From a bacterium (GTDB lineage Bacteria; Electryoneota; Electryoneia; Electryoneales; Electryoneaceae): a DNA stretch of 64,000 nucleotides. Both the position numbers and the translations under genes were made by a program. Below are positions 1-64,000 of this stretch, in pieces; within the stretch, counting starts at the first letter, position 1, and the number at the start of each line of letters is the position of its first letter. The stretch covers positions 3,872,001 through 3,936,000 of the forward strand of contig CAXXKJ010000002.1 of NCBI GenBank assembly GCA_963675295.2, written 5' to 3'. The notes below the pieces were generated by a model. The model had not been told where the DNA came from. It worked only from the letters and a program-made list of their open reading frames with translations, and did no database searches.

Positions 1-1
1 A

Positions 2-634
2 GAGCTGAAGCTGATGGCGCATCAGCTGCGCGGCATGATGTGTGTCCCGTTCTTCGAGAAGGAAGTGTACGAGATGCTGGACCTGGAACGTTCGACCGAT
101 CGTGTGATGGACACCGCGCGCAAGATCGAGAAGCGGATGTCGTTCCAGCCGGCGCTTGCGCGTCCGACCTTGTCCGTGCCGCACCTGCAGGATAACGAGT
201 CCAGCGCGTATTATCACGCCTACATCCTCGCTCAGATGGCGGTGTATCAACTGCGGGCGTTCTTCCGCAAGCGGGACGGGCACCTGCTCGACAACCCGAA
301 GATCGGCAAGGATCTTGCTGAAGTGATCTGGGAACGTGGCAACGAGAAGAACTTCCTCGAATACATCAAGGATCTCACCGGCGAGGAATTCAGCGCGCAG
401 GCGACGGTCGATCTTGTCAACAAGGACCTCGACACGATTCACCGTGAGGTGGACGAAGCCCTGTCGAAGGAAAAGACCATCCCGCGTCACGAGGGCCCGG
501 TCGAGCTGCACCACGACATCACGATGATTTACGGTGACAAACAGGTCGCCCATTCGGACAGCGCGGCTACCTTCGAGACGATGGCGAAGGCGTACGGTGA
601 GTGGATCCGTGAGATGGAATCCGCGGCGGAGTAA
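2..634 (+). CDS. Peptidase M3-like metallopeptidase, C-terminal part (5' truncated by window edge)
   Basis: Frame open from window start. 'VPHL...SAYYHAYILAQM...IW.RGN...F.EYIKDLTGEE' resembles the M3 oligopeptidase C-terminus; HExxH motif not in window. Confidence 0.6.
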   Translation, partial: ELKLMAHQLRGMMCVPFFEKEVYEMLDLERSTDRVMDTARKIEKRMSFQPALARPTLSVPHLQDNESSAYYHAYILAQMAVYQLRAFFRKRDGHLLDNPKIGKDLAEVIWERGNEKNFLEYIKDLTGEEFSAQATVDLVNKDLDTIHREVDEALSKEKTIPRHEGPVELHHDITMIYGDKQVAHSDSAATFETMAKAYGEWIREMESAAE

Positions 635-641
635 GGTAGTT

Positions 642-669
642 TGCCCCGACGAGCTTGCTGGTCGGGATT
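642..669. repeat. REP-like palindrome, family A (cccgacca-gcaagc-tggtcggg-gca, reverse orientation, 1 mismatch)
   Basis: tgccccgacgagcttgctggtcgggatt is the reverse complement of the copies at 14417, 24496 and 62055. Confidence 0.85.
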
Positions 670-692
670 CTCAGCGTTCAAATACCAACATC

Positions 693-724
693 AAACGGCC
701 CGCGCATTCATGCACGGGCCTTTT
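693..724. terminator. Intrinsic terminator between convergent genes
   Basis: aaac-ggcccg(c)gca ttca tgc(a)cgggcc-tttt hairpin with flanking A/T tracts. Confidence 0.65.
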
Positions 725-788
725 CACTTGGTCTCACTCTTGCACGTGTTGGCTCCGCCAACGCGGGTATTCCTATGCGGACACGTCG

Positions 789-1709
789 CTACCGTTTCCG
801 CAGCAACCGCTCATAGAAGTCGGCGTGTTGTTCGTTGGGATCGAGCGACGCCAGTTTCGACAACGGGCTCCACTCCTCGTATTCCGATAACGCGCTGGCG
901 TAGTTGTAATAGTTGAGGTCGTAGAACCGCTTCAACTTGGCGGTATCCCGGATCTTGTCGAGCTGCTTGATCGCGTACAGCAGGTACTGTTTCGCGGTCT
1001 CGCGGTCGCGTTCGGTGTAGTATAACCACTCGCCGGTGTAGTACAGGAAGTTGAGGTAGCGGATGTAATCGTTCTGCGGGTCGGTGATCTCCTCGACCCA
1101 CTCCTCACGCTTGTCCCAACCGAGGAAATAGCGGCTGGATAGCCGTGCCTGCGACGCGATCTGCCGTGCGCGCTCGTAATACGGTTCCCCGCCGAACTTC
1201 TTCACCTTGTCGTGTTCGAAACCGAGCGCCATGAAGGTGTAAAAGTCGATCGCGCTGCGGAATGAATCGAACTGATCATTGAAGAACAGCTGTGTGCCCG
1301 GATCGTACGCGAACTGCCAGCGCGGGTCTGAATACTGCATGTTGCTGCGGTTTGAAACCACGATCTGCGCTTTGTAGCGGTCCTCGAACTCGACATCGAG
1401 GACTTCGTCAAAGTAAATCTCGACGTCAAACTCGAGATTGTACTTGTAATCGTTCGGCCCCCACTCCCGCTGGTTGAGGTAATTCTCGACGATCCGGTCG
1501 AGGCCGTTCAGCTTGTTCTGGTTCTCCTGCGGCATCTTGTCGGTGTTGATCTTGACATACGACACCAACCGCTGCGCCGATGCGGGCAGGGTGATCAAGG
1601 TCAACAGGAGCAGAACGAGCACGGCCATGCGTGCGGCGGATGCGCCTCGTGGGGCGGAAGTTTTCACTGCGTTGTGTCGGGCGAACGTCATCGTGCGTCT
1701 ATCCACCAA
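789..1709 (-). CDS. DUF4835 family / T9SS PorD-like secreted protein (true start probably downstream, near MAVLVLLL)
   Basis: Signal peptide ending ASA-Q; 'YLN.R.W', 'D..WQF.Y', 'DFY..MALG...D.....GG..YY..A' pattern typical of DUF4835. Confidence 0.7.
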   Translation of the reverse strand: MVDRRTMTFARHNAVKTSAPRGASAARMAVLVLLLLTLITLPASAQRLVSYVKINTDKMPQENQNKLNGLDRIVENYLNQREWGPNDYKYNLEFDVEIYFDEVLDVEFEDRYKAQIVVSNRSNMQYSDPRWQFAYDPGTQLFFNDQFDSFRSAIDFYTFMALGFEHDKVKKFGGEPYYERARQIASQARLSSRYFLGWDKREEWVEEITDPQNDYIRYLNFLYYTGEWLYYTERDRETAKQYLLYAIKQLDKIRDTAKLKRFYDLNYYNYASALSEYEEWSPLSKLASLDPNEQHADFYERLLRKR

Positions 1710-1799
1710 TCGTTTGGGACGGTCGTTCGGTCGATCAGAAGGTAGGCTCTCGAACTGGAAGAGTCACGTGCTCACGGTGCGGCTGGTTCCATCGGGGCT

Positions 1800-2543
1800 C
1801 TACGCGGCGGTGCGGTTGTCTGCGGACCAGATTCGGTAGGAATCGGGCATGTTGTCGTAGGTGGTGCCGTTTAACGTGCGTCCGGCCGCCTTCTTGTTTC
1901 GTCCGCCCCACTGCTTGAAGAAGAACGGCACGCGGGCGGCTTTGCATTGATGTAAGATATCCTGCACCCACTCGGGATCCATCGGACGCGCCTTCGGGCC
2001 AGATTCGCCGCCGACGATCACCCAGTCGATGCCGTCGAGGTTCATCGGGCCGGTGGGTCCGATCAACGGTTCGACGCTAAGGAATTTCGTTTTCGCCGGA
2101 GTGGCACGGAGGGAATCGATGCGTTTCACGACCTGGTAATTCTCGACGCTGACACCCATCCAGATATTGTCCGTCCACTCGAGCTCAGGCGCGAGTTTCG
2201 CCAAACGGCGGTCCCGTTTTGTCAGGATCTGGTAGAGGTGGGGTGTCTCGCGCATCACCTTGAAGACGGATTGGATGAACTCGAGCGGGACGTCCGGATG
2301 GAACAGGTCGGACATCGAGTTGACGAAGATGATCTGTGGTTTCTTCCACGAACGCGGCTTGTCGACCACCTCAGGATGGACACGGACAGAGAATCCCGCC
2401 TGGTAATTCGGCTGCCCCATCGCCTTGAGTCGCCGGGTCATCGTCTCGGCGTAACAGTAGCGGCAACCCTCACTCACCTTGCTGCAACCGGTGACCGGGT
2501 TCCATGTGGATTCGGTCCACTCTATTCGAGATGCGATGGCCAT
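1800..2543 (-). CDS. DUF5131 / phage Gp37/Gp68 family protein (radical-SAM-like three-Cys motif)
   Basis: IEWT..TWNPVTGCSKVSEGCRYCYA, IFVNSMSDLFH, SVEPLIG, WVIVGGESG, FFFKQWGG. Confidence 0.95.
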   Translation of the reverse strand: MAIASRIEWTESTWNPVTGCSKVSEGCRYCYAETMTRRLKAMGQPNYQAGFSVRVHPEVVDKPRSWKKPQIIFVNSMSDLFHPDVPLEFIQSVFKVMRETPHLYQILTKRDRRLAKLAPELEWTDNIWMGVSVENYQVVKRIDSLRATPAKTKFLSVEPLIGPTGPMNLDGIDWVIVGGESGPKARPMDPEWVQDILHQCKAARVPFFFKQWGGRNKKAAGRTLNGTTYDNMPDSYRIWSADNRTAA

Positions 2544-2546
2544 GGC

Positions 2547-3605
2547 TTAGAACCTAAACGTAACATAGCATTCAGAAGGGTAGTTTACCTCCGGCACCTT
2601 TCGTGGATAGGTTTCTGTGTGTTTTTCAAGCAGCCCCTCACTCAGTAACTTTCTAAAAGTGTAATTCAAATGTTTAGGCAAGAATCGAGTATCATCTTCG
2701 ACATATCCACGTATATCGCCGACCATTATTCTATTCAATGATCCATATTTTGTCTTCAATATATCAATCAAACTATCATAAACATAATCCGACTCAAACA
2801 TTCCAAGTTGATCAGGATTTTTTCTATCAGAAAAATGATAACCATATACAGGATCAGCTTTCCAATAGGCATCCTTCATCTTATGAAATCCTCTGACATG
2901 ATTAGTAAAATGAATCAAATGATAAATTACTTGATTAGATTTTCCAACAATTTCAAATGGGAGTATTTTCATATTCGGTTTTATATTTCTCATTTTTGAT
3001 ATATATTTTTTCAGCAAATATTCCTTTTCATCTCTTATATCATTAGGTATCTGCATCATTTCACCAAAATAATCTTCTATAAGTTCTTTATTTCTATTCA
3101 AACCTTGAATATTAAAATTTAGGAGAATTTCAACGGAATCAAGCTCTAATAACTTAATAATATCTGAAAAGTAAATATCTTTGAATCCAAATGGATCTAA
3201 GAATATAAATCCCGCCGTATTCTTATCAGCGAGCTCATCTATAACAGTTTTGATAAAATCGGACCAATTTTGATTGATTATATCTACATGTAAATATTTA
3301 TAATTAGCCTTAGAATATAATTTGTTTAAATGTGCGATACACTTAGCATCTGCATCGTTGAAGTAGAATTTATTAGCTGCCTCAGTTATTCTTGGAGACT
3401 TATTCGCCTCGATCAAGGCTGCTAATGGTGAACCATAATTATAATTAGTATATTCTCCTGGTCCACACATTCCATCGATATAAACAATAGAATCGAACTG
3501 ACGACAACAAATAGGAAACCATGCTTTCAAATAGTTTCTTAGAATTTGTATCTTGATTTTGGTATGTTCGTCAGCTTCCCAAGGGATAGAGTGATTCTTC
3601 GACAT
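2547..3605 (-). CDS. tcmP: Three-Cys-motif partner protein TcmP (methyltransferase-like, C-terminal wHTH-like region)
   Basis: HT..K...L..YL.AW, YIDG.CGPG, GSPL, FIFLDPFG motifs; AAGGAG RBS before ATG at 3605; ends 3 bp before the DUF5131 start; strongly AT-rich. Confidence 0.88.
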   Translation of the reverse strand: MSKNHSIPWEADEHTKIKIQILRNYLKAWFPICCRQFDSIVYIDGMCGPGEYTNYNYGSPLAALIEANKSPRITEAANKFYFNDADAKCIAHLNKLYSKANYKYLHVDIINQNWSDFIKTVIDELADKNTAGFIFLDPFGFKDIYFSDIIKLLELDSVEILLNFNIQGLNRNKELIEDYFGEMMQIPNDIRDEKEYLLKKYISKMRNIKPNMKILPFEIVGKSNQVIYHLIHFTNHVRGFHKMKDAYWKADPVYGYHFSDRKNPDQLGMFESDYVYDSLIDILKTKYGSLNRIMVGDIRGYVEDDTRFLPKHLNYTFRKLLSEGLLEKHTETYPRKVPEVNYPSECYVTFRF

Positions 3606-3669
3606 TCTGGCCTTCTCCTTTCTAAGACTGAACAAAAGTACAGCCCACAGAGAAGAAATGCAAGTACTT

Positions 3670-4179
3670 TCACTGTATCTCCACCAACGGCACGTTCGCG
3701 TCAACCTGATCGCCCTCGGCGCAGTCGAGTGTGACGATCTCGCCTGACATCGGGGCGCGGAGGGTGTGTTCCATCTTCATCGCTTCGACGATCAGCACCG
3801 GCGCGCCTTCCTCAATCGTGTCGCCGACCTTCGCGAATACCTTGATCACTTTGCCGGGCATCGGTGCGGCGACCATATTCTCGGCGACGGCTGCGGCTCC
3901 GCCGTCATCGTCGGAAACGCTGGTGAAGCGGTAGATGCGGCCGTCCACGGCGGCCCAGACGGTCCCGTTGCGTTCTTTTGCGGCGGCGACGGCGTGACGG
4001 CTGCCCCCCTCCACGCGCCACAGGCCGGCCTGCGCGGCGGTGGGTGTGAATTCGCCCTGCAGAGTGACGGGCTGGGAGTCGTCACCGTCCGGTGTGAGCT
4101 CGGCGCTGAGGTACGTTTCGCTGCGTTGCGCCTTGACGGTTACGGTCGTGTCACTGGTCTTGTAGGCTCGTTTCTTCAT
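3670..4179 (-). CDS. Biotin carboxyl carrier protein subunit of an acyl-CoA carboxylase (BT-like + biotinyl domain)
   Basis: APMPGKV...EAMKMEH biotinylation motif; directly downstream of biotin carboxylase. Confidence 0.92.
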   Translation of the reverse strand: MKKRAYKTSDTTVTVKAQRSETYLSAELTPDGDDSQPVTLQGEFTPTAAQAGLWRVEGGSRHAVAAAKERNGTVWAAVDGRIYRFTSVSDDDGGAAAVAENMVAAPMPGKVIKVFAKVGDTIEEGAPVLIVEAMKMEHTLRAPMSGEIVTLDCAEGDQVDANVPLVEIQ

Positions 4180-4214
4180 CGTCTATGCCTCAAATCGTGT
4201 GATATCAACGTTGA

Positions 4215-5735
4215 TTACACCTTCACCCCGATGCGCCACGGTCCGGCGGTGGTCCATGGGCTCGGGATGCCGCCCGTGCCTTCGAAACCGGCGGCGTCAC
4301 CGTTCGTGGCCGCGGCTCCGCTTGACTCGCCCAATCCGGCCGCGACGGCGAGCGCGACCTGTTCGGTTTGCAGATCGTGCCCGGTCCAGCCGTCGAAATG
4401 GGTCGGAATGAAGTCGGTGTAGGTGCGTCCGGCGATGAATTCCGGGTGCGCGAGGACGTCCCGCAGGAACGGCGCGGTGGTCGGCACGCCGAGTGCGATG
4501 TAGCGTTCGAGGGCGTGGATCAGGCGGACGCGAGCGGCTTCACGATCATGCCCGAAGCCGATCACTTTCGCCATGATCGGGTCGTAGAAGATGGGCACGT
4601 CCACGCCTTCCGCGACGCCACCGTCCACACGGATGCCCGGGCCGCTGGGTTCACGCAGGTACAGCAACGGTCCCGCCGCCGGAAGGAAGCCGGCCGCCGG
4701 ATCCTCGGCATAGATTCGGGCCTGGATCGCGTGGCCGTGTTGCTTCAGATCTTCCTGTTTCCACGGCAATTTTTCGCCCGCCGCGACACGGAATTGTTGT
4801 GCGACGAGGTCGAGGCCGGTGGTTTCCTCTGTGACCGGATGCTCGACCTGGATGCGGGTGTTGACCTCGAGGAAGTAGAACTCCTGGCGCGGGTCGTCGA
4901 AGAGGAACTCGACCGTGCCGGCGTTGATGTAGTCGGACGCTTTCACTGCTTCGACCGCCGCCGCGCCCATTTTCGCGCGCATCTCGGGGGTCAGCGCGGT
5001 GGACGGTGTCTCCTCGACGACTTTCTGGTGCCGGCGCTGGATCGAGCATTCGCGTTCGAAGACGTGGACGGCGTTGCCGTGCTGGTCGGCGAACACCTGG
5101 AACTCGATGTGGCGTGGCTTCTCGACGTAGCGTTCGATGAACACGCGGGCGTCGCCGAAGGCACCCTTCGCCTCACGGGCCGCGCCCTCGATGGCTTCCG
5201 CGAACTGGGCGGGATCGCGCACGATGCGCATGCCCTTGCCGCCACCGCCCGCCGCCGCCTTGATCAGCACCGGGTAGCCGATTTTCTCCGCTTCGGCCTG
5301 GTAGGTGGCGAGGTCAACGTCACCCTCGCCTGCATAACCCGGGGTGACCGGCACACCGGCCTTTTCCATCGTGATCCGGCTGGCGACCTTGTCACCGAGG
5401 TGCGTGATGGCCGCGGGAGGCGGTCCGATCCAGGTGAGGCCGGCGTCCATGACCGCCTTCGCGAAGACCGCTCGTTCCGAGAGGAAGCCGTATCCCGGGT
5501 GGACGCAGTCGCAGCCGCTGGTGCGTGCGGCGTCGATCAGGCGTTCGATGTCGAGGTACGATTGCGCGGCCTCGGCGGGTCCGATGTGGACGGCGTCATC
5601 GGCGGAACGGACGTGCAACGCGCGCGAATCGGCGTCACTGTAGACGGCGACCGGACTGATGCCGAGGGTACGGGCTGCACGGATGATGCGGACGGCGATT
5701 TCGCCACGGTTGGCCACCAGCACTCGTTTGAACAT
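4215..5735 (-). CDS. Biotin carboxylase subunit of acetyl/propionyl/methylcrotonyl-CoA carboxylase
   Basis: MFKRVLVANRGEIA, HPGYGFLSE, GGGGKGMR, ERECSIQRRHQK, FLEVNTRIQVEH; GGGGAG RBS before ATG at 5735. Confidence 0.95.
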   Translation of the reverse strand: MFKRVLVANRGEIAVRIIRAARTLGISPVAVYSDADSRALHVRSADDAVHIGPAEAAQSYLDIERLIDAARTSGCDCVHPGYGFLSERAVFAKAVMDAGLTWIGPPPAAITHLGDKVASRITMEKAGVPVTPGYAGEGDVDLATYQAEAEKIGYPVLIKAAAGGGGKGMRIVRDPAQFAEAIEGAAREAKGAFGDARVFIERYVEKPRHIEFQVFADQHGNAVHVFERECSIQRRHQKVVEETPSTALTPEMRAKMGAAAVEAVKASDYINAGTVEFLFDDPRQEFYFLEVNTRIQVEHPVTEETTGLDLVAQQFRVAAGEKLPWKQEDLKQHGHAIQARIYAEDPAAGFLPAAGPLLYLREPSGPGIRVDGGVAEGVDVPIFYDPIMAKVIGFGHDREAARVRLIHALERYIALGVPTTAPFLRDVLAHPEFIAGRTYTDFIPTHFDGWTGHDLQTEQVALAVAAGLGESSGAAATNGDAAGFEGTGGIPSPWTTAGPWRIGVKV

Positions 5736-6017
5736 GGATCTCCCCTGTCTGGCGATGGTGTTTCGGAAGATTAGGAAGGTGCGGCGCGAAAGATGGGATC
5801 GCAAGCGGGAGCGGGGCGGAAATACCGTGCACTGTCCGGCGAAGCTCCAGTCTCGTGAGCATTGTACGATGCGGTAAGACGCCAGTCTCTTCAGGATGAT
5901 TTGAACTCTGAGAAAATTTTTGTCCATGCACCGACGAAATGTGCGCGGGACAATTGTTTGTTGTAGTTTGTTGTTTGCTACGTTTATCGCCAGCAGTTCA
6001 AATGAATGGGGAAAATC

Positions 6018-7760
6018 ATGAAAACCACTTTGGCATGTGTCCTGCTGTTGTTCGCCTTCACAGTCAGCGCCCAACCACCCGCTATCGACTGGGAACTCAC
6101 GTTCGACTTCGGTGATACCACGAGCACCTTTGATCCGCACGAATCCTTCCTCGGGGTTCGTGGACTGGATGACGGAGGGTACATCCTCTGCGGCTATACG
6201 GACCACGGGTCCGTCGAAGAACGCGGGTTGGTCATGCGGATGAACGTTCAGGGTGAAGTGTTGTGGACTGCTGAGATCGACCGCTCACCAAACCCGATTT
6301 CCTGGGAGCAACGGATCTTCGACATTGTCCCCACCCGGGACGGCGGATTCGCTGCGGTCGGTCACACCGATAATTCGCCAAATCAAGACAATTTCGTGGC
6401 CAAATTCAGCGACACCGGATTTCAGGAATGGATGACAGCTAGCTGGGACGGGTTCGTGAAAATCCGGGAGCGACCGGATGGTGTCCTCGTCGTCGCTGAA
6501 AAAGGGGGCATTGACACCTACCACCAGATTTTTAACTACTCAAGCGAAGGTGACTTGTTGTCCTCTTCCACTGGAATCAGTGGTGGCTTGTACGACCTCG
6601 AAATCGATGCCGATGGCAATTATGTGACCACCGGCCGTGATCGATACAGTTATGATGGTGCTGAATTCCGAATGACCAAACTCACCCCTCCGGGCCAGAT
6701 TGCCTGGGGTATTCCTTGTTTTGATGGTCTGCTGGGAGTGGGACATGACGTCGAGGTTGCCGCCGACGGCAACTATGTCGCGTGTGGGTCCTACGGTTCA
6801 AACACCGGCGGTTGGCATACTGCGCTGGTAAAGGTTTCGCCGGACGGCACCATCTTGTGGCATAGAGGGCAACCGGGCGGTTGGCGTCTCGTTGAGATGG
6901 GTGACCGGGGATTTGTTGTTGCCGGTTTTGAAGCAGATGGCCTCGTGTTGTATCGAACAGGGTCGTTCGGAAATCCGTTGTGGTCAACCATTGTCGATTC
7001 CACAATGAAATTGGAGGCGATGGACGTCTCACGTGACGGGGGTATCATCCTTGCCGGCAGCGCTCTTGATGCTGATGGTTTTTGGGACATGAAGGTCATC
7101 AAGTTCATGCCGGAAGCCAACATCCTGCTTGAACCGGACACTCAGGTTGTCCCGTCGGGTGGCGGAATGATTCAGCTGGATGTGACGATTACACATCGCC
7201 TTCTGCGCGAGACAACCTTGCCCGGCATGCTGCAAGCGGTGCTGCCCAATGGCCACCGAATCGAGATTCAGTCATTTGATCTTGCACTCATACCGGACGA
7301 GGATATCCAGGTCAGCGACTATCCGGTTCAGATTCCAGCGAGCGCACCCTCCGGAATCTACACTCTTGAAGCAACGTTGGGCGATCCGGACACTGAACAT
7401 GCGCTTGGGTTTGCTTCAGTCACGTTTGAAAAGCTGTCAACAGCCGCGGACAATGGCGGTATCCCGGCAGAGGATTCCGAACTGATACTGAAGAGTCGGG
7501 ACAAGCTGCAACTCAACGCCTCACCGAACCCGTTCAACCCGGCGACAACGATCTCGCTGGCGTTGCCCGACGCTGGTGAGGTGATGGTGCGTGTACTGAA
7601 CGTGCTCGGGCAGCAGGTGGCGACGGTTCAGGACGGCGTGTTGCCGGCGGGTTCGCACAGGTTCGTGTTTGACGGGTCGGCGTTGAGCAGCGGCGTGTAT
7701 TTCGTCCAAGTGCAGGCGGGTAGCGAAAGCCTGATCCGCAAGGTGCTGTTGACCCGGTAA
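6018..7760 (+). CDS. Secreted beta-propeller-like protein with T9SS type A C-terminal sorting domain
   Basis: Signal peptide; repeated 'DGGY/DGNY...G.....W' blades; C-terminal SPNPFNPATTI...NVLGQQV...SSGVYF...KVLL. Confidence 0.85.
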   Translation: MKTTLACVLLLFAFTVSAQPPAIDWELTFDFGDTTSTFDPHESFLGVRGLDDGGYILCGYTDHGSVEERGLVMRMNVQGEVLWTAEIDRSPNPISWEQRIFDIVPTRDGGFAAVGHTDNSPNQDNFVAKFSDTGFQEWMTASWDGFVKIRERPDGVLVVAEKGGIDTYHQIFNYSSEGDLLSSSTGISGGLYDLEIDADGNYVTTGRDRYSYDGAEFRMTKLTPPGQIAWGIPCFDGLLGVGHDVEVAADGNYVACGSYGSNTGGWHTALVKVSPDGTILWHRGQPGGWRLVEMGDRGFVVAGFEADGLVLYRTGSFGNPLWSTIVDSTMKLEAMDVSRDGGIILAGSALDADGFWDMKVIKFMPEANILLEPDTQVVPSGGGMIQLDVTITHRLLRETTLPGMLQAVLPNGHRIEIQSFDLALIPDEDIQVSDYPVQIPASAPSGIYTLEATLGDPDTEHALGFASVTFEKLSTAADNGGIPAEDSELILKSRDKLQLNASPNPFNPATTISLALPDAGEVMVRVLNVLGQQVATVQDGVLPAGSHRFVFDGSALSSGVYFVQVQAGSESLIRKVLLTR

Positions 7761-7783
7761 AGCCGTGTACAAAGCCAGGCGAT

Positions 7784-7825
7784 ATCCCCGTGGATTGCGT
7801 CATGGTCCACGGGGATTCTGTTTTT
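7784..7825 (+). terminator. Intrinsic terminator
   Basis: atccccgtgga...tccacggggat stem followed by tctgttttt, 23 nt after the stop. Confidence 0.75.
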
Positions 7826-8097
7826 GATTCGGCTGCTGAGAATCATCTGGAACACGCGTGATTTGTAGTCGCGAAGGGTTTCAGGGAGGCCCTCGAATCC
7901 CAGGCAGAGATCTTGCTGATCGTGTCAGGAATGTGTTTCATTTACAGTAGGACGTGTCCCAATACAACTTGTCATCACACTTCGGGCGTTTTGGTTCTTC
8001 CGGGAGCGAGCGGCTTTCCGCGCAATGGGCCAGGCAGATTCAGACGAGTATCAGCGAGTGACCACATCATTCACGCGTGCACTGGAAAGGTCATGAA

Positions 8098-9087
8098 ATG
8101 AGCAACGATGTTGATCTGAAGCCTGTCCCTCTCGAGTCGCTGCAGAAAGCCATCGCGAGCACCCTCGATTGGCCCAGAACTGGTATCAAATGGTCCCGGA
8201 TGCGCACGTCCAGCGTGAACTATGTCTACCGTGCCCGATATGGCAAAGATTCTGTTGTTATCAAGCATTCCGATAATACCGTCATCAAGACCCATTGGGA
8301 CATTCCGCCAAACCATCTGCACAACGAATACACGTTTCTCAAGTTGGGGCAGACATCCGAGGTGCTCGCTCCTCATCTGCCGCAGCCGCTGGCGTTCCTC
8401 GAGGATGAGAACGTGCTCATCATGTCCGACGTCGGCCGGACGCGTTTTCTGATTCACCATGGATTCCCGTGGTTCCGCAGCAAGCGGGAGATCTTCGGGC
8501 AGACCGGGCGTGTGCTGGCTACGATTCACGGATTTGATTACCCTGACACCTTCCGCCGGAACATCGACCTCGAGGAGATCTACAGTCTGGTGACACGGTT
8601 CAAGCTGGAACCGCTGCTGCATGAGGAGTGGGATTATCTTGCGGACTTCCGGCCTGGTGCGGAGCGGGAGTTTGTGCTGCTCGACTTTTCACCGCGTAAC
8701 ATCCTGCACAATCGGATCAGCTTTCACCTGATCGATTTCGACCTGATCACTGTTGGCTATCAACTGTTCGACGTGGCTCATTTTATCAGCTATGTCACGC
8801 AGATCGCGTTCCGTCGTGACGACCGCAAACTGATGGCGGCGTTGAAGTGTTTCCTTACCGGGTATTGCCAGGAACGTGATAATGGACTGGATGCGGATCG
8901 TGTGATCTCGGATGAGAAGTTCCTCAAGTATTTTACGGGGATGTTTTTCCACAAGCTTTCGCACACCCGGCTGAAGCTGAAGGAAGACATCATCCGAGCG
9001 TTTCTGATCGATTTCAGCCAGCGCAGGTTTGATTCGTGGGCCGACTTCAGTAGCCAGTTGTTCGCCCTGCGGAAAAAGCTACGCTGA
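8098..9087 (+). CDS. APH/choline-kinase-fold phosphotransferase
   Basis: VNYVYR, VVIKH, NE..FL, P.PL, LIMSD.G, G..LA.IH, catalytic-loop-like DFSPRNIL, LIDFD, FDVA. Confidence 0.7.
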   Translation: MSNDVDLKPVPLESLQKAIASTLDWPRTGIKWSRMRTSSVNYVYRARYGKDSVVIKHSDNTVIKTHWDIPPNHLHNEYTFLKLGQTSEVLAPHLPQPLAFLEDENVLIMSDVGRTRFLIHHGFPWFRSKREIFGQTGRVLATIHGFDYPDTFRRNIDLEEIYSLVTRFKLEPLLHEEWDYLADFRPGAEREFVLLDFSPRNILHNRISFHLIDFDLITVGYQLFDVAHFISYVTQIAFRRDDRKLMAALKCFLTGYCQERDNGLDADRVISDEKFLKYFTGMFFHKLSHTRLKLKEDIIRAFLIDFSQRRFDSWADFSSQLFALRKKLR

Positions 9088-9305
9088 CCGCGCTGGGCGT
9101 ATTGTGCGTCCTGCTGTGAATCCGGCGGCAATCAACCTTCAGCTTAGCATTTCCGGTGCCCTGTACAACCCGTTTTCCGGGTGTCTTCGAGTTTGAACTC
9201 CCGGCTGCAGCGCTTACATTTGTGCCCAATCTTTCAGCGGCGCCTCGGGAACCGTGTATCCGATCCACGGGCTTTTCGATCGCCGCACAACCAGGCAGGG
9301 ATTCC

Positions 9306-10244
9306 ATGAACGTGTTGCTGACCGGCGGCGCCGGTTTCATCGGATCGCACATCGCCGACCATTTGCTGGCGGCGGGGCATGACGTTTTCGTGATCGACAA
9401 CTTGTCCAGCGGACGGCGCTCGAATGTGCCGGATGGCGCGGTTTTCCGCGAGATGGACATCCGTTCGGATGAAGTGGAAGCGCTGTGGGCGGAGCACAAG
9501 TTCGACACGATGGTGCATTTCGCGGCGCAGATCAATGTGCGGTCCAGCGTCGAGGATCCGAAGAACGATTGCGACATCAACCTGATGGGCATCCTGAACC
9601 TGCTGGAAGCGGGCCGTCGCCACGGGTTGAAGCGGGTCGTGTTCGCCGGTTCCGGCGGCGCGGCGTTCAATGATGACGTTCCGTTCCCGACGCCGGAAAC
9701 GGTTCCGGGCGTGCCGATGTCGCAGTATGGTGTCGCCAAGATCACGTCCGAACATTATCTGCGCGTCTACCGTGCGGCGTACGGAATCAACTACACGGTG
9801 ATGCGGATCGGGAACGCGTACGGTCCGCGGCAGAACCCGCACGGCGAGGCGGGCGTGATCGCCATCTTCAGCCAGAAGATGCTGAACGGCGAGACGCCGG
9901 TGATTTACGGCACCGGTTTGCAGACGCGTGACTATGTGTTCTGCGAGGATCTGGCGCGGCTGTGCGTGATCGCGCTGGAGAAGATGAATGATCGCATCTA
10001 CCACGCTGGTACGGGCCGTGAGACAAACGTCGTGCAGCTGTACGAAACGATCCGGGACGCGGTCGGTTGCGAGATCGAAGCGGAATTCCAGCCGGCGAAA
10101 ACGGGTGAGGTGATGCGTTCCTGCCTCGACTCCAGCCGTGCAAAGGAAGAGCTTGGCTGGTCGCCGGAGGTCACTTTGGAAGAGGGGCTGCAGAAGACGG
10201 TTGACTTTTTCCGGCGTCAGATGAAAGACCCGGACGCTCGGTAA
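9306..10244 (+). CDS. NAD-dependent nucleotide-sugar epimerase (UDP-Glc/GlcNAc 4-epimerase-like)
   Basis: TGGAGFIGSH, YGVAK (YxxxK), NAYGPRQNPHGEAGV, QTRDYV. Confidence 0.93.
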   Translation: MNVLLTGGAGFIGSHIADHLLAAGHDVFVIDNLSSGRRSNVPDGAVFREMDIRSDEVEALWAEHKFDTMVHFAAQINVRSSVEDPKNDCDINLMGILNLLEAGRRHGLKRVVFAGSGGAAFNDDVPFPTPETVPGVPMSQYGVAKITSEHYLRVYRAAYGINYTVMRIGNAYGPRQNPHGEAGVIAIFSQKMLNGETPVIYGTGLQTRDYVFCEDLARLCVIALEKMNDRIYHAGTGRETNVVQLYETIRDAVGCEIEAEFQPAKTGEVMRSCLDSSRAKEELGWSPEVTLEEGLQKTVDFFRRQMKDPDAR

Positions 10245-10627
10245 AAGATTGTCCGTTGTGACCTGTGTCACGCGAACGTATCAAGTTTTTTCAGACAATT
10301 GCCGACGTAACGTACAGGACCTTGAGTTCCACCCGGATGTTTCGATACACGGTTTTTGGCGCGAAATCGTGAAACCGCATGTATAGCTAGTATCTACGGG
10401 CTTTGACCGGTGTGGGCGGACTGCTCGCACCTTGCAACCTTGATCGCGGCTACAGTGGGCCCACCGTTTGTTCGTTCGTAAGTTGTGGGATTCGTTTCTG
10501 GCGTGAACTCCAAACTTGATGGCATCAAGTTGCAACCGGAACAGGTGTTCCGGGAACGGATCCATGTGAGCATGGGGGACTGCGGTATGAGTCGCAGCCA
10601 CGGGTCCGCAACGTTCGGATCCGCTGT

Positions 10628-12580
10628 ATGATCATGTACATCCACTACATCACCAGCAAGCGCCATATGAGCGCGGTGGTGAAGTACTCCATCGATACGG
10701 TGGCGATCATCCTCGCGTTTTCCATCGCGGCGTTGATCGTGCCCGCCTCGTTGTGGACCGTTCAGACGGTGTGGTCGTTTGTGCTGTACACCGCTGTCCT
10801 GATCGCCTACCGTCATCTCAGCTTTCTGATCCTGCGGAATCATACGTCGATCTGGCGCTATTCAAGTATCGTCGACCTGTACAAGTTGATGCAGGGCGCG
10901 GCGATGGGGTCGTTGCTGTTTTACATCACCGACCTGTTCACGTTGCCGCATGAAGTTCCGCCGCTGGTGCTGTTCATTGAGCTGCTGTTGTTTCTGTTCT
11001 TCAGCGGCGGTGCACGGGTGTTGATCCGCCGCATCTTCGAGTTGTACATCGAGCATCCGGAGGGAACATCCAGCACGCAGAACGTGCTGATTTACGGCGC
11101 GGGGCGTGCGGGTGAACTGCTGATCCGCAACATCAAGACCTCGAAAAACATCGGGATCAACCTCGTCGGGATCGTGGACGATGACCCGTTCAAGCGAGGG
11201 CGTCGCATCCACAACGTGCCGGTGATCGGCACGGGCACCGACATCAAGCGGCTGGCGGACGAGTACAAGATTCACGAGATCTACTTCGCGGTTGCGTCGT
11301 TGAACGGTGTGCAGACGCGGCGTTTACTGAAGCTGATCGATGATCAGGTCCGGGACGGTGTGAAGGTCAAGATCATGCCGGGCCTGAAGGATCTCGTCGG
11401 TGGCCGGGTGACGGTCAATCAGTTGCGTAACGTCGAGATCAAGGACTTGTTGCGCCGCAGTCCGGTCGAACTGGACAAAACGCCGGTCCTGCGGATGATC
11501 AAGGACCAGAAGATCCTGATCGTTGGCGGTGGCGGCAGCATCGGCAGCGAACTCTGCCGGCAGGTGGCTTCGGCCAACCCGAAAGAGCTGCTGATCATGG
11601 ATTCCAGCGAGTTTTCCGTATACCAGATCACGGAACAATTGCTGCAATCCCACCCGCAGGTGCGTGTGCATCCGATCGTGCTGGACGCCTGCCGTGAGCC
11701 GCAGGTACGCAAGATGTTCGAGTTGCATCGCCCGGATCACGTTTTCCACGCGGCGGCGTACAAGCACGTCCCGTTGATGGAAGCGAACGTGATGTCGGCG
11801 GTGTACAACAACGTCAAGGCGACGATTGTGCTCAGCAAGATCGCGGTTGACTTCGGCGTCAAGCGGTTTGTGCTGATTTCATCGGACAAGGCGGTTCAGC
11901 CGACGAACGTGATGGGCGCGACGAAGCGGATGTGCGAGCTGGTAGTGCTGAACGCGAGCGCGGCGCAGTCGACGAAGTTCATGGCGGTGCGGTTCGGGAA
12001 CGTGCTTGGCAGTTCGGGCAGCGTGATCCCGAAATTCAAGGAGCAAATCGCCAAGGGCGGGCCGGTGACGGTCACCCATCCAGAGATCACACGGTACTTC
12101 ATGCTGATCCCGGAGGCGGTTGAATTGGTGCTTCAGGCTGGCGCGATTGGAGAAAATTCGAGCATCTATGTGCTCGACATGGGCGAGCCGATCCGGATCC
12201 ACGATCTCGCCGAATACATGATCAAGTTGTCCGGCCTGACTCCGGGTGAGGACATTAAGATCGACTACACCGGGCTCCGTCCTGGTGAGAAGATGCACGA
12301 ATCGTTGCATCTGGACGGCGAGGAGTGCAACACCAGCATTCCGGACCTGATGATTCTCCGGTCGGCGCATCTGCCGGACGATTCGTTCCTGCAACGTGTG
12401 GACGAATATGCCGAGCAGTGCATGACGATCGACGAGAAGACCGCTCGGGCGCGATTGAAGGAATTCGTGCCGGAATACAGCGCTCCGGTGCCTGCGATCA
12501 AGCTGACCAGCCAGGTTCGTGTTCCGGTTCCGGACACCAATGGTGGCAGCAACGGCGGGCATCATGCCGGGCTGAATTGA
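10628..12580 (+). CDS. Membrane-bound UDP-GlcNAc 4,6-dehydratase (PglF/WbpM/CapD family)
   Basis: Four N-terminal TM helices; LIYGAGRAG, GGGGSIGSEL, HAAAYKHVP, SSDKAV.PTNVMGATKR, VRFGNVLGSSGSV. Confidence 0.95.
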   Translation: MIMYIHYITSKRHMSAVVKYSIDTVAIILAFSIAALIVPASLWTVQTVWSFVLYTAVLIAYRHLSFLILRNHTSIWRYSSIVDLYKLMQGAAMGSLLFYITDLFTLPHEVPPLVLFIELLLFLFFSGGARVLIRRIFELYIEHPEGTSSTQNVLIYGAGRAGELLIRNIKTSKNIGINLVGIVDDDPFKRGRRIHNVPVIGTGTDIKRLADEYKIHEIYFAVASLNGVQTRRLLKLIDDQVRDGVKVKIMPGLKDLVGGRVTVNQLRNVEIKDLLRRSPVELDKTPVLRMIKDQKILIVGGGGSIGSELCRQVASANPKELLIMDSSEFSVYQITEQLLQSHPQVRVHPIVLDACREPQVRKMFELHRPDHVFHAAAYKHVPLMEANVMSAVYNNVKATIVLSKIAVDFGVKRFVLISSDKAVQPTNVMGATKRMCELVVLNASAAQSTKFMAVRFGNVLGSSGSVIPKFKEQIAKGGPVTVTHPEITRYFMLIPEAVELVLQAGAIGENSSIYVLDMGEPIRIHDLAEYMIKLSGLTPGEDIKIDYTGLRPGEKMHESLHLDGEECNTSIPDLMILRSAHLPDDSFLQRVDEYAEQCMTIDEKTARARLKEFVPEYSAPVPAIKLTSQVRVPVPDTNGGSNGGHHAGLN

Positions 12581-12811
12581 GCGGAGTTTTCAGGCTGATT
12601 TTGACGTCAACAAGAAGTGTGGATCATCGTGCGAACTGCCCGCTGATCCGGAAAATCCGAAGAAGTTCCTAGTGTTTCGGGGTTTGCTGGTGAGGCGCAA
12701 GACCGGGCCTCGGATGCATCTTGCATCTTGATCCTGAGCGCTGAGGGTGTTAACCTTCGGAATCATTCATACATTTGTACCGACACAGTACATGTCTGGA
12801 AGGAAATCGAG

Positions 12812-14299
12812 ATGAAGAGGGGTCTCCGTACGGTGCGCGGTTGGAACGGGCCTTTGGCGGCGCTGATGCTGGTCATGTTCCTGCTGATGCTCACGCTGCC
12901 GGCGGCATGGGCTCAAGGCAGCTCGAAAATGGTGTACCTCCGGGGACAGGTTCGTGACCCCGGCGAGCACCCGATCTCCCAGAACCCGACGCTCTACCAA
13001 CTGCTCATCAACCACTCGGGCTTGACGGATGACAGGTTCCGCGAAGAGGTGTACGAATCTCGCGGGGAAGTTGTCCGCACGACAGAGGGTGACGAAGGGC
13101 CGGAGATCATCTCTTTCAGTGTGATCGACGTGTTGAACCAGGAACCGGGCAGCAACATCCCGTTGCAGCCGCAGGACATGGTTCGCATTTACAAGAAAGA
13201 GGTGACGAAGGCTTTTGAGAACTACGTCTGGATCACCGGGTATGTGAAATACCCCGGCCGGTACGAAATGACGCGCGACATGTCGCTCGCTGACCTGCTG
13301 CTGCGGGCTGGTGGGTTCGCGCCGGAAGCGTACATGCTGGACGCCGAGGTGAGCCGTGTCGAGTTGCACGGGATTCCGGGCGATACGTTGAACCGGACGT
13401 TTGACGTTCAGATGCTGCACACGTACAACGTGGTGCAGAACCCGGAAGACGTGCTTTCGTTGATCTACCAGGGCGCGACTCCGGCATCGAACTTCAAGAT
13501 GCAGGCGTACGACCAGGTTCATGTCCGTCGCAGTCCGGATATCACGTTGCCGAACAACGTCGTGATCGAGGGCCAGGTGCTGTACCCGGGGACGTACACG
13601 CTGGAACGGCGTGACGAAACTCTGAGCGAGATCATTGACCGTGCGGGTGGGTTGACATCCGATGCTTACATGGCCGGTGGGCAGTTGCTGCGTGCCGCGC
13701 CTGATGAAGGGCTCGACCTGACCATCGAGGAATTGCGCAAGGAAGTGAAGAACGCGCGCGAGGAGATGGAAATCCGTGAGCGTGCGGTGCGTACCATGTC
13801 CGGTGGCGGTGTTACCGGCAACACGCAGGCGCAGGGTGGCTTCCCGTTGCTGAACAACAGCCGTCTGGGTGATGCGACCGCCGAGATCCTCGAATCGTAC
13901 GAGTTCGCGATCCGCCGTTACCAGGACGCCAAGGAGAACTACGAAGCGGCGATGGCGTTGAAGCGTGGCATGAAGCGCATCAACGTCGACTTCTACGCCC
14001 TGCTGCAGAAGGGTGACATGAAGCAGGACGTCGTGCTGATGGAAGGCGACAAGATCATCATCCCGAAGGCACCGGGCACAGTCACCGTGCTGGGCCAGGT
14101 GAACAACCCGGGTATCTACGATCACGCCCCCGGCAAGACGATGGAATACTACATCATGATCGCCGGTGGAAAAACCGACATCGCGGGCGATGCGGTGCTG
14201 ACGCAACCGTCCGGCTACAGCTACTCGCTCGACTTCCTCAGCAACCCGAATGTGCAGGAAGGCGCGGTGGTTCGTGTGCTGCGTGATCGGCCGAACTGA
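12812..14299 (+). CDS. SLBB-repeat polysaccharide export protein with coiled-coil insert
   Basis: Signal peptide; four SLBB units (G.V..PG.Y...L..L...AGG). Confidence 0.85.
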   Translation: MKRGLRTVRGWNGPLAALMLVMFLLMLTLPAAWAQGSSKMVYLRGQVRDPGEHPISQNPTLYQLLINHSGLTDDRFREEVYESRGEVVRTTEGDEGPEIISFSVIDVLNQEPGSNIPLQPQDMVRIYKKEVTKAFENYVWITGYVKYPGRYEMTRDMSLADLLLRAGGFAPEAYMLDAEVSRVELHGIPGDTLNRTFDVQMLHTYNVVQNPEDVLSLIYQGATPASNFKMQAYDQVHVRRSPDITLPNNVVIEGQVLYPGTYTLERRDETLSEIIDRAGGLTSDAYMAGGQLLRAAPDEGLDLTIEELRKEVKNAREEMEIRERAVRTMSGGGVTGNTQAQGGFPLLNNSRLGDATAEILESYEFAIRRYQDAKENYEAAMALKRGMKRINVDFYALLQKGDMKQDVVLMEGDKIIIPKAPGTVTVLGQVNNPGIYDHAPGKTMEYYIMIAGGKTDIAGDAVLTQPSGYSYSLDFLSNPNVQEGAVVRVLRDRPN

Positions 14300-14323
14300 T
14301 CGGCTGACACGTTGTGAGACTTC

Positions 14324-14351
14324 AAAGCCCCGGAAAATTCCGGGGCTTTTT
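14324..14351. terminator. Bidirectional intrinsic terminator
   Basis: aaagccccggaa-aa-ttccggggcttttt between convergent genes. Confidence 0.85.
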
Positions 14352-14416
14352 CATGGCGTGTGACGGTTCAAGTGCGGACAGCGTTTTTCTTGTTATGCTG
14401 CATTTCAAGTGCGGAC

Positions 14417-14575
14417 AATCCCGACCAGCAAGCTGGTCGGGGCACACGCGAACAGGGGTCATCCGTCATCCCCGTTCCGCGGCAACGAAGCTTCCGCGGG
14501 CATCGTCCCGGCTCCCTCCGCAGAAGCGGTTTCTGCCTCGCGGGCACCATGTGACGGCCACGATCAACCGTGGCA
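14417..14575. repeat. Cluster of four co-oriented REP-like hairpins, each ending in GGCA
   Basis: Family A at 14417-14444; ccgcgg..ccgcgg-gca 14477-14502; ccgc..gcgg-gca 14518-14546; ccacg..cgtgg-ca 14558-14575. Confidence 0.65.
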
Positions 14576-14580
14576 CGTGC

Positions 14581-15630
14581 CTACTCCTCCAACCGCGCCT
14601 TGAGCGTGTCGATGGTCGGGATTGGGGATGGGTCCACCCCCTGCGCCAACGCCAGCCAGTAGCTCAGCCAGTCGCCGATCACGGTCAGCTCCATCATCCG
14701 CGCGAGGGTACTCTGCGTGCGTGGCGTAATGGTCTGCGCGGTCCACCCGGCGGCGCGCGCGAGCTCAGCGGTAAGCGGGATGCGTTTGCGGACATCAGCG
14801 GGTGCGTCCGGATCGTCCAGCAGGATCACGTCGTACCACTGCCCCCACTCCCCGCCTTCGACGTACGGCACCACCTCGTTGTGGTTCATCTCCGGCATCA
14901 CGCCCCATTGCGCCGCACGTTTGGCGTTCTCGTTGATCTGCGCCGCCCAGCGACGTGCGACGGGGACAAGCGTCCCGCTGCCGTAAATCATAGGGTGCTT
15001 CTTCAACGTCTCGGTGAGGAAGCCGTACACCGGGTGGTCGATCCCCTCCGGCGCAACGGACAGCGTGTCGGTCAGTTCGTTGATGACCTGCAGCGTTTCC
15101 TTGTACGCTTCGTCCGTGATCGTAACCCAGCCATGCTGCTGGAACGCACCCAGCGCGGTCGAGAACGCTTCGCCGAGAGCCGCGCGTGGCATGCGGCCAC
15201 CATGCACGGTCCATGTCTCAAAGCCGATCTCCTTCGCCATCGCCGCCAGTTTGCCGCCGGAGGTGAGGGCGTAGAGGGTGCAACCGCGGTCGATTGCTTC
15301 CTGTGCGGTGGCAAGGGTTTCCGCGGTGTTGCCGGAATAGCTGGCGAGGATGACAGCGGTGCCGGAGCCTGCCCATTTCGGCAACGGGCCGCCGCGATGA
15401 ACGGTCAACGGGAACGGCGCGGAGTCGCTGAGCAATCCCGCGAGGAAGTCGCCGCCGATGGCGCTGCCGCCCATGCCGGCCCAGATGACGGCGGATGGAA
15501 CGGGTGCGTCCGGGTAAGCTTTCGCCGCTTCCTGTCCCTGCGCCCAGCCGGTGCGGACCTGATCGGGCCAGGAGAGGATGTCGGCGTGCATATTTCGAGC
15601 ATCCACATCCCGTTTCTCGCTGAACTCCAT
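14581..15630 (-). CDS. Bifunctional phosphoglucose/phosphomannose isomerase (SIS family)
   Basis: GMGGSAIGG, SYSGNTAET, MPRAA, RW..QINENAK, PEMNHNE, GVDP; GGAGG RBS. Confidence 0.93.
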   Translation of the reverse strand: MEFSEKRDVDARNMHADILSWPDQVRTGWAQGQEAAKAYPDAPVPSAVIWAGMGGSAIGGDFLAGLLSDSAPFPLTVHRGGPLPKWAGSGTAVILASYSGNTAETLATAQEAIDRGCTLYALTSGGKLAAMAKEIGFETWTVHGGRMPRAALGEAFSTALGAFQQHGWVTITDEAYKETLQVINELTDTLSVAPEGIDHPVYGFLTETLKKHPMIYGSGTLVPVARRWAAQINENAKRAAQWGVMPEMNHNEVVPYVEGGEWGQWYDVILLDDPDAPADVRKRIPLTAELARAAGWTAQTITPRTQSTLARMMELTVIGDWLSYWLALAQGVDPSPIPTIDTLKARLEE

Positions 15631-16026
15631 CCTTCCTCCGAGATTTGTATGACAATTGTGTGTCTCTTGCACTCATCTTCCGCGCTGCAACGGATTCCTG
15701 GTTTTCATCCAGGCTCGTTCCAGCGGAGTGGTAAGCTACGGAAATCGTGTACGCCAAGGTGCGGCAAACTCAGTCCTCTCACAGTCTCTCAGCGATTCCG
15801 ATTTGATGCCGAGTTGACCGGTCTGTGCCGTATGCGTATGTTTGCAAGCCCTAACTTTGATCGATACGTGAGAATCAGCCTGCGAGAGGGTGGAATTGAA
15901 ACGCTCGTTTAAAACTCGCGATTGAAAGCGTTTCCGGCGGGTTGTAGGTCCGTCAACGAGAAGTAGCGGGTCTGTTGAAAACGGGGTCAGCGAAAAGCAG
16001 CGTCTTGTCCGGTGCTGCCGGATTCG

Positions 16027-16039
16027 TAACCCGTTGATA
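16027..16039. promoter_or_regulatory. IHF-consensus-like site in divergent region upstream of PKS1
   Basis: taacccgttgata matches YAANNNNTTGATW exactly; could be chance. Confidence 0.3.
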
Positions 16040-16268
16040 ATCAAGTGTGAATTCGGAGCCAATGCGAGCTTGATGCGACCTGCGTCACAGTACTCCGACC
16101 TTTTGATTATCACTTTCGCAGCCGTGCATCTTACGGTTGAAACATATTGATTTCAGTCAGTCTGCGGCTTTGGCTGGATGTGGAGAAATGACACATCGAT
16201 CCCGTGCAGATGCGGACAATTTTCGATACTTCCCGGGTGGATGACCCGGTCAGCAAAGGATTGCTTAC

Positions 16269-19200
16269 ATGTCGTTGAATCGGTTTGAACGGATCACTTT
16301 GAGCCCTCTCGGTTTGCGTGAGCCTGGTGTCGCGATCTCCGCGGCGAAGGCTGGATTCACCGGTTTGCTGGACGCCGAGTTCTGCGTTGACGCTGATCGT
16401 GCGCGTGTGTCGCTGGAGATGTTGCTGAAGCGCACGGCGAACGCCACCGGTCGCATCGGGCTCCGTCTGCATGCGGATCAGGTGAAGCCGTTGCAGCCGC
16501 TGCTTGAGATGCTTGCCGATCAGGATCACATCGTGCTGCTGGCTGGCGTGTCCGCGAAGAATCACGCCGACGTGTTAAAAGCGCTACCGAAGGCTGACCA
16601 ACGCTCGATCTGGCTGGAAATTCTCGATTCTCAGGTCGCGACGGAGCTGCTGAAGCAGAAACAGCAGCCGGAAGCGTGGGTGATGAAGGGCCATGAGGGC
16701 GCGGGCTGGGTTGGTGACGACACGACGTACATCCTGCTGCAGAAGCTGGCGAAGTTGGAGAAGACGCCGCCGGTGTATGTCCAAGGCGGTCTGGGTGTGC
16801 ATGCCGCTGCGGCGTGCAAGGTTGCCGGCGCGGACGGGATCGTGCTCGACGACCAGTTGTTGCTGATGCCGGAATCGCCGTTGCCGTTGTCCTGGAAGCA
16901 GTATTTCGAGGGGCTGAACGGCAAGGAAGCGGTTGCGTACGGTGAGCGTCTGCTCGCGCCGGTGCGGGTGTTCGCGCGTCCCGGGTTCCCGGTTAACGAC
17001 GACCTGATGGCGCAGGCGGACGCGCTTGAGGTTGAGAATGACCTGACGGAAAATGGTGTTGCCAAGTGGCGCGGGATTGCGTCCGAGCGGATCGGCTGGG
17101 GCGAACCGGGCGTGCTCGGCTGGCCGGTCGGGCAGGGCATCGGGTTCGCTGCACGCTACCGTGACAAATACAAAAGCGTCGCCAAGCTGTTGCGTGTGAT
17201 CGGCAACGAGATCGACGACCACATTCGTGCGGCGAAAGAGCAGCAGACGATGGCGCCGGACTCGCCGTTGGCGAAGCGGCACCGGACGAAATATCCGTTG
17301 GTTCAGGGCCCGATGAGCCGTGTCAGCGACCGGGCGGAGATGTCGGATGTGATCAGCCGGGAAGGTGCATTGCCGACGCATGCCCTCGGCACGATGCCGC
17401 CGCAGGTTGTCGCTGATTTGCTGAAGAAGAGTGTCGAGCTGCACGGCGACCGGTCGTGGGGTGTTGGCTTCATCGGCTTTTTACCGCAGGAGCTGTACGA
17501 CCAGCAGTTGGCAGAGGTAATCAAGGTCAAGCCGCCGTTCGCGATTATCGCCGGCGGACGTCCCGACCAGGCGAACAAGCTGGAAGAGCACGGGATTTCG
17601 ACGTACATCCATGCGCCGACGCCTGAACTGTTGAAGATGTACTACGAGTCGGGCGCGCGGAAATTCATCTTCGAGGGGCGGGAGTGCGGCGGCCACATCG
17701 GGCCGTTGTGCAGCTTCCCGTTGTGGGAATCGGTGATTGACGCATTCCTCGAGATGGTGCCAAAGGGCAAGGAAGCAGACGTCCAGGTGTTGTTCGCCGG
17801 TGGTGTCAGTGACCGGCTGTCCTCCGCGATGGTCAGCGCGATGGCGTCGCCGCTGGTCGCGCGTGGGATGAATGTCGGCTGCCTCGTCGGTACCGCCTAC
17901 CTGTTCGCAAAGGAATCGGTGGACACAGGGACAATCACGAAGCTGTACCAGGACACGGCGATCAAGTGCGACCGGACGGTGAACATGGAAGTCGGTCCGG
18001 GTCACGCCAACCGTGCCTGCGACACCCCGCTCGCCAGTGAGTTCAATGCGACCCGCCGCCAGATGCTGAAAGACAAGCGTCCCGGCGCGGAAATCCGTGA
18101 AGAGTTGGACCGGTTCACGCTCGGAAGGCTCGCGATTGCGACCAAGGGCCAGCATTTCAGCGCCGAAGGCATCCGTGACGTCGACGACAAGGAGCAGTAC
18201 CAGACCGGCTTTTACATGATCGGGCAGGTGTGCACGATGCGTGACCGTGCGACGACGGTCCAGGAGCTGCACACCGAAATCTGTGATGGCGCGGTTGAAC
18301 AGCTCGACTCGTTCGTGTTGCCGGAACCGGTCAAAGTGCAGGCTGAACCAAACCCGTGCGACATCGCCATTGTTGGCATTGCCTCGACCATGCCGCAGGC
18401 GAAAACGATGGACGAGTTCTGGGAAAATGTGCTGACGCACAAAGATGTGATTGAGGAGATCCCGAAGCACCGTTGGGACCCGGAGATCTACTACGACCAG
18501 GACCGCACCGCGCGTGACCGCAGCTACTCGAAGTGGGGCGGATTTGTCCCGGAAATGGCGTTCAACCCGGTGGCGTACGGCATCGCGCCGATCTCGATGA
18601 GCAGCATCGAACCGATGCAGGTCATGTCGTTGGAGATGGCGAAGAAGGCGTTGGAAGACGCCGGATATGGCGATGGCAGTTACCCGCGTGAACGCACCGG
18701 TGTAATCCTTGGTGCGGCGGGATCGACGGGCGACTTTGGCCTGATGCTGACGGCTCGCACGACGATGGAGCGTTTCGTTCCCTATATCCCGGAGGATACG
18801 TGGGAACGGATGCCGGAGTGGACGGAGGAAGCGTTCGCTGGTGGATTGTACAACGTGACCGCCGGCCGGATTGCCAACCGACTCAATATGAGCGGGATCA
18901 ACTTCACGGTTGATTCGGCGTGTGCGTCCTCGTTGACCTCGGTCGCGATGGCGATCTCCGAACTGGAATTGGGCAACGCCGACATGATGATCACCGGCGG
19001 TGTTGACCTGCAGCAGCATATCGGCAGTTACATCAGCTTTGCGAAGACCCATGCCCTCTCGCCCACCGGCAAGAGCCGCTCGTTCGACAAGAACGCGGAC
19101 GGGATTGTGCTGGCGGAAGGTGTGACGGTGCTGGTGCTGAAGCGTCTGGCGGACGCTGAGCGCGACGGCGACCACATTTACGCCAAGATCAAGAGCTGGG

Positions 19201-22200
19201 GATCGTCCAGTGATGGCCGCGCGAAGTCAATGACCGCGCCGTTCCCGGCAGGGCAACTGCGCGCGTTGCAGCGGGCGTACGAGAAGGCTGGGATTACGCC
19301 GGATCAGGTGGGGATGATCGAGGCGCACGGGACGGGGACTGTCGCCGGTGATACCGCCGAGACGGAAACCGTGCTCTCCCTGTTGAAGGGAAACACGCCG
19401 CCCAAGTCGATCTCGCTGGGTTCGGTCAAGGCGCAGATCGGACACGCCAAGTCGGATGCCGGTGCGGCGGGGATTCTGCGTGCGGCGTTGTCGTTGTATC
19501 ACAAGGTGCTGCCACCGCATTGCCATATCGAGGATCCGATCGATCCGATCGCCGATCCGGAATCGCCGGTGTATGTGCTCAAGGACGGGCGGCCCTGGAT
19601 CAAGCATCCAGACCGGCCCCGGTACGCGGGTGTCAGCGCGTTCGGATTCGGCGGCACGAATTTCCACATGGTGCTGGAAGAGTATGTCGAGGGCGCGAAG
19701 AAAAATACCGCCGGTGCGAATTTCTGGCCGCAGGAATTGTTCGCCTGGCGTGCCGCGAACGACAAGGCGCTGCTGCGTTCGGTGAAGACGGTGCACAAAG
19801 CGTTGTCGGCGGGTGCCGAGCCGCGTTTGCGAGACCTCGCGTTTACGCTGGCGTTGCAGGCGGATGCCGCAGTTGGCAAGCCGGCGCTGTTGACCGTTGT
19901 CGCGAGCAGCCTCGACGAATTGAAGGGCACGCTGGAGAAGGTCATCCAGGAGCTGGACGGCGAGGAAAAATTCCAGCTCGGCCCGAACGTGCAGTTGGTG
20001 CTGGATGCGCCGAAGGATTCGCCGAAGATCGGGTTCCTCTTTCCTGGCCAGGGCTCGCAGTATGTGAACATGGGCCGTGAAGCGGCGATGTACCTGCACG
20101 AGGTGCGGGAAGCGGTGGAAGCCGCGGATGGGTTCACCCGTGACGCCTACCCGAAACTGCTGAGCCAGTTCATTTTCCCGCCGAGCGCGTTCACGAAGGA
20201 CGAGGAGAAGCAGCAGGTCGTCGAGCTGACGAACACGCATGTGACGCAGCCCGCGTTGGGTGCGTTGGCGACCGGTTACCATGATTTCGCGACACGGTTG
20301 GGCCTCAAGGCGGACGGTGTCGTCGGGCATTCGATCGGTGAGTATGTCGCGTTGCACGCCGCTGGTGTGCTGTCGCGCGAGCAGATGTTCCAGTTGATCG
20401 AAACTCGTGGCCACACAATGGCCGAAGCCGCGGCGGACAAGCCGGGCACGATGGCGGCGGTGAAGTTGGAACGCGAGAAGCTGCAGCCGTTGATCACCGA
20501 GTTTGAGGGCGTGGTGATCGCCAACCACAACGCGCCGGAACAGTCGGTGCTGAGTGGTCCGGTTGACGGCGTCAAGGCGGCGGTGAAGAAACTGACGGAC
20601 GACGGCATCACCGCGAAGCTGTTGACCGTGGCCGGTGCGTTCCACTCCAGCCTGTTCGAGCAGTCGCAGAAGCCGTTGGTCGAGGCGATTCAGGCGGCGG
20701 AAGTCAACGAACCGCTGATCCCGGTGTATTCGAACAAGAACGGGTCACCGTATCCGTCCGACCCGAACGCAATCAAGGAACAGCTTTCCGGCCATTTGTT
20801 GGGGCCGGTGGAATTTGTTTCGGCTATCAACACGATGCACGACGATGGCATCCGTGTGTTTGTCGAACTCGGACCGAAGAGTGTGCTGGGGTCGTTGACG
20901 AAGCAGATCCTCAAGGATGATCTCAGTGTCAGCACGGTCTCGTTTGACGCCAACGGCGCGGTGAAGGGCGTGTTGAAGGCGACGGGCCAGCTGCTTGCGG
21001 CTGGCGCGCATGTGAAGCTTTCGATGTTGCATGAGGGGCGCGACGTCAAGGCATTGAACCTCGGCAAGCTGCTGGAAACGAAACCGGCGGAGTTGCCGAA
21101 GACGGCGTGGCTGGTGTCGGGCGGCTGTTCACGTCCGCAGGGCCACCCGATGCACATCGTGGGCAAACTTCCCCCATTGGACAAAGAACTTGCAGATAAG
21201 AGAAGGAAGGAACTGATGGACGAGTTCAAACAGCAGGGCGCTCCGCAGGGAGTGCCGCCGCAGCAGCCGGGTCAGCCGCCGGTTGATCCGATGCAGGCGT
21301 ACCAGCAGAACATGGCGCGCTTCCAGCAGATGCAGCAGCAGTATGGCCCGCAGGGTCAGCCGCCGCAGCAGCCGGGGTATCCGCCGCAAGGCATGCCACA
21401 GCAGCCGGGCTACCCGCAGCAGGGTTACCCGCAGCAGCCGCAGGGTTATCCGCAGCCGGGTTATCCACCGCAGGGCATGCCGCAGCAGCCGGGTTACGGC
21501 CGTCCGCCGTACCCGCAGCAGGGTTATCCTCAGCCGGGGTATCCGCCGCAGCAGCCCGGGTATGGGCGTCCCCCGTATCCGCAGCAGCCGGGCTACCCGC
21601 CGCAGGGCATGCCGCCCCAGGGATACCCGCAACAGCAGCCGCAGGGGTATCCTCCCCAGCAGCAGCCTGGTTATCCGCCGCAGGGCATGCCGCAGCAGCC
21701 CCAGCAGCCACAGATACCACCGCAGCAGCAGGCTCCAGCCCAGGCTCCGGCTCAGCCGCAGCCCCAGGCCGCCGCACCGGCGCCCGCACCCGCCGTTGAA
21801 GCTCCAGCTGCCCCAGCTCCCGCTCCCGCTCCTGCTCCGGCTCCGGCCGCTGGTGGTGCGATGAGCAAGGACGATATCGCCGCGCAGTTGGTCGCGTTGG
21901 TCGCGGAACGGACAGGCTATCCAGAGGATATGCTCGACCTCAACGCCGACATGGAAGCGGATCTCGGCATCGACTCGATCAAGCGTGTCGAGGTGCTGGG
22001 TTCGTTGCAGAAGACGTTCCCGGAAGACCAGGCGGACTCGTTGCAAGCCGAACTTGAGGCGTTGACGCGTGTCAAGACGATGGCCGAGATGGTCGACATC
22101 CTGCAGGCGATGGGCCAGAAGGCCGGTGGTGCGGCTCCCGCACCTGCCGCCGCAGCACCAGCCCAACCCGCAGCCGCCCCGGCGGCAGCACCTGCTCCCG

Positions 22201-24185
22201 CTCCGGCTCCGGCACCCGCCGCAGGCGCACCTATGAGTAAGGACGACATCGCAGCGCAGTTGGTCGCGTTGGTTGCGGAACGGACGGGCTATCCCGAGGA
22301 TATGCTCGACCTGAACGCCGACATGGAAGCGGACCTCGGCATCGACTCGATCAAGCGTGTCGAGGTGCTGGGTTCGTTGCAGAAGACCTTCCCCGAGGAC
22401 AAGGCCGATTCATTGCAGGCTGAGCTTGAGGCGTTGACGCGTGTCAAGACGATGGCCGAGATGGTGGACATCCTCGAGAAGATGGGTCAGCAGGTTGGCG
22501 GAGACACGGTAAACCCTAAGATGGGAGGCGTGCAGCAGCCGCCGTCCAGCCCGGACACGCTCCAGGCCTCCCGGTCCAATGGCGGAGCGGCGGCCTCTGT
22601 CGCGGACGATAACGATTTCAGCGGTGTCGAACGGATCGGGCGGTACATCTTCGAACCGTTCGAGGAGGAACTGCCCCCGCGTGGTGAACTCCCGCAGGGG
22701 CTGATCCTCGTCACCGAAGATGCCGGCGGCATCGCGGCAAACACGATCAACTTCCTCGCGCAGGAAGGCGTGAAAACCGCGATGATCGAGCGAGCGACGC
22801 TGGTTGATCCGGCCCGTCTCGAGCAATTCATCACTGACCAGCGTGAGCAGCACGGTTCCATCAGCGGCGTCCTGCACCTGGCGACCCTCGGCACCGGCAA
22901 CTTGCCGGAAACGATGGATGAGCTGGCGCAGGTGTCGCAGGAGCATGTTTACAGCCTGTTCAAGATCCTGCAGATCGTTGAACTCGATCTGAAGGAGGCG
23001 GCGGACACCGGCGAAGCTCGTGTGCTGCTGGGTTCGACCATGGGCGGCTCGTTTGGTCGGCATGGCCAGTCGAAGGCCGTTCCGACAGCGGCGTCCGGCC
23101 TCGGCATTTTGAAGACGCTGGTCATCGAATGGCCGGGTGTGCGTGCCAAGGCGGTCGATTTTGACGACGCGCTCAGCCCGCCGGCGATTGCGAAGCAGTT
23201 GGTGGACGAGCTGCTCGCCGATGACGAACGGCAGGAAGTTGGGTATCCGGGTGGGACGCGGACCGCGTTCCGGCCGGTGGACCGTGCGATTGATCTCAAC
23301 AACGGCGCCGAACCGCTCAAGCTCGAGTCGGACTGGGTGGCAATTGTCACCGGTGGTGCGCGCGGTGTGACCGCGGAGTTGGCGTACGACCTCGCTCGCG
23401 CGGGGATGACGTTGATCCTCTGCGGACGCAGCCCGTTGCCGCAGCCGGAAGGTCCGGAAACGGCCAACCTGACCGAACTTGCCGACTTGCGCAAGCATTT
23501 CATGATGGCGGCGAAGGCGGCTGGCGAGAAGGTTCGCCCGGTCGACATCGAGAAGAAGGTCAACCGTCTGCTCGGTGCACGCGAAATGCTGCGCAACATC
23601 AAGCGGTTCCAGGATGCCGGCGCGACGGTGGAATACCTCAGTGTTGACGTGTCCGATCTTGACAAGTTCGGCGCGGCGCTTGACGGGGTGTATGAACGTC
23701 ACGGCCGCATCGACGCGTTGCTGCATGGTGCGGGTGTGATTGAGGACAAGCTGATCGCCGACAAGCCGATCGAGCAGTTCCACCGGGTGTTTGAGACCAA
23801 GGTCAAGAGCACGTGGATCCTGGCGAAGAAGCTGAAGCCGGAGCAGATGAAGCTGGCGGTGTTCTTCACCTCGATGGCCGGACGATTCGGCAACATGGGC
23901 CAGTCGGATTATGCGTCCGCGAACGAAGCGGTGAACCGGTTCGCGTGGATGCTGAACAACGGGTGGCCGAACGCCCGCATCATGTCGATCAACTGGGGTC
24001 CGTGGATCTCGGGCATGGTGACGGACGAGTTGATTGCAGCATTTGAAGCACGCGGTGTGATTCCGATTCCGCTCAAGGGTGGACGGCAGTTCTTCCTCGA
24101 CGAACTGACCCACGGCTCGAAGGATGAGGTGGAGTTGGTCGCGGGGTCCGGCCTGTGGTCGGCGGATGATCTGAACCGTGTGTGA
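16269..24185 (+). CDS. Pfa-like type I PKS 1: two FabK/NMO-type ER-like barrels - KS - AT - PQGY-rich linker - ACP - ACP - KR
   Basis: EGRECGGH (ER), DSACASS/EAHGTGT/GHAK (KS triad), GQGSQ/GHSIG/AFH (AT), [10 protein letters not shown] x2 (ACP), TGGARGV/YASAN (KR). Confidence 0.95.
21231..21860 (+). repeat. Coding low-complexity region: Pro/Gln/Gly/Tyr repeats then Pro/Ala linker
   Basis: About 11 GYP and 2 GYGRPPY units (e.g. QQPGYPPQG). Confidence 0.95.
21861..22490 (+). repeat. Tandem near-identical ACP domain duplication (21861-~22120; 22233-~22490)
   Basis: [10 protein letters not shown]...MVDIL protein sequences identical except one Q/K; DNA differs mainly at third codon positions. 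Confidence 0.95.
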
Positions 24186-24246
24186 CGGATGACGTTCGCC
24201 GGATCGCGCATGAGACGTGGCGGACGATGGTAACGAACGACAATGC

Positions 24247-24291
24247 GGAGAGGTCCGGTCCGTCACCGGCCCTCTCCTTCCTGTATTTTTT
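24247..24291 (+). terminator. Terminator-like hairpin between the two PKS genes
   Basis: ggagagg(t)ccggt-ccgtc-accgg(c)cctctcc followed by ttcctgtatttttt. Confidence 0.55.
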
Positions 24292-24295
24292 GAGC

Positions 24296-24564
24296 TACCA
24301 CGGACTGAAGTCCGTGGTAAGAACAACGAGCAGCTATAATTACCACGGACTTTAGTCCGTGGTTGGTCCGTGATACGCAGGATGTCACAGTGAACAAGTT
24401 GTCGTCCAGTGAAGGGTGAATTCCTGAGACGGATGTCATCCAGAACTTGGTGTCATCCTGAACGTGGTGAAGGATCTCGTAGTTCACTGGCGGAAAATCC
24501 CGACCAGCAAGCTGGTCGGGGCAGACTCAAATGATCATCCACGACATGAATGTCGTGGGCATGT
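24296..24564. repeat. Mixed REP-like cluster in inter-PKS spacer
   Basis: taccacggac-tgaa/ttta-gtccgtggt x2 (24296, 24341); tgtcatcctgaacgtggtgaaggatct (24451); family A (24496-24523); 32-bp element at 24533-24564 identical to 58611-58642. Confidence 0.8.
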
Positions 24565-24608
24565 TGTACACATCAGGACGATTCGTCCGGGCACAGTTGA
24601 AGGATACG

Positions 24609-27600
24609 ATGAGCTCAGTGAAACGCAACCCTGGCCAGCAGAACATCGCCATCGTGGGCATGGCGTCCGTCTTTCCGAAGGCGCATGACGTCCGTGAATA
24701 TTGGCAGAATCTCGTCGACAAGGTGGACGGGGTGACGGACGGCGTGCCGGAATGGACGCAGCACTATTACGATCCCGAGATGAAGGAAGTCGCCCGGATT
24801 TACACGAAGAAGGGCGGATTTGTCGATCGCGATCTTCCATTTGATCCGCTCGAGTTCGGCATCATGCCGAGCCAGGTTGACGGCACCACACCGGACCATT
24901 TCCTCGCGTTGAAAGCGTGCAAGGACGCGTTGATCGACGCCGGGTACTGGGACGGGATGAAGTCGTTCGACAAGACCCGTACCGGCGTCATTCTCGGCTA
25001 TGGTCCGAACGCCAACCGTGGCAACCTGCTCGCGTTCCAGCATGGCATGGTCGTCGATCAGACGATGGCGATTATCAAGAATCTGCTGCCGGACATGGAC
25101 GAACAGATGATCTATGACATTCGTCATGACATCATGGACGGCCTGCCGATGTTGCGTCCGGAAATCGTGCCCGGTTTTGTCGCGAACGTGCTCACCGGCC
25201 GGATCGCGAACCGTCTCGACCTGATGGGTCCGAACTACATCGTCGACGCGGCGTGTTCGGCGTCGTTCATCTCGCTGGATGCGTCGATCAAAGAACTGCG
25301 CAGCGGACGCAGCGACATGATCCTCGCCGGTGGTGTCAACATGTCGATGCCGCCGCAGATGATGATGGTCTTCTCGATTATTGAAGCGTTGACCCGTGAC
25401 ATCGTGCGCCCGTTCGACAAGCGGGCCTCCGGCGTGCTGCTCGGCGAGGGTATGGGCATCATGGTGCTGAAGCGGTTGGAAGACGCCGAGCGTGATGATG
25501 ACCGCATCTACGCCGTGATCAAGGGAATCTCGCTGGCGTCCGACGGCAAGTCCAAGGGCCTGCTCGCGCCGCGTTTTGAGGGCGAAGTGCTGGCGATGCA
25601 GCGAGCTTATGAGGAAACCGGCATCGACAAGCACACGATATCGTTGCTCGAAGCGCACGGTACCGGGATTCCACTCGGTGATGAGACCGAGGTCAAGTCG
25701 ATCAAGACGGTGTTCGGTGACCGTCCCGAAGACGGATTGCCGATTGGGCTTGGCGGCGTCAAGTCGATGCTCGGCCACTCGTTGATGGCGGCCGGTTCCG
25801 CGGGGATGATCAAAACGGTGCTCGGCCTGTATCACAAGTCGTTGCCGCCGACCTTGTGCGACGAAGTCAGCCCGGCGCTTGAGCTGGAAACGAGCCCGGT
25901 GTATGTGAACAACAAGATCCGTCCGTGGATCAACGGTCAGGATCATCCGCGCCGTGCCGGCGTAAACGCGTTCGGGTTCGGCGGGATCGACGGGCACTGC
26001 ATTGTGGAGGAGTACACCGGCCCCAGCGGCAAGGATCGTGTGAAGTTGCTGGACAAGGTGTGGCCGCATGAACTGCTGGTGTTCCACGGCCGTTCGCAGG
26101 ATGACGTCGTCGAGCAGGTGAACAACGTGATCGGTGTGATCCAGCACCCACGCAACTTCCTGCTGAAGGACATCGCCTATTCGTTGGTCGAGCACGCCAA
26201 GGGCCAGTACGGTCCGGTGCGTCTGGCGGTCTTGATCACGGACAACCGTGAGGACGCGGTCAAGCGTCTTAAGGACGCCATCGAAAAGATCAAATCGGGC
26301 AAGGCCGAACGGATGAAGGGCCGTGGCGGTATTTTCTTTGGCGACAAGGTCCGTGACGGCAAGATGGCGTTCATTTACCCCGGTCACGGCGCGCAGTATC
26401 CTGAGATGTTCGCCGACCTGTGCCGCTTCTTCCCGAAGGTGCGGGAGTGGTTCGATGTGATGGACAGGCTGTTCGTGAAGAACATGGGCATCCGTCCCAG
26501 CGACGCCCTGTACCCGAAGCCGACGGTGCTGACCGATGAAGAACGGGAAGCGCTGGCGAAGGAACTGTTCACCGGCGACTACAGCATCGCGATCACGAAC
26601 TACACCGCCGATGCGATGGATGAGTTGGTCCGTGACACGCTCGGCGTCAAGCCGGACGTGATGATCGGGCACAGTACGGGCGAATTGAACGCGGTGGGAT
26701 CGTCCGGCTATTTCAAGAAGCCGGGCAAGACTGAGCTCGATGAGCCGACGGAGCTGCTGGTTGATGTCTTCACCAGCTTCCGTGATGAACTGGGTGGCTA
26801 CCCGACCGGCGCGTTGCTCGCCGTCGGCGCGGCTGACCACAAGAAGGTGGAGAAAATCATCGCCGACTCGAAGGGCAAGCTGTCCTTCGTGCTCGACAAC
26901 TGCCCGAACCAGGTGCTGGTCTACGGCGCGGAAGAAGATGTGCTCAACGCCAAGCCGTTGTTCGAGAAGGCGGGCGGGATTTGCGAACGGATGCCGTTCG
27001 ACCGTGCCTTCCATACCCCGGAATTCAAGTTGGTCAGCGAGAAGCTGGCGAAGCGGTTCAAGACCGACTGGTTTGACAAGGGCCACACCAAGCTGTTCAG
27101 CGCGACCAAGGGTGATTACTACCCGGACGATCCGAAGAAGGTCCACCAGTGGGCGGCGGATCTGTGGTCGGAGCCGGTGATGTTCCGTGGCGCGATTGAG
27201 AAGCTGTACGAGGACGGTGTCCGCATCTTCGTCGAAGTCGGCGCGAATGCGAACCTGACAGCGTTTGTCAACGACACGCTGATGGGCAAGGACTACCTCG
27301 CGGTCGCGACGAACAACGCGCGCAAGGGCGACCTCGACCAGCTGAACACCATGCTCGCGCAGTTGTTCATCAACGGCCGCGTGCCGCGGTTCGAAGGCAT
27401 GTACGAGCACCGCGAGGTGACCCTCGTGCCGGTCAATCCGGCGGAGATCGAGCCGGAGAAGAAGCGTCCGACGAACCAGCGGCTGGTGCGTGATGTCGCC
27501 ACCATGCGACTCAGCGACAAGATGATGCAGCGTCTGAACGAGAAGTTCCCGCATCGTGGGTTGACCGGCGCAGGCGCAGCGAAGATCATCCCGGAAGCCG

Positions 27601-30600
27601 CTGAAGCGGCGAAGATACAAGATCAGGCAGCTCCGGAAGCGACTCCGGTTGCAAAGTCCGCCAATGGTCAGCCGGCCGCGGCTCCGCAGCCGCATGAGAT
27701 GGCTCCGCAGCAACCGCCAGCGTACGATCCGAGTGGCTACCCGCAGCAACAGCCGATGGTAGATCAGTGGGGCAACCCGTTGCCGCAGCAGCCGGGCTAT
27801 GACCCGTATGCGCAGCCGCAGCAGGCTCCGATGTATGATCCATATGGAAACGGTGGCTTTGATCCGTACACCGGGCAGCCGATCCCACAGCAGCCGTACC
27901 CGGTACAGCAGCAGTTCGACGCGTGGGGCAATCCAATCCCGCAGCCGGGATTTGATCCGTACGCTCCGCCCCCGCCGCCGTATGATCCGTACGCCGCGCA
28001 GATGGGCTATCCGCCCTATCCGCCGCAGCCGATGGTGGATCAATGGGGCAATCCATTGCCGCAGCAGCCGGGATTCGATCCGTACGCACAGCCACCGCAG
28101 CAGCAGTACGACGCCTGGGGCAACCCGATTCCGCAGGACCCGTACAACCCGCAACCGTGGGGACCGGATTTTTTCGTACCAGGCAGTCTGGGGGTTCCAC
28201 CACCTGACCCGTGGGGGTACCAGCCCCAGGCGCCGATGATGTTTGATGCGTATGGTAACCCGCTGCCAGCGGACCCGTACGGCATGATGCCGCCGTATGA
28301 TCCGTATGGCGCGCCGCCGTTTGACCCATACGCACCTCCTCCCCCGCCGGAGATGGGCATGATGCCGCCGTACGATCCGTACGCGCAGCCGATGATGCCG
28401 CCGCAGGGGTTCGATCCGAATGTGTCGCCGGCACCGATGGAGATGCAGGCCCCGCCTGCCCCGGTGATGGAACCGGCTCTGGAAACGGCACCTCCGCAGG
28501 CTGCCGTCGAAGCACCCGCTCCGCCGTCAGCACCGGAAGCCCAGGCTCCGGCCGCTCCCGCACCTGCCGTTCCGGCAAAAGCCGAACCGCAGGCGGATGT
28601 TGAGGCGTTGCGTGAACAGGCGCGTGCGGCGATGAACGCGCACGACATACCGTTCGGCAAGAAGCCGCCGGTATCGCAGGAGATGCTGGACGCGATGCTT
28701 TCCGACCCGTCCAACCCGGACGCGCCGGATCATCTGCTGAAGAAGATCGATCCGCAGGCGTCGTTGAGTGCGCCGAACTACCCGCGTCCGGCTTCGTCAG
28801 AGTTGCCGTTCGAGCAAGCGTACCCGATGCTTGGCAAGGTGGTCAGCAAGGATGAAAACCTGCTCGAATGTGAGCGGCACCTGAACGTCGAAACCGACCT
28901 CGTGCTCAAGTCGCATGCGTTCGGCGGACCGCCCAGCCGTCACCAGAAGCAGCTGCGTCCGATGGCGATTGTACCGTTCGTGATGAGCCTCGAGACGTGC
29001 GCCGAAGCGGCCACGTACCTGATGGACGGCACCAAGCACGTCAAGACGTTCAAGATGATCCGCGGCCACCGTTGGCTGGCGCTGACCGACGGCACGCTCG
29101 ACATCCTGATCAAGGCGAAGAAGCTGAAGGATCTTGAGGACGGCGACACGCTGGTCCGAGTCGAGATTTTCCAGTATCACAAGCACCGGGATGGCCGTGT
29201 CGAACCGCATCTGACGTTCGAAACGATGGCCATTGTCGGCGACAGGGAACACGATCCGGTCGCGCCGATGCCGTTCAAGGTGCCGAATCCGAAGTACTCG
29301 CATTTCACCACCGAGATGCTGTATAACGACGGCATCTTCTACAGCATGAATTATCCGGGCCGGTTCCACGGGCGTCACTTCCGTGCGATCCGGAACATCC
29401 GTCACGTCAGTCCGCACACGATCGAAGTCGATATCGAGGTACCGGACTGGGATGATTTGTTCGCAAACATCCAGGACCCGCAATTCCAGACGGACATTTT
29501 CGTGATGGACGCGGCGGTGTTGCAGGTAGGATTCTACTACACCGAAGTGTACGGGATGGACGCAAACCTCTTCCCGTTCATGATCAAGGAAGCGAGGTTC
29601 TTCGGCGGTCCGCCGCCGAAGGGCCGGAAGCTGATCGGGCGCGCGGTGATGCGTTTGACCGGAATCGGTGACATTGAGCTGGACAGCAACCCGTATTTCA
29701 ACTTCCAGGACAAAGATGGGAATGTCATCTACCAGATGGACGACCATTCGCTGGAAGGCTTCCACTTCCCGCCGGAATACTACAAGGCGGTGATGGTACC
29801 GAACATGGGCTGTCTTGAAGGCACAGTGGACATTATCGACGCCGAAACCGGGCACGTTTACACCCACATCGAAGGCTGGCAGAACAGGTACTTCGACATG
29901 CCGGTGCGGTTTGACACGGTGACGTTGTTCATGCACGACTTCACCCTGTCGGAACCGTGGCTGACGGAGAAGACCGGCCTGCGGATGCGGATCAACGAGC
30001 CGTTCGAGGAAGGCCTGCTCGAGGAATCATGGGGTGTCTGGGGCAGCAAGCTGGCGCACACGACGTTGACTGAGGCGGAGAAGAAACAGTATTACAGCTT
30101 CCCGGAAGGCAACCCGCGCCGTCAAGACTGGCTGATGGGCCGGATCGCGGCGAAGGAGCTGTTGATCGACTGGATCATGAAGGAGACGATCGAAGATCGG
30201 TACAACCCGATCGACATCGAGATCCGGATTGATGAGTACGGAAAGCCGTACGGTGTCTGCACTCCGTTGCCGGAGCTGAAGCTGCCGGACTTCTCGCTGT
30301 CGCATTCGAAGCGATACGCGGTGACGGTTGCCGCGAAGGATCTGGACACCGCCATCGGTATCGATTACGAGTGGCTGGACAGTTTCAACTACGACGACGT
30401 GCTCGCCGGCGGTTTCGCGAAGGAGACGATGGACGAGGTGCGTGCGTTACCGGAAGATCAGCGCACGCGTGCTACCGCCGCGCTCTGGTGCAGCAAAGAA
30501 GCGGTCGCCAAGGCGCTCGGCAGCGGGATGAACTACGAGCCGCGCGAATGGGCGATTGACTCGTACGATCTGACCGCCGGAACGGCGTCCGTGCGCTACC

Positions 30601-31910
30601 GGGACAAGTCGTACGGCACGCGTTTCTGGTTCACCGAAGCCGGTGAAGTGGTTGCGGTCTGCGAACTCAGTGGCCGGACGGTTGCGCGTGAATCCGACGA
30701 CAAGGAGGGTGATTCTCAAGCGCTGACAACCGCGCCATCTGAGCACCACTCCGCCCCATCCGCTGAGCAGTCGCCTGACAGCAACGGTTCATCTGCTCCG
30801 GCCGTCACGGAAGACAGCGCCGCTGTCCAGGATGATGGCATCGACTGGGATGATCCGGATCGTGAACCGACCGAACTGGAAGAACAGCTGATCGAGTTGT
30901 GGGAAGAGCTGCTCGATATCGACGACGTCGGGCTGCACGATGACTTCTTCGAACTCGGCGGTGAGTCAGTGCTGGCGGTACGGCTGATCGGACGCGTCGA
31001 GAAGCTGGTCGGGCGTTCGATTCCAGTGGCGAATTTCCTCAAGACGCGTACCGTCGCACAGATGGCGAAGATCCTCTCGGATGAGGATTGGGCGCCGGAC
31101 TGGTCGTCGCTAGTGCCGTTGCGCGCGACCGGCGAACGGCTGCCGTTGTTCTTCACGCATCCGGTCGGCGGGAACGTGCTCAAGTACCGTGAGCTGATCT
31201 CGTTCATTCCCGAGGAGCAGCCGCTGTATGCGTTGCAAGCGCGCGGTCTGGACGGTGAGGAAGAACCGTTCGACAACGTGCCCGAGATGGCGGAGTATTA
31301 CCTCAAGGGCATCCGTGCCGCGCAGGAAGAAGGACCGTACCTGCTGGCCGGTTTTTCCGGTGGTGGGGTGATCTCGTGGGAGATGGCCTTCCAGCTCGAA
31401 CAGGCCGGTGAAGAGGTCGCGATGCTGGCGTTGTTCGACACGTTTGGTCCAGGGTACTACACGTTCGAGATGGGCGGCAGCCGTCTGCCGCATCAGCTGG
31501 AGACGTTCCTCTGGCGGATCGAACTGCACCTGGAGACGATGGCAACGCTCAGCATGCCGCAGAAGATCGATTACATCAGGCGCAAGCTGAAGCACGGCAA
31601 CCGCAAGGGTCGTGGCGGCTCCGGCGGCACCATTCGCAAGGTCGAAGACATGACCTACGAGGCGGTGCTGAGTTACAAGCCGAAGAAGCTGGAGCATGTA
31701 CCGGTGCACCTGTTCCGTGCCAGCCATCAGCCGAAACAGTCCACCGGCGACGAGCTGCTGAACTGGGGACCGTATGTCGGGAAGGGCAACCTGTCGGTGC
31801 ACCAGGTACACGGCACTCACGGGCACCTGGTCGAACAGCCGCATGTGGACGGTTTGGCGAAGATCCTGAACGAAGTGCTCGACGGGACACACGCCCGGAT
31901 TGGCGGATAG
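24609..31910 (+). CDS. Type I PKS 2: KS - AT - DPY/DxWGNP low-complexity linker - DH-like - Sfp-type PPTase - NRPS-type carrier - thioesterase
   Basis: DAACSAS/EAHGTG/GHS (KS); GHSTG/RAFH (AT); 'SHAFGG...PFVMSLE' (DH-like); GRIAAKE/YGKP/SLSHS/GIDYE/WCSKEA (PPTase); DDFFELGGES (T); HPVGG/GFSGG/GTH (TE). GAAGGA RBS before ATG 24609; the ORF-track start lies inside a repeat. Confidence 0.93.
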   Translation: MSSVKRNPGQQNIAIVGMASVFPKAHDVREYWQNLVDKVDGVTDGVPEWTQHYYDPEMKEVARIYTKKGGFVDRDLPFDPLEFGIMPSQVDGTTPDHFLALKACKDALIDAGYWDGMKSFDKTRTGVILGYGPNANRGNLLAFQHGMVVDQTMAIIKNLLPDMDEQMIYDIRHDIMDGLPMLRPEIVPGFVANVLTGRIANRLDLMGPNYIVDAACSASFISLDASIKELRSGRSDMILAGGVNMSMPPQMMMVFSIIEALTRDIVRPFDKRASGVLLGEGMGIMVLKRLEDAERDDDRIYAVIKGISLASDGKSKGLLAPRFEGEVLAMQRAYEETGIDKHTISLLEAHGTGIPLGDETEVKSIKTVFGDRPEDGLPIGLGGVKSMLGHSLMAAGSAGMIKTVLGLYHKSLPPTLCDEVSPALELETSPVYVNNKIRPWINGQDHPRRAGVNAFGFGGIDGHCIVEEYTGPSGKDRVKLLDKVWPHELLVFHGRSQDDVVEQVNNVIGVIQHPRNFLLKDIAYSLVEHAKGQYGPVRLAVLITDNREDAVKRLKDAIEKIKSGKAERMKGRGGIFFGDKVRDGKMAFIYPGHGAQYPEMFADLCRFFPKVREWFDVMDRLFVKNMGIRPSDALYPKPTVLTDEEREALAKELFTGDYSIAITNYTADAMDELVRDTLGVKPDVMIGHSTGELNAVGSSGYFKKPGKTELDEPTELLVDVFTSFRDELGGYPTGALLAVGAADHKKVEKIIADSKGKLSFVLDNCPNQVLVYGAEEDVLNAKPLFEKAGGICERMPFDRAFHTPEFKLVSEKLAKRFKTDWFDKGHTKLFSATKGDYYPDDPKKVHQWAADLWSEPVMFRGAIEKLYEDGVRIFVEVGANANLTAFVNDTLMGKDYLAVATNNARKGDLDQLNTMLAQLFINGRVPRFEGMYEHREVTLVPVNPAEIEPEKKRPTNQRLVRDVATMRLSDKMMQRLNEKFPHRGLTGAGAAKIIPEAAEAAKIQDQAAPEATPVAKSANGQPAAAPQPHEMAPQQPPAYDPSGYPQQQPMVDQWGNPLPQQPGYDPYAQPQQAPMYDPYGNGGFDPYTGQPIPQQPYPVQQQFDAWGNPIPQPGFDPYAPPPPPYDPYAAQMGYPPYPPQPMVDQWGNPLPQQPGFDPYAQPPQQQYDAWGNPIPQDPYNPQPWGPDFFVPGSLGVPPPDPWGYQPQAPMMFDAYGNPLPADPYGMMPPYDPYGAPPFDPYAPPPPPEMGMMPPYDPYAQPMMPPQGFDPNVSPAPMEMQAPPAPVMEPALETAPPQAAVEAPAPPSAPEAQAPAAPAPAVPAKAEPQADVEALREQARAAMNAHDIPFGKKPPVSQEMLDAMLSDPSNPDAPDHLLKKIDPQASLSAPNYPRPASSELPFEQAYPMLGKVVSKDENLLECERHLNVETDLVLKSHAFGGPPSRHQKQLRPMAIVPFVMSLETCAEAATYLMDGTKHVKTFKMIRGHRWLALTDGTLDILIKAKKLKDLEDGDTLVRVEIFQYHKHRDGRVEPHLTFETMAIVGDREHDPVAPMPFKVPNPKYSHFTTEMLYNDGIFYSMNYPGRFHGRHFRAIRNIRHVSPHTIEVDIEVPDWDDLFANIQDPQFQTDIFVMDAAVLQVGFYYTEVYGMDANLFPFMIKEARFFGGPPPKGRKLIGRAVMRLTGIGDIELDSNPYFNFQDKDGNVIYQMDDHSLEGFHFPPEYYKAVMVPNMGCLEGTVDIIDAETGHVYTHIEGWQNRYFDMPVRFDTVTLFMHDFTLSEPWLTEKTGLRMRINEPFEEGLLEESWGVWGSKLAHTTLTEAEKKQYYSFPEGNPRRQDWLMGRIAAKELLIDWIMKETIEDRYNPIDIEIRIDEYGKPYGVCTPLPELKLPDFSLSHSKRYAVTVAAKDLDTAIGIDYEWLDSFNYDDVLAGGFAKETMDEVRALPEDQRTRATAALWCSKEAVAKALGSGMNYEPREWAIDSYDLTAGTASVRYRDKSYGTRFWFTEAGEVVAVCELSGRTVARESDDKEGDSQALTTAPSEHHSAPSAEQSPDSNGSSAPAVTEDSAAVQDDGIDWDDPDREPTELEEQLIELWEELLDIDDVGLHDDFFELGGESVLAVRLIGRVEKLVGRSIPVANFLKTRTVAQMAKILSDEDWAPDWSSLVPLRATGERLPLFFTHPVGGNVLKYRELISFIPEEQPLYALQARGLDGEEEPFDNVPEMAEYYLKGIRAAQEEGPYLLAGFSGGGVISWEMAFQLEQAGEEVAMLALFDTFGPGYYTFEMGGSRLPHQLETFLWRIELHLETMATLSMPQKIDYIRRKLKHGNRKGRGGSGGTIRKVEDMTYEAVLSYKPKKLEHVPVHLFRASHQPKQSTGDELLNWGPYVGKGNLSVHQVHGTHGHLVEQPHVDGLAKILNEVLDGTHARIGG
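27669..28600 (+). repeat. Coding low-complexity region rich in Pro/Gln/Tyr/Asp/Gly/Met
   Basis: About 11 DPY and 5 D(Q/A)(W/Y)GNP motifs, followed by a Pro/Ala/Glu linker. Confidence 0.95.
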
Positions 31911-31999
31911 GGTCAGGCTCGGCGCTCTGGACAGATATGTGGCCGTGTTAAAAATTTGCAGACGCGGACCTGGTTCTGGTTACTCAACTTGCCGGATCA

Positions 32000-32193
32000 G
32001 CCGCGGTAGCGAACAGAAGCTCCCGCGGGCATCGTCCGAGTTGCGAGTGACGGTTTACCCGCGTTTGCAAGCAAACACGGGCATGATTGTAATGGACTGA
32101 GGACCGAGGACTGAGGAAGAGTAAAACTGCCACGGACTGAAGTCCGTGGCAATTGAGTTTTTACTCACCACTCACAACTCACCACTCACTACT
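32000..32193. repeat. REP-like hairpins, heptamer arrays and probable bidirectional terminator at the PKS2/sulfotransferase convergence
   Basis: ccgcgg..ccgcgggca (~32001-32031); family B cccgcgtttgcaagcaaacacgggca (32058-32083); (GGACTGA)3 32094-32117; tgccacggactgaagtccgtggca 32128-32151 inside a longer gagtaaaa..ttttactc stem; (ACTCACN)4 32163-32193. Confidence 0.75.
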
Positions 32194-32203
32194 GCCCCAC
32201 CCA

Positions 32204-33127
32204 TCACTTCTTCTTCGGCTTCGGTGTGGCGTCGTTCCACGCGTTCAAGTCACGTCCGAGGAACTCGGCGAGGCGGTCATTGGCCGGCTTGAAGGTCTCG
32301 ACCAGTTTCTCGCGCACATCCTGCGGCATATCCTCATACTTCTCGCGCTTGATGTTAAGCTGCTTGATGTTGCCCCACACCTTGCCCGCGCCGAGGTTGT
32401 ACTTGAGGCGGTCACGGAGCCAGCGTGTGGCGGCAAATTTGCCGACGGCGATGTGCATCAGGTAAAACGCCTTCAGCGCGTTTTTTGACCGGATCTGCTT
32501 CGCGGTGTTGACGCGTTTGTTGAGGATCTCCAGCGGCACCGGTTCGATCTCGAGGAACGCGCAGAGCTCCTCGTACACTTTCTGGTTGTCCGCCTTGATA
32601 TCGTCCATCAGCACGATGTGCATCTGTTCGCGCGGGAAATACTCGAGGAATTTCTCAATCCAGTTGATGTACTGGAAGTATTCCCGTCCCTCCGGCACCT
32701 CTTCGAACGCCTGCTCGAACGGCATGTCCACCGGGTGAAACGCGCTGTAGTGGTGGTAGAACGAGTACGCCGCTTCGGTCGGATTGCGGAAGTTGAACAG
32801 CAGCTTGGCTTTCGGGTTGTGTTCGTGGATCAGACGCGGGCTGCCCGGATCGTTGAGGTACCGCGGGCTGTACTCACCCTTGATCTGGCCGGGCTGGCAG
32901 TGGTCGAACTGCTGTTTCAGCCACTCGATGCCCTTCGGCTTCATCCTGGTTTCGGTGGTACCGAGACGGTGCTGCATATACAGCGGCATCAACTCGAGGA
33001 AGTAGTCGAGCTCCTTGCCGTGTCCGAGGCAGGCCTGCGGATGTTCATCGAGAATTGCCGCGGTCCAGGATGTGCCCGCTTTTGCGGCGCCGACGCCGAC
33101 AAAGTCCAGCTTGAAGTCACTGCTCAT
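32204..33127 (-). CDS. PAPS-dependent sulfotransferase ST1
   Basis: 5'-PSB GAAKAGTSW, KELDYF, GEYSPRY, 3'-PB FRNPTEAAYS. Confidence 0.92.
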   Translation of the reverse strand: MSSDFKLDFVGVGAAKAGTSWTAAILDEHPQACLGHGKELDYFLELMPLYMQHRLGTTETRMKPKGIEWLKQQFDHCQPGQIKGEYSPRYLNDPGSPRLIHEHNPKAKLLFNFRNPTEAAYSFYHHYSAFHPVDMPFEQAFEEVPEGREYFQYINWIEKFLEYFPREQMHIVLMDDIKADNQKVYEELCAFLEIEPVPLEILNKRVNTAKQIRSKNALKAFYLMHIAVGKFAATRWLRDRLKYNLGAGKVWGNIKQLNIKREKYEDMPQDVREKLVETFKPANDRLAEFLGRDLNAWNDATPKPKKK

Positions 33128-34053
33128 TTGGCGGTGGCCCCTTTCGGTTCGGGCATTTTCAGCCAGTGGCTGAGGTCACGGTTCTGCATCTTGCCAACTT
33201 CGATGATGTCGTCGTGGAATTCTTCGATCAGGCGTGCGCGGGTTTCCAGTTTCATCGGCGGATACTTCGCCTCGACGGAATTCCAGCGGCGGATCTTGCG
33301 GGCGATCACGCTCAGTTTCTTCTCCCGCATCCAGTCGCGGATGTTGCGCATCGTCTGGTTCTTGTTGAACAGGTAGTACACCTGAATCGCGAGGTCACGG
33401 ACCTTTGTCGACCGGACCATTGTGCTCGGGTTCACCTTTTTGTTCACCGAGTCGAGTTCGATCTCGTCGATGCCGAGAAACTCGCACAGCTCGCTGTAGA
33501 CGGCGCTCGAATCGGCTTTGATATCATCGAGGAAGATGAACTTGATCTGTTCTTTCGGGAAGTAGTCGAGGTACCGCTTCATGTGCCGCGAATAGCTGTA
33601 GTACTCGATGTGATCGTTGGTGCGGTCGAGCAGTTCCTCGAAGGTCTCATGCACCGTGTGCATCTGAAAGACCTGGTAGTACACGGAATAGACAGCATCC
33701 ACAGGGTTGCGGATGTTCATGATCAGCTTCAGATCTGGATTGTGCTCGGCCAGCAGTTTCGGGCTGGTCGGATCTGCGAGGTAGCTGGTCGACAGTTCGC
33801 CCTTCAACTGTCCGGGCTCACAGCGGCAGTACTGTTCCTCGTACCACTCCATACCACGGCTGTAATTCAATGAATCGAAATGCGAACCTGTCCGTGGAAA
33901 CACACCTTCCAGCGGATGGTTGCGCATGAAGTAGTTCAATTCCTTGCGTCTTCCGATGCAGGTTTGGGGGTGATCCATCAACTGCTTGGTAACCCACGTC
34001 GTTCCTGCTTTTGCAGCACCGACGCCGCAGAAATCAATCTTGAAGTCGCTCAT
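33124..34053 (-). CDS. PAPS-dependent sulfotransferase ST2 (paralog of ST1)
   Basis: GAAKAGTTW, KELNYF, IRNPVDAVYS; 4-bp overlap with ST1. Confidence 0.92.
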   Translation of the reverse strand: MSDFKIDFCGVGAAKAGTTWVTKQLMDHPQTCIGRRKELNYFMRNHPLEGVFPRTGSHFDSLNYSRGMEWYEEQYCRCEPGQLKGELSTSYLADPTSPKLLAEHNPDLKLIMNIRNPVDAVYSVYYQVFQMHTVHETFEELLDRTNDHIEYYSYSRHMKRYLDYFPKEQIKFIFLDDIKADSSAVYSELCEFLGIDEIELDSVNKKVNPSTMVRSTKVRDLAIQVYYLFNKNQTMRNIRDWMREKKLSVIARKIRRWNSVEAKYPPMKLETRARLIEEFHDDIIEVGKMQNRDLSHWLKMPEPKGATAK

Positions 34054-34276
34054 TCCCTGACTCGTTGTTCAACTCGTTGTTGTCCGATCAGCCTGCCTGA
34101 CCTGGCAGCTGCAGACGGGCCTTTGGAATCGTTGTTGCGTATTCACCGGTAACCAAGTGTGACCCATTGACCCAGCGGAAGTTAGACAGCCGAATGGTTC
34201 CACTCAAGCAAAAGGTTTGGCCAATGCTCACCTTGAGAACACCGTGGCGGAAGGAAGCTGAAAATGCCTGAAAATT

Positions 34277-35458
34277 CTATCTCGTGGCGGCAACGGTTCT
34301 TTTCCCGATTGCGTCCTCGTAGATCTCGATCATGCGCTGGTAGGATGCCTCGGTTGCGTAGGTCTGCTCGAATTCGGTCCGGGCAGCCTTGGAGATACGC
34401 TGCAGCCCAGCCGAATCTCCTTGAATGTCCCGGATTGTGCGGCTCCAAGACGCCGGATCACCGGCCTCGGCGTGCAGGCCGGTGTCACCGTGACGGATCA
34501 TTGTGCCAATGGATCCGATCTTCGAGACCACGATTGGTGTGCCGATGGCGAACGCTTCGAGGATGGTGTACGGCAAGCACTCGTACCAGATGGAAGGAAA
34601 CAGCAGCATGCGCGCGTGTTTCATCAGCTGGTAAACACTCTCCCGCGGTTGCGACCCGAGAAACTCAACGCGAGTCCCCTCCGCTTTCGCACGCAGCTCG
34701 TCCATCAACGGCCCGTCCCCGGCGATCTTCAACGGCAGGCCGGGATCGTCCTGCTTCCACGCGTCCACGAGCGTCGCCACACCCTTTTCGTGCGACAATC
34801 GGCCAACAAACAGTGCGTAGTCCTGCGGATCGTACTGGTAGCCGGGGTCCTCGCTGAGGAAATTCGGCTTGATGACGACTCGTTCCGCAGGCAAGCCTCC
34901 CTCGATGTACTTGTCGCGGGTGAATGGTGTCAGCGCGATGTAGCGGGTGACGTACCGGTTCCACGTGCCCATCATCCGGTGTGTGGTCAGCATCGCGGCG
35001 ACCGCACCGCTGATCTTGCGGTTGTCGCGGTAGCATGCGTGCACAACACCGGGATAAGGCACGAACTTGCCCATGCAATCTTCGCACACCTTGCCGTCCC
35101 GGAAGAACGTCGCCGACGGGCAGAACAGCCTGTAGTTGTGCATCGTCTGGACGACGGGCACCTTTTCAGCAGCGGCGGCATAATAGACCGCCGGGCTGAT
35201 CATGAGGAAGAAATTGTGGACGTGGACGATGTCGGCGTTGTGTTCACGGATGGCCGCACGGATGTCGCGGAAATCCTGCTGGCTCCAGATCATCCGTGTC
35301 GCCACGGCGAGCTGGCCCATGCTGTCGGTTTCGTCGTTGCTGCGCGTGTAGGTACGAACGGCGTGACCTTTGGCCAGCAACAGATCACGCTCGTTCTCGA
35401 AGGCAACCGCTTCGCCGCCGCGCTGCTTGTAATCGTTGTAGACGAGCAGAACTCGCAT
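34277..35458 (-). CDS. GT4 glycosyltransferase
   Basis: GGE, HVHNFF, HNYRL.CP, VGRLSHEKG, PSIWYE.LP..ILEAFA.G.P. Confidence 0.93.
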   Translation of the reverse strand: MRVLLVYNDYKQRGGEAVAFENERDLLLAKGHAVRTYTRSNDETDSMGQLAVATRMIWSQQDFRDIRAAIREHNADIVHVHNFFLMISPAVYYAAAAEKVPVVQTMHNYRLFCPSATFFRDGKVCEDCMGKFVPYPGVVHACYRDNRKISGAVAAMLTTHRMMGTWNRYVTRYIALTPFTRDKYIEGGLPAERVVIKPNFLSEDPGYQYDPQDYALFVGRLSHEKGVATLVDAWKQDDPGLPLKIAGDGPLMDELRAKAEGTRVEFLGSQPRESVYQLMKHARMLLFPSIWYECLPYTILEAFAIGTPIVVSKIGSIGTMIRHGDTGLHAEAGDPASWSRTIRDIQGDSAGLQRISKAARTEFEQTYATEASYQRMIEIYEDAIGKRTVAATR

Positions 35459-35510
35459 GTTCCGGGATCCACCGTGACTCTGCGGGTCGCGAAGCGTCAA
35501 TTGTCGACGT

Positions 35511-37061
35511 TTACCGTGTGAAAACGAACAAGCTCTTCAACTTGAGCGGGTTCTTGTCGTCCGGTACGATCTGGTTATGATGTTCCTGGATGAATCGGTC
35601 GTGCATTGCGTCCGACATGCCCATGATCATGAACGCCATCGCCATCACGAACGGATAGTGCAATGTGTTCGCGGTGATCGATGAGAACGCGATCAGGAAA
35701 ATCGAGAGAAATCCCGCCATCGACCAGTAGGCCTGGACGTAATTCCCCCTGTCATCGTGGAATTTCCATCTGAACCATAGCTGCAACGTCAGGTATACAT
35801 AGAAGATCAGCAGAATCCCCGCGCCGACGACACCGAAATCGTGCCATACCTGCAGGTATTCGTTGTGCGGCGGATATTCCTGCTGGAACTTTTGTGCGGA
35901 CATCGCTTCACCGATGTTCCGGCGGGCGGTTCCCGGTCCCTGGCCGAAGATCGGCGCATCCATCGCGCTGTTGATCGTGTGTGGCCAGAGCTTGGAGAAG
36001 CGGCCGGACGAGTCAAACGTGATGAGGAACTCGGTCATGTTCTGCGGCAGACGACCGTTCTTGAACATGCGGGCACGGAAGGCCGGCACGGCAACGAACA
36101 GGCTGACGATCAGCGTACCGCCGATAAGTACTGCCGTGACCAGGCGCATGAAGTGCCGTGGCCGGTTGCGTGAGATCACGACGAGCATCATGCCGGTGCC
36201 CAGTGCCATGCGGGATAGCGTGATGAACACGGTTCCGAGGAACAGCAGCGAATAGAACAAGCCGACACGGCGCTGTTTCGGGTCTGGATGGTACCGCCAG
36301 CGTGCCAGCGGAATCGGCAGAATGGTAGAGGTGAAGAGCGCGACGGTACGCGCGACGACGTCGCCGTCCGGGCCGTTCGCCGTCATCACCAGGCCGCCGG
36401 TGGCGAAAAACCAGCCGAACATCCACATCACGATGAAGATGTTGTTGCGAATCAGCCAGTCGGTGTGTTCGAAGCGTTTCAGGTCAGCGTTGAGGAAATA
36501 GTTATAGGTGAACATCCCGATGATCATCGGGAGCGCGTACCACACCAGGTCCTTGTCGCCGGTACCGACAGAGCCCTTGACGACGTAAATGATCATGCCG
36601 TACGCAAGGAACACCATGTATAGCCAGTACTTGCGCTGGATTCCCTTGTTCCGGAAATAGTAGAGGTTGATGACACCGGCGATGAAGGTGATCAGCGCCC
36701 AGCGCATGCCCGAGGTGGACATGGTGGTGCCGCCGATGTTCATGTTGCCGATGTTCTTGACGATCGTCGAGGTGGAAGCGGAGATGACGGTGAAGTACAC
36801 CAGCAGCAGCGGTTTCAGGATCGAAATCGCGCACAGAATGATAATCACGTATCCCGCGATGATCATCGGCAGGACGTCCGGCTTGACCATCTGCGGCACG
36901 ACGCCCAGAATGAACGCGAACAACAGCAGGCCCATGATGAAGATGCTGCGCCAGAACAGCATCAACATGTAGCCGTAATCCTTGCTCTTCAGCTTCCCGA
37001 AGATGGTATTTGCAGAAGTATCCACAGCACTACCCTGGATTGAAAAATGTGCACCTGACAC
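35511..37061 (-). CDS. wzy: O-antigen ligase/Wzy-like polysaccharide polymerase (start uncertain)
   Basis: Polytopic membrane protein with TLSR, SSGR...W, PIFGQG.G, HNEYLQ...G..G motifs; position in EPS operon. Confidence 0.75.
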   Translation of the reverse strand: MSGAHFSIQGSAVDTSANTIFGKLKSKDYGYMLMLFWRSIFIMGLLLFAFILGVVPQMVKPDVLPMIIAGYVIIILCAISILKPLLLVYFTVISASTSTIVKNIGNMNIGGTTMSTSGMRWALITFIAGVINLYYFRNKGIQRKYWLYMVFLAYGMIIYVVKGSVGTGDKDLVWYALPMIIGMFTYNYFLNADLKRFEHTDWLIRNNIFIVMWMFGWFFATGGLVMTANGPDGDVVARTVALFTSTILPIPLARWRYHPDPKQRRVGLFYSLLFLGTVFITLSRMALGTGMMLVVISRNRPRHFMRLVTAVLIGGTLIVSLFVAVPAFRARMFKNGRLPQNMTEFLITFDSSGRFSKLWPHTINSAMDAPIFGQGPGTARRNIGEAMSAQKFQQEYPPHNEYLQVWHDFGVVGAGILLIFYVYLTLQLWFRWKFHDDRGNYVQAYWSMAGFLSIFLIAFSSITANTLHYPFVMAMAFMIMGMSDAMHDRFIQEHHNQIVPDDKNPLKLKSLFVFTR

Positions 37062-37078
37062 TACTCGGTACAGTCTGA

Positions 37079-38857
37079 CTATTGTTCGGCACGTATGGTC
37101 GAGTGCGACCCTTCGACCAACTCCTGCCAGACGTCAAACCCGAAACGTTTATTGCCGGCTTCGATGCAGGCATTTGGCTTGGGATGGACCCACGTGTTGT
37201 AATCCGACTCGACCGACTGCAGGAACGGCTTCATCTGCTGCTGGTTGATATTGGTCCAGAACAGGTTCTGCGCCGGTGCGGTCGCGACAATCGTGTTGTT
37301 CCTGAATGTAAGCTGCCGGTAGTCCATTTCCTCGGTCTGACCGGTAACTCGTGTATCAATCATCCGGCCATAGCCTCGCAGGTAGATCTGGTTGCGGCCG
37401 TTGCCGATGATCTGGTTGTCGACCAGTGCGATGCGCCTTGAATTGGCGATGCGCACTCCGCCGACGTTGTTGTTGTCGATCTCGCAATTTGTGACGAGGA
37501 TCGGGCCGCGGGTCGCCTCGAGGAAGAGACCGTCCACGTAATTCCGTTTCATGACGCAGTTGTCGATCAGCACGTGCAGGTTGTCATGGTCAAACCAGAT
37601 GCCGAACGTGAGGTTGTCCACCGCCTCATGGTTGCGAATGATGGTGTTCGCGGTGTTGAGGATCTTGATCCCGGCTATGGCCCACGAGTAGGTCTCGCCC
37701 CAGTCGCCGCGCCAGTTGTTTTCGTTGGTGACGCAATCCTCGATCAATAGATCGATGATGTACGCCATGTCAATGCCCTGCGCGCCATTGTTGTTCGCTT
37801 CACAGTCGCGCAACGTGACGTTCTTGCTGTTGTACAGCCCGAGACCGCGATAGTTGTTCGTGTTGAAGCGGCAATTTTCCAGCAGCAGGTTCTCGCAGCC
37901 GCGAATCCACGCCGCCCGTTGCTCGACCATCGTCGCGGCGTGCTGGAAGGTGATGTTGCGCAGGGTGGTGTTCATCGCCTGCATCAACTCGAATACCAGC
38001 GGACGCTCGCCGACCTCGATTGTAGCATCATTCAGCGACAAACCGGCGGGCAGATCGAGCCACAGCTTGTCGTTTGTCTCGTCCACGAAGTACGTACCGT
38101 CCGCCAGCTCATTGCTGCTGAGCACCTGGCGCATGACATCGCCATTGACGATCACGATCTCACGACGTTTGAACAACGGGCCGGAATTCTTGATCCAGTC
38201 GCGGTGCTTCTCCTTCATCCACTCATTCTGCTTCTTCCACGCCTCGGTCTCGGTGACCAGACCCCAGTCGAACTGCCATGAGTGGGTGAACCGTCCATTC
38301 CCAGCGGATTGCCAGCCAGTGTAGATCTCGGAGCCGTCAATCGCGACATCACCGATGCCCTCGATCAACAGTTTGGTGTCCGGGTCCTTGCCCATGCTCA
38401 GGCGTGCGTGTTCACGGTACACGCCTTCATGGATCCGCACATGAATGAAGCTCGCGCCGTTCGCCTTCTGCCGCGCCAGCTTGAGCGCGCTGTCGATGGT
38501 CTTCAGCGGCGCGTCCGGCGTGCCCGGGTTGTTGTCGCTGGCGTTGGCGTGGTTCTGATCGACGACGATGCGCACGACTTCGCTTTCCAGCGCGGGAACT
38601 TCGCCGGCGCCGGGCGTCTCGGTGACCGTCGGGCTGGCGATGCGGGCGTTGTAATCGAGCGCGGGCAGATCCTTGTCCGCCGCACCGCTGCTCTTGTCGC
38701 CACCACCCCAATCATCCGGCTGGCCGGACTCGTCCTCGCCGGAGCGGTTGCCGGGCTGCTTGCCTGCCTTGGATCCAGCGCAGCCGTTGGCCACCAGCAG
38801 CAGCAGCAACACTGCCAGCGTGGTTAGAAACGTCGTATGTCGCGAACGCATCATCAT
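37079..38857 (-). CDS. Lipoprotein with right-handed parallel beta-helix (pectin-lyase-like fold)
   Basis: Lipobox-like VANG-C; 'SD.NPGT...PLKTI..A', GVYRE, Asn-ladder repeats (NN..G), GIWFD.DN. Confidence 0.85.
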   Translation of the reverse strand: MMMRSRHTTFLTTLAVLLLLLVANGCAGSKAGKQPGNRSGEDESGQPDDWGGGDKSSGAADKDLPALDYNARIASPTVTETPGAGEVPALESEVVRIVVDQNHANASDNNPGTPDAPLKTIDSALKLARQKANGASFIHVRIHEGVYREHARLSMGKDPDTKLLIEGIGDVAIDGSEIYTGWQSAGNGRFTHSWQFDWGLVTETEAWKKQNEWMKEKHRDWIKNSGPLFKRREIVIVNGDVMRQVLSSNELADGTYFVDETNDKLWLDLPAGLSLNDATIEVGERPLVFELMQAMNTTLRNITFQHAATMVEQRAAWIRGCENLLLENCRFNTNNYRGLGLYNSKNVTLRDCEANNNGAQGIDMAYIIDLLIEDCVTNENNWRGDWGETYSWAIAGIKILNTANTIIRNHEAVDNLTFGIWFDHDNLHVLIDNCVMKRNYVDGLFLEATRGPILVTNCEIDNNNVGGVRIANSRRIALVDNQIIGNGRNQIYLRGYGRMIDTRVTGQTEEMDYRQLTFRNNTIVATAPAQNLFWTNINQQQMKPFLQSVESDYNTWVHPKPNACIEAGNKRFGFDVWQELVEGSHSTIRAEQ

Positions 38858-38911
38858 GCGTGAACTTCCTGTTGATTCCCGGGATAAGGTGCGAAGGTAA
38901 CCAGTGCCGGC

Positions 38912-39799
38912 CTACCGCATCGCTTCCCACTCGAAGGACGTTCCGAGGTGAGAGTATAAGGCCTGGTTGGATTCGGCAAAATAGTCGTACATCCAGTCCC
39001 GAACACCCGGGTCAAGCTGCTTGTAGTTGGCCATGTTGAGCCGCCGGAACGAGTCCGGTTCCCACTTGGGCAGGTTGAGGAACTCGAGCACCCGCGGCAT
39101 CACGGTTTCCGGCCGTTCGAAATAGTCCTCGGCCTTTAGAACAAGCATCTGCGCGCGTGGGAACATCTTCTCCCAGCGTTGCAACTGTTCAAGGTAGCGG
39201 CCGCGTGTGAGGTACGAATGATGGATGCGCCGGACGCCCATGAAACGGGTGTCGAGCATCCGTCGCCGTTGCTCCTCACCGATCCATTCTTCCTCGACCT
39301 TCGCGGCTTCCTCGAACGAACGTGTCTCGCCCCAGTAGCGGACGGCGTGCTGATAATGCGAATACGCACGGTCCACCGGGTTGCGCAGCAGCACTACCAG
39401 CTTCGCCTGCGACTCGAAGCGCTTGATCCGCCGTGGGGCGTGCGGATCGAACAGGTACGATGGGCTGGCTTCGCCGGTCAGCGTTTCGCCCCGTTTCTTC
39501 GCCGTCTTCTCCAGCGGGAAATGCGCCAGGTACCAGCGCCGTCCACGTTCGTAGTGGAAATCGAAGAAGCGGATTTCCTTGGACAACGGCTCTGCGATCA
39601 TCGGATGCTGGATGAGATTGTTGAACAGCGACGTGGTGCCGGCCTTCATCGACCCGATCAGGAAGAAAGACGGCTTCAGCCGCAACCCGGCCGTCGGACG
39701 CCGCGAGGCGACCAGCAGCTCTTTCGCCAGCGCACGTACGGAGACAGACACGTTCGCCTCGCGCGCCTTGTCGCGCATCAGATTCAGCGAATCGCCCAT
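38912..39799 (-). CDS. Sulfotransferase ST3 (heparan-sulfate ST-like motifs)
   Basis: GSMKAGTTSL, KEIRFFD, GEASPSY, LRNPVDRAYS, RGRY.EQL.RW. Confidence 0.93.
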   Translation of the reverse strand: MGDSLNLMRDKAREANVSVSVRALAKELLVASRRPTAGLRLKPSFFLIGSMKAGTTSLFNNLIQHPMIAEPLSKEIRFFDFHYERGRRWYLAHFPLEKTAKKRGETLTGEASPSYLFDPHAPRRIKRFESQAKLVVLLRNPVDRAYSHYQHAVRYWGETRSFEEAAKVEEEWIGEEQRRRMLDTRFMGVRRIHHSYLTRGRYLEQLQRWEKMFPRAQMLVLKAEDYFERPETVMPRVLEFLNLPKWEPDSFRRLNMANYKQLDPGVRDWMYDYFAESNQALYSHLGTSFEWEAMR

Positions 39800-39800
39800 C

Positions 39801-40715
39801 TCAGATATCCCAGTTGAAGGTGAGGCCCGTCATCGCTTCCAACTGTTTTTTCTCATCGGCAAAGGTGGCACGCAACTTCTCCCGCGTTGCCAGGTTCATC
39901 GCCGGATAGGGCACGCTGTTGTCCGTGCGCAATACCGGGAACTGATGAACCGGTAGATCGAGGAAGTCGATCACTTCGTCAAGAACCTCCGGCATGTGCA
40001 GGAAGAACCGTTCCGCCGGAATGATCATCATCTGTTCGCGTGAGAACAGCTTCAGCCAGCGTTCCAGCTGCTTCGTGTACATCCCGCGTTCGATATAGGC
40101 GTAGCGCTGGTAATCGGTACTGACATAGGCTGGATTTTTCAGCATCCGTTCCGCTTCGCCGTGTGTCCGCTTGGCTTCGGCGGCCAGTGCATCCTCGAAG
40201 TTCAGCGGTTCCTGCCCCAGTTGCACCTGTCGCTGGTAGTCCGAATAGGCACGGTCGATCGGATTCCGCAGCAACACCACCAGTTTTACCTTCGGCAGCG
40301 CCTGGTGCATCCGTTCCGGCACCCGAGGCTCGAACAGGTAGTAGGGACTCGCTTCGCCCCAGCGGTGCTTCGGGCCGTAACGTACCCAGCGGTACAGCGG
40401 GAAGTGTGACTTGTACCAGTCCAGCCCCTTTTCGTAATTGAGGTCAAAAAAATGGACTTCCTTGACGACGGATTGGGTAACGGACGGATGGCCGGAGAGA
40501 ATGTTGAACAGGCTTGTTGTGCCCGCCCGTTGCGCGCCGATAATGACGAAATCGGGGAAGCGGCAGTCGGACGCAATCATGCGGCGGAACGCGAAAATGC
40601 TGCGCCGGACGAATCGGGTCACCGTTCGCTTGAGTGGACGGTTGGCCGGGATATGCCGGCCGAGTGAACGTTCCTCAACGACCATGGTCGGTTCAGACGA
40701 AAATGGGATAGCCAT
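39801..40715 (-). CDS. Sulfotransferase ST4 (paralog of ST3)
   Basis: GAQRAGTTSL, KEVHFFD, GEASPYY, LRNPIDRAYS.Y, RGMY..QL.RW. Confidence 0.93.
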   Translation of the reverse strand: MAIPFSSEPTMVVEERSLGRHIPANRPLKRTVTRFVRRSIFAFRRMIASDCRFPDFVIIGAQRAGTTSLFNILSGHPSVTQSVVKEVHFFDLNYEKGLDWYKSHFPLYRWVRYGPKHRWGEASPYYLFEPRVPERMHQALPKVKLVVLLRNPIDRAYSDYQRQVQLGQEPLNFEDALAAEAKRTHGEAERMLKNPAYVSTDYQRYAYIERGMYTKQLERWLKLFSREQMMIIPAERFFLHMPEVLDEVIDFLDLPVHQFPVLRTDNSVPYPAMNLATREKLRATFADEKKQLEAMTGLTFNWDI

Positions 40716-41634
40716 ACCGATGCAGGAACGGCATGGACAGCGCAGTTACCAGGTACTTGTCACGGGGCCGCATCTTGCGGGTCCACTCGTCATCCATCCG
40801 GAGTGTGACTTCCCCTTCCTGGAAGCGGTTCGGATTCCCCGAACACGTGTGATCCTTGCCAAGATAGACGGTATGGTCGTCCACGAAAGGCAGGTTCTCC
40901 GTGCTCTCGCCGAAACGGCGCAGGATACGGATGATCGCTTTTCGCGGCTGGCGGACAAAATCCTCGTAGCGCATGAAGACGTAGCGTTCCGGGCGTTTTC
41001 CCCAAGTCGCCTCGGTGGCAACATTCCACGAATCCCACAGCAACGTGGAGAAAATCGGACCGTGCTCATCCATCGGCTGCATCGTGCCGGTATCCGGCTG
41101 CAATTTGCGGCGCAGCCATGAGAACGATACCGCGCGCGGATCACGCACCAGATGAACGACGTAGAGATCGATTTCCTTGAGAATGTCGAGCGTGAAGGCG
41201 TAGGTCGGGAACTTGGATGAATCGACGATAACATTGCAGCCGAAATGGCTCTGGATCGACTTGTAGAGCAGGATCAGGTTGGTCAGGTATTCACGGGCAT
41301 TTTCCCACAGCGCCCGCCGTGTCGCGCCCGGCACGGCCAGCCCGGCGAGGTGGCGGGTACGGGTCAGCCGGTCACGCAGCTGGATCATCCGGTTCGGATC
41401 GACGGCATCAAACCCCCCGAACGCGTCCTCGACAATCGCCTGCCATTCGGGACAGTCGCGGAAGTGTTCGCCGCAGCCACAGAGGTGGTTGCCGATGAAA
41501 TTCCGGTCCCAGATGTAGCGAACCTCACCGACGGAGTTGAAGCCGGGGATCTGGCCGAGGATTCGGTCCAGGATCGTGGTTCCGCTGCGACCCCAGCCGG
41601 TGATGTACAGGACTTTAACGTTCGAATTTTTCAT
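40693..41634 (-). CDS. Sulfotransferase ST5 (CHST / Gal-GlcNAc-6-O-ST-like motifs)
   Basis: GWGRSGTTIL, CGCG....C..W, VDSSK, HLVRDPRAV..S, RYEDF. Confidence 0.9.
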   Translation of the reverse strand: MKNSNVKVLYITGWGRSGTTILDRILGQIPGFNSVGEVRYIWDRNFIGNHLCGCGEHFRDCPEWQAIVEDAFGGFDAVDPNRMIQLRDRLTRTRHLAGLAVPGATRRALWENAREYLTNLILLYKSIQSHFGCNVIVDSSKFPTYAFTLDILKEIDLYVVHLVRDPRAVSFSWLRRKLQPDTGTMQPMDEHGPIFSTLLWDSWNVATEATWGKRPERYVFMRYEDFVRQPRKAIIRILRRFGESTENLPFVDDHTVYLGKDHTCSGNPNRFQEGEVTLRMDDEWTRKMRPRDKYLVTALSMPFLHRYGYPIFV

Positions 41635-41642
41635 GGTATCAA

Positions 41643-43193
41643 TCAGACTGTCATGTTCCGGAAACGTATGCGGCGCCGCATTCGAGTCAACACCCAGCGG
41701 TCATCATCATCCAATCCCTGCGCGGACAACGCGACAATGTACACCAGCACAATCAACGAAGTGCTGATCAGCAATTCAATAAAAGAACTCTGGATTGGCA
41801 ACAGTTTGAGGCCAATGGGCAGTACGCTTGCCGCCAGCGAGGCCAACAGCCCCTTGGCGAAGCGGCGGTCGTAGGGCCAGACGCCGACGTATTTACGCGC
41901 CATGAAGACGCCGATGATAAACATCGTGGCAACGGACACCGAGGTCGCGACGGCAGCGCCCTGCAGGCCCCATTTCGGGATCAGCAGGATATTGCCGAAG
42001 ATGTTGACGGCGAACATGATCATCGACGTCATCATCCACAGCTTCTGCTGCCCACCCATCATCAGGACCAGACCCACCGATCCGGTTCCGATGTTGACCA
42101 GCTGTCCCGCCGCGAGCAGCACCAGCGGTGCCCCGCCGCGCGCGTAGGGTGAACCAAAGATGGTACCCAGTATGGTATCGGCATTGAACAGGATCACGAG
42201 GAACAGCGGGAGGGCAACGTACAGCCCCCACTTGGTGTTCGCACGGTAAATCCCGTTCAGGTTTTCCTTGTCGTTCTTGGCGTGCAGGTCCGCCGCTAAC
42301 ACCGCGAAGATGCCGTGGAACATGCTCGCCAGCACCATGAACAGCGTCGAAATCTTGGACGCTGCCTGGTAGACGCCGACGCTCGCCGCCGCCATGAAAT
42401 AGCCAATCATCAGCCGGTCGACCCAACTGTTCGTCTTCGCGAACACGGCGGCCATCGATGTCGGGAAGGAGTAGCGCAGGATCTGCCACGCCAACGGCAG
42501 GTTGACCAGCTTGCCGTTCCCGGTGAACGCGTACAGCTTCAGGCTGAACGCGACCCCGGCGAGGAAGCCGATACCGTACGACGCACCCAGCGCCATCAGG
42601 GCGCCTTCGATGGTCATGCCCATGCCGGCAATGAACAGGAGAGTCAGGCCAAACTGGCTGAGCGGCTGCAGGATCTGTTCGCACAGCACGGCGTAGGTCA
42701 TCTTCTTCGAGATGCGAGTGATGGCGACGATCACGTGCATCCCGGACAGCACCGGTACCATCACCGCCAGCATGCGCAGTGCGTTTTCGAGTTCTGCCTT
42801 ATGGAACACCGACAGGGCGAGCCACGATGAGCTGAAGTACAGCGCGGCGCTGAACGCGAGCGCGATCACTGTGTGGATCGCCACCGATTGGATCAGCACC
42901 GAGCTGAGGCTGGTGTCCTGGCGGTTGAGCGCTTCGGTGCCGTATTTGATCACACCCTTGTCGAGGCCGACCTGGGCAAACAGCGCAATGAACTGCGAGA
43001 TGGTCCACGCGAGGACGAAAATGCCGTATTCAGCTGGGGTAAGAAGACGGGTGAGGACGGCGTGGGTCAACAATTGCAGCACCACACTGATGCCGCGGCC
43101 GACCATGGTGATGCCGGACTCCTTGGCGAGCACCACGAGGAGCTGGTTCAGTTTACCCTGTTTTTGAGACGCTGCGCTCACGAAATCTTCCAA
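41643..43193 (-). CDS. wzx: Wzx flippase (MOP superfamily; start uncertain)
   Basis: Many TM helices; RLL.P.EYG, DRLMIG.F.....VG.Y..A, LIP.WG..GAA.AT. Confidence 0.9.
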   Translation of the reverse strand: MEDFVSAASQKQGKLNQLLVVLAKESGITMVGRGISVVLQLLTHAVLTRLLTPAEYGIFVLAWTISQFIALFAQVGLDKGVIKYGTEALNRQDTSLSSVLIQSVAIHTVIALAFSAALYFSSSWLALSVFHKAELENALRMLAVMVPVLSGMHVIVAITRISKKMTYAVLCEQILQPLSQFGLTLLFIAGMGMTIEGALMALGASYGIGFLAGVAFSLKLYAFTGNGKLVNLPLAWQILRYSFPTSMAAVFAKTNSWVDRLMIGYFMAAASVGVYQAASKISTLFMVLASMFHGIFAVLAADLHAKNDKENLNGIYRANTKWGLYVALPLFLVILFNADTILGTIFGSPYARGGAPLVLLAAGQLVNIGTGSVGLVLMMGGQQKLWMMTSMIMFAVNIFGNILLIPKWGLQGAAVATSVSVATMFIIGVFMARKYVGVWPYDRRFAKGLLASLAASVLPIGLKLLPIQSSFIELLISTSLIVLVYIVALSAQGLDDDDRWVLTRMRRRIRFRNMTV

Positions 43194-43406
43194 GTTGCTC
43201 GTCGATGTGAAGCGCCAGGGGGATTTTCATTGAACAGACACAACGAAAACGAACGAATTCGGTGATACGTCGCCCTCTCCAGAAACGCGGTAACAAAAGT
43301 GTCGTTCATGCAGCCTGCTCGTGGAAATGGGCGATATACAACACACTCCCACCCGATCCCGTCTGGGGACGCACGGGTGGGAGTGATAGAGTCTTGCAAC
43401 TGGCGG

Positions 43407-45632
43407 CTAAGCGGTTTCCTTCTCGCTTCGTGCCTTTTCCGTGTAGTACTTCTTCGCACCGTAGTATTCGTTGAAGAACCGGCCGTAATAGTACTTGCTG
43501 CTCAGCTTGTTGACCTTGATGCCGTTGAAGACGACGCCGAAGAGGCGGCCATCCACCTGGTCTACCTGGGCGATACAGCTGCGCAGGTCGGCCATCGTGT
43601 TCTTCTCCATCAGCGCGACCAGCACCAGACCGTCCGACTTCGAGGTCAGGATCTTGGCGTCGATGGCGACGTGGATCGGCGGCGCGTCAAGGATGACGGT
43701 GTCGTATTCCTGCTTCGCGCGGGCGATGAACCGGTTCATCGACTCGGAGGCGAGCAGGTCGGACGGGCTCGGCGTACGTGAACCGGCCGGTACGACGGTC
43801 AGGTTTTCGTGCATCGTCTTACGGAACACTTCGTCCCATTCGCACTGTCCGACGAGCAGGTCGGACAGGCCCGGGGTACGTTCCACATCGAAGAGGCGGT
43901 GCTGATCCGGGACGCGGAGGTCGCAGTCCACCAGCAGCGTCTTCTTGCCGCCCATGGCGAAGGCCAGCGACAGGTTGCAGCTGGTCAGCGTCTTACCGTC
44001 CGCATGGTCGGCCGACGAAATCGTGAAGCATTCCAGCGGCTTGTCGACGGCGGAGAAGACGAGGCCCGTACGCAGGGAGCGGTAACTCTCGACGGACGGA
44101 TCCTGCGGCTGCATGTACGCGATAATCGGGTACGGCTTGCCGCTGCTACTGATCACCGGCTTGTGACCGTTACCGTGCGTAAACTCAACCTTCTTCGCGT
44201 TGATGAAGGGGATCATGCCGAGCACGCTGACGTTGAGCTCCTTCTGGATCTCGTCGGTGCTCTTGATGGTGTTGTCGAACAGGTCCGCGAGGTACGCACC
44301 GAAGGACGCGACCATCAGCGCGACCATCACGCTCATGATCAGGCGAAGCATCGTCTGCGGGTCTTCCGGCTGTTCCGGGATATACGGCGGGTCGATCACC
44401 TTGACGCCGCCGGTTTCGGAGGCGGCCTGGACGCGAGTTTCCTCGCGTTTGGTCATCATCAGGTCGTACGTCTGCTGCAGCACGGCACGCGAACGCTGCA
44501 TGCGGGAATACTCGAGGGCTGATTCGAGCAGGTCCGGATGCTGGCGCTGGTAGTCTTTGATCTGCGCGTTGACGTAATCAATCTTGTTGCGCAGGTTGGC
44601 GAGCTGCACTTCCGCTTCGGTGAGGCGGGTAATGACCGACGCCAGCTTGGCCCCGCGTTCCGCCTTGAGGCTGGAGCTTCCGGCGTTGGATGTCATCGCC
44701 GTGACGAGATTCTGCTGCGCGACGTCGATCTGGTTCAAGATCGATTCGCGTTCCGGGCTGTCTTCCGGGAGCTGCACAAGGCGTGCTTCCAGATTCTGCA
44801 GGTCCAGGCGAATCTGCTTGACCAGCGGGTTGTCCATCCCGCCGAGCTCAGCGGCTGAACTCTCGGTCAGGTTGCGGTATTCTTCGCTGTAGGTCTTGTG
44901 GTTCAGCTCAGTCAATGACAGCTGGACCTCAGCCTCGGCCAGTTCATCCTGTAAAGCATAGAGACGTGAGTAAACGCTGCTTTCGAGCAGGTTGCCGGGA
45001 GTGATCTGGTTCTTTTCCTCGAACTGTTTCACTTCCCGTTCAACGATCTCCATCTCTTCGCTGAGCAGCGCAAGCTGTTGGTCGAGGAAGACAATGGTAT
45101 TGTTCAACTCCTGGACCTGCAAGCTGGCCGATCGTGCCTGGAACACGTCCACAGCGTGCTTTACCAGTGCGTAGGCGGCAGTCGGGTCGGACAACTCGGC
45201 GGTGATATCGAGGAAGGATCCGTTCTTCTGGATGTTAAAATCAACGGCCTTGTTGACTTCCTTCTCGATGGTTGGTTTTGCTACCGGCTCATAGCCAGCC
45301 GCATCCAGCGATTCTTCGAGCTGTCGCAGGAAGAATTCACTATGGATGATGGAGTTGAAGTAGTCCTGGGGGACTACGGTGCTCATCCCGGGAATCAACG
45401 TGCTCGTGGCCATGGCCTGCGGGCTCGTCTGCACACCGAACATCAGCGTGGCCTTGGAGATGTACACCGGGGGCAGGCGCAGGACGATAAACACGCCCGC
45501 GGCCAGCGTCACGACAAAGAACACGACGAACAGGACGAGGTGCTTGAGCAGCGCCCCCATTACCCGTTCGTAAATGTCACGCGCGCTGAGCGACTCAGCC
45601 TGCTGGAACAGATCGGTACTCTTGGTATTCAA
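43407..45632 (-). CDS. wzc: Wzc-type polysaccharide co-polymerase / BY-kinase
   Basis: Two TMs flanking a coiled-coil periplasmic domain; ESYRSLRT, Walker A DGKT, A' VDCDLR, B ILDAPP, C-terminal Tyr cluster. Confidence 0.93.
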   Translation of the reverse strand: MNTKSTDLFQQAESLSARDIYERVMGALLKHLVLFVVFFVVTLAAGVFIVLRLPPVYISKATLMFGVQTSPQAMATSTLIPGMSTVVPQDYFNSIIHSEFFLRQLEESLDAAGYEPVAKPTIEKEVNKAVDFNIQKNGSFLDITAELSDPTAAYALVKHAVDVFQARSASLQVQELNNTIVFLDQQLALLSEEMEIVEREVKQFEEKNQITPGNLLESSVYSRLYALQDELAEAEVQLSLTELNHKTYSEEYRNLTESSAAELGGMDNPLVKQIRLDLQNLEARLVQLPEDSPERESILNQIDVAQQNLVTAMTSNAGSSSLKAERGAKLASVITRLTEAEVQLANLRNKIDYVNAQIKDYQRQHPDLLESALEYSRMQRSRAVLQQTYDLMMTKREETRVQAASETGGVKVIDPPYIPEQPEDPQTMLRLIMSVMVALMVASFGAYLADLFDNTIKSTDEIQKELNVSVLGMIPFINAKKVEFTHGNGHKPVISSSGKPYPIIAYMQPQDPSVESYRSLRTGLVFSAVDKPLECFTISSADHADGKTLTSCNLSLAFAMGGKKTLLVDCDLRVPDQHRLFDVERTPGLSDLLVGQCEWDEVFRKTMHENLTVVPAGSRTPSPSDLLASESMNRFIARAKQEYDTVILDAPPIHVAIDAKILTSKSDGLVLVALMEKNTMADLRSCIAQVDQVDGRLFGVVFNGIKVNKLSSKYYYGRFFNEYYGAKKYYTEKARSEKETA

Positions 45633-45766
45633 CAGTCAGCCCACTCGTTTGGAACCGTCATCTGGACAGGATCACCGCAGCCGGTTTTCCCATCAACTCG
45701 ATCACGACATTCTCGTGATCTTCCGCAACCCGGACGTTGTCGTCCGACGGTAACGGAAGACTACCC

Positions 45767-46783
45767 TCAATTGTTGTCCAGCCGGTCGATACGCAGGTAG
45801 ATCAGGTATGCGCTGGCGATGACGCTGACGTCACGCAGCATTTGAAGCATCCTGTCCCACGTAAAGAACGGATCGTACAGGGAAACGATGATCACATCGC
45901 CGCCGCTGACCGGCGGGATCTGCGCGATCTGCGCTTCCTCGATAATTTCATCCAGGTCCAGTTCCGTCTCCCGGTATACGCCCGGCGACGTCATGAACAG
46001 GTGCTTGATGTTCGACCTGTCGGCATCGGGACGGAACCCGCCGGCGAGCAGCACCATGTTGAGCACGTTCGAATCGGCGTAGGGGACGTAGTTTCCCGGT
46101 TTGTTAACCCAACCTACAACCATCACCGACGAGTTGTTGGTGATCGAGGGCACAATAATGATGTCATCTTCCTGGAGCTTCGGCAGATCTTTCAGATCAC
46201 CACTTGCGAGAAACTCGCGGAGGTTGGCGTCAATGCGCTTCCACTCGGTTTCGCCGCTGGCGCTGGTTCCGGTGGGCCGCAGGATGTGTACCCCGCTCGG
46301 ATCGGCGTGATCCGCTGGACCGCCGGCGAGAGAAATTGCCGATTGCACGTCCGTGTTCACCGGAATCTGCACGAGGCCCGGCTGGCGGACCTGTCCGAGT
46401 ACCTGCACCTTGATGGTGTAGTTCTCCGGGATTTCGACCACTACGACGGGGTTATCCATGTATCGTCGCAGAATGGTGACCAGCAAGGTCTGCATCTCGG
46501 TGGTCGTCATGCCGACAACCGGGATTTCAGTGATGTACGGGTACGGCACGGTGCCGTCATCCCGGACTTTGAGCAACCGGTTGAATTCAGGAGCTCCCAG
46601 CACACTGATCTGCAGGTGATCTCCGACATCGATGGTGCGCGCGGCTCGCGCATCCGGAATCAGGGTTAACGCCATGACCAAGGCCAGGAACAGCACGGCC
46701 ATGACCCGTTTTGCAGGCGCCCCAGACAATCCTCTACCCCTCGTCAATCTCAGCTCCTGTTCATGCGGTCCGTGTAAGCTCAA
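45767..46783 (-). CDS. wza: Wza-like polysaccharide export protein (Poly_export + SLBB); alternative start at 46702
   Basis: GD.L.I.V, V..DG.V.YP, G.V..PG repeats, C-terminal amphipathic helix; immediately upstream of wzc. Confidence 0.85.
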   Translation of the reverse strand: MSLHGPHEQELRLTRGRGLSGAPAKRVMAVLFLALVMALTLIPDARAARTIDVGDHLQISVLGAPEFNRLLKVRDDGTVPYPYITEIPVVGMTTTEMQTLLVTILRRYMDNPVVVVEIPENYTIKVQVLGQVRQPGLVQIPVNTDVQSAISLAGGPADHADPSGVHILRPTGTSASGETEWKRIDANLREFLASGDLKDLPKLQEDDIIIVPSITNNSSVMVVGWVNKPGNYVPYADSNVLNMVLLAGGFRPDADRSNIKHLFMTSPGVYRETELDLDEIIEEAQIAQIPPVSGGDVIIVSLYDPFFTWDRMLQMLRDVSVIASAYLIYLRIDRLDNN

Positions 46784-46891
46784 CGGATCCGCGGTTTCTG
46801 CGCCCTGGTTTCGCAGGATGTCCGGCCATGTTAGCGCAGAAATCGCACATCCTTATAAAGTGTCGAAAAAGCTCCGAATCTCCAAAAGGAA

Positions 46892-48580
46892 TCAGAGATT
46901 ATAGGTAAAACCAGCCAGGAACAAGGCGAGAGTTTCGTTTTCCACCCGCGTGAGCCCGGCTCGTGTTTGTAACACCAGATTTTCCAATGGTTCCCACTCA
47001 ACCGCCACCTCTCCCCGCCAAGCCGTTGTCTCATCTCCGGCAAGGAGTGGATAGCTTGTGTCGCGTGCCCGTACCGGCACCAGCTCGTAGATGTTGCCGC
47101 CGACCGGATCTTCACCCGGAATTGACTCACCGTGACGCAGCCGTTGCCCCATGGCGGTGACCTGCCATGTTCCGCCGAATTTCTGGTTGAAACTCAGTGT
47201 CAGGGCGTCGCTGTTCGGTGGAATCGGCGATCCGAGCGCAGTTCCATTGTGGGCGTAAACACTCACTGCAAACCAGTGGGAATACACATACGGCCTAAGT
47301 CGAGTAAGGTGCAGTTGCAGCATGCTTCCGCGCAACCCCACTGGCTCGATAACGTCCATCCCCAGCGCAAAAGCCGTACGGTTATGCAACTGGTTGGTAA
47401 ACAGGCCACTCATCGAGGTCTCGTCCAGCAATCCCTCGAAATAGAAAGCCCATCCACGCAGAGGCTGCACCCGCAAATCCACACCCCAGGCGACGTTGTC
47501 ATCCCGATCCTGATGGTGGTTTTCCGACCAGAAGATGTTCAACGGAATCATGTAACCGATTTCCGGGTCCCGTTCCGCGTAAATCACCGTCTCGCTGAGC
47601 CCGACCTGCAGCCAGGGCCTGGGATTGACTTCAAGCCGGTGCGCCGCGAACCACTTCTGATTCACCACCTTGCGCCGTTTGCCACTCGGTGAAACGTAGT
47701 AGATCTCATCTTCGACCGGATACGGATCCAGCCGGGCATGAAAGTAATCAAACACAAGCCATGGTTTCACCTGCGCTCTCAGTTGCAGGTAGAGGTACGC
47801 CGGCGCTTCTCCGGAGACGATCAGTCCACGATCCAGCGACGGGCCGCGTTCCATCCGGTCCCGTCCGACGCCAACGTCCACAAACTCGCTGTGGTATTCG
47901 AGGTACGCCAGGGTCTCATCGAACGATGAGGATGCCCCGGCCGGCGACACCGAGGCGACGTACCCCGGAGTCGGGCTGTAAGCTCCGCGTGCTTTGTTTT
48001 GATTGTATTCGGCGGTGTCGGTAAAACGCACTCCGGCGGTCCACGAGTTGCCGAGTGCCGCCTGCACGTCGATACCGATCACCGAGCGCAGCAACGGATC
48101 GTCGTTGTAGTCCTCGTCGTAGATGCCGTGCCAGGCGATGATCGGGTCGACGGTGAAGCTGAGCTCATCCTTCCGCATGCCGTAGAGGTGTGCGCCGTGC
48201 TTGAACAGTGGCGATCCAGAGGGGATGACGTTGTCCCAGCGGGTTTGGTCCGGCACCAGGGACTCGTTCTGGCCGTACACGGCGATCTCGCTCAGTAACT
48301 CGTCGAGTTCCGCCTGTTCGCTGGGTGGCAGTTTATCGCGGTTGGTGTTACACTCCCGCAGTCGTTCGATCAAAACCGGCAGGGATTCGGGACGAACCGT
48401 GGGTGGTGGTTGTTCGGTGACGCCGTAGAGCCAGGCTCGGTTGAGGAACTCGTACACGGAATGATCAGCGTACAATCCGGCTTGCGCGGGGACATTCAGC
48501 GCAACGAGAGAGCACGCGAGCAGGATCGCGGACACAAAAAGCCGCTGGATCTGGATCATTCTCTTCGTATGATTCGGCAC
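46892..48580 (-). CDS. Capsule assembly Wzi-family outer-membrane beta-barrel
   Basis: Signal peptide; GR....GP....LI.S..AP, AHRLE.NP, SETVIY, DN, LG.PI.PNS; C-terminal FTYNL beta-signal. Confidence 0.75.
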   Translation of the reverse strand: MPNHTKRMIQIQRLFVSAILLACSLVALNVPAQAGLYADHSVYEFLNRAWLYGVTEQPPPTVRPESLPVLIERLRECNTNRDKLPPSEQAELDELLSEIAVYGQNESLVPDQTRWDNVIPSGSPLFKHGAHLYGMRKDELSFTVDPIIAWHGIYDEDYNDDPLLRSVIGIDVQAALGNSWTAGVRFTDTAEYNQNKARGAYSPTPGYVASVSPAGASSSFDETLAYLEYHSEFVDVGVGRDRMERGPSLDRGLIVSGEAPAYLYLQLRAQVKPWLVFDYFHARLDPYPVEDEIYYVSPSGKRRKVVNQKWFAAHRLEVNPRPWLQVGLSETVIYAERDPEIGYMIPLNIFWSENHHQDRDDNVAWGVDLRVQPLRGWAFYFEGLLDETSMSGLFTNQLHNRTAFALGMDVIEPVGLRGSMLQLHLTRLRPYVYSHWFAVSVYAHNGTALGSPIPPNSDALTLSFNQKFGGTWQVTAMGQRLRHGESIPGEDPVGGNIYELVPVRARDTSYPLLAGDETTAWRGEVAVEWEPLENLVLQTRAGLTRVENETLALFLAGFTYNL

Positions 48581-48858
48581 GCCTTACTCGCGGTTTGGTG
48601 ACCGTATTCGACTCAGCCCTTTGTACTTCATTCAAGGTAGCTTACGCAAGCTTTGAGCCGCGAGTGATGGGAGTCACCACATTCGTGATTCCTTTATAAC
48701 ATGTTATCGCCATCTGGCACATGCAAGCGAAATTCGTACGGAGGCGAAATACCTAAATCTGATATCCTCTGGAGCCGTCTCAAGTGCATGACGCTGAAAT
48801 CAGAGGGGTTACCCGCGGAACGTCTAACAATAAAATGACAAAATTAGTGATATTCAGC

Positions 48859-48888
48859 TTGCACGTAATAGTTAGCGTGCGCTAGTTT
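48859..48888 (+). promoter_or_regulatory. Putative sigma70 promoter overlapping an inverted repeat
   Basis: TTGCAC-N18-TAGTTT in AT-rich divergent spacer; gcacg-taatagttag-cgtgc dyad covers the -35 and spacer. Confidence 0.35.
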
Positions 48889-48952
48889 GCAGAGTTGCTT
48901 TCTCGGCGCGGTGTACCCAACGTTCATGAAACGGTGACAAAGGGAATATAGT

Positions 48953-49732
48953 TTGCGGGCAGCCGATTCGATAAAGCTGTTGGGTGTAAAGGTCAGCAGC
49001 GTATCGCTGGATCAAGCTGTAGGTGTGATCGAGCAATGGATCCGGAAATCAGAAGCGAATTATGTCACCTGCACCGGCATGCACGGTGTGATGGAGAGCC
49101 AGGCAGATGAGGCGATCCGTCAAATTCACAACAAGGCGGGAATGGTTGTCCCCGACGGCATGCCGCTGGTGTGGATGAATCATTATCATGGCCGCCGCCA
49201 CGTGACCCGTTGTTACGGTCCGGATTTGTTCCTGGCGGTGCTTCAGCGCAGTGTGGAGAATGATGCGGGTTTCAAGCACTTCTTCTACGGTGGCGCTGAG
49301 GGTGTGCCGGAGATGTTGGCAGAGCGAATGCGTGAGAAATTTCCCGCTCTGCAGGTTGCAGGTACCTGGTCTCCTCCGTTCCGTCCATTGACGCCGGAAG
49401 AAGATGAACAGGTAGTGAAGATGATCCGCGATTCAGGTGCGGACATCGTGTGGATTGGCCTGAGCACACCGAAACAGGAGCGGTGGATGGCTGACCACGT
49501 GGAGAAGTTGGGCCGGCCCGTGCTGATCGGGGTTGGCGCAGCGTTTGATTTTTATACCGGGAGAGTGACCCAGGCCCCGCGTTGGATTCAGCGGAGCGGG
49601 TTGGAGTGGTTCTTCCGGATGGTGATGGAGCCACGGCGCTTATGGAAACGGTACTTAAAGAACGTCCCGTTATTCCTGATACTGGTCATTCGGGAAATGG
49701 CCACAGGAAAACGCCAGTACCCCCACCGGTGA
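48953..49732 (+). CDS. WecB/TagA/CpsF (GT26) glycosyltransferase
   Basis: VPDGMP, R.YGPDL, PPFR, IGL.TPKQE.W, GVGAAFDF, GLEW..R...EPRRLWKRY. Confidence 0.95.
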   Translation: MRAADSIKLLGVKVSSVSLDQAVGVIEQWIRKSEANYVTCTGMHGVMESQADEAIRQIHNKAGMVVPDGMPLVWMNHYHGRRHVTRCYGPDLFLAVLQRSVENDAGFKHFFYGGAEGVPEMLAERMREKFPALQVAGTWSPPFRPLTPEEDEQVVKMIRDSGADIVWIGLSTPKQERWMADHVEKLGRPVLIGVGAAFDFYTGRVTQAPRWIQRSGLEWFFRMVMEPRRLWKRYLKNVPLFLILVIREMATGKRQYPHR

Positions 49733-51180
49733 TCAAGCGGCAGACGGCATCGAGTTCCTCGCGGAATTTCATGCGGATTCTGTTGGTTGTTATCGACATG
49801 GTTACGGTCTATGCAGGGATCGTCCTCTCCCTCTACGTTGCCCGATTGCTGAACTTGTTTGACGCCGGCATTCCGGTCAAGGATCTGGCTGAAGGTGTGT
49901 TGCGTCCTATTCCCAGGGACCATGTTCTCGTCTACGGGGCGATTTCGTCCGTGCTCGCGGTCATCATCATGTGGTGGCAGGGCACGTACAACCCCAGTCT
50001 TAATCACATGAAGCTGGACGGTGACCGTCGTTTCATCCGTTCGTTGACGATGGTCATGCTGGTAACCTTCCCGCCGTTCCTGTATGTGCAGAACCAGTTT
50101 GACACGCGTGGGATGCTGACCGCCGCGATTGTGGTCGTTCCGGTATTGCTGATCCTGCAGAAAACGCTGTCCGTCGCGTTCATTTCGAAGCATTATGACC
50201 GTCCTGTACGCACCCACAAGCTGTTGATTGTCGGCGCGCACAAGGAGGGTCCGTACGTTCTGCGGCAAGCGTTATCCTGCTGGGACCCGGGCTACCTGCC
50301 GGTGGGCTTCCTGTCGAAAGATCCGGTGCAGAACGGGGATTACATCGAAACCGAGAGCCGGGGCCTGGTGGGCTCGGTGCCTGTGCTCGGGGATTACAGC
50401 CAGCTGGAACACTTCATCAAGCGGCACGCGATCGAGGAAGTCTGGATTAACGATCCGGAGATGCCGCAGGATGAGATCGTTGACATTTTGCGGCTATGCG
50501 AGCATCGCGGTGTGGTTACCAGCATGCTGCCGAGTATCGGCCGTATCCCGACGATGTCGGTGACCGCGACCTATGCCGGTGGGCAGGTGTTGCTGCGTGA
50601 ACGCCGGGCGCCGGAACGCATCTACTACGACAAGATGAAGCGCGCGGTGGACTTCATCGCGTCCACCCTGATGCTGATCGGCCTGTCGCCGATTTTGATC
50701 CTGGTCGCAATCTGGGTCAAACTCGACAGCAAGGGGCCGGTGTTCTTCTCGCAGGAACGTGTTGGCAAGAACGGCAAGCCGTTCCGGATGTTCAAGTTCC
50801 GCAGCATGCACGTGAACGCGCCGAAGTATGCTGTCAGTCCGAGCAGCAAGCTCGATCCGCGGATCACACGATCGGGCCGTTTCCTCCGGAAGAGTTCGCT
50901 GGACGAGTTGCCGCAGCTGTTCAACGTGTTCAAGGGCGACATGAGCCTCGTCGGCCCGCGTCCGGAGATGCCATTCATCGTTGACCAGTACACACGGTTC
51001 CAGCGTGCACGGCTGCAGGTGAAGCCGGGCATTACGGGGCTGTGGCAGATCTCGGCGGACCGTTCGATCGCCATCCACGACAACCTGGACTACGACCTGT
51101 ACTACATCCAGAACCGTTCGCTGACAACGGACATGGTGATTCTGTGGCGCACGGTGTGGTTTGCGATTCATGGGATCTAA
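49729..51180 (+). CDS. Priming polyprenyl-phosphate glycosylphosphotransferase (WcaJ/WbaP-like); alternative start at 49771
   Basis: N-terminal TMs; KR..D, GPVFF.Q.R.G, KFRSM, SLDELPQ, MSLVGPRPE, KPGITG.WQ; GTGA overlap with GT26 stop. Confidence 0.93.
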   Translation: MIKRQTASSSSRNFMRILLVVIDMVTVYAGIVLSLYVARLLNLFDAGIPVKDLAEGVLRPIPRDHVLVYGAISSVLAVIIMWWQGTYNPSLNHMKLDGDRRFIRSLTMVMLVTFPPFLYVQNQFDTRGMLTAAIVVVPVLLILQKTLSVAFISKHYDRPVRTHKLLIVGAHKEGPYVLRQALSCWDPGYLPVGFLSKDPVQNGDYIETESRGLVGSVPVLGDYSQLEHFIKRHAIEEVWINDPEMPQDEIVDILRLCEHRGVVTSMLPSIGRIPTMSVTATYAGGQVLLRERRAPERIYYDKMKRAVDFIASTLMLIGLSPILILVAIWVKLDSKGPVFFSQERVGKNGKPFRMFKFRSMHVNAPKYAVSPSSKLDPRITRSGRFLRKSSLDELPQLFNVFKGDMSLVGPRPEMPFIVDQYTRFQRARLQVKPGITGLWQISADRSIAIHDNLDYDLYYIQNRSLTTDMVILWRTVWFAIHGI

Positions 51181-51184
51181 TACC

Positions 51185-51493
51185 AGTCCTGAGTCCTGAG
51201 TCCTGAGAAACACAAATGGCCGCGTCTGTAATCAGACACGGCCATCTTTACTCACTGATCACATCTCGCCCACAGCCTACTGCCCATACCCCCGGCCCTC
51301 AGCCTGGCGCCTGGATACGGATCGTCCGCGTTTGCAAGCAAACACGGGCACATCATCTCTCACCGTCCGCTGTCCCAGCCAATAGTCGAGATACGGTTCG
51401 ACCGCGTTTGCAAGCAAACACGGGCACATCATCTCTCACCGTCCGCTGCCCACAGACCGCAGCCCACAGCCTACAGCCCATCGCCCACAGCCT
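51185..51493. repeat. Convergent spacer with heptamer arrays, terminator hairpin and 59-bp direct repeat containing REP family B
   Basis: (AGTCCTG)3 51185-51207; atggccgcgtctg..cagacacggccat 51216-51245; direct repeat 51314-51372 / 51390-51448; (GCCCACA)-like x6 51448-51493. Confidence 0.8.
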
Positions 51494-52367
51494 AGTTCCG
51501 GAGGATGATGCGTCCGTCCTCGACACTCATCCGAACATTGGCGGTGCCGCCGGGCAGTTCGTATTCCTCGTAATAATCATTCTCGTCGATGAGGTCGAAG
51601 TCGCGGCCAACGCGTGTGCCGCCGTCCTCGAATTCGAGCCGGAAGGTGCCGCCGCCGTCTAGCACACGCAGTTCGACGCTGCCGTCCTCGGCTTTCATCC
51701 GGTAGCTGCCATCGTCCGAAAGGCTGGTTTCGATGACGATTTCGCCGTCTTCGACCGTTGCGTGCACGTCCTTGAACGTACCGTTCTCGACGGTGATCGA
51801 ACCGTCTTCGGCATACATGTCGAGAATCCCCGCGCCTCCGCTGAGGTCAATGCGGCCATCCTCGACGCCGAGTTCAAAATGGGAGCCGGTCATGTCCAGC
51901 AGTAGCGCGTCACCATCTTCCATGTCCATACGGACATCACCGGAGAAGTTGCGGACGCGGTAATCATCGTCTTCACCCCGTAAGCGCAGGTTGATGGTTT
52001 TCGGGGCATGTATGTCGACGGTGTATTCTTCTCGGATCGATCCCATCATGATGGTGATGCCGTCGGTGTCCGCCTCACGAATGCGCAGATTGCCATTCTC
52101 TTCAGTGACGATGATTTCGAAGTCTTCCCCGCCACGGGAGCTGACCCCGCTGATGTGCCAGCTGTGATGCACGACCACGTGAACATCATCGCGATCCTCG
52201 CCGATAACAGACACTTCGGCGTCGTCAGTGCTGAGATACAGCGTTCCATCCGCAGCAATGGCATAGGTTTCGTCGAGGTCATAGCGGTGCGTCTTGGCGG
52301 CGCTCGCCTGCACCGAGAACAGACCGAACAGAACAGCGATAACGAGTGATACGGTTGCGCGTGACAT
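51492..52367 (-). CDS. DUF4097-type beta-strand repeat (adhesin-like) secreted protein
   Basis: Signal peptide; repeated 'EDG.I.' units; GGAGG RBS. Confidence 0.75.
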   Translation of the reverse strand: MSRATVSLVIAVLFGLFSVQASAAKTHRYDLDETYAIAADGTLYLSTDDAEVSVIGEDRDDVHVVVHHSWHISGVSSRGGEDFEIIVTEENGNLRIREADTDGITIMMGSIREEYTVDIHAPKTINLRLRGEDDDYRVRNFSGDVRMDMEDGDALLLDMTGSHFELGVEDGRIDLSGGAGILDMYAEDGSITVENGTFKDVHATVEDGEIVIETSLSDDGSYRMKAEDGSVELRVLDGGGTFRLEFEDGGTRVGRDFDLIDENDYYEEYELPGGTANVRMSVEDGRIILRN

Positions 52368-52562
52368 GGTTCTCCTCCCCTGGGTGTGTGGCTTCCCGTG
52401 TGGGACGCTGACAAGGCTGTTTCGGTTACAGGGAACGTACGACAGCCCCGTATGGAATGGACCACTGGAGCTGTTCGCAGGCGGTCTCTCGGCTCGCCGT
52501 AAAGGTGAATCTGCGTGTACCTTCCCGCGAACATAAACGTCTCAGTGGTGGAGAACGTAGCG

Positions 52563-54053
52563 ATGAACGCTTGGAAGCTGATCGCGGCTGGTTTGTTGCT
52601 GGCCGTGTTGGTAGCCGGTTGCGGGCAACAGCCGCCGGCAGAAACAGCGATGGTGGCCAGCGAGGGCCTGGCGATGGTGGATGGCCGTGCGCTGGATGCG
52701 ATGGACCAGGTGCCGCCAATTGTGGAAGGCTTGGGCGATGCGGCGTCGGACGGCATCGACTTTGATACCGTGCGCGTGCAGGTACAGAACGGTCAGCTGA
52801 TGTTGCGGGTGAACGTGCACACCGTCCTCAGCCTGCAGAACTACAGCAATCTGCAGCTGTTGCTGGACACCGACAACAACCCTGGAACCGGTCGCGCGGG
52901 CGGATTTAACGGCGCGGAAGTTGTCTGGCGGTTCGGACAGCGGAACGGCCTGATTGATATCGACGACAAGTCGGAATCGTTCAAGCACGGTGACGTTGGC
53001 ATCGTGACCGCGCCGACGGTAACCTCAGATTTCTTCGAGGTGTCGATTCCGCTTGATGCCAAAGTGCACGAGCACCGCATTTTCCAGGGAAACACGGCGG
53101 GGATTGCGTTCCTCAGTATGCCGGAAGAGGGCGGGCTTGATCGCATTCCGGACTCCGGATTTGTGGCGGTAGACCTGACTGCGGACGCAGGCGAACCGGA
53201 ACCGTTGAGCATGGACCGGCCAAGCGGGGATGCGGTTCGCATGGTCACCTGGAACATCCTGCATGATGGCATTGTCGAACGGCCGGAGAAGTTCGATCCG
53301 ATCTTCGACGTGCTCGACCCGGACATCGTAACGCTGGTCGAAGTGTGGGACACTCCGGCGCAGGTCGCGGCGGATCTGTTTGACGAGTGGCGGCCATTGC
53401 CGGACGGGCAAAGCTGGCACGCCGACCGTCAGGGTGCGGACATCATCGTGCTCAGCAAGTGGCCGATTCTCGAGTGTGTTGGGTTGGACGATGCCCGCGC
53501 GACGGCGTACCTGTTGCAGATGCCGGATAATTGGAGCTCGCCGTTGTTTGTGATCGGTGCCCATGCGCCATGCTGCGGCAAGGACGAGAAGCGGCAGAAG
53601 GAAATCGACGCGTTCATGGCGTTCCTGCGTGATGCACGCGATGGAACCGGCCCAATCAACCTGGGCCTGAACACTCCGGTGGTGATCACCGGCGACATGA
53701 ACCTCGTCGGCCTGCAGCAACAGTTGACGACGCTGGTCGAGGGCCAGATCGTGAACGAAGCCTACCTGCCGGCCTTCGGTCCGGACGCGGACGGGACGGC
53801 TTTGACCGACCTGTTCCCGCGTCACCTGTACCACAACCTGGTGTACACGTGGCGGGACGAGGACAGCTCGTACGGGCCGGGCAAGCTGGACTACATCGTC
53901 TATAGCGACTCGAACCTCGAGATTCCGCACAGCTTCATCTTTGATACCCGTCTGCTACCGCAGGCGAAGCTGGATGAGCTGGGCTTGACACGGGAAGCGA
54001 ACCCGGAAGCGTCCGATCACCTGCCGGTGATTGTGGACGTTCTGCCGCGGTAG
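52563..54053 (+). CDS. Endonuclease/exonuclease/phosphatase family lipoprotein
   Basis: Lipobox VAG-C; TWNI, PDI..LVE, GDMN, LDYI, SDHLPV. Confidence 0.88.
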   Translation: MNAWKLIAAGLLLAVLVAGCGQQPPAETAMVASEGLAMVDGRALDAMDQVPPIVEGLGDAASDGIDFDTVRVQVQNGQLMLRVNVHTVLSLQNYSNLQLLLDTDNNPGTGRAGGFNGAEVVWRFGQRNGLIDIDDKSESFKHGDVGIVTAPTVTSDFFEVSIPLDAKVHEHRIFQGNTAGIAFLSMPEEGGLDRIPDSGFVAVDLTADAGEPEPLSMDRPSGDAVRMVTWNILHDGIVERPEKFDPIFDVLDPDIVTLVEVWDTPAQVAADLFDEWRPLPDGQSWHADRQGADIIVLSKWPILECVGLDDARATAYLLQMPDNWSSPLFVIGAHAPCCGKDEKRQKEIDAFMAFLRDARDGTGPINLGLNTPVVITGDMNLVGLQQQLTTLVEGQIVNEAYLPAFGPDADGTALTDLFPRHLYHNLVYTWRDEDSSYGPGKLDYIVYSDSNLEIPHSFIFDTRLLPQAKLDELGLTREANPEASDHLPVIVDVLPR

Positions 54054-54061
54054 CGATTCGG

Positions 54062-54430
54062 ATGCAGCAGTGGCAGTGGAAACGGATCTGGCCGGCGTTG
54101 GCGTGGGCGGCGCTGTTGTTCGCGTTGTCGTCGATTCCGGGCGACGAGCTGCCGTATGTTCAGGCTCCGCTCGGTTTCGACAAGGTGCTGCACATTGCCG
54201 CGTATGCGGTGTTTGGCATGCTGGCGATGCGTGGCTGGTTTGAGGCGGGCGTTGCGCCTTGGATAATCTTTGCTTTCTGTGTAGGTTACGGCGTTACGGA
54301 CGAATTGCATCAGATCTTTGTACCCGGACGTTTCCCGGATGTGTACGACTGGATTGCCGATGTGATCGGGGCTGGTCTGGGAACCTGGGGCATGTTTCAT
54401 TGGTTGAAAAGACGCCGGCGCGAGGCGTGA
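54062..54430 (+). CDS. VanZ family membrane protein
   Basis: LSSIPG, DKVLH...YA, DELHQ.FVPGR, D..AD..G. Confidence 0.9.
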   Translation: MQQWQWKRIWPALAWAALLFALSSIPGDELPYVQAPLGFDKVLHIAAYAVFGMLAMRGWFEAGVAPWIIFAFCVGYGVTDELHQIFVPGRFPDVYDWIADVIGAGLGTWGMFHWLKRRRREA

Positions 54431-54472
54431 GTTGGGTGCGCGGGCGATGACGAAAAACGGCGGAGACGAATC

Positions 54473-55018
54473 GTGGTCAACAAGGTAATCCTGATCGGTA
54501 ATCTGGGTAAAGATCCGGAGATGTCGTATACACCCAGTGGCGTGGCGGTGACGAAGGTGTCGCTGGCGACCACGAAGAAGTGGACCTCGGCCTCCGGCGA
54601 AAAGCGTGAACAGACGGAATGGCATAACCTCGTGTTCTGGCGCAAGCAGGCTGAAGTTGCGAACGAATACCTGCGCAAGGGTTCGCGGATTTATGTGGAC
54701 GGAGAGATCAACTACCGCACGTGGGAAGGCCAGGATGGCCAGAAGCGGTACATGACCGATATCGTGGTCAACAATTTCCAGATGCTGTCCGCCCGTGGTG
54801 AGGGCGGCGGCGGCGGCCAGGGCGGTGGTGGCGGCCAGCAGCGCCAGCAGGGTGGCGGCGGTGGTGGTGGCCAGCAGGGCGGCGCACGCCAGCGTTCCCG
54901 TCAGCAACAGCAGCAACCGTCCGACGGCCCGTACTATGAGCCGATCGATCAGGGCGGCCAAGGCGGCGGCCAGGACCAGGACTTCGGCGGCAACGACGAT
55001 GACGATCTGCCGTTCTAA
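54473..55018 (+). CDS. ssb: Single-stranded DNA-binding protein
   Basis: [19 protein letters not shown], Gly/Gln linker, C-terminal DDDLPF. Confidence 0.98.
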
Positions 55019-55028
55019 CAACCGTGCC

Positions 55029-55089
55029 GAGTGGTGAGTCGTGAGTGATGAGTGAATTCAACTGCCGCGGATGCAAGTCCGTGGCAGTT
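55029..55089 (+). repeat. Heptamer array plus REP/terminator hairpin after ssb
   Basis: (GAGTNNT)-type x4 at 55029-55056, then aactgccgcggatgcaagtccgtggcagtt. Confidence 0.7.
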
Positions 55090-55162
55090 TCATTGCAGCT
55101 GTCTAACACTTGGCGAGTATCTTTGTTCGGACGAGCTACGTTTGATGCGGGAGACGTGAGTC

Positions 55163-55528
55163 GTGGTACTGCTTGATGTGGTATCGAATGTTGAACCGGC
55201 GGTGTCGTACGGCCTCAAGAACCGGCTGATCATCGCCGCGGTACTCCTGATCCCGTATTTCACCTGGGATTGGTTCCTCGAATGGTTTGACCAGGCGTTT
55301 TTTCAGGCGATTCTCGGCGAGCGTCCGCTGCCGGCATGGCTGTACCTCGACCTGAAATCACGTCTGATCATCGTGCCGTTCATCGCCGGGATGATTTTCG
55401 TCGTGCCGAGTCCGGGCGAGACGGTCGCCGATCACGTGCTGCTGCGGTTCACCCTCACCGCCATCCTCGCGCTGGTTGTAGTCGTGCTGTGGTTCGTACT
55501 CGGGATTCGAGGTGCGGATCGGTTTTAG
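55163..55528 (+). CDS. Hypothetical small membrane protein (about 3 TM)
   Basis: Hydrophobic ORF with host-like codon usage; no family recognised. Confidence 0.55.
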   Translation: MVLLDVVSNVEPAVSYGLKNRLIIAAVLLIPYFTWDWFLEWFDQAFFQAILGERPLPAWLYLDLKSRLIIVPFIAGMIFVVPSPGETVADHVLLRFTLTAILALVVVVLWFVLGIRGADRF

Positions 55529-55550
55529 TAGCTGTCGGAAACAAATGTTG

Positions 55551-55633
55551 AACGGGACAGGGTTTTTACCCGGTCCCGTTTTCAGTTCCTCACAACTCAC
55601 AACGCACCACTCACAACTCGTCACTCACGAACT
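55551..55633. terminator. Terminator hairpin plus heptamer array between convergent genes
   Basis: aacgggac(a)gggt..accc(g)gtcccgtttt 55551-55582; (ACTCACA)-like x6 55588-55633. Confidence 0.7.
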
Positions 55634-55637
55634 TCGC

Positions 55638-56705
55638 CTAGCGTTGGGCGAAGGTGAAGCCGGCGTCGGGGCGGTGCGGTTCGATCTGGTCGACGAGGCC
55701 GGCGTGACGCAGGTTCGCCACGAAATCGTTGGTGATGAATTTCTGCGGGAAGCCCAGTTCGAACCGGCTGGCTTCGTTCAGCTTGTCCATCAATTCGCTG
55801 GGGATGGTCAGTTCGGTAGCTTTCAGGTTGTCCTTGACCTGGCTGACCTTGGTTGCGCCGATGATCGGGATGAACTCGCCGGTTTGCAGTTGCCACGCCA
55901 AGGCGACCTGTGCGGAGGAGACGCCGAGTTCGTCCGCGACCTCATCCACCACCTTCGCGATGCGGATGACACGTTCGGTAAGACGGCTATACTCCTGCTG
56001 CGCGATGCGGCCTTCCTTGTCACGGTTGCCACGGGTGTACTTTCCGGTTAACGCGCCTGCGCCCAATGGTGACCAGGTGGTGACGCCGATGTCGGTGGCG
56101 CGTGCGAGCGGGATCAGCTCCTGTTCGGGGGTGCGTTCGATCAGGCTGTATTCGATCTGCATCGCAATAAACTCGCTCCAGCCACGCAGTTCGGCGATGG
56201 CGTTCGCACGGGCGATGGTCCACGCCGGCCAGTCGCTGACGCCGATGTAGAGGATCTTGCCGGCACGGATCATGTCGTCCAGCGCGCGCATGGTTTCCTC
56301 GACCGGCGTTATACCGTCCCAGATGTGCACCCAGTAGAGGTCGATGTAGTCGAGGTTCATCCGTTTCAGGCTGGCGTTCAGCGACTCGACCATCTTCTTG
56401 CGGTGGTTTCCGGCAGAGTTGGCGTGATGCGGTGCCATGCCAGGGTGAGCGTTGGCGTATTTCGTGGCGACGACGAAGTGTTCACGATCCGAGCGAACGA
56501 AATCGCCGACGTACTGTTCGCTGGTGCCGTTGGTGTAGATATCGGCCGTATCGATGAAATTGCCGCCGGCGGCGGCGAAGGTGTCGAACTGCTTGCGGCT
56601 GTCCTCCCTGGAGGCGCCCCAGCCCCAGTCCTCGCCGAAGGTCATCGTGCCGAGCGAAATTTCCGACACACGCAGGCCACTCTTGCCCAGAATCCGGTAT
56701 CTCAT
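55638..56705 (-). CDS. Aldo/keto reductase
   Basis: LGTMTFG, IDTADIY, ATK, YIDLYWVH.WD, YIGVS, WSPLG.G.L.GKY, PIIGA. Confidence 0.95.
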   Translation of the reverse strand: MRYRILGKSGLRVSEISLGTMTFGEDWGWGASREDSRKQFDTFAAAGGNFIDTADIYTNGTSEQYVGDFVRSDREHFVVATKYANAHPGMAPHHANSAGNHRKKMVESLNASLKRMNLDYIDLYWVHIWDGITPVEETMRALDDMIRAGKILYIGVSDWPAWTIARANAIAELRGWSEFIAMQIEYSLIERTPEQELIPLARATDIGVTTWSPLGAGALTGKYTRGNRDKEGRIAQQEYSRLTERVIRIAKVVDEVADELGVSSAQVALAWQLQTGEFIPIIGATKVSQVKDNLKATELTIPSELMDKLNEASRFELGFPQKFITNDFVANLRHAGLVDQIEPHRPDAGFTFAQR

Positions 56706-56860
56706 GGAATCATCTCCTCTTCAGGTTGGGGGAAAACTTAATCGGAGCTAAACGATACATTGTCCGGGTAACCGGATCATGAGGGAATTCGTCCCACAGG
56801 CGAGCCGGGAGCAAACCGGGGTGGGTTGCTGGGTCAGGATGCAGCTCCCCGGGATGCGGT

Positions 56861-58432
56861 ATGACGGTACAATCCCTTCCGAACAGTGCGGAGACTGCGA
56901 TGCAAGCCGCCCGTCGTGAACCGACCGCGTGGACCTGGATCCTGTTGTTCAGCGGATTGACGCTGGCGTTGCACCTGATCGTGAACGCGTTGGACAGCTA
57001 CGGCATCTTCCGGGACGAGTTTTACTACCTGGCGTGCGCGAGTCATCTCAGCTGGGGGTATGTCGACCAGCCACCGTTCTCGCTGCTGCTGCTCGCGATC
57101 CAGACGGCACTTGTTGGTGACTCGTTGTTCGCGTTGCGGCTGCTGCCATCGTTGCTGTCGGCCGGAGTGGTGCTGTTGGCCGGGTTGACGGTGCGGGAGT
57201 TTGGCGGCGGAAAACTGGCGCAGGCGAGTTCGGCGATGCTGGCGTGGCTGGTGCCGTGTTTTCTCGGATTCGGTGGCTATTACTCGATGAACATCATCGA
57301 CCTGAGTGTTTGGGCGGCGGTGGCGTGCCTGCTTGCACGGCTGGCGAACAGCGGCAACCGCAATTACTGGCCGTTGCTCGGGCTGGTGCTCGGAATCGGG
57401 CTGCTCAACAAGATCAGCGTGCTGTACCTCGGGGTCGGGATACTGGCGGGGATTGCGCTCAGTCCGTTGCGGGTGTGGCTGAAGAAACCGTGCCCGTACA
57501 TCTCCGCCGGGATCGCGTTCCTGATTTTCCTCCCCCATGTGATCTGGCAGATCGGGCATGACTGGCCGACACTCGAGTTCATCGAAAACGCGCGGCTGTA
57601 CAAGAACATGCCACAGACTCCGCTCAGTTTCCTCGGCGGAGTGATGTTCGAGGGCAATCCGGTGTTCCTCCCGTTCTGGCTGCTGTCGCTGGTGTACCTC
57701 GGCACGAGTAAGGCGTTGAAACCGCATCGTTGGGCGTTCTGGGTGGTGGTGACGGTGCTGGTGCTGTTGATTGCACTGGGCAACGCGAAGCCGTACTACG
57801 CCGACACCACGTTTTTCCTGCTGGTGGCCGGGTTCGGGTTGGCAGTGGAACGCTGGCTGCGGTGGCTGTGGCTGCGTGGGGTCGCGTTTGCGTTGATGCT
57901 GGTTGGCGGCGCGCTGGCGATGCCGTTGGCGATTCCGATCCTGCCGCCGGCAACGCTGATCGCGTATTCAACCGCGTTGGGATTGAGCCGTCAGCCGATG
58001 GAACGAAACGAACTGCCGGAAATGCAACAGTTTTACGCTGACCGCTTCGGTTGGAAAGAACTGGCAGCGACGGTGTCCGAGGTGTATACGGCGCTTTCAC
58101 CGGAGGAACAGGAGATCGCGTATGTCTTCGGCCAGAACTACGGTGAAGCCGGTGCGGTGGACTACTATGCGGATGTTTACGACTTGCCGCCGGTGATTTC
58201 CGGGCACAACAGCTACTGGCTGTGGGGTCCGGGTGAGGCTTCGGGTGAAGTGATGCTGGTGATCGGGGATGATCGTGACCGCCTGCTGGAGTTGTTTGAG
58301 TCGGTTGAGCTCGGCGCGGTCCGGGAGTGCGACTATTGCATGCCGTTCGAGGACGAGCTGCCGGTATGGATTTGCCGCGGGTTGAAGATGTCCGTTCAGG
58401 AAATGTGGCCGGAGGTGCAGATATTCGTCTGA
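56861..58432 (+). CDS. GT-C fold (GT39/ArnT/PMT_2-like) membrane glycosyltransferase
   Basis: RDEFYY....L.WGYVDQPP, LRL, LNK, P..IWQ..H.WP, NYGEAGA, SGHNSYW.WG. Confidence 0.85.
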   Translation: MTVQSLPNSAETAMQAARREPTAWTWILLFSGLTLALHLIVNALDSYGIFRDEFYYLACASHLSWGYVDQPPFSLLLLAIQTALVGDSLFALRLLPSLLSAGVVLLAGLTVREFGGGKLAQASSAMLAWLVPCFLGFGGYYSMNIIDLSVWAAVACLLARLANSGNRNYWPLLGLVLGIGLLNKISVLYLGVGILAGIALSPLRVWLKKPCPYISAGIAFLIFLPHVIWQIGHDWPTLEFIENARLYKNMPQTPLSFLGGVMFEGNPVFLPFWLLSLVYLGTSKALKPHRWAFWVVVTVLVLLIALGNAKPYYADTTFFLLVAGFGLAVERWLRWLWLRGVAFALMLVGGALAMPLAIPILPPATLIAYSTALGLSRQPMERNELPEMQQFYADRFGWKELAATVSEVYTALSPEEQEIAYVFGQNYGEAGAVDYYADVYDLPPVISGHNSYWLWGPGEASGEVMLVIGDDRDRLLELFESVELGAVRECDYCMPFEDELPVWICRGLKMSVQEMWPEVQIFV

Positions 58433-58545
58433 CGATGATTCCGGATCAACCTGCCCCGATCAATGTGCCCCTTCAACGTAACCCTGATGGCTCCGCCAGC
58501 AGGGATTATCCACTATCCGATAACCCGCGGTAGCCGTCACAAACA

Positions 58546-58642
58546 CCCGTGACGGACAATCACGGGCACCAACTGCCATGGCTGCAGGCATCAGCGTTCA
58601 TTCACCTCCGGATCATCCACGACATGAATGTCGTGGGCATGT
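58546..58642. repeat. REP-like hairpins
   Basis: ccgtga..tcacgg-gca; gatcatccacgacatgaatgtcgtgggcatgt (58611-58642) identical to 24533-24564. Confidence 0.7.
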
Positions 58643-58885
58643 GGAAGCGGTGCGACTCATTCGTGTTGTTCGTTCCTGCTCCAGACTTAGCTCACATGAA
58701 CTAAGTGCTGTCCGTCTCCAGTTGTTGGGTTAACCTCTCCTTACGCATTCCCTCGTCTTTTGCACAGGCAAAAAAGCAGATCCGCCGGGCAGCGTAAATT
58801 TGTATCAGACAATTGGCGGACGTACCGCCTCGCTTGTTCCGAAGATCACAACGTCGACAACCACCGTCAGGGGGAGTACAGTCCG

Positions 58886-60226
58886 ATGAAACGAACCATT
58901 CTTTTGACCGTTGCGCTGTTGTTGCTCGTGTTGATTGCGGCGCCGTCGTTTGCGATTGACGAACAGGTCAAGGGGCAGTGCATGACCTGCCACAAGGAGA
59001 AGTCGCCTGGACTGTATCACCAGTGGCGGGATTCCGAGCATGCAATGCACAACGTCACCTGCTACGATTGTCACGGCGCGGACCGATCCGACGCGGACGC
59101 GTTCAAGCATGAAGGCGCGTGGATCGCGACGCTGGTCACGCCCGACGATTGCGGCACCTGCCACAAAAAGGAATCAGGCGAGTTCCAACCGTCTCACCAT
59201 GCCAAGGCTGGACAGATTCTCGAGTCGGCGGACGCCTACCTCGCGCATGTGGTCGGCGGCGATCCGGTGGCGATTGTCGGCTGCGAATCGTGCCACGGTG
59301 GCAAGATGGAAATTGATCCGGACAGCCCGAACAAGCTGGCAGTGGGGTCATGGCCGAACTCCGGTATCGGACGAATCAATCCGGACGGCAGCCTTGGTTC
59401 GTGCAACGCCTGCCATGTTCGTCACAGTTTCAGCCGGGCGCAGGCACGTCAGCCGGAAACCTGCGGCAAGTGCCACCTCGGCCCGGACCATCCACAGAAA
59501 GAGATCTACGAGGAATCGAAGCACGGAATTGAATATTACACCAACAAGGACAAGATGAACCTGGACGCCGACCCGTGGATCGTCGGTCAGGATTACGCTG
59601 TCGCCCCGACCTGCGCGACTTGTCACCTGTCGGCGACGAAGGACATGCCGGTGACGCATGACGCCGGTGCGCGACTTTCCTGGACGTTGCGGCCGCCTGT
59701 GAGTAACCTGCAGGAAGATTGGGATGTGAAACGTGACAACATGCAAAACGTTTGCAAGAACTGTCACGGTGGCGTATTCTACAAGGGGCATTATCGTCAG
59801 TTTGACGGACTCGTGAACATGTACAACGAGAAGTTCGCGAAGCCGGCGACGGAGATCATGGGAATTCTGCGCAAGAACCAGGCGCTGGAAAAACCGGCCA
59901 GTTTCAGCAACGACATCGAGTGGATCTACTGGGAAATCTGGCATCATGAAGGCCGGCGTGCGCGTCACGGCGCAGCGATGATGGGCCCGGACTACGCGTG
60001 GTGGCACGGCATATACGAAGTCGGCAAGCACTTTTACTTCGAGTTCATTCCAGCTGTTGAGGAATCCGGCGACGCGGAAGCGATTGCATACGTCGAAGAA
60101 CTGCTCACGAACGATCCGATGCACAACTGGATGAGTCAGAATACGGATGTGTTGAAGCAGGGTATCAAGTCGGGTGAGCTGCAGGAGTTGTACGAAGACA
60201 TGTTCACGCCGACGTACAGCGAATAG
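58886..60226 (+). CDS. Octaheme hydroxylamine-oxidoreductase-family cytochrome c
   Basis: Signal peptide; 8 CxxCH motifs; GRINPDGS.GSC..CH.RH.F, CHLGPDHPQ.EIY.ESKHG, GAAMMGPDY.WWHG. Confidence 0.9.
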   Translation: MKRTILLTVALLLLVLIAAPSFAIDEQVKGQCMTCHKEKSPGLYHQWRDSEHAMHNVTCYDCHGADRSDADAFKHEGAWIATLVTPDDCGTCHKKESGEFQPSHHAKAGQILESADAYLAHVVGGDPVAIVGCESCHGGKMEIDPDSPNKLAVGSWPNSGIGRINPDGSLGSCNACHVRHSFSRAQARQPETCGKCHLGPDHPQKEIYEESKHGIEYYTNKDKMNLDADPWIVGQDYAVAPTCATCHLSATKDMPVTHDAGARLSWTLRPPVSNLQEDWDVKRDNMQNVCKNCHGGVFYKGHYRQFDGLVNMYNEKFAKPATEIMGILRKNQALEKPASFSNDIEWIYWEIWHHEGRRARHGAAMMGPDYAWWHGIYEVGKHFYFEFIPAVEESGDAEAIAYVEELLTNDPMHNWMSQNTDVLKQGIKSGELQELYEDMFTPTYSE

Positions 60227-60244
60227 TCAGCAGGAGGTCCCCCC

Positions 60245-61762
60245 GTGCGCAGACTGTATTTCGCTCTACTCCGTGGACTCGCGGCGAACGCGATCAGCAG
60301 GATCGGTGTGTTTTTAACCACCAGCGCATTCATCCTGTTCGTGCTGTTCTTCTTTGCCACCGCGACCGGTTGGTTGACCAACGCCTACCTCGGGCTGATC
60401 AGCTACATGGCGCTGCCTGGTGTGTTCATCGTCGGGTTGCTGCTGATTCCGTGGGGCTGGCGGCAGCATTCGAAGAAAACGGGACGACCGTTCTCAGACC
60501 TGTTTGCGTCCCAATTTTCCGACGAAGATGTCGCAGCGCGGAAAGCCGGTGCGCCGATTGTCCGGGTTGTGCTGCTGCTGACGCTGGTGAATCTCGTCTT
60601 TATGGGTGTTGTCGGCACGTCGACGGTGCATTTCATGGATTCCGCGCACTTCTGCGGCACGGCCTGCCATGACGTGATGAACCCGGAGTGGATGACCTAC
60701 CAGGGTTCGCCGCACGCACATGTGAAGTGTGTCGAATGCCATGTTGGCGAAGGGTTGGACGCGTTGTTCCTGTCCAAGTTGAACGGCGCGTGGCAGGTGG
60801 TGTCGGCAACATTCGACCTGTACGAACGTCCGATCCCGACGCCGGTTCATAACCTGCGTCCGGCGCGTGAAACCTGCGAACACTGCCACTGGCCGGACAA
60901 ATTCCACGGCAACCGGATCGCGAACCGGATCTCGTTCAAGCGGGATTCCACGTCCACACCGATGTACACGACGCTGATGCTGAAGATCGGCTCCGGCGCG
61001 GAAGGAAACGCGTCCGGTAGCCACTGGCATGTCGCCGAGACCAACGCGGTGCGGTATTCCTCCATCGAGGACGAGCGCAAGGAAATGCTGTGGGTGGAAG
61101 TGCGGCAGGACGATGGCACGTGGAAGCGCTACACCAACACCGACTACCCGCAGTCGGTGGAGACGGGCGAAGAAAATGTCCGTGTGATGGACTGTGTCGA
61201 CTGCCATAACCGTGCGACGCACATCTACGAAGAGCCGGACCGTGCGATCGATGACCGGATGGCGTTCGGGCAGATCGACCGCAGCCTGCCGTACATCAAG
61301 CGTAAGGCACTCGAGGCCCTGACCGGCAGTTATGCAGACAAGGAAGCGGCGCTGCAGTCCATCGAGACCAGCCTGCACAATTATTATCAGCAACGGTTCC
61401 CGGAAATCCTGCCGGAGAAAGCGGACGAACTGGATCAGGCGATTGCCACGCTACAGCAGATTTATGACCGCAACATTCACCCGCACATGAACATTGAGTG
61501 GGGTGCGTACGAAAGCTATCTCGGCCACCGTGACGGGCCGGGCTGCTTCCGGTGCCACGATCCGGCGTTGCAGACGGCCGAGGGTGAATCGATCCCGATG
61601 GACTGCACGTTATGCCATTCGATTCTCGCCGATGAGTCCGCACAACCGTTCGCGTACCTGCAGAGTCTCGACCTGCTCGAACCGGGTTCGGAGAAGAATG
61701 TGCAGAGTTACTTCCAGGACGAGTTCTGGGATGCGGTGGTGAAGGAACAGACACCGGAATAG
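60245..61762 (+). CDS. Membrane-anchored NapC/NirT-family multiheme cytochrome c
   Basis: Three N-terminal TMs; FCGTACH..M.PE.....SPHA.V.CVECH; 5 CxxCH + 1 CxxxCH; GGAGG RBS. Confidence 0.88.
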   Translation: MRRLYFALLRGLAANAISRIGVFLTTSAFILFVLFFFATATGWLTNAYLGLISYMALPGVFIVGLLLIPWGWRQHSKKTGRPFSDLFASQFSDEDVAARKAGAPIVRVVLLLTLVNLVFMGVVGTSTVHFMDSAHFCGTACHDVMNPEWMTYQGSPHAHVKCVECHVGEGLDALFLSKLNGAWQVVSATFDLYERPIPTPVHNLRPARETCEHCHWPDKFHGNRIANRISFKRDSTSTPMYTTLMLKIGSGAEGNASGSHWHVAETNAVRYSSIEDERKEMLWVEVRQDDGTWKRYTNTDYPQSVETGEENVRVMDCVDCHNRATHIYEEPDRAIDDRMAFGQIDRSLPYIKRKALEALTGSYADKEAALQSIETSLHNYYQQRFPEILPEKADELDQAIATLQQIYDRNIHPHMNIEWGAYESYLGHRDGPGCFRCHDPALQTAEGESIPMDCTLCHSILADESAQPFAYLQSLDLLEPGSEKNVQSYFQDEFWDAVVKEQTPE

Positions 61763-61788
61763 GTCTGGATCCGGGGCTAATGGAACCA

Positions 61789-62008
61789 GGGACATCTGGC
61801 GGCACTGGTTGCAGGTGGCTCGGAGTGGGGATGGCAACGAACAAATGCCGACTCACCGCCGCACCGCACAGTCTGTGCCGACAGGTGTCCCTTCTCTTTC
61901 TACCTGGGACATCTGGCGGCACTGGTTGCAGGTGGCTCGGAGTTGGGACGGCAACGAACAAACGCCGACTCACCGCCGCACCGCACAGTCTGTGCCGACA
62001 GGTGTCCC
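61789..62008. repeat. Tandem pair of ~103-bp MITE/REPIN-like units with 17-bp imperfect terminal inverted repeats
   Basis: Units 61789-61891 and 61906-62008 (period 117, 3 substitutions); gggacatctggcggcac ... gtgccgacaggtgtccc. Confidence 0.8.
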
Positions 62009-62054
62009 CTCTCTCTGGAGCCTATGGGATACCTGCACGTGAAAACTGGCGGAT

Positions 62055-62083
62055 AATCCCGACCAGCAAGCTGGTCGGGGCAG
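62055..62083. repeat. REP-like palindrome, family A
   Basis: aatcccgaccagcaagctggtcggggca, as at 14417 and 24496. Confidence 0.85.
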
Positions 62084-62117
62084 ACGACGTGAGCGCGAGG
62101 CTCGGGAAAGAACGAAT

Positions 62118-62155
62118 AAACCGGGGACACTTAACGGAGTAAGTGTCCCCGGTTT
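62118..62155. terminator. Bidirectional terminator (16-bp perfect stem)
   Basis: aaaccggggacactta-acggag-taagtgtccccggttt. Confidence 0.8.
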
Positions 62156-62160
62156 CTAGT

Positions 62161-62249
62161 TCGGTGTTCGGTGATCGATGATCGGTGATCGGAGTATCGT
62201 GTTTTGCGCTTTGTGTTTGCTCAAAGCTCACCTCTCACCACTCACAACT
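62161..62249. repeat. Two heptamer arrays
   Basis: (TCGGTGA)-like x5 62161-62195; (NCTCACN)3 62226-62249. Confidence 0.7.
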
Positions 62250-62253
62250 GTCC

Positions 62254-63480
62254 TTATTCGTACCTCAGCGCCTCGATCGGGTCCAAACGTGACGCCTTCC
62301 ACGCCGGCCACGTGCCAAACGCGAGGCCGATGATGCTGCAGAATAGCAGCCCGACGAAGATGCTCCACAACGGCACCGCCACCGGCAAATTTGCCGCCTG
62401 GCCAAGCAGATAGGCTGAGGCGACGCCAAGTCCAACTCCGATCAAGCCACCGATCTCGGTCAGGATGACGGCTTCCATCAGGAACTGGCTGAGGATGTTT
62501 GAGCGTTTGGCGCCGAGCGCTTTGCGCACTCCGATCTCACGAGTTCGTTCGGTCACGGTGACCAGCATGATGTTCATGATGCCAACCCCGGCGACCAGCA
62601 ACGCGATCGCGGCAATGCCGAATGCGGCGACTTTGATCCACTTGGTCATGTCGTTGAACGAATCGACCAACTCGGCTGAGTTCCAGGTGGCGAAGTTATT
62701 GTCTTCACCGGGTTTCAGGCCACGGGCGGCACGCATGGCGGCAACAGTCTGCTGGATCGCCTCATCCATCCGGGCCGGTTCGGTGACCTGAATGGTGATG
62801 TTCCAGCTTCGTTCCGCACCCCACCAGCGTTCGAAGGTGGTGATTGGAACCGCGACGCGGTAATCCGCCTGCTGGTTAAGCATACTGCCGAGTTCTTCGA
62901 AGACACCGATCACCTGGGCCTTTTCGCCGTTGATGAACACGTCCTCACCGATCGGATCACGGTACGGGAACAAGCGTTTGACGATGGCGTCACCGAGAAT
63001 CACGACCGGGCGCGCATAACGAATGTCCTGTTCGGTGAGGTTGCGTCCACGTCCGATGTCATAGCCATTGTTCGACATTGAACCGGCCGTGCCACCGAGG
63101 ACGACGATGTTCGGGTTGGTCGCGTCGTTTTTATACTTGATCACCGCGCCCCAGTCCCAGACTTCCGGCGCGACGATCTTCGCGAGCGGGACGTTCTGCT
63201 CGATCGCCACCACCTCGCGCATGCCGATCGGCGGCCGGTAGCGGCGGTCACGGTGATGATCACCGAAGTTGATGTTCTGGTCATAGCGCTGCACCTGGAA
63301 CACACCGGCGGAGAGCTGAGTCATCTCTTCTTCGACCATGTTGTTCAGGCCGCGAATGATGGACATCGTGGCGATGATGGTCAGCACGCCAATGACCACA
63401 CCGAGCAGCGTCAACGCACTGCGCAGCTTTGATCCAGAGATGCTGGCGACGGAGACTCTGAGTGCTTCGGATATATTCAT
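62254..63480 (-). CDS. MacB/FtsX-family ABC transporter permease
   Basis: LRS.LT.LG..IG, GIMNIMLVTVTERTREIGVRKALGA, QFL.EA, PA..AS.LDPIEALRYE. Confidence 0.95.
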   Translation of the reverse strand: MNISEALRVSVASISGSKLRSALTLLGVVIGVLTIIATMSIIRGLNNMVEEEMTQLSAGVFQVQRYDQNINFGDHHRDRRYRPPIGMREVVAIEQNVPLAKIVAPEVWDWGAVIKYKNDATNPNIVVLGGTAGSMSNNGYDIGRGRNLTEQDIRYARPVVILGDAIVKRLFPYRDPIGEDVFINGEKAQVIGVFEELGSMLNQQADYRVAVPITTFERWWGAERSWNITIQVTEPARMDEAIQQTVAAMRAARGLKPGEDNNFATWNSAELVDSFNDMTKWIKVAAFGIAAIALLVAGVGIMNIMLVTVTERTREIGVRKALGAKRSNILSQFLMEAVILTEIGGLIGVGLGVASAYLLGQAANLPVAVPLWSIFVGLLFCSIIGLAFGTWPAWKASRLDPIEALRYE

Positions 63481-63492
63481 CAGACTCTCCTG

Positions 63493-63999
63493 TTATTGCG
63501 CTCGCAGCGCTTGAATCGGGTCCATCCGCGCGGCTTTCGCGGCCGGGAACATGCCGAACAGCAGGCCGACCATCGCGGAGAACAGCACCGCCGCACCAGC
63601 CAACCACAAGGGCAACACCGCGGGCAGCGCCTGTTTCAGCAACTGCCCACCGGCAAACGCGAGCAATATCCCTACCGTTCCGCCGAGCATGCAGATCATC
63701 ATCGCTTCGACGAGGAACTGCCACAAGATGTGGGTGGTGCGTGCACCGATGGCTTTGCGCATGCCGATTTCCCACGTTCGTTCGGTGACGGAAACCAGCA
63801 TGATGTTCATGATCCCGATCCCGCCGACGAGCAGGCTGATGCCGCCGATGATCAGGCCGGCGGCATAAATCCCGCCGGTGAGCGTATCGTACAGATCCGA
63901 CAGTGCTTCCTGCCGGTTGATCGCGAAATTGTCTTCGTCCAGCGGCTTCAGGTTTCGCGCGCCACGCATGATCGCGCGGATCTCATCGACGAGATCCTC
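63493..63999 (-). CDS. MacB/FtsX-family ABC permease, C-terminal part (truncated by window edge)
   Basis: GIGIMNIMLVSVTERT.EIG.RKAIGA, DPIQALR; frame open to window end. Confidence 0.93.
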   Translation of the reverse strand, partial: EDLVDEIRAIMRGARNLKPLDEDNFAINRQEALSDLYDTLTGGIYAAGLIIGGISLLVGGIGIMNIMLVSVTERTWEIGMRKAIGARTTHILWQFLVEAMMICMLGGTVGILLAFAGGQLLKQALPAVLPLWLAGAAVLFSAMVGLLFGMFPAAKAARMDPIQALRAQ

Positions 64000-64000
64000 A

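Follow-up and report, generated by a model that had tools for sequence, protein, structure and literature searches.

A probable Pfa-related lipid synthase beside a predicted sulfated polysaccharide locus in the Electryoneaceae: two possibly separable cell-envelope modules

The DNA considered here (64,000 nucleotides from a bacterium of the Electryoneaceae, genome G000, hereafter the window) juxtaposes a predicted secondary-lipid synthase and a predicted sulfated exopolysaccharide (EPS) pathway, and the best explanation, which we adopt tentatively, is that of two separable cell-envelope modules that are co-inherited and separately transcribed, with products that would be independent of each other. 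All 20 genes named by a first-pass annotation of this region were found through an NCBIfam scan and a Pfam scan of 40 window stretches (whole ORFs and two sub-regions of the PKS genes), with E values of the family matches spanning 1e-8 to 1e-110, so these assignments are not due to chance. The single correction to that list concerns the bifunctional PGI/PMI gene, which resides on the minus strand (14581-15672; bact-PGI_C, E 9.4e-39), divergent from PKS1, the plus-strand ORF at 14314-15912 being rejected as a shadow ORF with no family match.

The core of the first module is a pair of plus-strand megasynthase genes. PKS1 (16269-24185) is composed, by Pfam, of an N-terminal domain (residues 1-335), a FabK-type ER, KS, AT, a PQ-rich linker, two ACPs and a KR, and PKS2 (24531-31910), by Pfam and folds, of KS, AT, a P-rich linker of about 430 aa, a PKS-type DH, an Sfp-type PPTase, an NRPS-type PCP and a TE; the full reductive cycle, dedicated PPTase and release module earlier ascribed to the pair (KS, AT, ACP, KR, DH, ER) are all present. 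PKS1 scores 1163.2 bits against the PfaA model of NCBIfam (TIGR02813; cut-off 1010.1), its ER scores 48.8 bits against Pfam NMO (cut-off 28), with residues 339-625 matching FabK structures at E 1e-13, and its tandem ACPs display two LGIDS sites. The DH region of PKS2 has no Pfam match, and its identity is backed by homologues with PF14765 and by an AlphaFold model of the DH-PPTase region (pLDDT 76.8), for which Sfp and the double-hotdog dehydratases of PKSs are structural matches, the DH part resembling CurH, CurJ and PpsC in structure comparison. The PPTase itself is recognized by Pfam ACPS (E 8.8e-11), has the Sfp fold (TMt 0.68) and shows G-K-P and F-S-L-S-H (h-S-h-x-H) motifs; the motifs x(G/D)xP and hShxH are assigned to Types M-T, including the Azotobacter ars Type P, in the relevant passages of PMC3098273. 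The PCP-TE is nearest to AB3403 and EntF. A motif search found intact catalytic motifs in both KS, both AT and both ACP domains, the PCP and the TE; the KS of PKS2 retains its Cys, and the adjoining AT has GHSxG. The closest wider relatives are KS-AT-DH-PPTase proteins of approximately 1560-1690 aa with PF14765 and PF01648. Judging from these sequences, PKS1 and PKS2 probably form a Pfa-related "secondary lipid" iterative type I FAS/PKS, all three features tested (a PfaA-like protein, an FMN-type ER, the PPTase motifs) being present. In such a synthase, priming of both ACPs and of the terminal PCP would fall to the fused PPTase, malonyl loading to the ATs and elongation to the two KS domains, with KR, DH and ER carrying out full reduction. 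The likely product is a long acyl chain, mostly saturated and possibly hydroxylated, which would pass to the PCP and then be off-loaded by the TE, either as a free acid or to some nucleophile.

The second module is dominated by a minus-strand run. Starting next to PKS2, it comprises the sulfotransferases ST1 (32204-33127; Sulfotransfer_1, E 7.9e-18) and ST2 (33124-34053; 39% identical to ST1), a GT4 glycosyltransferase (34277-35500; Glycos_transf_1, E 1e-29), a Wzy-type polymerase (35511-37061; Wzy_C, E 2.5e-17), a right-handed beta-helix protein, lyase or epimerase-like (37079-38857; Beta_helix, E 6e-22), three further sulfotransferases, ST3 (38912-39799; Sulfotransfer_1, E 3.6e-19), ST4 (39801-40715; Sulfotransfer_1, E 7e-19) and ST5 (40693-41634; of the Sulfotransfer_3 type by Pfam), a Wzx flippase (41643-43193; Polysacc_synt, E 3.5e-21), the PCP-2a co-polymerase/tyrosine kinase Wzc (43407-45632; GNVR and AAA_31), the OPX protein Wza (45767-46783; Poly_export and SLBB) and a Wzi-like outer-membrane protein (46892-48580; Caps_assemb_Wzi, 43 bits versus a cut-off of 30.1). 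On the plus strand, these are followed by WecG/TagA of GT26 (48953-49732; E 2.8e-61) and a priming polyprenyl-phosphate sugar-phosphate transferase (49582-51180; Bac_transf, E 1.4e-68, and CoA_binding_3). The priming transferase, Wzx, Wzy, Wzc and Wza all exceed their Pfam cut-offs, and Wzi is present as well. The five sulfotransferases within the cluster are of the PAPS type, the PAPS-loop motifs being identified by regular expression in ST1-ST4 (K-A-G-T-S in ST1) and by eye in ST5, and the solved chains nearest to ST1 are 3rnl, HS 3-O-sulfotransferases and cytosolic SULTs. With 13 PF00685 matches, four priming transferases and three Poly_export loci, sulfated-glycan genes are common in this genome. 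The locus appears to encode a Wzx/Wzy-dependent pathway for a synechan-like polysaccharide, whose sulfation is predicted from the genes. Because the pathway employs no more than three transferases alongside five sulfotransferases of the PAPS type, a short-repeat, heavily sulfated polymer is proposed, which the minus-strand run, WecG and the priming transferase would produce and deliver via Wzc, Wza and Wzi. A 6-deoxy-amino-sugar precursor may be supplied by two plus-strand genes upstream of the PKS pair, for a GalE-like NAD-dependent sugar epimerase/dehydratase (9156-10244; Pfam Epimerase, E 2.8e-58, with an NCBIfam galE score under the model cut-off) and a PglF/CapD-type membrane UDP-sugar 4,6-dehydratase (10628-12580; Polysacc_synt_2, E 1.6e-110, and CoA_binding_3). 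Between these and PGI/PMI is a gene for a secreted, OPX-like SLBB-repeat protein (12728-14299, plus strand; Pfam SLBB and SLBB_2, no Poly_export domain), with a signal-peptide-like N-terminus after M29.

As to transcription, the PKS pair is, from its sequence context, a predicted transcription unit of its own, apart from the convergent sulfotransferase operon. It is separated by 596 bp from the divergent PGI/PMI gene, and the 293-bp convergent spacer between the stops of PKS2 and ST1 holds a hairpin with a 13-bp stem (32125-32154), terminator-like on both strands. Terminator-like hairpins across the region are no more numerous than chance predicts (13 found versus 14.6 expected), so it is only the position of this one that is informative. 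Within the ST3-Wzx run, intergenic gaps do not exceed 54 bp, and a break of 223 bp separates ST2 from GT4.

Both the synteny and its break are shown directly, as are gene content, domain order and folds. The linkage of the PKS pair to wzx, wzy and sulfotransferase genes, which the first-pass annotation had proposed to test in other genomes, and the usual absence of which it had named as evidence to the contrary, holds in both congeners assembled past PKS2 (G002 and G003), but not in the sister genus (G007), in which the orthologous PKS genes lie away from EPS genes. A third congener (G001), whose contig ends 403 bp past PKS2, is compatible with adjacency. The entire PKS and EPS arrangement is maintained at 62-68% PKS2 identity, with identities of 86-98% for Wzc and 85-99% for ST5 in G001-G003, even though EPS loci usually vary between species; the beta-helix protein was not found at the G003 locus. 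In G007, the 9.3 kb downstream of PKS2 contain unrelated genes (for a DUF6544 protein, an uncharacterized ORF, a ferredoxin/pyridine-nucleotide oxidoreductase and multihaem cytochromes), and orthologues of ST2 and ST1, at 64% and 67% identity, are found on a different contig, where the next 10.8 kb are unrelated DNA; they are the only sulfotransferase genes of this EPS type found in this genome, and neither Poly_export nor Wzc was matched. What the congeners and G007 share is the block epimerase-PglF-SLBB-PGI-PKS1-PKS2, with PglF orthologues of 65-98% identity.

Outside these genera, a line of thiotemplate enzymes also occurs in G006 and G010; on the RpoB tree, the clade of the congeners and G007, G006 and G010 are three separated lineages. 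In G006, a different, NRPS line encoding an FkbH-like(?)-PCP protein, C-A-PCP-ST (with a CurM-like ST domain), C-A-PCP-TE and a PPTase is placed between divergent WecG/PGT genes and Wzi-Wza-Wzc-Wzx-Wzy, heading the orthologous Wzi-Wza-Wzc operon in the same direction, its PPTase ORF overlapping the Wzi ORF. The PCP-TE of this line shares 32% identity with the one in PKS2, while the G006 Wzc is 40% identical to the window Wzc and the G006 ST5 orthologue 50% identical to ST5; in G010 ST5 is represented by a fragment. ST5-type genes are thus found in G000-G003, G006 and G010. Genes of the ST1/ST2 type are present at 44% identity or above in all six PKS-positive genomes, and at this level in none of the ten PKS-negative genomes of the family, in which a single match (34%) contains a stop codon. 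The genera interleaved between the three lineages had no match for either the thiotemplate line or the EPS-type genes. The PKS/NRPS line and both sulfotransferase types follow a patchy, correlated distribution, resting on three lineages of metagenome-assembled genomes (MAGs) that are 86-96% complete.

These patterns also lend partial support to a coupled system, as the first-pass annotation had it, in which the acyl chain from the PKS, most simply via the terminal TE, would be moved onto a Wzy-glycan repeat unit, the finished chain or a short glycan, the product being either a sulfated polysaccharide with a lipid anchor or a glycolipid bearing sulfate. That no described system combines a PKS with a sulfated Wzx/Wzy locus, as also claimed, agrees with the open-access literature text, in which none was found. 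Covalent coupling is possible, though we consider it doubtful. In its favor are the adjacency kept in G002 and G003, the embedding of the related line in the G006 operon, the co-occurrence of thiotemplate line and EPS-type sulfotransferases in three separated lineages, and the sugar-precursor genes and SLBB protein that adjoin the PKS even in G007. Along with the persistence of the arrangement and the tracking of ST1/ST2 with the PKS, the G006 and three-lineage observations count against independent modules, as does the fact that a TE can transfer an acyl group to a sugar, with Pks13 as a precedent. On the other side, PKS2 has no linkage to ST1 in G007, the PKS and the sulfotransferase operon are convergent, separate units, and the number and incompleteness of the MAG lineages limit the weight of co-occurrence. 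No FAAL, PapA-type or MBOAT acyltransferase or MmpL gene was detected by Pfam among the 40 window stretches, leaving the scanned window without a dedicated acyltransferase, FAAL or lipid transporter that would join acyl chain and glycan. In Wzi-type capsules, moreover, Wzi itself retains the polymer at the cell surface, and a lipid anchor is not required. The proposal of a PKS-lipidated sulfated glycan is only partly supported, by neighborhood and distribution but not by linkage in the sister genus, shared transcription or a coupling enzyme.

A sulfolipid, in which ST1/ST2 would O-sulfate a hydroxy fatty acid or alcohol made by the PKS, with the Wzy glycan as a separate product, seems rather improbable. 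The restriction of ST1/ST2-type genes, at 44% identity or above, to PKS-positive genomes would fit this, and so would the position of ST1 and ST2 as a small PKS-proximal unit set off by the gap to GT4, the resemblance of ST1 to hydroxysteroid and bile-salt SULTs, and the recurrence of CurM-type sulfotransferases at three of the five scanned PKS loci of relatives, these being G010, with an ACP-ST didomain (PDB 4gbm, E 3.6e-64), and the metagenome loci L042 and L043, with a convergent Sulfotransfer_3 gene 42-44% identical to the G010 ST. However, ST1-ST5 are not of the CurM type, having no significant BLASTP match to the G010 ST, the G000 genome contains no CurM-type ST, the G007 ST2-ST1 pair is not beside the PKS, and a complete KR-DH-ER set need not leave a hydroxyl free to be sulfated. 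Least probable is a left-flank module, by analogy with heterocyst glycolipid synthesis, in which the PKS, epimerase, PglF-like dehydratase and secreted SLBB protein would make an exported glycolipid-like envelope lipid independently of Wzx/Wzy: it is suggested by the block shared by G001-G003 and G007, in which epimerase, PglF and SLBB are the only neighbors common to both genera, by full-length SLBB orthologues limited to the five genomes with a fused PKS2 (G000-G003 and G007) and by the absence of any Poly_export or Wzc match in G007, but the two genera form one clade (support 100/100), so the synteny amounts to a single inheritance, the block includes no glycosyltransferase, PGI/PMI is a housekeeping gene with one match in each of the 16 family genomes, in G012 the PglF orthologue shares a contig with a Wzc homologue, the two lying some 15 kb apart, and G010 has no match to the SLBB protein.

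Among known megasynthase systems, the mycobacterial sulfolipid-1 pathway (Pks2, PapA, Stf0, MmpL8) is rejected: the NCBIfam Pks2 model covers only the KS-AT part (422 bits versus a cut-off of 2400), and no PapA/condensation-like or MMPL families occur in the 40 window stretches, the Condensation domain being absent genome-wide. The ACP-ST-TE off-loading of CurM and olefin synthases (Ols) is echoed in G010, L042 and L043, which carry CurM-type sulfotransferases, and PKS2 ends in a PCP-TE homologous to the one that follows ACP-ST in G010, but in the PKS pair of the window the CurM-type ST and the C-A domains are lost; with no such ST recognized by Pfam in PKS2, beside the terminal carrier and TE, and the G010 ACP-ST query matching only the PCP in the G000 genome, this mechanism is rejected. 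Capsule export in the WcbR/RkpA systems is of the ABC-transporter (Kps) type, and Pfam scans detected no ABC capsule transporter at the window locus, whose export genes are Wzx/Wzy/Wzc/Wza. These systems resemble the window in that a type I PKS/FAS is encoded amid genes for making and exporting a capsule, but wcbR and rkpA are, in the relevant passages of PMC3908369, single PKS genes inside a capsule cluster, versus two Pfa-type genes with PPTase and TE, and a capsule PKS of this kind is likewise rejected. The swf operon of a sponge symbiont also pairs an iterative FAS-like PKS (SwfA) with a sulfotransferase (SwfB), but as described in the same passages (PMC3908369) it consists of a single KS-AT-DH-ER-KR-ACP module and a sulfotransferase fused to a reductase, with no polysaccharide genes. 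The PUFA synthase PfaABCDE shares with the window pair the PfaA cut-off passed, tandem ACPs, an FMN-type ER and a dedicated PPTase; the pair is devoid of PfaC-type KS-CLF, PfaB and the FabA-type DH/isomerase (no Pfam match to FabA), its DH is of the PKS type by fold and it has a TE release module, so a polyunsaturated product is unlikely and a canonical PUFA synthase is rejected.

For the polysaccharide, a precedent is synechan of Synechocystis PCC 6803, whose xss cluster is, in the portions of PMC8205485 that describe it, a Wzx/Wzy/PCP-2a EPS cluster with sulfotransferase genes; by that account, the window has five sulfotransferases versus two and three transferases (the phosphosugar primer and two GTs) versus eight, and, unlike xss, it includes an OPX and a Wzi of its own as well as a neighboring megasynthase. 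For the PKS pair, the ArsABCD phenolic-lipid system as a whole is rejected, as no chalcone/stilbene-synthase match to its type III PKS genes, flanked by FAS genes, was found among the 40 window stretches. The ArsA/ArsD FAS of Azotobacter vinelandii, a Type P secondary lipid synthase, nevertheless provides the closest characterized logic, being, by description rather than alignment, a two-protein iterative FAS/PKS for long saturated chains, a general architecture shared by the KS-AT-DH-PPTase relatives. In the sections of PMC4824345 that deal with it, PPTase activity resides in the second protein, as in PKS2; the window pair differs in an ER fused to the N-terminus of PKS1 and in the extra NRPS-type PCP-TE release module of PKS2.

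The anatomy of the locus that the first-pass annotation had set out holds, apart from the strand of one gene. Forty stretches of the window, comprising whole ORFs and two sub-regions of the PKS genes, were scanned with Pfam, and these scans, with an added NCBIfam scan, recover every gene that had been listed; PGI/PMI is present, but on the minus strand (ORF 14581-15672, bact-PGI_C, E 9e-39), the plus-strand ORF at 14314-15912 having no family match and being rejected as a shadow ORF. Genes for an epimerase, a PglF-like dehydratase and an SLBB protein come first, on the plus strand, followed by PGI/PMI on the minus strand and by PKS1 (16269-24185) and PKS2 (24531-31910) on the plus strand; then comes a minus-strand run of ST1, ST2, GT4, Wzy, beta-helix, ST3, ST4, ST5, Wzx, Wzc, Wza and Wzi genes (ST1 to ST5 being sulfotransferases), and the right end is formed by WecG and a priming transferase, both on the plus strand. 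The genome that carries the window (G000:C2:3872001-3936000) is of 4.8 Mb, in two contigs.

As to the surroundings of this block, window 1800-3704 has a GC content of 0.448, against about 0.58-0.61 around it, and contains a DUF5131 gene next to an ORF of 385 aa that weakly matches wHTH; identity to the congener G001 is 94% for the former but only 26% for the latter, and the stretch has the look of a small island, variable or mobile. An AccC-like biotin carboxylase gene (4215-6206, minus strand), which precedes the PKS block by a few genes, keeps its position in the congeners G001-G003, and its called ORF is longer at the N-terminus by about 150 residues that have no match in the orthologues; the gene is possibly a source of malonyl-CoA, and most likely a housekeeping gene. 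Two multihaem c-type cytochrome genes stand side by side at 58760-61762. Among the relatives, in-frame stop codons interrupt otherwise full-length matches, TGA in PGI of G002 (G002:C2:176041-177120) and in Wzc of G006, another of the genomes compared (G006:C5:41334-43502), and TAG in PglF of G003 (G003:C10:8855-10792); errors in the assembly, pseudogenes or recoding may account for them.

PKS1 (2638 aa) begins with a conserved domain (residues 1-335, window 16269-17270, plus strand) that gives no Pfam match and no PDB sequence match and is found in all orthologues, including that of G010, from a third PKS-bearing genus; a duplicate of the enoyl reductase (ER) was considered for residues 1-330, and BLASTP against the latter was not significant. 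The domain precedes a FabK-type FMN ER (Pfam, with a PDB match), KS, AT, a linker, two ACPs and KR, and PKS1 passes the NCBIfam PfaA subfamily model (1163 bits, cut-off 1010). PKS2 (2459 aa; orthologues 2242-2459 aa) consists of KS, AT, a Pro-rich linker, a region with no Pfam match, an ACPS-family PPTase, an NRPS-type PCP and a TE. For the region with no Pfam match and the PPTase, a joint model was built on an alignment of 11 sequences (pLDDT 76.8), and Foldseek likened its N-terminal part to the double-hotdog PKS dehydratases CurH, CurJ, CurK and PpsC (TM on target 0.5-0.6) and its C-terminal part, with a TM of 0.68, to Sfp-type PPTases; PF14765 and PF01648 cover the same stretch (DH-PPTase) in relatives of 1560-1690 aa. 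Each KS and each AT has its catalytic motifs intact, as have the carrier domains and the TE. Domains, folds and motifs therefore bear out the full reductive cycle, the PPTase for self-priming and the release module with which the pair had been credited. The PKS-type dehydratase, along with the absence of a CLF, argues for a product that would be a saturated or hydroxylated long chain rather than a PUFA, as judged from sequence and model. The low-complexity linkers are very long in both synthases, with repeated PGYPPQG-like units: that of PKS1 (window 21186-21820, plus strand, residues about 1640-1850) has roughly 210 aa, 57% of them Pro or Gln, and that of PKS2 (window 27559-28850, plus strand, residues about 1010-1440) has roughly 430 aa, 25% of them Pro; both differ in length among orthologues. 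The ACP arrays of Pfa synthases have Ala/Pro linkers, beside which those of the window are unusual. Elsewhere in the genome, a second type-I-like KS (E 4e-64) lies at G000:C2:1438777-1439574, within a 1080-aa ORF, and no NRPS condensation domain was found genome-wide.

A profile of the DH-PPTase-PCP-TE part, searched against a library of 1.84 billion representatives (E 0.001 or better), gave 107,683 matches, nearly all on NRPS-like PCP-TE, and among the best 150 of these only two proteins cover the whole module, P0003, which is that of the sister genus (G007), and P0005. Another group of proteins, of about 1550-1820 aa, stops at the PPTase, and its named members are from Synechococcus, Fontimonas and Solimonas. 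Within the phylum, the DH-PPTase part is present in 6 of 79 genomes, belonging to 3 of 55 genera (E 1e-20 or better); a pattern scan of genome contigs returned five genomes only, all already known carriers, and a metagenome scan returned distant relatives only, of 37% identity or less. Two metagenome loci (L042, L043) pair a PfaA-like gene with one for KS-AT-DH-PPTase; an alpha/beta hydrolase, an unknown ORF and an SDR come next, and the set is closed by a convergent Sulfotransfer_3 gene, 42-44% identical to the sulfotransferase of G010, while no sulfotransferase was found among the ORFs scanned in L044 and L045. With CurM-type sulfotransferases in G010, L042 and L043, predicted sulfation is thus a recurrent theme in this PKS family, by way of CurM-type enzymes, of which the window has none.

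The sulfotransferases of the window belong instead to the second half of the locus, where the minus-strand run, together with WecG and the priming transferase, makes up a complete Wzx/Wzy/Wzc/Wza(/Wzi) system (Pfam), with only three transferases versus five sulfotransferases. ST1 and ST2 are paralogous (39% identity), as are ST3 and ST4 (37%), and ST5 is of the Sulfotransfer_3 type; among solved structures, ST1 is closest to a bacterial sulfotransferase (3rnl), to heparan-sulfate 3-O-sulfotransferases and to cytosolic SULTs. Counted genome-wide, PF00685 has 13 matches, priming transferases number four and Poly_export loci three.

Of the readings considered, we tentatively favour as the likeliest one in which two envelope modules can be separated: a secondary-lipid synthase like ArsA/ArsD, which would release a long acyl chain, and a pathway like that of synechan, which would make a highly sulfated polysaccharide, the two being inherited together in part of a single Calditrichota family. 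The first-pass annotation had proposed instead that the acyl chain is joined to the sulfated glycan, and the arrangement of the genes speaks against such covalent coupling: an upstream region of 596 bp separates the PKS pair from the divergent PGI/PMI, and PKS2 is convergent to ST1, with 293 bp from the PKS2 end to the ST1 stop codon and a 13-bp-stem hairpin in between (over the whole region, terminator-like sites are no more numerous than expected by chance). The scans of 40 window stretches revealed no gene for a FAAL, an acyltransferase or a lipid transporter. The sister genus, which forms one clade with the window genus (RpoB tree, support 100/100), presents a further argument. G007 retains the order epimerase-PglF-SLBB-PGI-PKS1-PKS2, but unrelated genes fill the 9.3 kb after PKS2, and its ST2 and ST1 orthologues (64% and 67% identity) are at the start of a different contig, and in the 10.8 kb beyond them only a T9SS-tail protein matches a window gene; no match to Wzc or Poly_export was found in this MAG, at 91% completeness, which does not prove absence. 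Multihaem cytochromes among the post-PKS genes of G007 were tried as orthologues of the window set (58760-61762) that would mark a clean indel, and no relation was detectable.

The proposed synteny of the PKS pair with wzx, wzy and sulfotransferase genes, broken in G007, does hold in two congeners, G002 (PKS2 68% identical) and G003 (62%), where the whole arrangement is kept, the G003 locus lacking GT4 and the beta-helix gene and having one additional ST1 copy; the G001 contig stops 403 bp past PKS2. More distant genomes also favour coupling. One example is G006, whose Wzc is 40% identical to that of the window (other family matches beyond the window genus, 34% or less), with Wzi, Wza, Wzx, ST5, WecG and PGT at 33-52%. 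Here a thiotemplate line (L058:4985-18466; L059, G006:C5:24985-48824) heads the Wzi-Wza-Wzc-Wzx-Wzy operon co-directionally, as four genes between the divergent WecG/PGT and Wzi that encode a 1331-aa protein with a central PCP as its sole recognisable domain, a C-A-PCP-sulfotransferase with the CurM-like sulfotransferase domain fused after the PCP, a C-A-PCP-TE (PCP-TE 32% identical to that of PKS2), and a PPTase, whose ORF overlaps that of Wzi. An FkbH/HAD-IIIC-like assignment of the first protein was a weak lead (score 0.79, below evidence level). Another example is G010, whose PKS is split into ER-KS-AT, KR and KS-AT-DH-PPTase, followed by a free-standing ACP-ST didomain (CurM ST, PDB 4gbm, E 3.6e-64; 38% identity to the ST domain of G006) and a C-A-PCP-TE (L026, G010:C19:13807-19603). 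Genes resembling ST1/ST2 (about 43% identity) are present in G010 too, as is an ST5 fragment adjoining WecG (56%) and PGT (49%); the ends of contigs C19 (PKS-NRPS), C68 (ST1-like) and C128 (ST5-WecG-PGT) do not overlap, and the contigs are too short to reveal linkage. On the RpoB tree the window and sister genera, G006, and G010 (sister of G009, support 100/99) are set apart by genera with no match, with two changes needed for the PKS label and three for the thiotemplate label, which suggests correlated gain or loss of the thiotemplate line and the EPS genes, as far as one unrooted gene tree, MAGs and three lineages can tell. Weighing the G006 operon and this distribution against the separation in G007 and the fact that no coupling enzyme was found, we consider covalent coupling somewhat unlikely.

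A broader version, a family-specific Calditrichota thiotemplate lineage functionally wired to one Wzi-Wza-Wzc sulfated-polysaccharide type, appears slightly less probable still. Such a lineage would take the PKS form in the window, sister and G010 genera and, in G006, that of an NRPS with a CurM-like sulfotransferase domain, PCP-TE being common to all modules and a PPTase present in each, and an acyl or acyl-peptidyl cap or anchor would be joined to the sulfated glycan. A sulfolipid made by the PKSs with ST1/ST2 is improbable, and a glycolipid made by the PKSs with the left-flank module more doubtful yet.

Even if the modules are uncoupled, as in the reading of two separable modules, the rare fused KS-AT-DH-PPTase-PCP-TE protein stands out, a Wzy locus with five sulfotransferases per three-transferase repeat unit is notable, and the evolutionary series from G010 (PKS, ACP-ST and NRPS) and G006 (NRPS-ST within the EPS operon) to the window (PKS and PCP-TE) shows swapping of off-loading modules. 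Coupling, if real, would let bacteria make heavily sulfated, glycosaminoglycan-like polymers anchored by a lipid, and would be a new means by which megasynthases feed the Wzx/Wzy pathway; a wired lineage would define a class of lipidated, sulfated bacterial glycoconjugates undescribed so far.

Compared with known systems, curacin and olefin synthases off-load by ACP-ST-TE, whereas G010 has ACP-ST and then C-A-PCP-TE. The Type M-T motif group of PPTases of Shulse and Allen is reported to take in the Azotobacter ars fatty-acid synthase (PMC3098273; PMC4824345), and the motifs of the PKS2 PPTase fall there likewise. Sulfated EPS clusters of the Wzx/Wzy type are already described for synechan (PMC8205485) and reported for Vibrio and Cobetia. 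No described system combining a PKS with sulfated EPS was found in the open-access literature, for Calditrichota or elsewhere, in agreement with what had been supposed.

Follow-up and report, generated by a model that had tools for sequence, protein, structure and literature searches.

The locus described here raises the question of why two neighbouring genes for lipid-making megasynthases of an uncultured bacterium, PKS1 and PKS2, both carry a long low-complexity insert after the AT domain. The initial annotation had placed the two inserts at the same post-AT position, and this was confirmed: they begin 98 residues (PKS1, residue 1556 to 1654) and 87 residues (PKS2, 926 to 1013) after the end of the AT Pfam match. 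PKS1 has the Pfam domain order ER(NMO)-KS-AT-insert-ACP-ACP-KR and scored 1163 bits against the NCBIfam model TIGR02813 PfaA (cut-off 1010), and PKS2 has the order KS-AT-insert-(DH-like)-PPTase-ACP-TE, assigned from Pfam and homologues. The PPTase of PKS2 matches PDB holo-ACP synthase chains (E=1.4e-9), and its DH-like region, which had 0 matches in the Pfam search, has homologues at 25-31% identity annotated as PS-DH family PF14765. ER, KR and the tandem ACPs are present only in PKS1, and the DH-like region, PPTase and TE only in PKS2; therefore, the subunits must act in trans. The true start of PKS2 is likely Met27 of the listed ORF because the N-termini of the orthologues agree and AAGGA stands just upstream, and residue numbers of PKS2 follow the 24531 ORF throughout.

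Table 1. Features of PKS1, PKS2 and the region between them; positions refer to the window, the whole stretch of 64,000 nucleotides that was analysed.
Feature	Positions	Strand	Basis
PKS1, PfaA-type synthase subunit, 2638 aa	16269..24185	+	ORF, translation, Pfam
PKS1 AT domain, aa 1256-1556	20034..20936	+	Pfam Acyl_transf_1, E=5e-37
Two predicted helices before PKS1 repeats, aa 1639-1655 and 1674-1692	21183..21344	+	AlphaFold2, block-mean pLDDT 62-73
PKS1 insert core, 118 aa (aa 1693-1810), G-Y/M-P-P-Q-type repeats	21345..21698	+	composition, Tyr spacing, pLDDT
PKS1 Ala/Pro spacer from repeats to ACP1, aa 1811-1860	21699..21848	+	composition
PKS1 tandem ACP1 and ACP2, Ser motifs at aa 1898 and 2022	21861..22500	+	Pfam PP-binding, 2 stretches
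REP-like palindromic repeat cluster between PKS1 and PKS2	24296..24565	.	blastn against own genome, 23-93 copies per unit
PKS2, 2459 aa as listed (ORF 24531-31910), likely true start Met27	24609..31910	+	ORF, Pfam
PKS2 AT domain, aa 614-926	26370..27308	+	Pfam Acyl_transf_1, E=8.5e-16
Whole PKS2 insert, aa 1013-1355 (Ala/Pro/Glu-rich lead-in, aromatic-acidic core, Ala/Pro tail)	27567..28595	+	composition
PKS2 insert core, 246 aa (aa 1055-1300)	27693..28430	+	motifs, composition, aromatic spacing
PKS2 DH-like region, aa ~1420-1900	28788..30230	+	homologues' family annotation
PKS2 PPTase aa 1941-2043, carrier domain 2118-2180, thioesterase 2205-2446	30351..31868	+	Pfam ACPS, PP-binding, Thioesterase

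The PKS1 insert (residues 1654-1860, nt 21228-21848) comprises 207 residues, among them P 66, Q 59, G 24, A 22 and Y 17, and its Q/P/G/Y repeats are, as had been claimed, nearly free of acidic residues (one D and one E in the insert). The core consists only of P (41), Q (35), G (21), Y (15), M (4) and R (2). The insert contains 15 copies of G[YM]P, a number reached by 0 of 20000 composition-preserving shuffles, and the tyrosines of the core are evenly spaced (gap CV 0.315; 0 of 5000 shuffles were as even). For residues 1693-1863, AlphaFold2 gives a pLDDT below 50 without secondary structure, and the insert is accordingly predicted to be disordered. The second of the two helices predicted before the repeats is Met/Gln-rich and was kept in 5 of 5 orthologues in the alignment, and a similar helix was also found in the homologue of the next relative, G010, itself without such repeats.

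The aromatic-acidic repeats without Lys or Arg that had been described for PKS2 were recovered as a core with K+R 0, D+E 22 and 39 aromatic residues (Y24, F9, W6). D.[WYF]GN[PG] occurs six times in this core (0 of 20000 shuffles, maximum 1), with Trp in four of the six motifs, and DP[YW] motifs are also numerous. Model confidence is low for the PKS2 insert too (pLDDT mostly <50-58), so it is likewise predicted to be disordered. In both inserts the aromatic residues are evenly spaced at one per 6-8 residues, in agreement with the sticker-spacer-like pattern reported earlier, and Pro accounts for 30-35% of the residues of both cores, with many PP pairs. The similarity of the two inserts to each other is compositional only (E=2.2 after composition correction). 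Complementary chemistry, which the initial annotation had also proposed, failed when taken as charge: the net charge is +2 for the PKS1 insert and -28 for the whole PKS2 insert (-22 in its core).

Both inserts were present in all four orthologous genomes (G001, G002, G003 and G007) and in a sixth lineage, P0005. In the comparison with homologues that had been suggested as a check on lineage specificity, the PKS1-type insert was found in 1 of 120 homologues, namely the orthologue, and the PKS2-type insert in 5 of 21 proteins, close orthologues only, with none in the 16 more distant ones. Both are missing from G010, whose homologue has a K/E/P repeat of quite another kind at this linker position, and in more distant relatives the linker is plain Ala/Pro or mixed. 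A genome-wide search of this genome found no third protein with either repeat. AT-to-ACP linkers of PfaA-type proteins had a median of 122 aa and were mostly Ala/Pro (n=31, the 30 parsable of 120 PfaA-type homologues plus the query), and the ACP1-ACP2 linker of PKS1 is plain Ala/Pro as well, which bears out the earlier statement on usual PKS linkers. Both inserts are thus restricted to one small clade, where they replace the usual Ala/Pro linker. They share with the linkers of PfaA-type PUFA/secondary-lipid synthases their place (AT to ACPs or between ACPs), the lack of structure and the plain Ala/Pro tail of each insert. By SAXS and CD, the linkers of the tandem PfaA ACPs are flexible and unstructured and the ACPs form beads on a string (PMC3585217). 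Unlike those linkers, the cores described here consist of Q/P/G/Y or aromatic-acidic repeats in place of Ala/Pro, and they evolve 2-5 times slower than the adjoining Ala/Pro parts.

Synonymous variation between repeat units had been taken as a sign of protein-level maintenance, and both points held. The four QPGYPPQG units of PKS1 and the five DxWGNP[LI]P units of PKS2 are encoded by differing codons; since identical units differ at synonymous sites, the inserts are not products of fresh slippage. At the DNA level, the tandem repeats of the PKS1 insert are old and degenerate (only 61-79% match) and those of the PKS2 insert are nearly missing, while the codon usage of each insert is that of the rest of its gene. 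The indels seen in contigs of a relative (24, 27 and 12 nt) have lengths divisible by three. In the sole unsaturated pair, the single comparison of G000 with G001, dN/dS was 0.03-0.06 in catalytic domains and 0.135-0.225 in Ala/Pro spacers, at a normal synonymous rate (dS 0.37-0.48); the repeat alignment may inflate identity in more distant pairs. The PKS1 insert (aa 1654-1810) had 0.027, compared with 0.032 for KS and a 5-fold higher 0.135 for its Ala/Pro spacer (aa 1811-1860), and the PKS2 core had 0.112 versus 0.169-0.225 for its flanks. Amino-acid differences gave the same picture: 3/152 in the PKS1 insert, all three P/Q swaps, versus 6/44 in its spacer (Fisher, p=0.0046), and 24/237 in the PKS2 core versus 30/98 in its flanks (p=1e-5). 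These data support purifying selection on both inserts at the sequence level.

Length distinguishes the two inserts. Across five genomes whose PKS1 catalytic domains are only 62-72% identical, the PKS1 core keeps 110-118 aa, and Tyr itself is not strictly required because Met replaces it in several units and Tyr counts run from 9 to 18. The PKS2 core ranges more than twofold (108-246 aa in five genomes), its motifs are repeated 6-9 times, and the strict D-x-[WY]-G-N-P motif has 0 copies in G007, which belongs to another genus; therefore, its exact sequence is less constrained. The initial annotation had named free variation or absence in close orthologues as evidence against its view, and for PKS1 neither was seen, while for PKS2 the variable length and the missing strict motif amount to part of it. 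Of its overall interpretation, the maintenance of the inserts at the protein level is supported; co-assembly of the two synthases or a tie to the polysaccharide machinery would be a putative role.

We tentatively favour, without holding it firmly, a reading of the inserts as lineage-specific, selectively maintained disordered modules after KS-AT, perhaps aromatic-bearing tethers in a two-protein PfaA-like iterative synthase. It builds on the position, predicted disorder, clade restriction, purifying selection and PKS1 length constraint given above, and from these we infer the tether and contact roles. Each insert would be a long proline-stiffened tether bearing evenly spaced aromatic contact points, formed by Tyr/Met in PKS1 and by Tyr, Trp and Phe beside Asp in PKS2. 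The PKS1 module, near-fixed in length, would determine how far the two ACPs can reach; these have to serve domains on both proteins since the only DH-like region and TE are on PKS2. In PKS2, the module would let the KS-AT half and the DH-PPTase-ACP-TE half move independently, so that the latter could swing to the partner, and weak multivalent aromatic/proline contacts, mutual or with folded surfaces, would hold the active sites of both subunits near one another. Because canonical Pfa synthases lack such inserts and still act in trans, subunit cooperation does not in general require them. That these "linkers" have been kept suggests a role beyond joining domains.

The inserts may also phase-separate or co-assemble as sticker-rich disordered regions and concentrate both megasynthases in one condensate or scaffold, which we consider unlikely. 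Low-complexity domains with spaced Tyr, among them FUS and the annexin A11 N-terminus, do condense, and the PKS1 insert resembles them in being uncharged, G/Q/Y-rich and evenly aromatic (one per 7-8 residues); the bacillaene synthase of Bacillus subtilis is reportedly one large megacomplex. The predicted disorder of both inserts, the selection on their sequences and their co-occurrence in one clade, with neither in G010 or more distant homologues, are consistent with this. However, both inserts were gained together in one evolutionary event, which yields no statistics, and typical prion-like domains contain far less Pro, a difference that speaks against amyloid. The neutral PKS1 insert offers no charge complementarity to the strongly acidic PKS2 insert, which would self-repel. 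The eukaryotic examples further differ in Pro content, in the charge of the PKS2 core and in host. A literature search for PKS condensates in nature or for disordered low-complexity linkers in PKSs yielded no paper.

It is similarly improbable that the inserts are passive spacers, near-neutral filler reflecting a history of slippage in linkers that tolerate repeat growth. The variable PKS2 core, the K/E/P repeat of G010, which would make these linkers repeat hot spots, and the occurrence of QQGYP-type repeats in 12 unrelated proteins point this way. Against it stand the catalytic-level dN/dS of the PKS1 insert, its fixed core length, the age and degeneracy of its DNA repeats and the confinement of the repeats to these two proteins of the genome, which argues against a genome-wide slippage habit.

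Quite unlikely, too, is a function as docking or modification sites for a third protein of the surrounding locus. The PKS pair lies inside a Wzx/Wzy-type polysaccharide locus with genes for Wza-like SLBB, Wzc-like GNVR plus P-loop, Wzx, Wzy, a GT4 glycosyltransferase and five sulfotransferases, and an SLBB gene and an unknown 532-aa gene are upstream in 4/4 orthologous loci. Candidates are the Wzc-like tyrosine kinase, export proteins or a sulfotransferase acting on Tyr beside Asp. The repetition of the PKS2 motifs is reminiscent of multivalent short linear motifs, Tyr sulfation sites are typically acidic, turn-rich and Lys/Arg-poor, and BY-kinases phosphorylate other proteins. But sulfotransferases and a kinase are ordinary in polysaccharide loci and make a PKS target unnecessary, no reader domain was identified, and G007, besides lacking the strict motif, keeps both inserts with no sulfotransferases adjoining the PKS pair.

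We regard as very unlikely that the PKS2 insert is an entropic bristle or dehydrin-like protectant keeping a large enzyme soluble under stress. Its motif D-x-[WY]-G-N-P-[LI]-P is repeated, predicted to be disordered and fits the plant dehydrin Y-segment, [D(D/E)(Y/H/F)GNPX], at D, the aromatic, G, N, P and the hydrophobic X; phmmer with the core gave only three matches in 1.84 billion representatives, dehydrin-like and DEYGNP-repeat proteins, with a dehydrin-like repeat protein on top, and the negative, Lys- and Arg-free core would also suit such a role. However, the second position is Q, A or P instead of D/E, Trp, common here, is never seen in dehydrins, a K-segment is absent as the core has no Lys, and the motif lies within a bacterial enzyme; convergence almost certainly accounts for the likeness, and the neutral PKS1 insert would be left unexplained. 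Finally, it is hardly credible that the inserts pace translation, with Pro-Pro codon runs slowing the ribosome while KS-AT folds and dimerises before later domains: polyproline motifs stall ribosomes in an EF-P-dependent manner and both Pro-rich inserts follow KS-AT directly, but pacing has no need for conserved Tyr/Gln/Gly, a fixed PKS1 length or the D-x-W-G-N-P motif, and synonymous sites evolve at the normal rate.

Residues 1674-1810 of PKS1, a Met/Gln-rich helix-like stretch followed directly by tandem G-Y-P-P-Q, also resemble in layout the C-terminal PPQGY repeats of cephalopod rhodopsin, and octopod opsin sequences in bioRxiv 10.64898/2026.07.15.738692 show both elements. The cephalopod repeat is the much shorter tail of an animal membrane receptor, and homology is not implied. 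The QQGYP repeats of the 12 bacterial proteins, none of them a PKS, likewise form linkers or tails; these proteins include a rhodanese with signal peptide, an M48 peptidase, a cytidine-deaminase-like family, a GYF_2 membrane protein and an FHA protein. Between the two genes, the REP-like cluster extends into the first listed codons of PKS2, and contig depth spikes and loose ends fall at 24423-24693.

The inserts that follow the AT domains of PKS1 and PKS2, two neighbouring megasynthases, are real, selected and lineage-specific, and are a variant of the known disordered megasynthase linker. Both begin 87-98 residues past the end of the Pfam AT match, so the shared post-AT position reported in the initial annotation holds, as do the near lack of acidic residues in the Q/P/G/Y repeats of PKS1 and the aromatic, acidic character of the PKS2 repeats, which have neither Lys nor Arg (compositions in the feature table). 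The repeat part, or core, of the PKS1 insert (118 aa) consists of P, Q, G, Y, M and R only, and the PKS2 core carries six D-x-[WY]-G-N-P/G and twelve DP[YW] motifs; the motif counts of each insert were reached in 0 of 20000 composition-preserving shuffles. Aromatic residues are evenly spaced, with a gap CV of 0.315 in PKS1 (0/5000 shuffles as even) and 0.547 in PKS2 (2/5000), versus about 0.85 when shuffled, and Pro makes up 30-35% of both inserts. Tandem Repeats Finder gave units matching at 61-79% in the PKS1 insert and almost none in that of PKS2, identical peptide units are encoded by differing codons, and codon usage within the inserts equals that of the remainder of each gene; this degeneracy of the DNA repeats bears out the proposal of protein-level maintenance with no fresh slippage. 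A common origin of the two inserts was rejected for want of evidence: no protein similarity was left after composition correction (E=2.2), and the DNA words in common are short, none exceeding 19 nt, and correspond to the PQQPG[YF] unit.

Features of the two megasynthases and the surrounding locus (nucleotide positions in the window unless stated)
Feature	Nucleotides	Strand	Residues	Remarks
532-aa ORF	14314-15912	+	532 aa	directly upstream of PKS1; no Pfam or NCBIfam match
PKS1	16269-24185	+	2638 aa	ER(NMO)-KS-AT-insert-ACP-ACP-KR (Pfam order, 2 PP-binding stretches)
PKS1 insert			aa 1654-1860	P 66, Q 59, G 24, A 22, Y 17 of 207; one Asp, one Glu
Met/Gln-rich helix (predicted)	21288-21344		PKS1 aa 1674-1692	conserved; precedes repeats
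PKS1 insert core			aa 1693-1810
ACP1 and ACP2 of PKS1	21861-22500		Ser motifs aa 1898, aa 2022
REP-like palindromic units	24296-24565			short, densely packed; PKS1-PKS2 intergenic region
PKS2	listed from 24531	+	2459 aa	KS-AT-insert-(DH-like)-PPTase-ACP-TE (Pfam)
PKS2 insert			aa 1013-1355	core 246 aa: Lys/Arg 0, acidic 22, aromatic 39
PKS2 insert core			aa 1055-1300
Five sulfotransferase genes	32204, 33124, 38912, 39801, 40693	-		within 32204-41634
Wzx	41643-43193
Wzc-like protein	43407-45632
Third KS-AT-type ORF	C2:1436749-1439580 (outside the window)	-	1080 aa	without repeat insert

PKS1 scored 1163.2 bits against the PfaA model TIGR02813 (cut-off 1010.1), as a PfaA-type subunit, and has the PfaA-type order of KS-AT followed by tandem ACPs and KR, with a plain Ala/Pro linker between the two ACPs. 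PKS2 scored 530.9 bits, under the cut-off, and matched via KS-AT only. The DH-like part of PKS2 has no Pfam match of its own, and a PDB sequence search with this region returned PPTase matches only; its homologues (25-31% identity) bear the PS-DH family. Since PKS2 supplies the sole DH-like region and the TE, and PKS1 the ER, KR and tandem ACPs, the two proteins must cooperate in trans. The protein sequences of ACP1 and ACP2 are nearly identical to one another, pointing to a recent duplication or to concerted evolution. The third KS-AT-type ORF of the source genome shares about 32% identity with PKS2 over KS-AT and has counterparts in the four relatives that carry the orthologous PKS pair.

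In a six-frame scan of all source-genome ORFs of at least 100 aa, the two PKS ORFs alone were flagged (one further ORF holds four loose DPY-type matches); a genome-wide repeat habit was rejected, as only these two passed the repeat scans. An adjacent PKS pair occurs in three relatives of the same genus (G001, 93% identity; G002, ~72%; G003, 65%) and in a relative from a second genus (G007, ~60%), with both inserts at the same positions in all four, and the PKS2 insert is present in P0005, a protein of a sixth lineage. Neither insert was found in the next relative, G010 (third genus, 40-52% identity), where the linker of the PKS2-type protein is short and plain and includes a helix, and where a repeat of another kind, K/E/P-rich, flanks the ACP of the PKS1-type protein on both sides (L017, contig 19, ~4000-7000, a stretch that in part reads N). 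The PKS2-type gene is present in 6/16 family genomes and 6/79 phylum genomes; a scan of genome contigs recovered the same four relatives among 129 pattern matches, and a scan of metagenome contigs gave one distant match (27% identity). A search of 5.8 billion proteins gave 21 of PKS2 type: the five close ones have a Pro-rich aromatic sequence window, and the other 16, which are distant (25-31% identity, KS-AT-DH-PPTase, ~1650 aa), lack it. Among the PKS1-type proteins listed (120), the orthologue alone has such a window. By this comparison with homologous PKSs the inserts occur in close orthologues only, which decides the earlier question of lineage specificity in its favour. AT-to-ACP linkers, parsed by motif in the query and in 30 of the 120 listed homologues (the window-based count covers all 120), are for the most part Ala/Pro, with a median length of 122 aa, in agreement with the earlier remark that PKS linkers are usually plain; three parsed 'linkers' of 590-668 aa probably contain extra domains.

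Intrinsic disorder, as expected of sticker-spacer or prion-like sequences, is predicted for both inserts. Such sequences would also space their aromatic residues evenly in a polar context of low charge; the spacing is even in both inserts, and the PKS1 insert is uncharged, but the PKS2 core is at net -22. In AlphaFold2 models built on 5-row alignments, PKS1 aa 1693-1863 had pLDDT <50 and no secondary structure, and the PKS2 insert had low pLDDT throughout (mostly <50-58) with isolated beta-bridges at each motif. Two helices are predicted ahead of the disordered stretch of PKS1, one of them Met/Gln-rich. G010 and distant KS-AT-DH-PPTase homologues have a similar helix in the linker between AT and DH; PKS2 here has no helix of this type, and the insert stands in its place.

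Substitution rates were taken from a single comparison, the source genome versus G001, dS being saturated in every other pair; for distant pairs, alignment within the repeats flatters identity. All three substitutions in the PKS1 insert are P/Q swaps, and its amino acid differences are fewer than those of the adjoining spacer (p=0.0046) and do not differ from those of the catalytic domains (p=0.27), while the PKS2 core lies between its flanks and the catalytic domains (p=1e-5 against each).

Substitution in inserts, neighbouring linker and catalytic domains (source genome versus G001)
Region	dN/dS	dS	Amino acid differences
PKS1 insert	0.027	0.37	3/152
PKS1 catalytic domains (ER, KS, AT, KR)	0.032-0.061	0.24-0.50	64/1602
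Ala/Pro spacer adjoining PKS1 insert	0.135	0.58	6/44
PKS2 insert core	0.112	0.48	24/237
PKS2 catalytic domains	0.029-0.075	0.38-0.49	50/1545
PKS2 core flanks	0.169-0.225	0.89-1.13	30/98

In 5/5 genomes the PKS1 core measures 110-118 aa, is 34-36% Pro and has no acidic residue, its Tyr count moving from 9 to 18 by Tyr/Met exchange, and the PKS2 core ranges from 108 to 246 aa, that of G007 having DP[YW] motifs and no strict D-x-[WY]-G-N-P. Both inserts were unchanged from the window sequence in contigs of public runs from two samples, and the indels in relatives' contigs (24, 27 and 12 nt) are all multiples of three. Together these results support the view that the inserts are functional, sequence-constrained disordered modules which, within a single small clade, took the place of the customary Ala/Pro linker or lengthened it.

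The best reading, which we hold tentatively, sees each insert as a tether stiffened by proline, along which aromatic contact points recur at even intervals: that of PKS1 would set the reach of the ACPs, that of PKS2 would uncouple its two halves, and the contact points may help to hold the trans-acting subunits together. That the inserts are passive spacers is unlikely; the length variation of the PKS2 core and the different repeat in G010 favour it, but the constraint on the PKS1 insert argues against it. Condensation is known from FUS and annexin A11, and a PKS megacomplex from Bacillus. Condensate formation by the inserts themselves is improbable given their very high Pro content and their charge, which is net +2 in PKS1 and net -28 in PKS2 (core -22); the 'complementary chemistry' once proposed for them therefore fails when understood as charge complementarity. 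In the literature on PKSs, searches on disordered or low-complexity linkers and on phase separation or condensates brought up no account of inserts like these and no paper on natural PKS condensates.

The earlier placement of the pair near capsule machinery was correct, as it is embedded in a Wzx/Wzy-type polysaccharide locus containing a Polysacc_synt_2 enzyme, a Wza-like SLBB protein, the 532-aa protein (position kept in 4/4 orthologous loci, 33-78% identity), five sulfotransferases, a GT4 glycosyltransferase, Wzy, a beta-helix protein, Wzx and a Wzc-like GNVR and P-loop protein. The gene content suggests a locus for a heavily sulfated polysaccharide in which a lipid synthase is embedded, so that a sulfated glycan linked to lipid is a possible product. 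Site rules are known for Tyr sulfation, and substrates for BY-kinases. Docking of the inserts on, or their modification by, proteins of the locus is quite unlikely, and we hold equally doubtful that they form a matched, disordered, aromatic-studded pair gathering both subunits into a condensate-like assembly at the polysaccharide export site; such an assembly might be switched by Tyr modification from the locus kinase or sulfotransferases.

Searching 1.84 billion representatives with the PKS2 core, phmmer returned three matches: a dehydrin-like protein of D-[AE]-[YH]-G-N-[VP] units, a eukaryote-type metalloprotease with D-E-Y-G-N-P repeats, and P0146, which is probably spurious. The search missed the core's own orthologues and therefore has limited sensitivity for such sequence. 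PMC8961592 gives the dehydrin Y-segment, a segment of undetermined role, as [D(D/E)(Y/H/F)GNPX] with Trp never present, and requires at least one Lys-rich K-segment of a dehydrin (group 2 LEA). The six PKS2 motifs agree with the Y-segment at D, the aromatic, G, N, P/G and X, but have Q, A or P at position 2 and Trp in 4/6. As the PKS2 core lacks a K-segment, it is not a dehydrin. A solubility or dehydrin-like role is very unlikely. The PKS1 core retrieved 12 unrelated proteins with QQGYP repeats; octopod opsin tails, in a preprint (bioRxiv 10.64898/2026.07.15.738692), likewise have a Met/Gln-rich stretch followed by G-Y-P-P-Q units. The look-alikes of both inserts are convergent low-complexity modules and no homologues. 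EF-P-dependent stalling is a known phenomenon, and translation pacing by the inserts is the least credible of the readings.

Megasynthase linkers are commonly regarded as passive Ala/Pro strings. Here the PKS1 linker is repeat-built and predicted to be disordered, its conservation is as tight as that of a catalytic domain, and the PKS2 linker is different and motif-bearing; together they offer a clean natural test case of whether linker sequence, beyond length, matters for trans-acting PKS/PUFA-synthase subunits, and of bacterial use of eukaryote-style aromatic low-complexity regions in organising biosynthesis. As the PKS2 motif converges on the Y-segment, it provides a second system for studying that motif. 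If the inserts aid assembly or yield, they would be usable parts in multi-subunit synthase engineering, and if the condensate-like assembly were true, bacteria would provide a natural case in which sticker-spacer sequences organise a biosynthetic megaenzyme.

The REP-like units between PKS1 and PKS2 have 23-93 genome copies each; contig depth in public runs spikes at this cluster, and a variant without 128 nt (24323 to 24452) was present in three runs. The first ATG of the PKS2 ORF (nt 24531) falls within one such unit, and the orthologue N-termini, together with an AAGGA just upstream, indicate Met27 (nt 24609) as the probable real start. In G003 the orthologue of PKS2 is broken into ORFs of 137 and 2242 aa in different frames (L014, contig 10, near 22603-22609), through either a frameshift or an assembly error.
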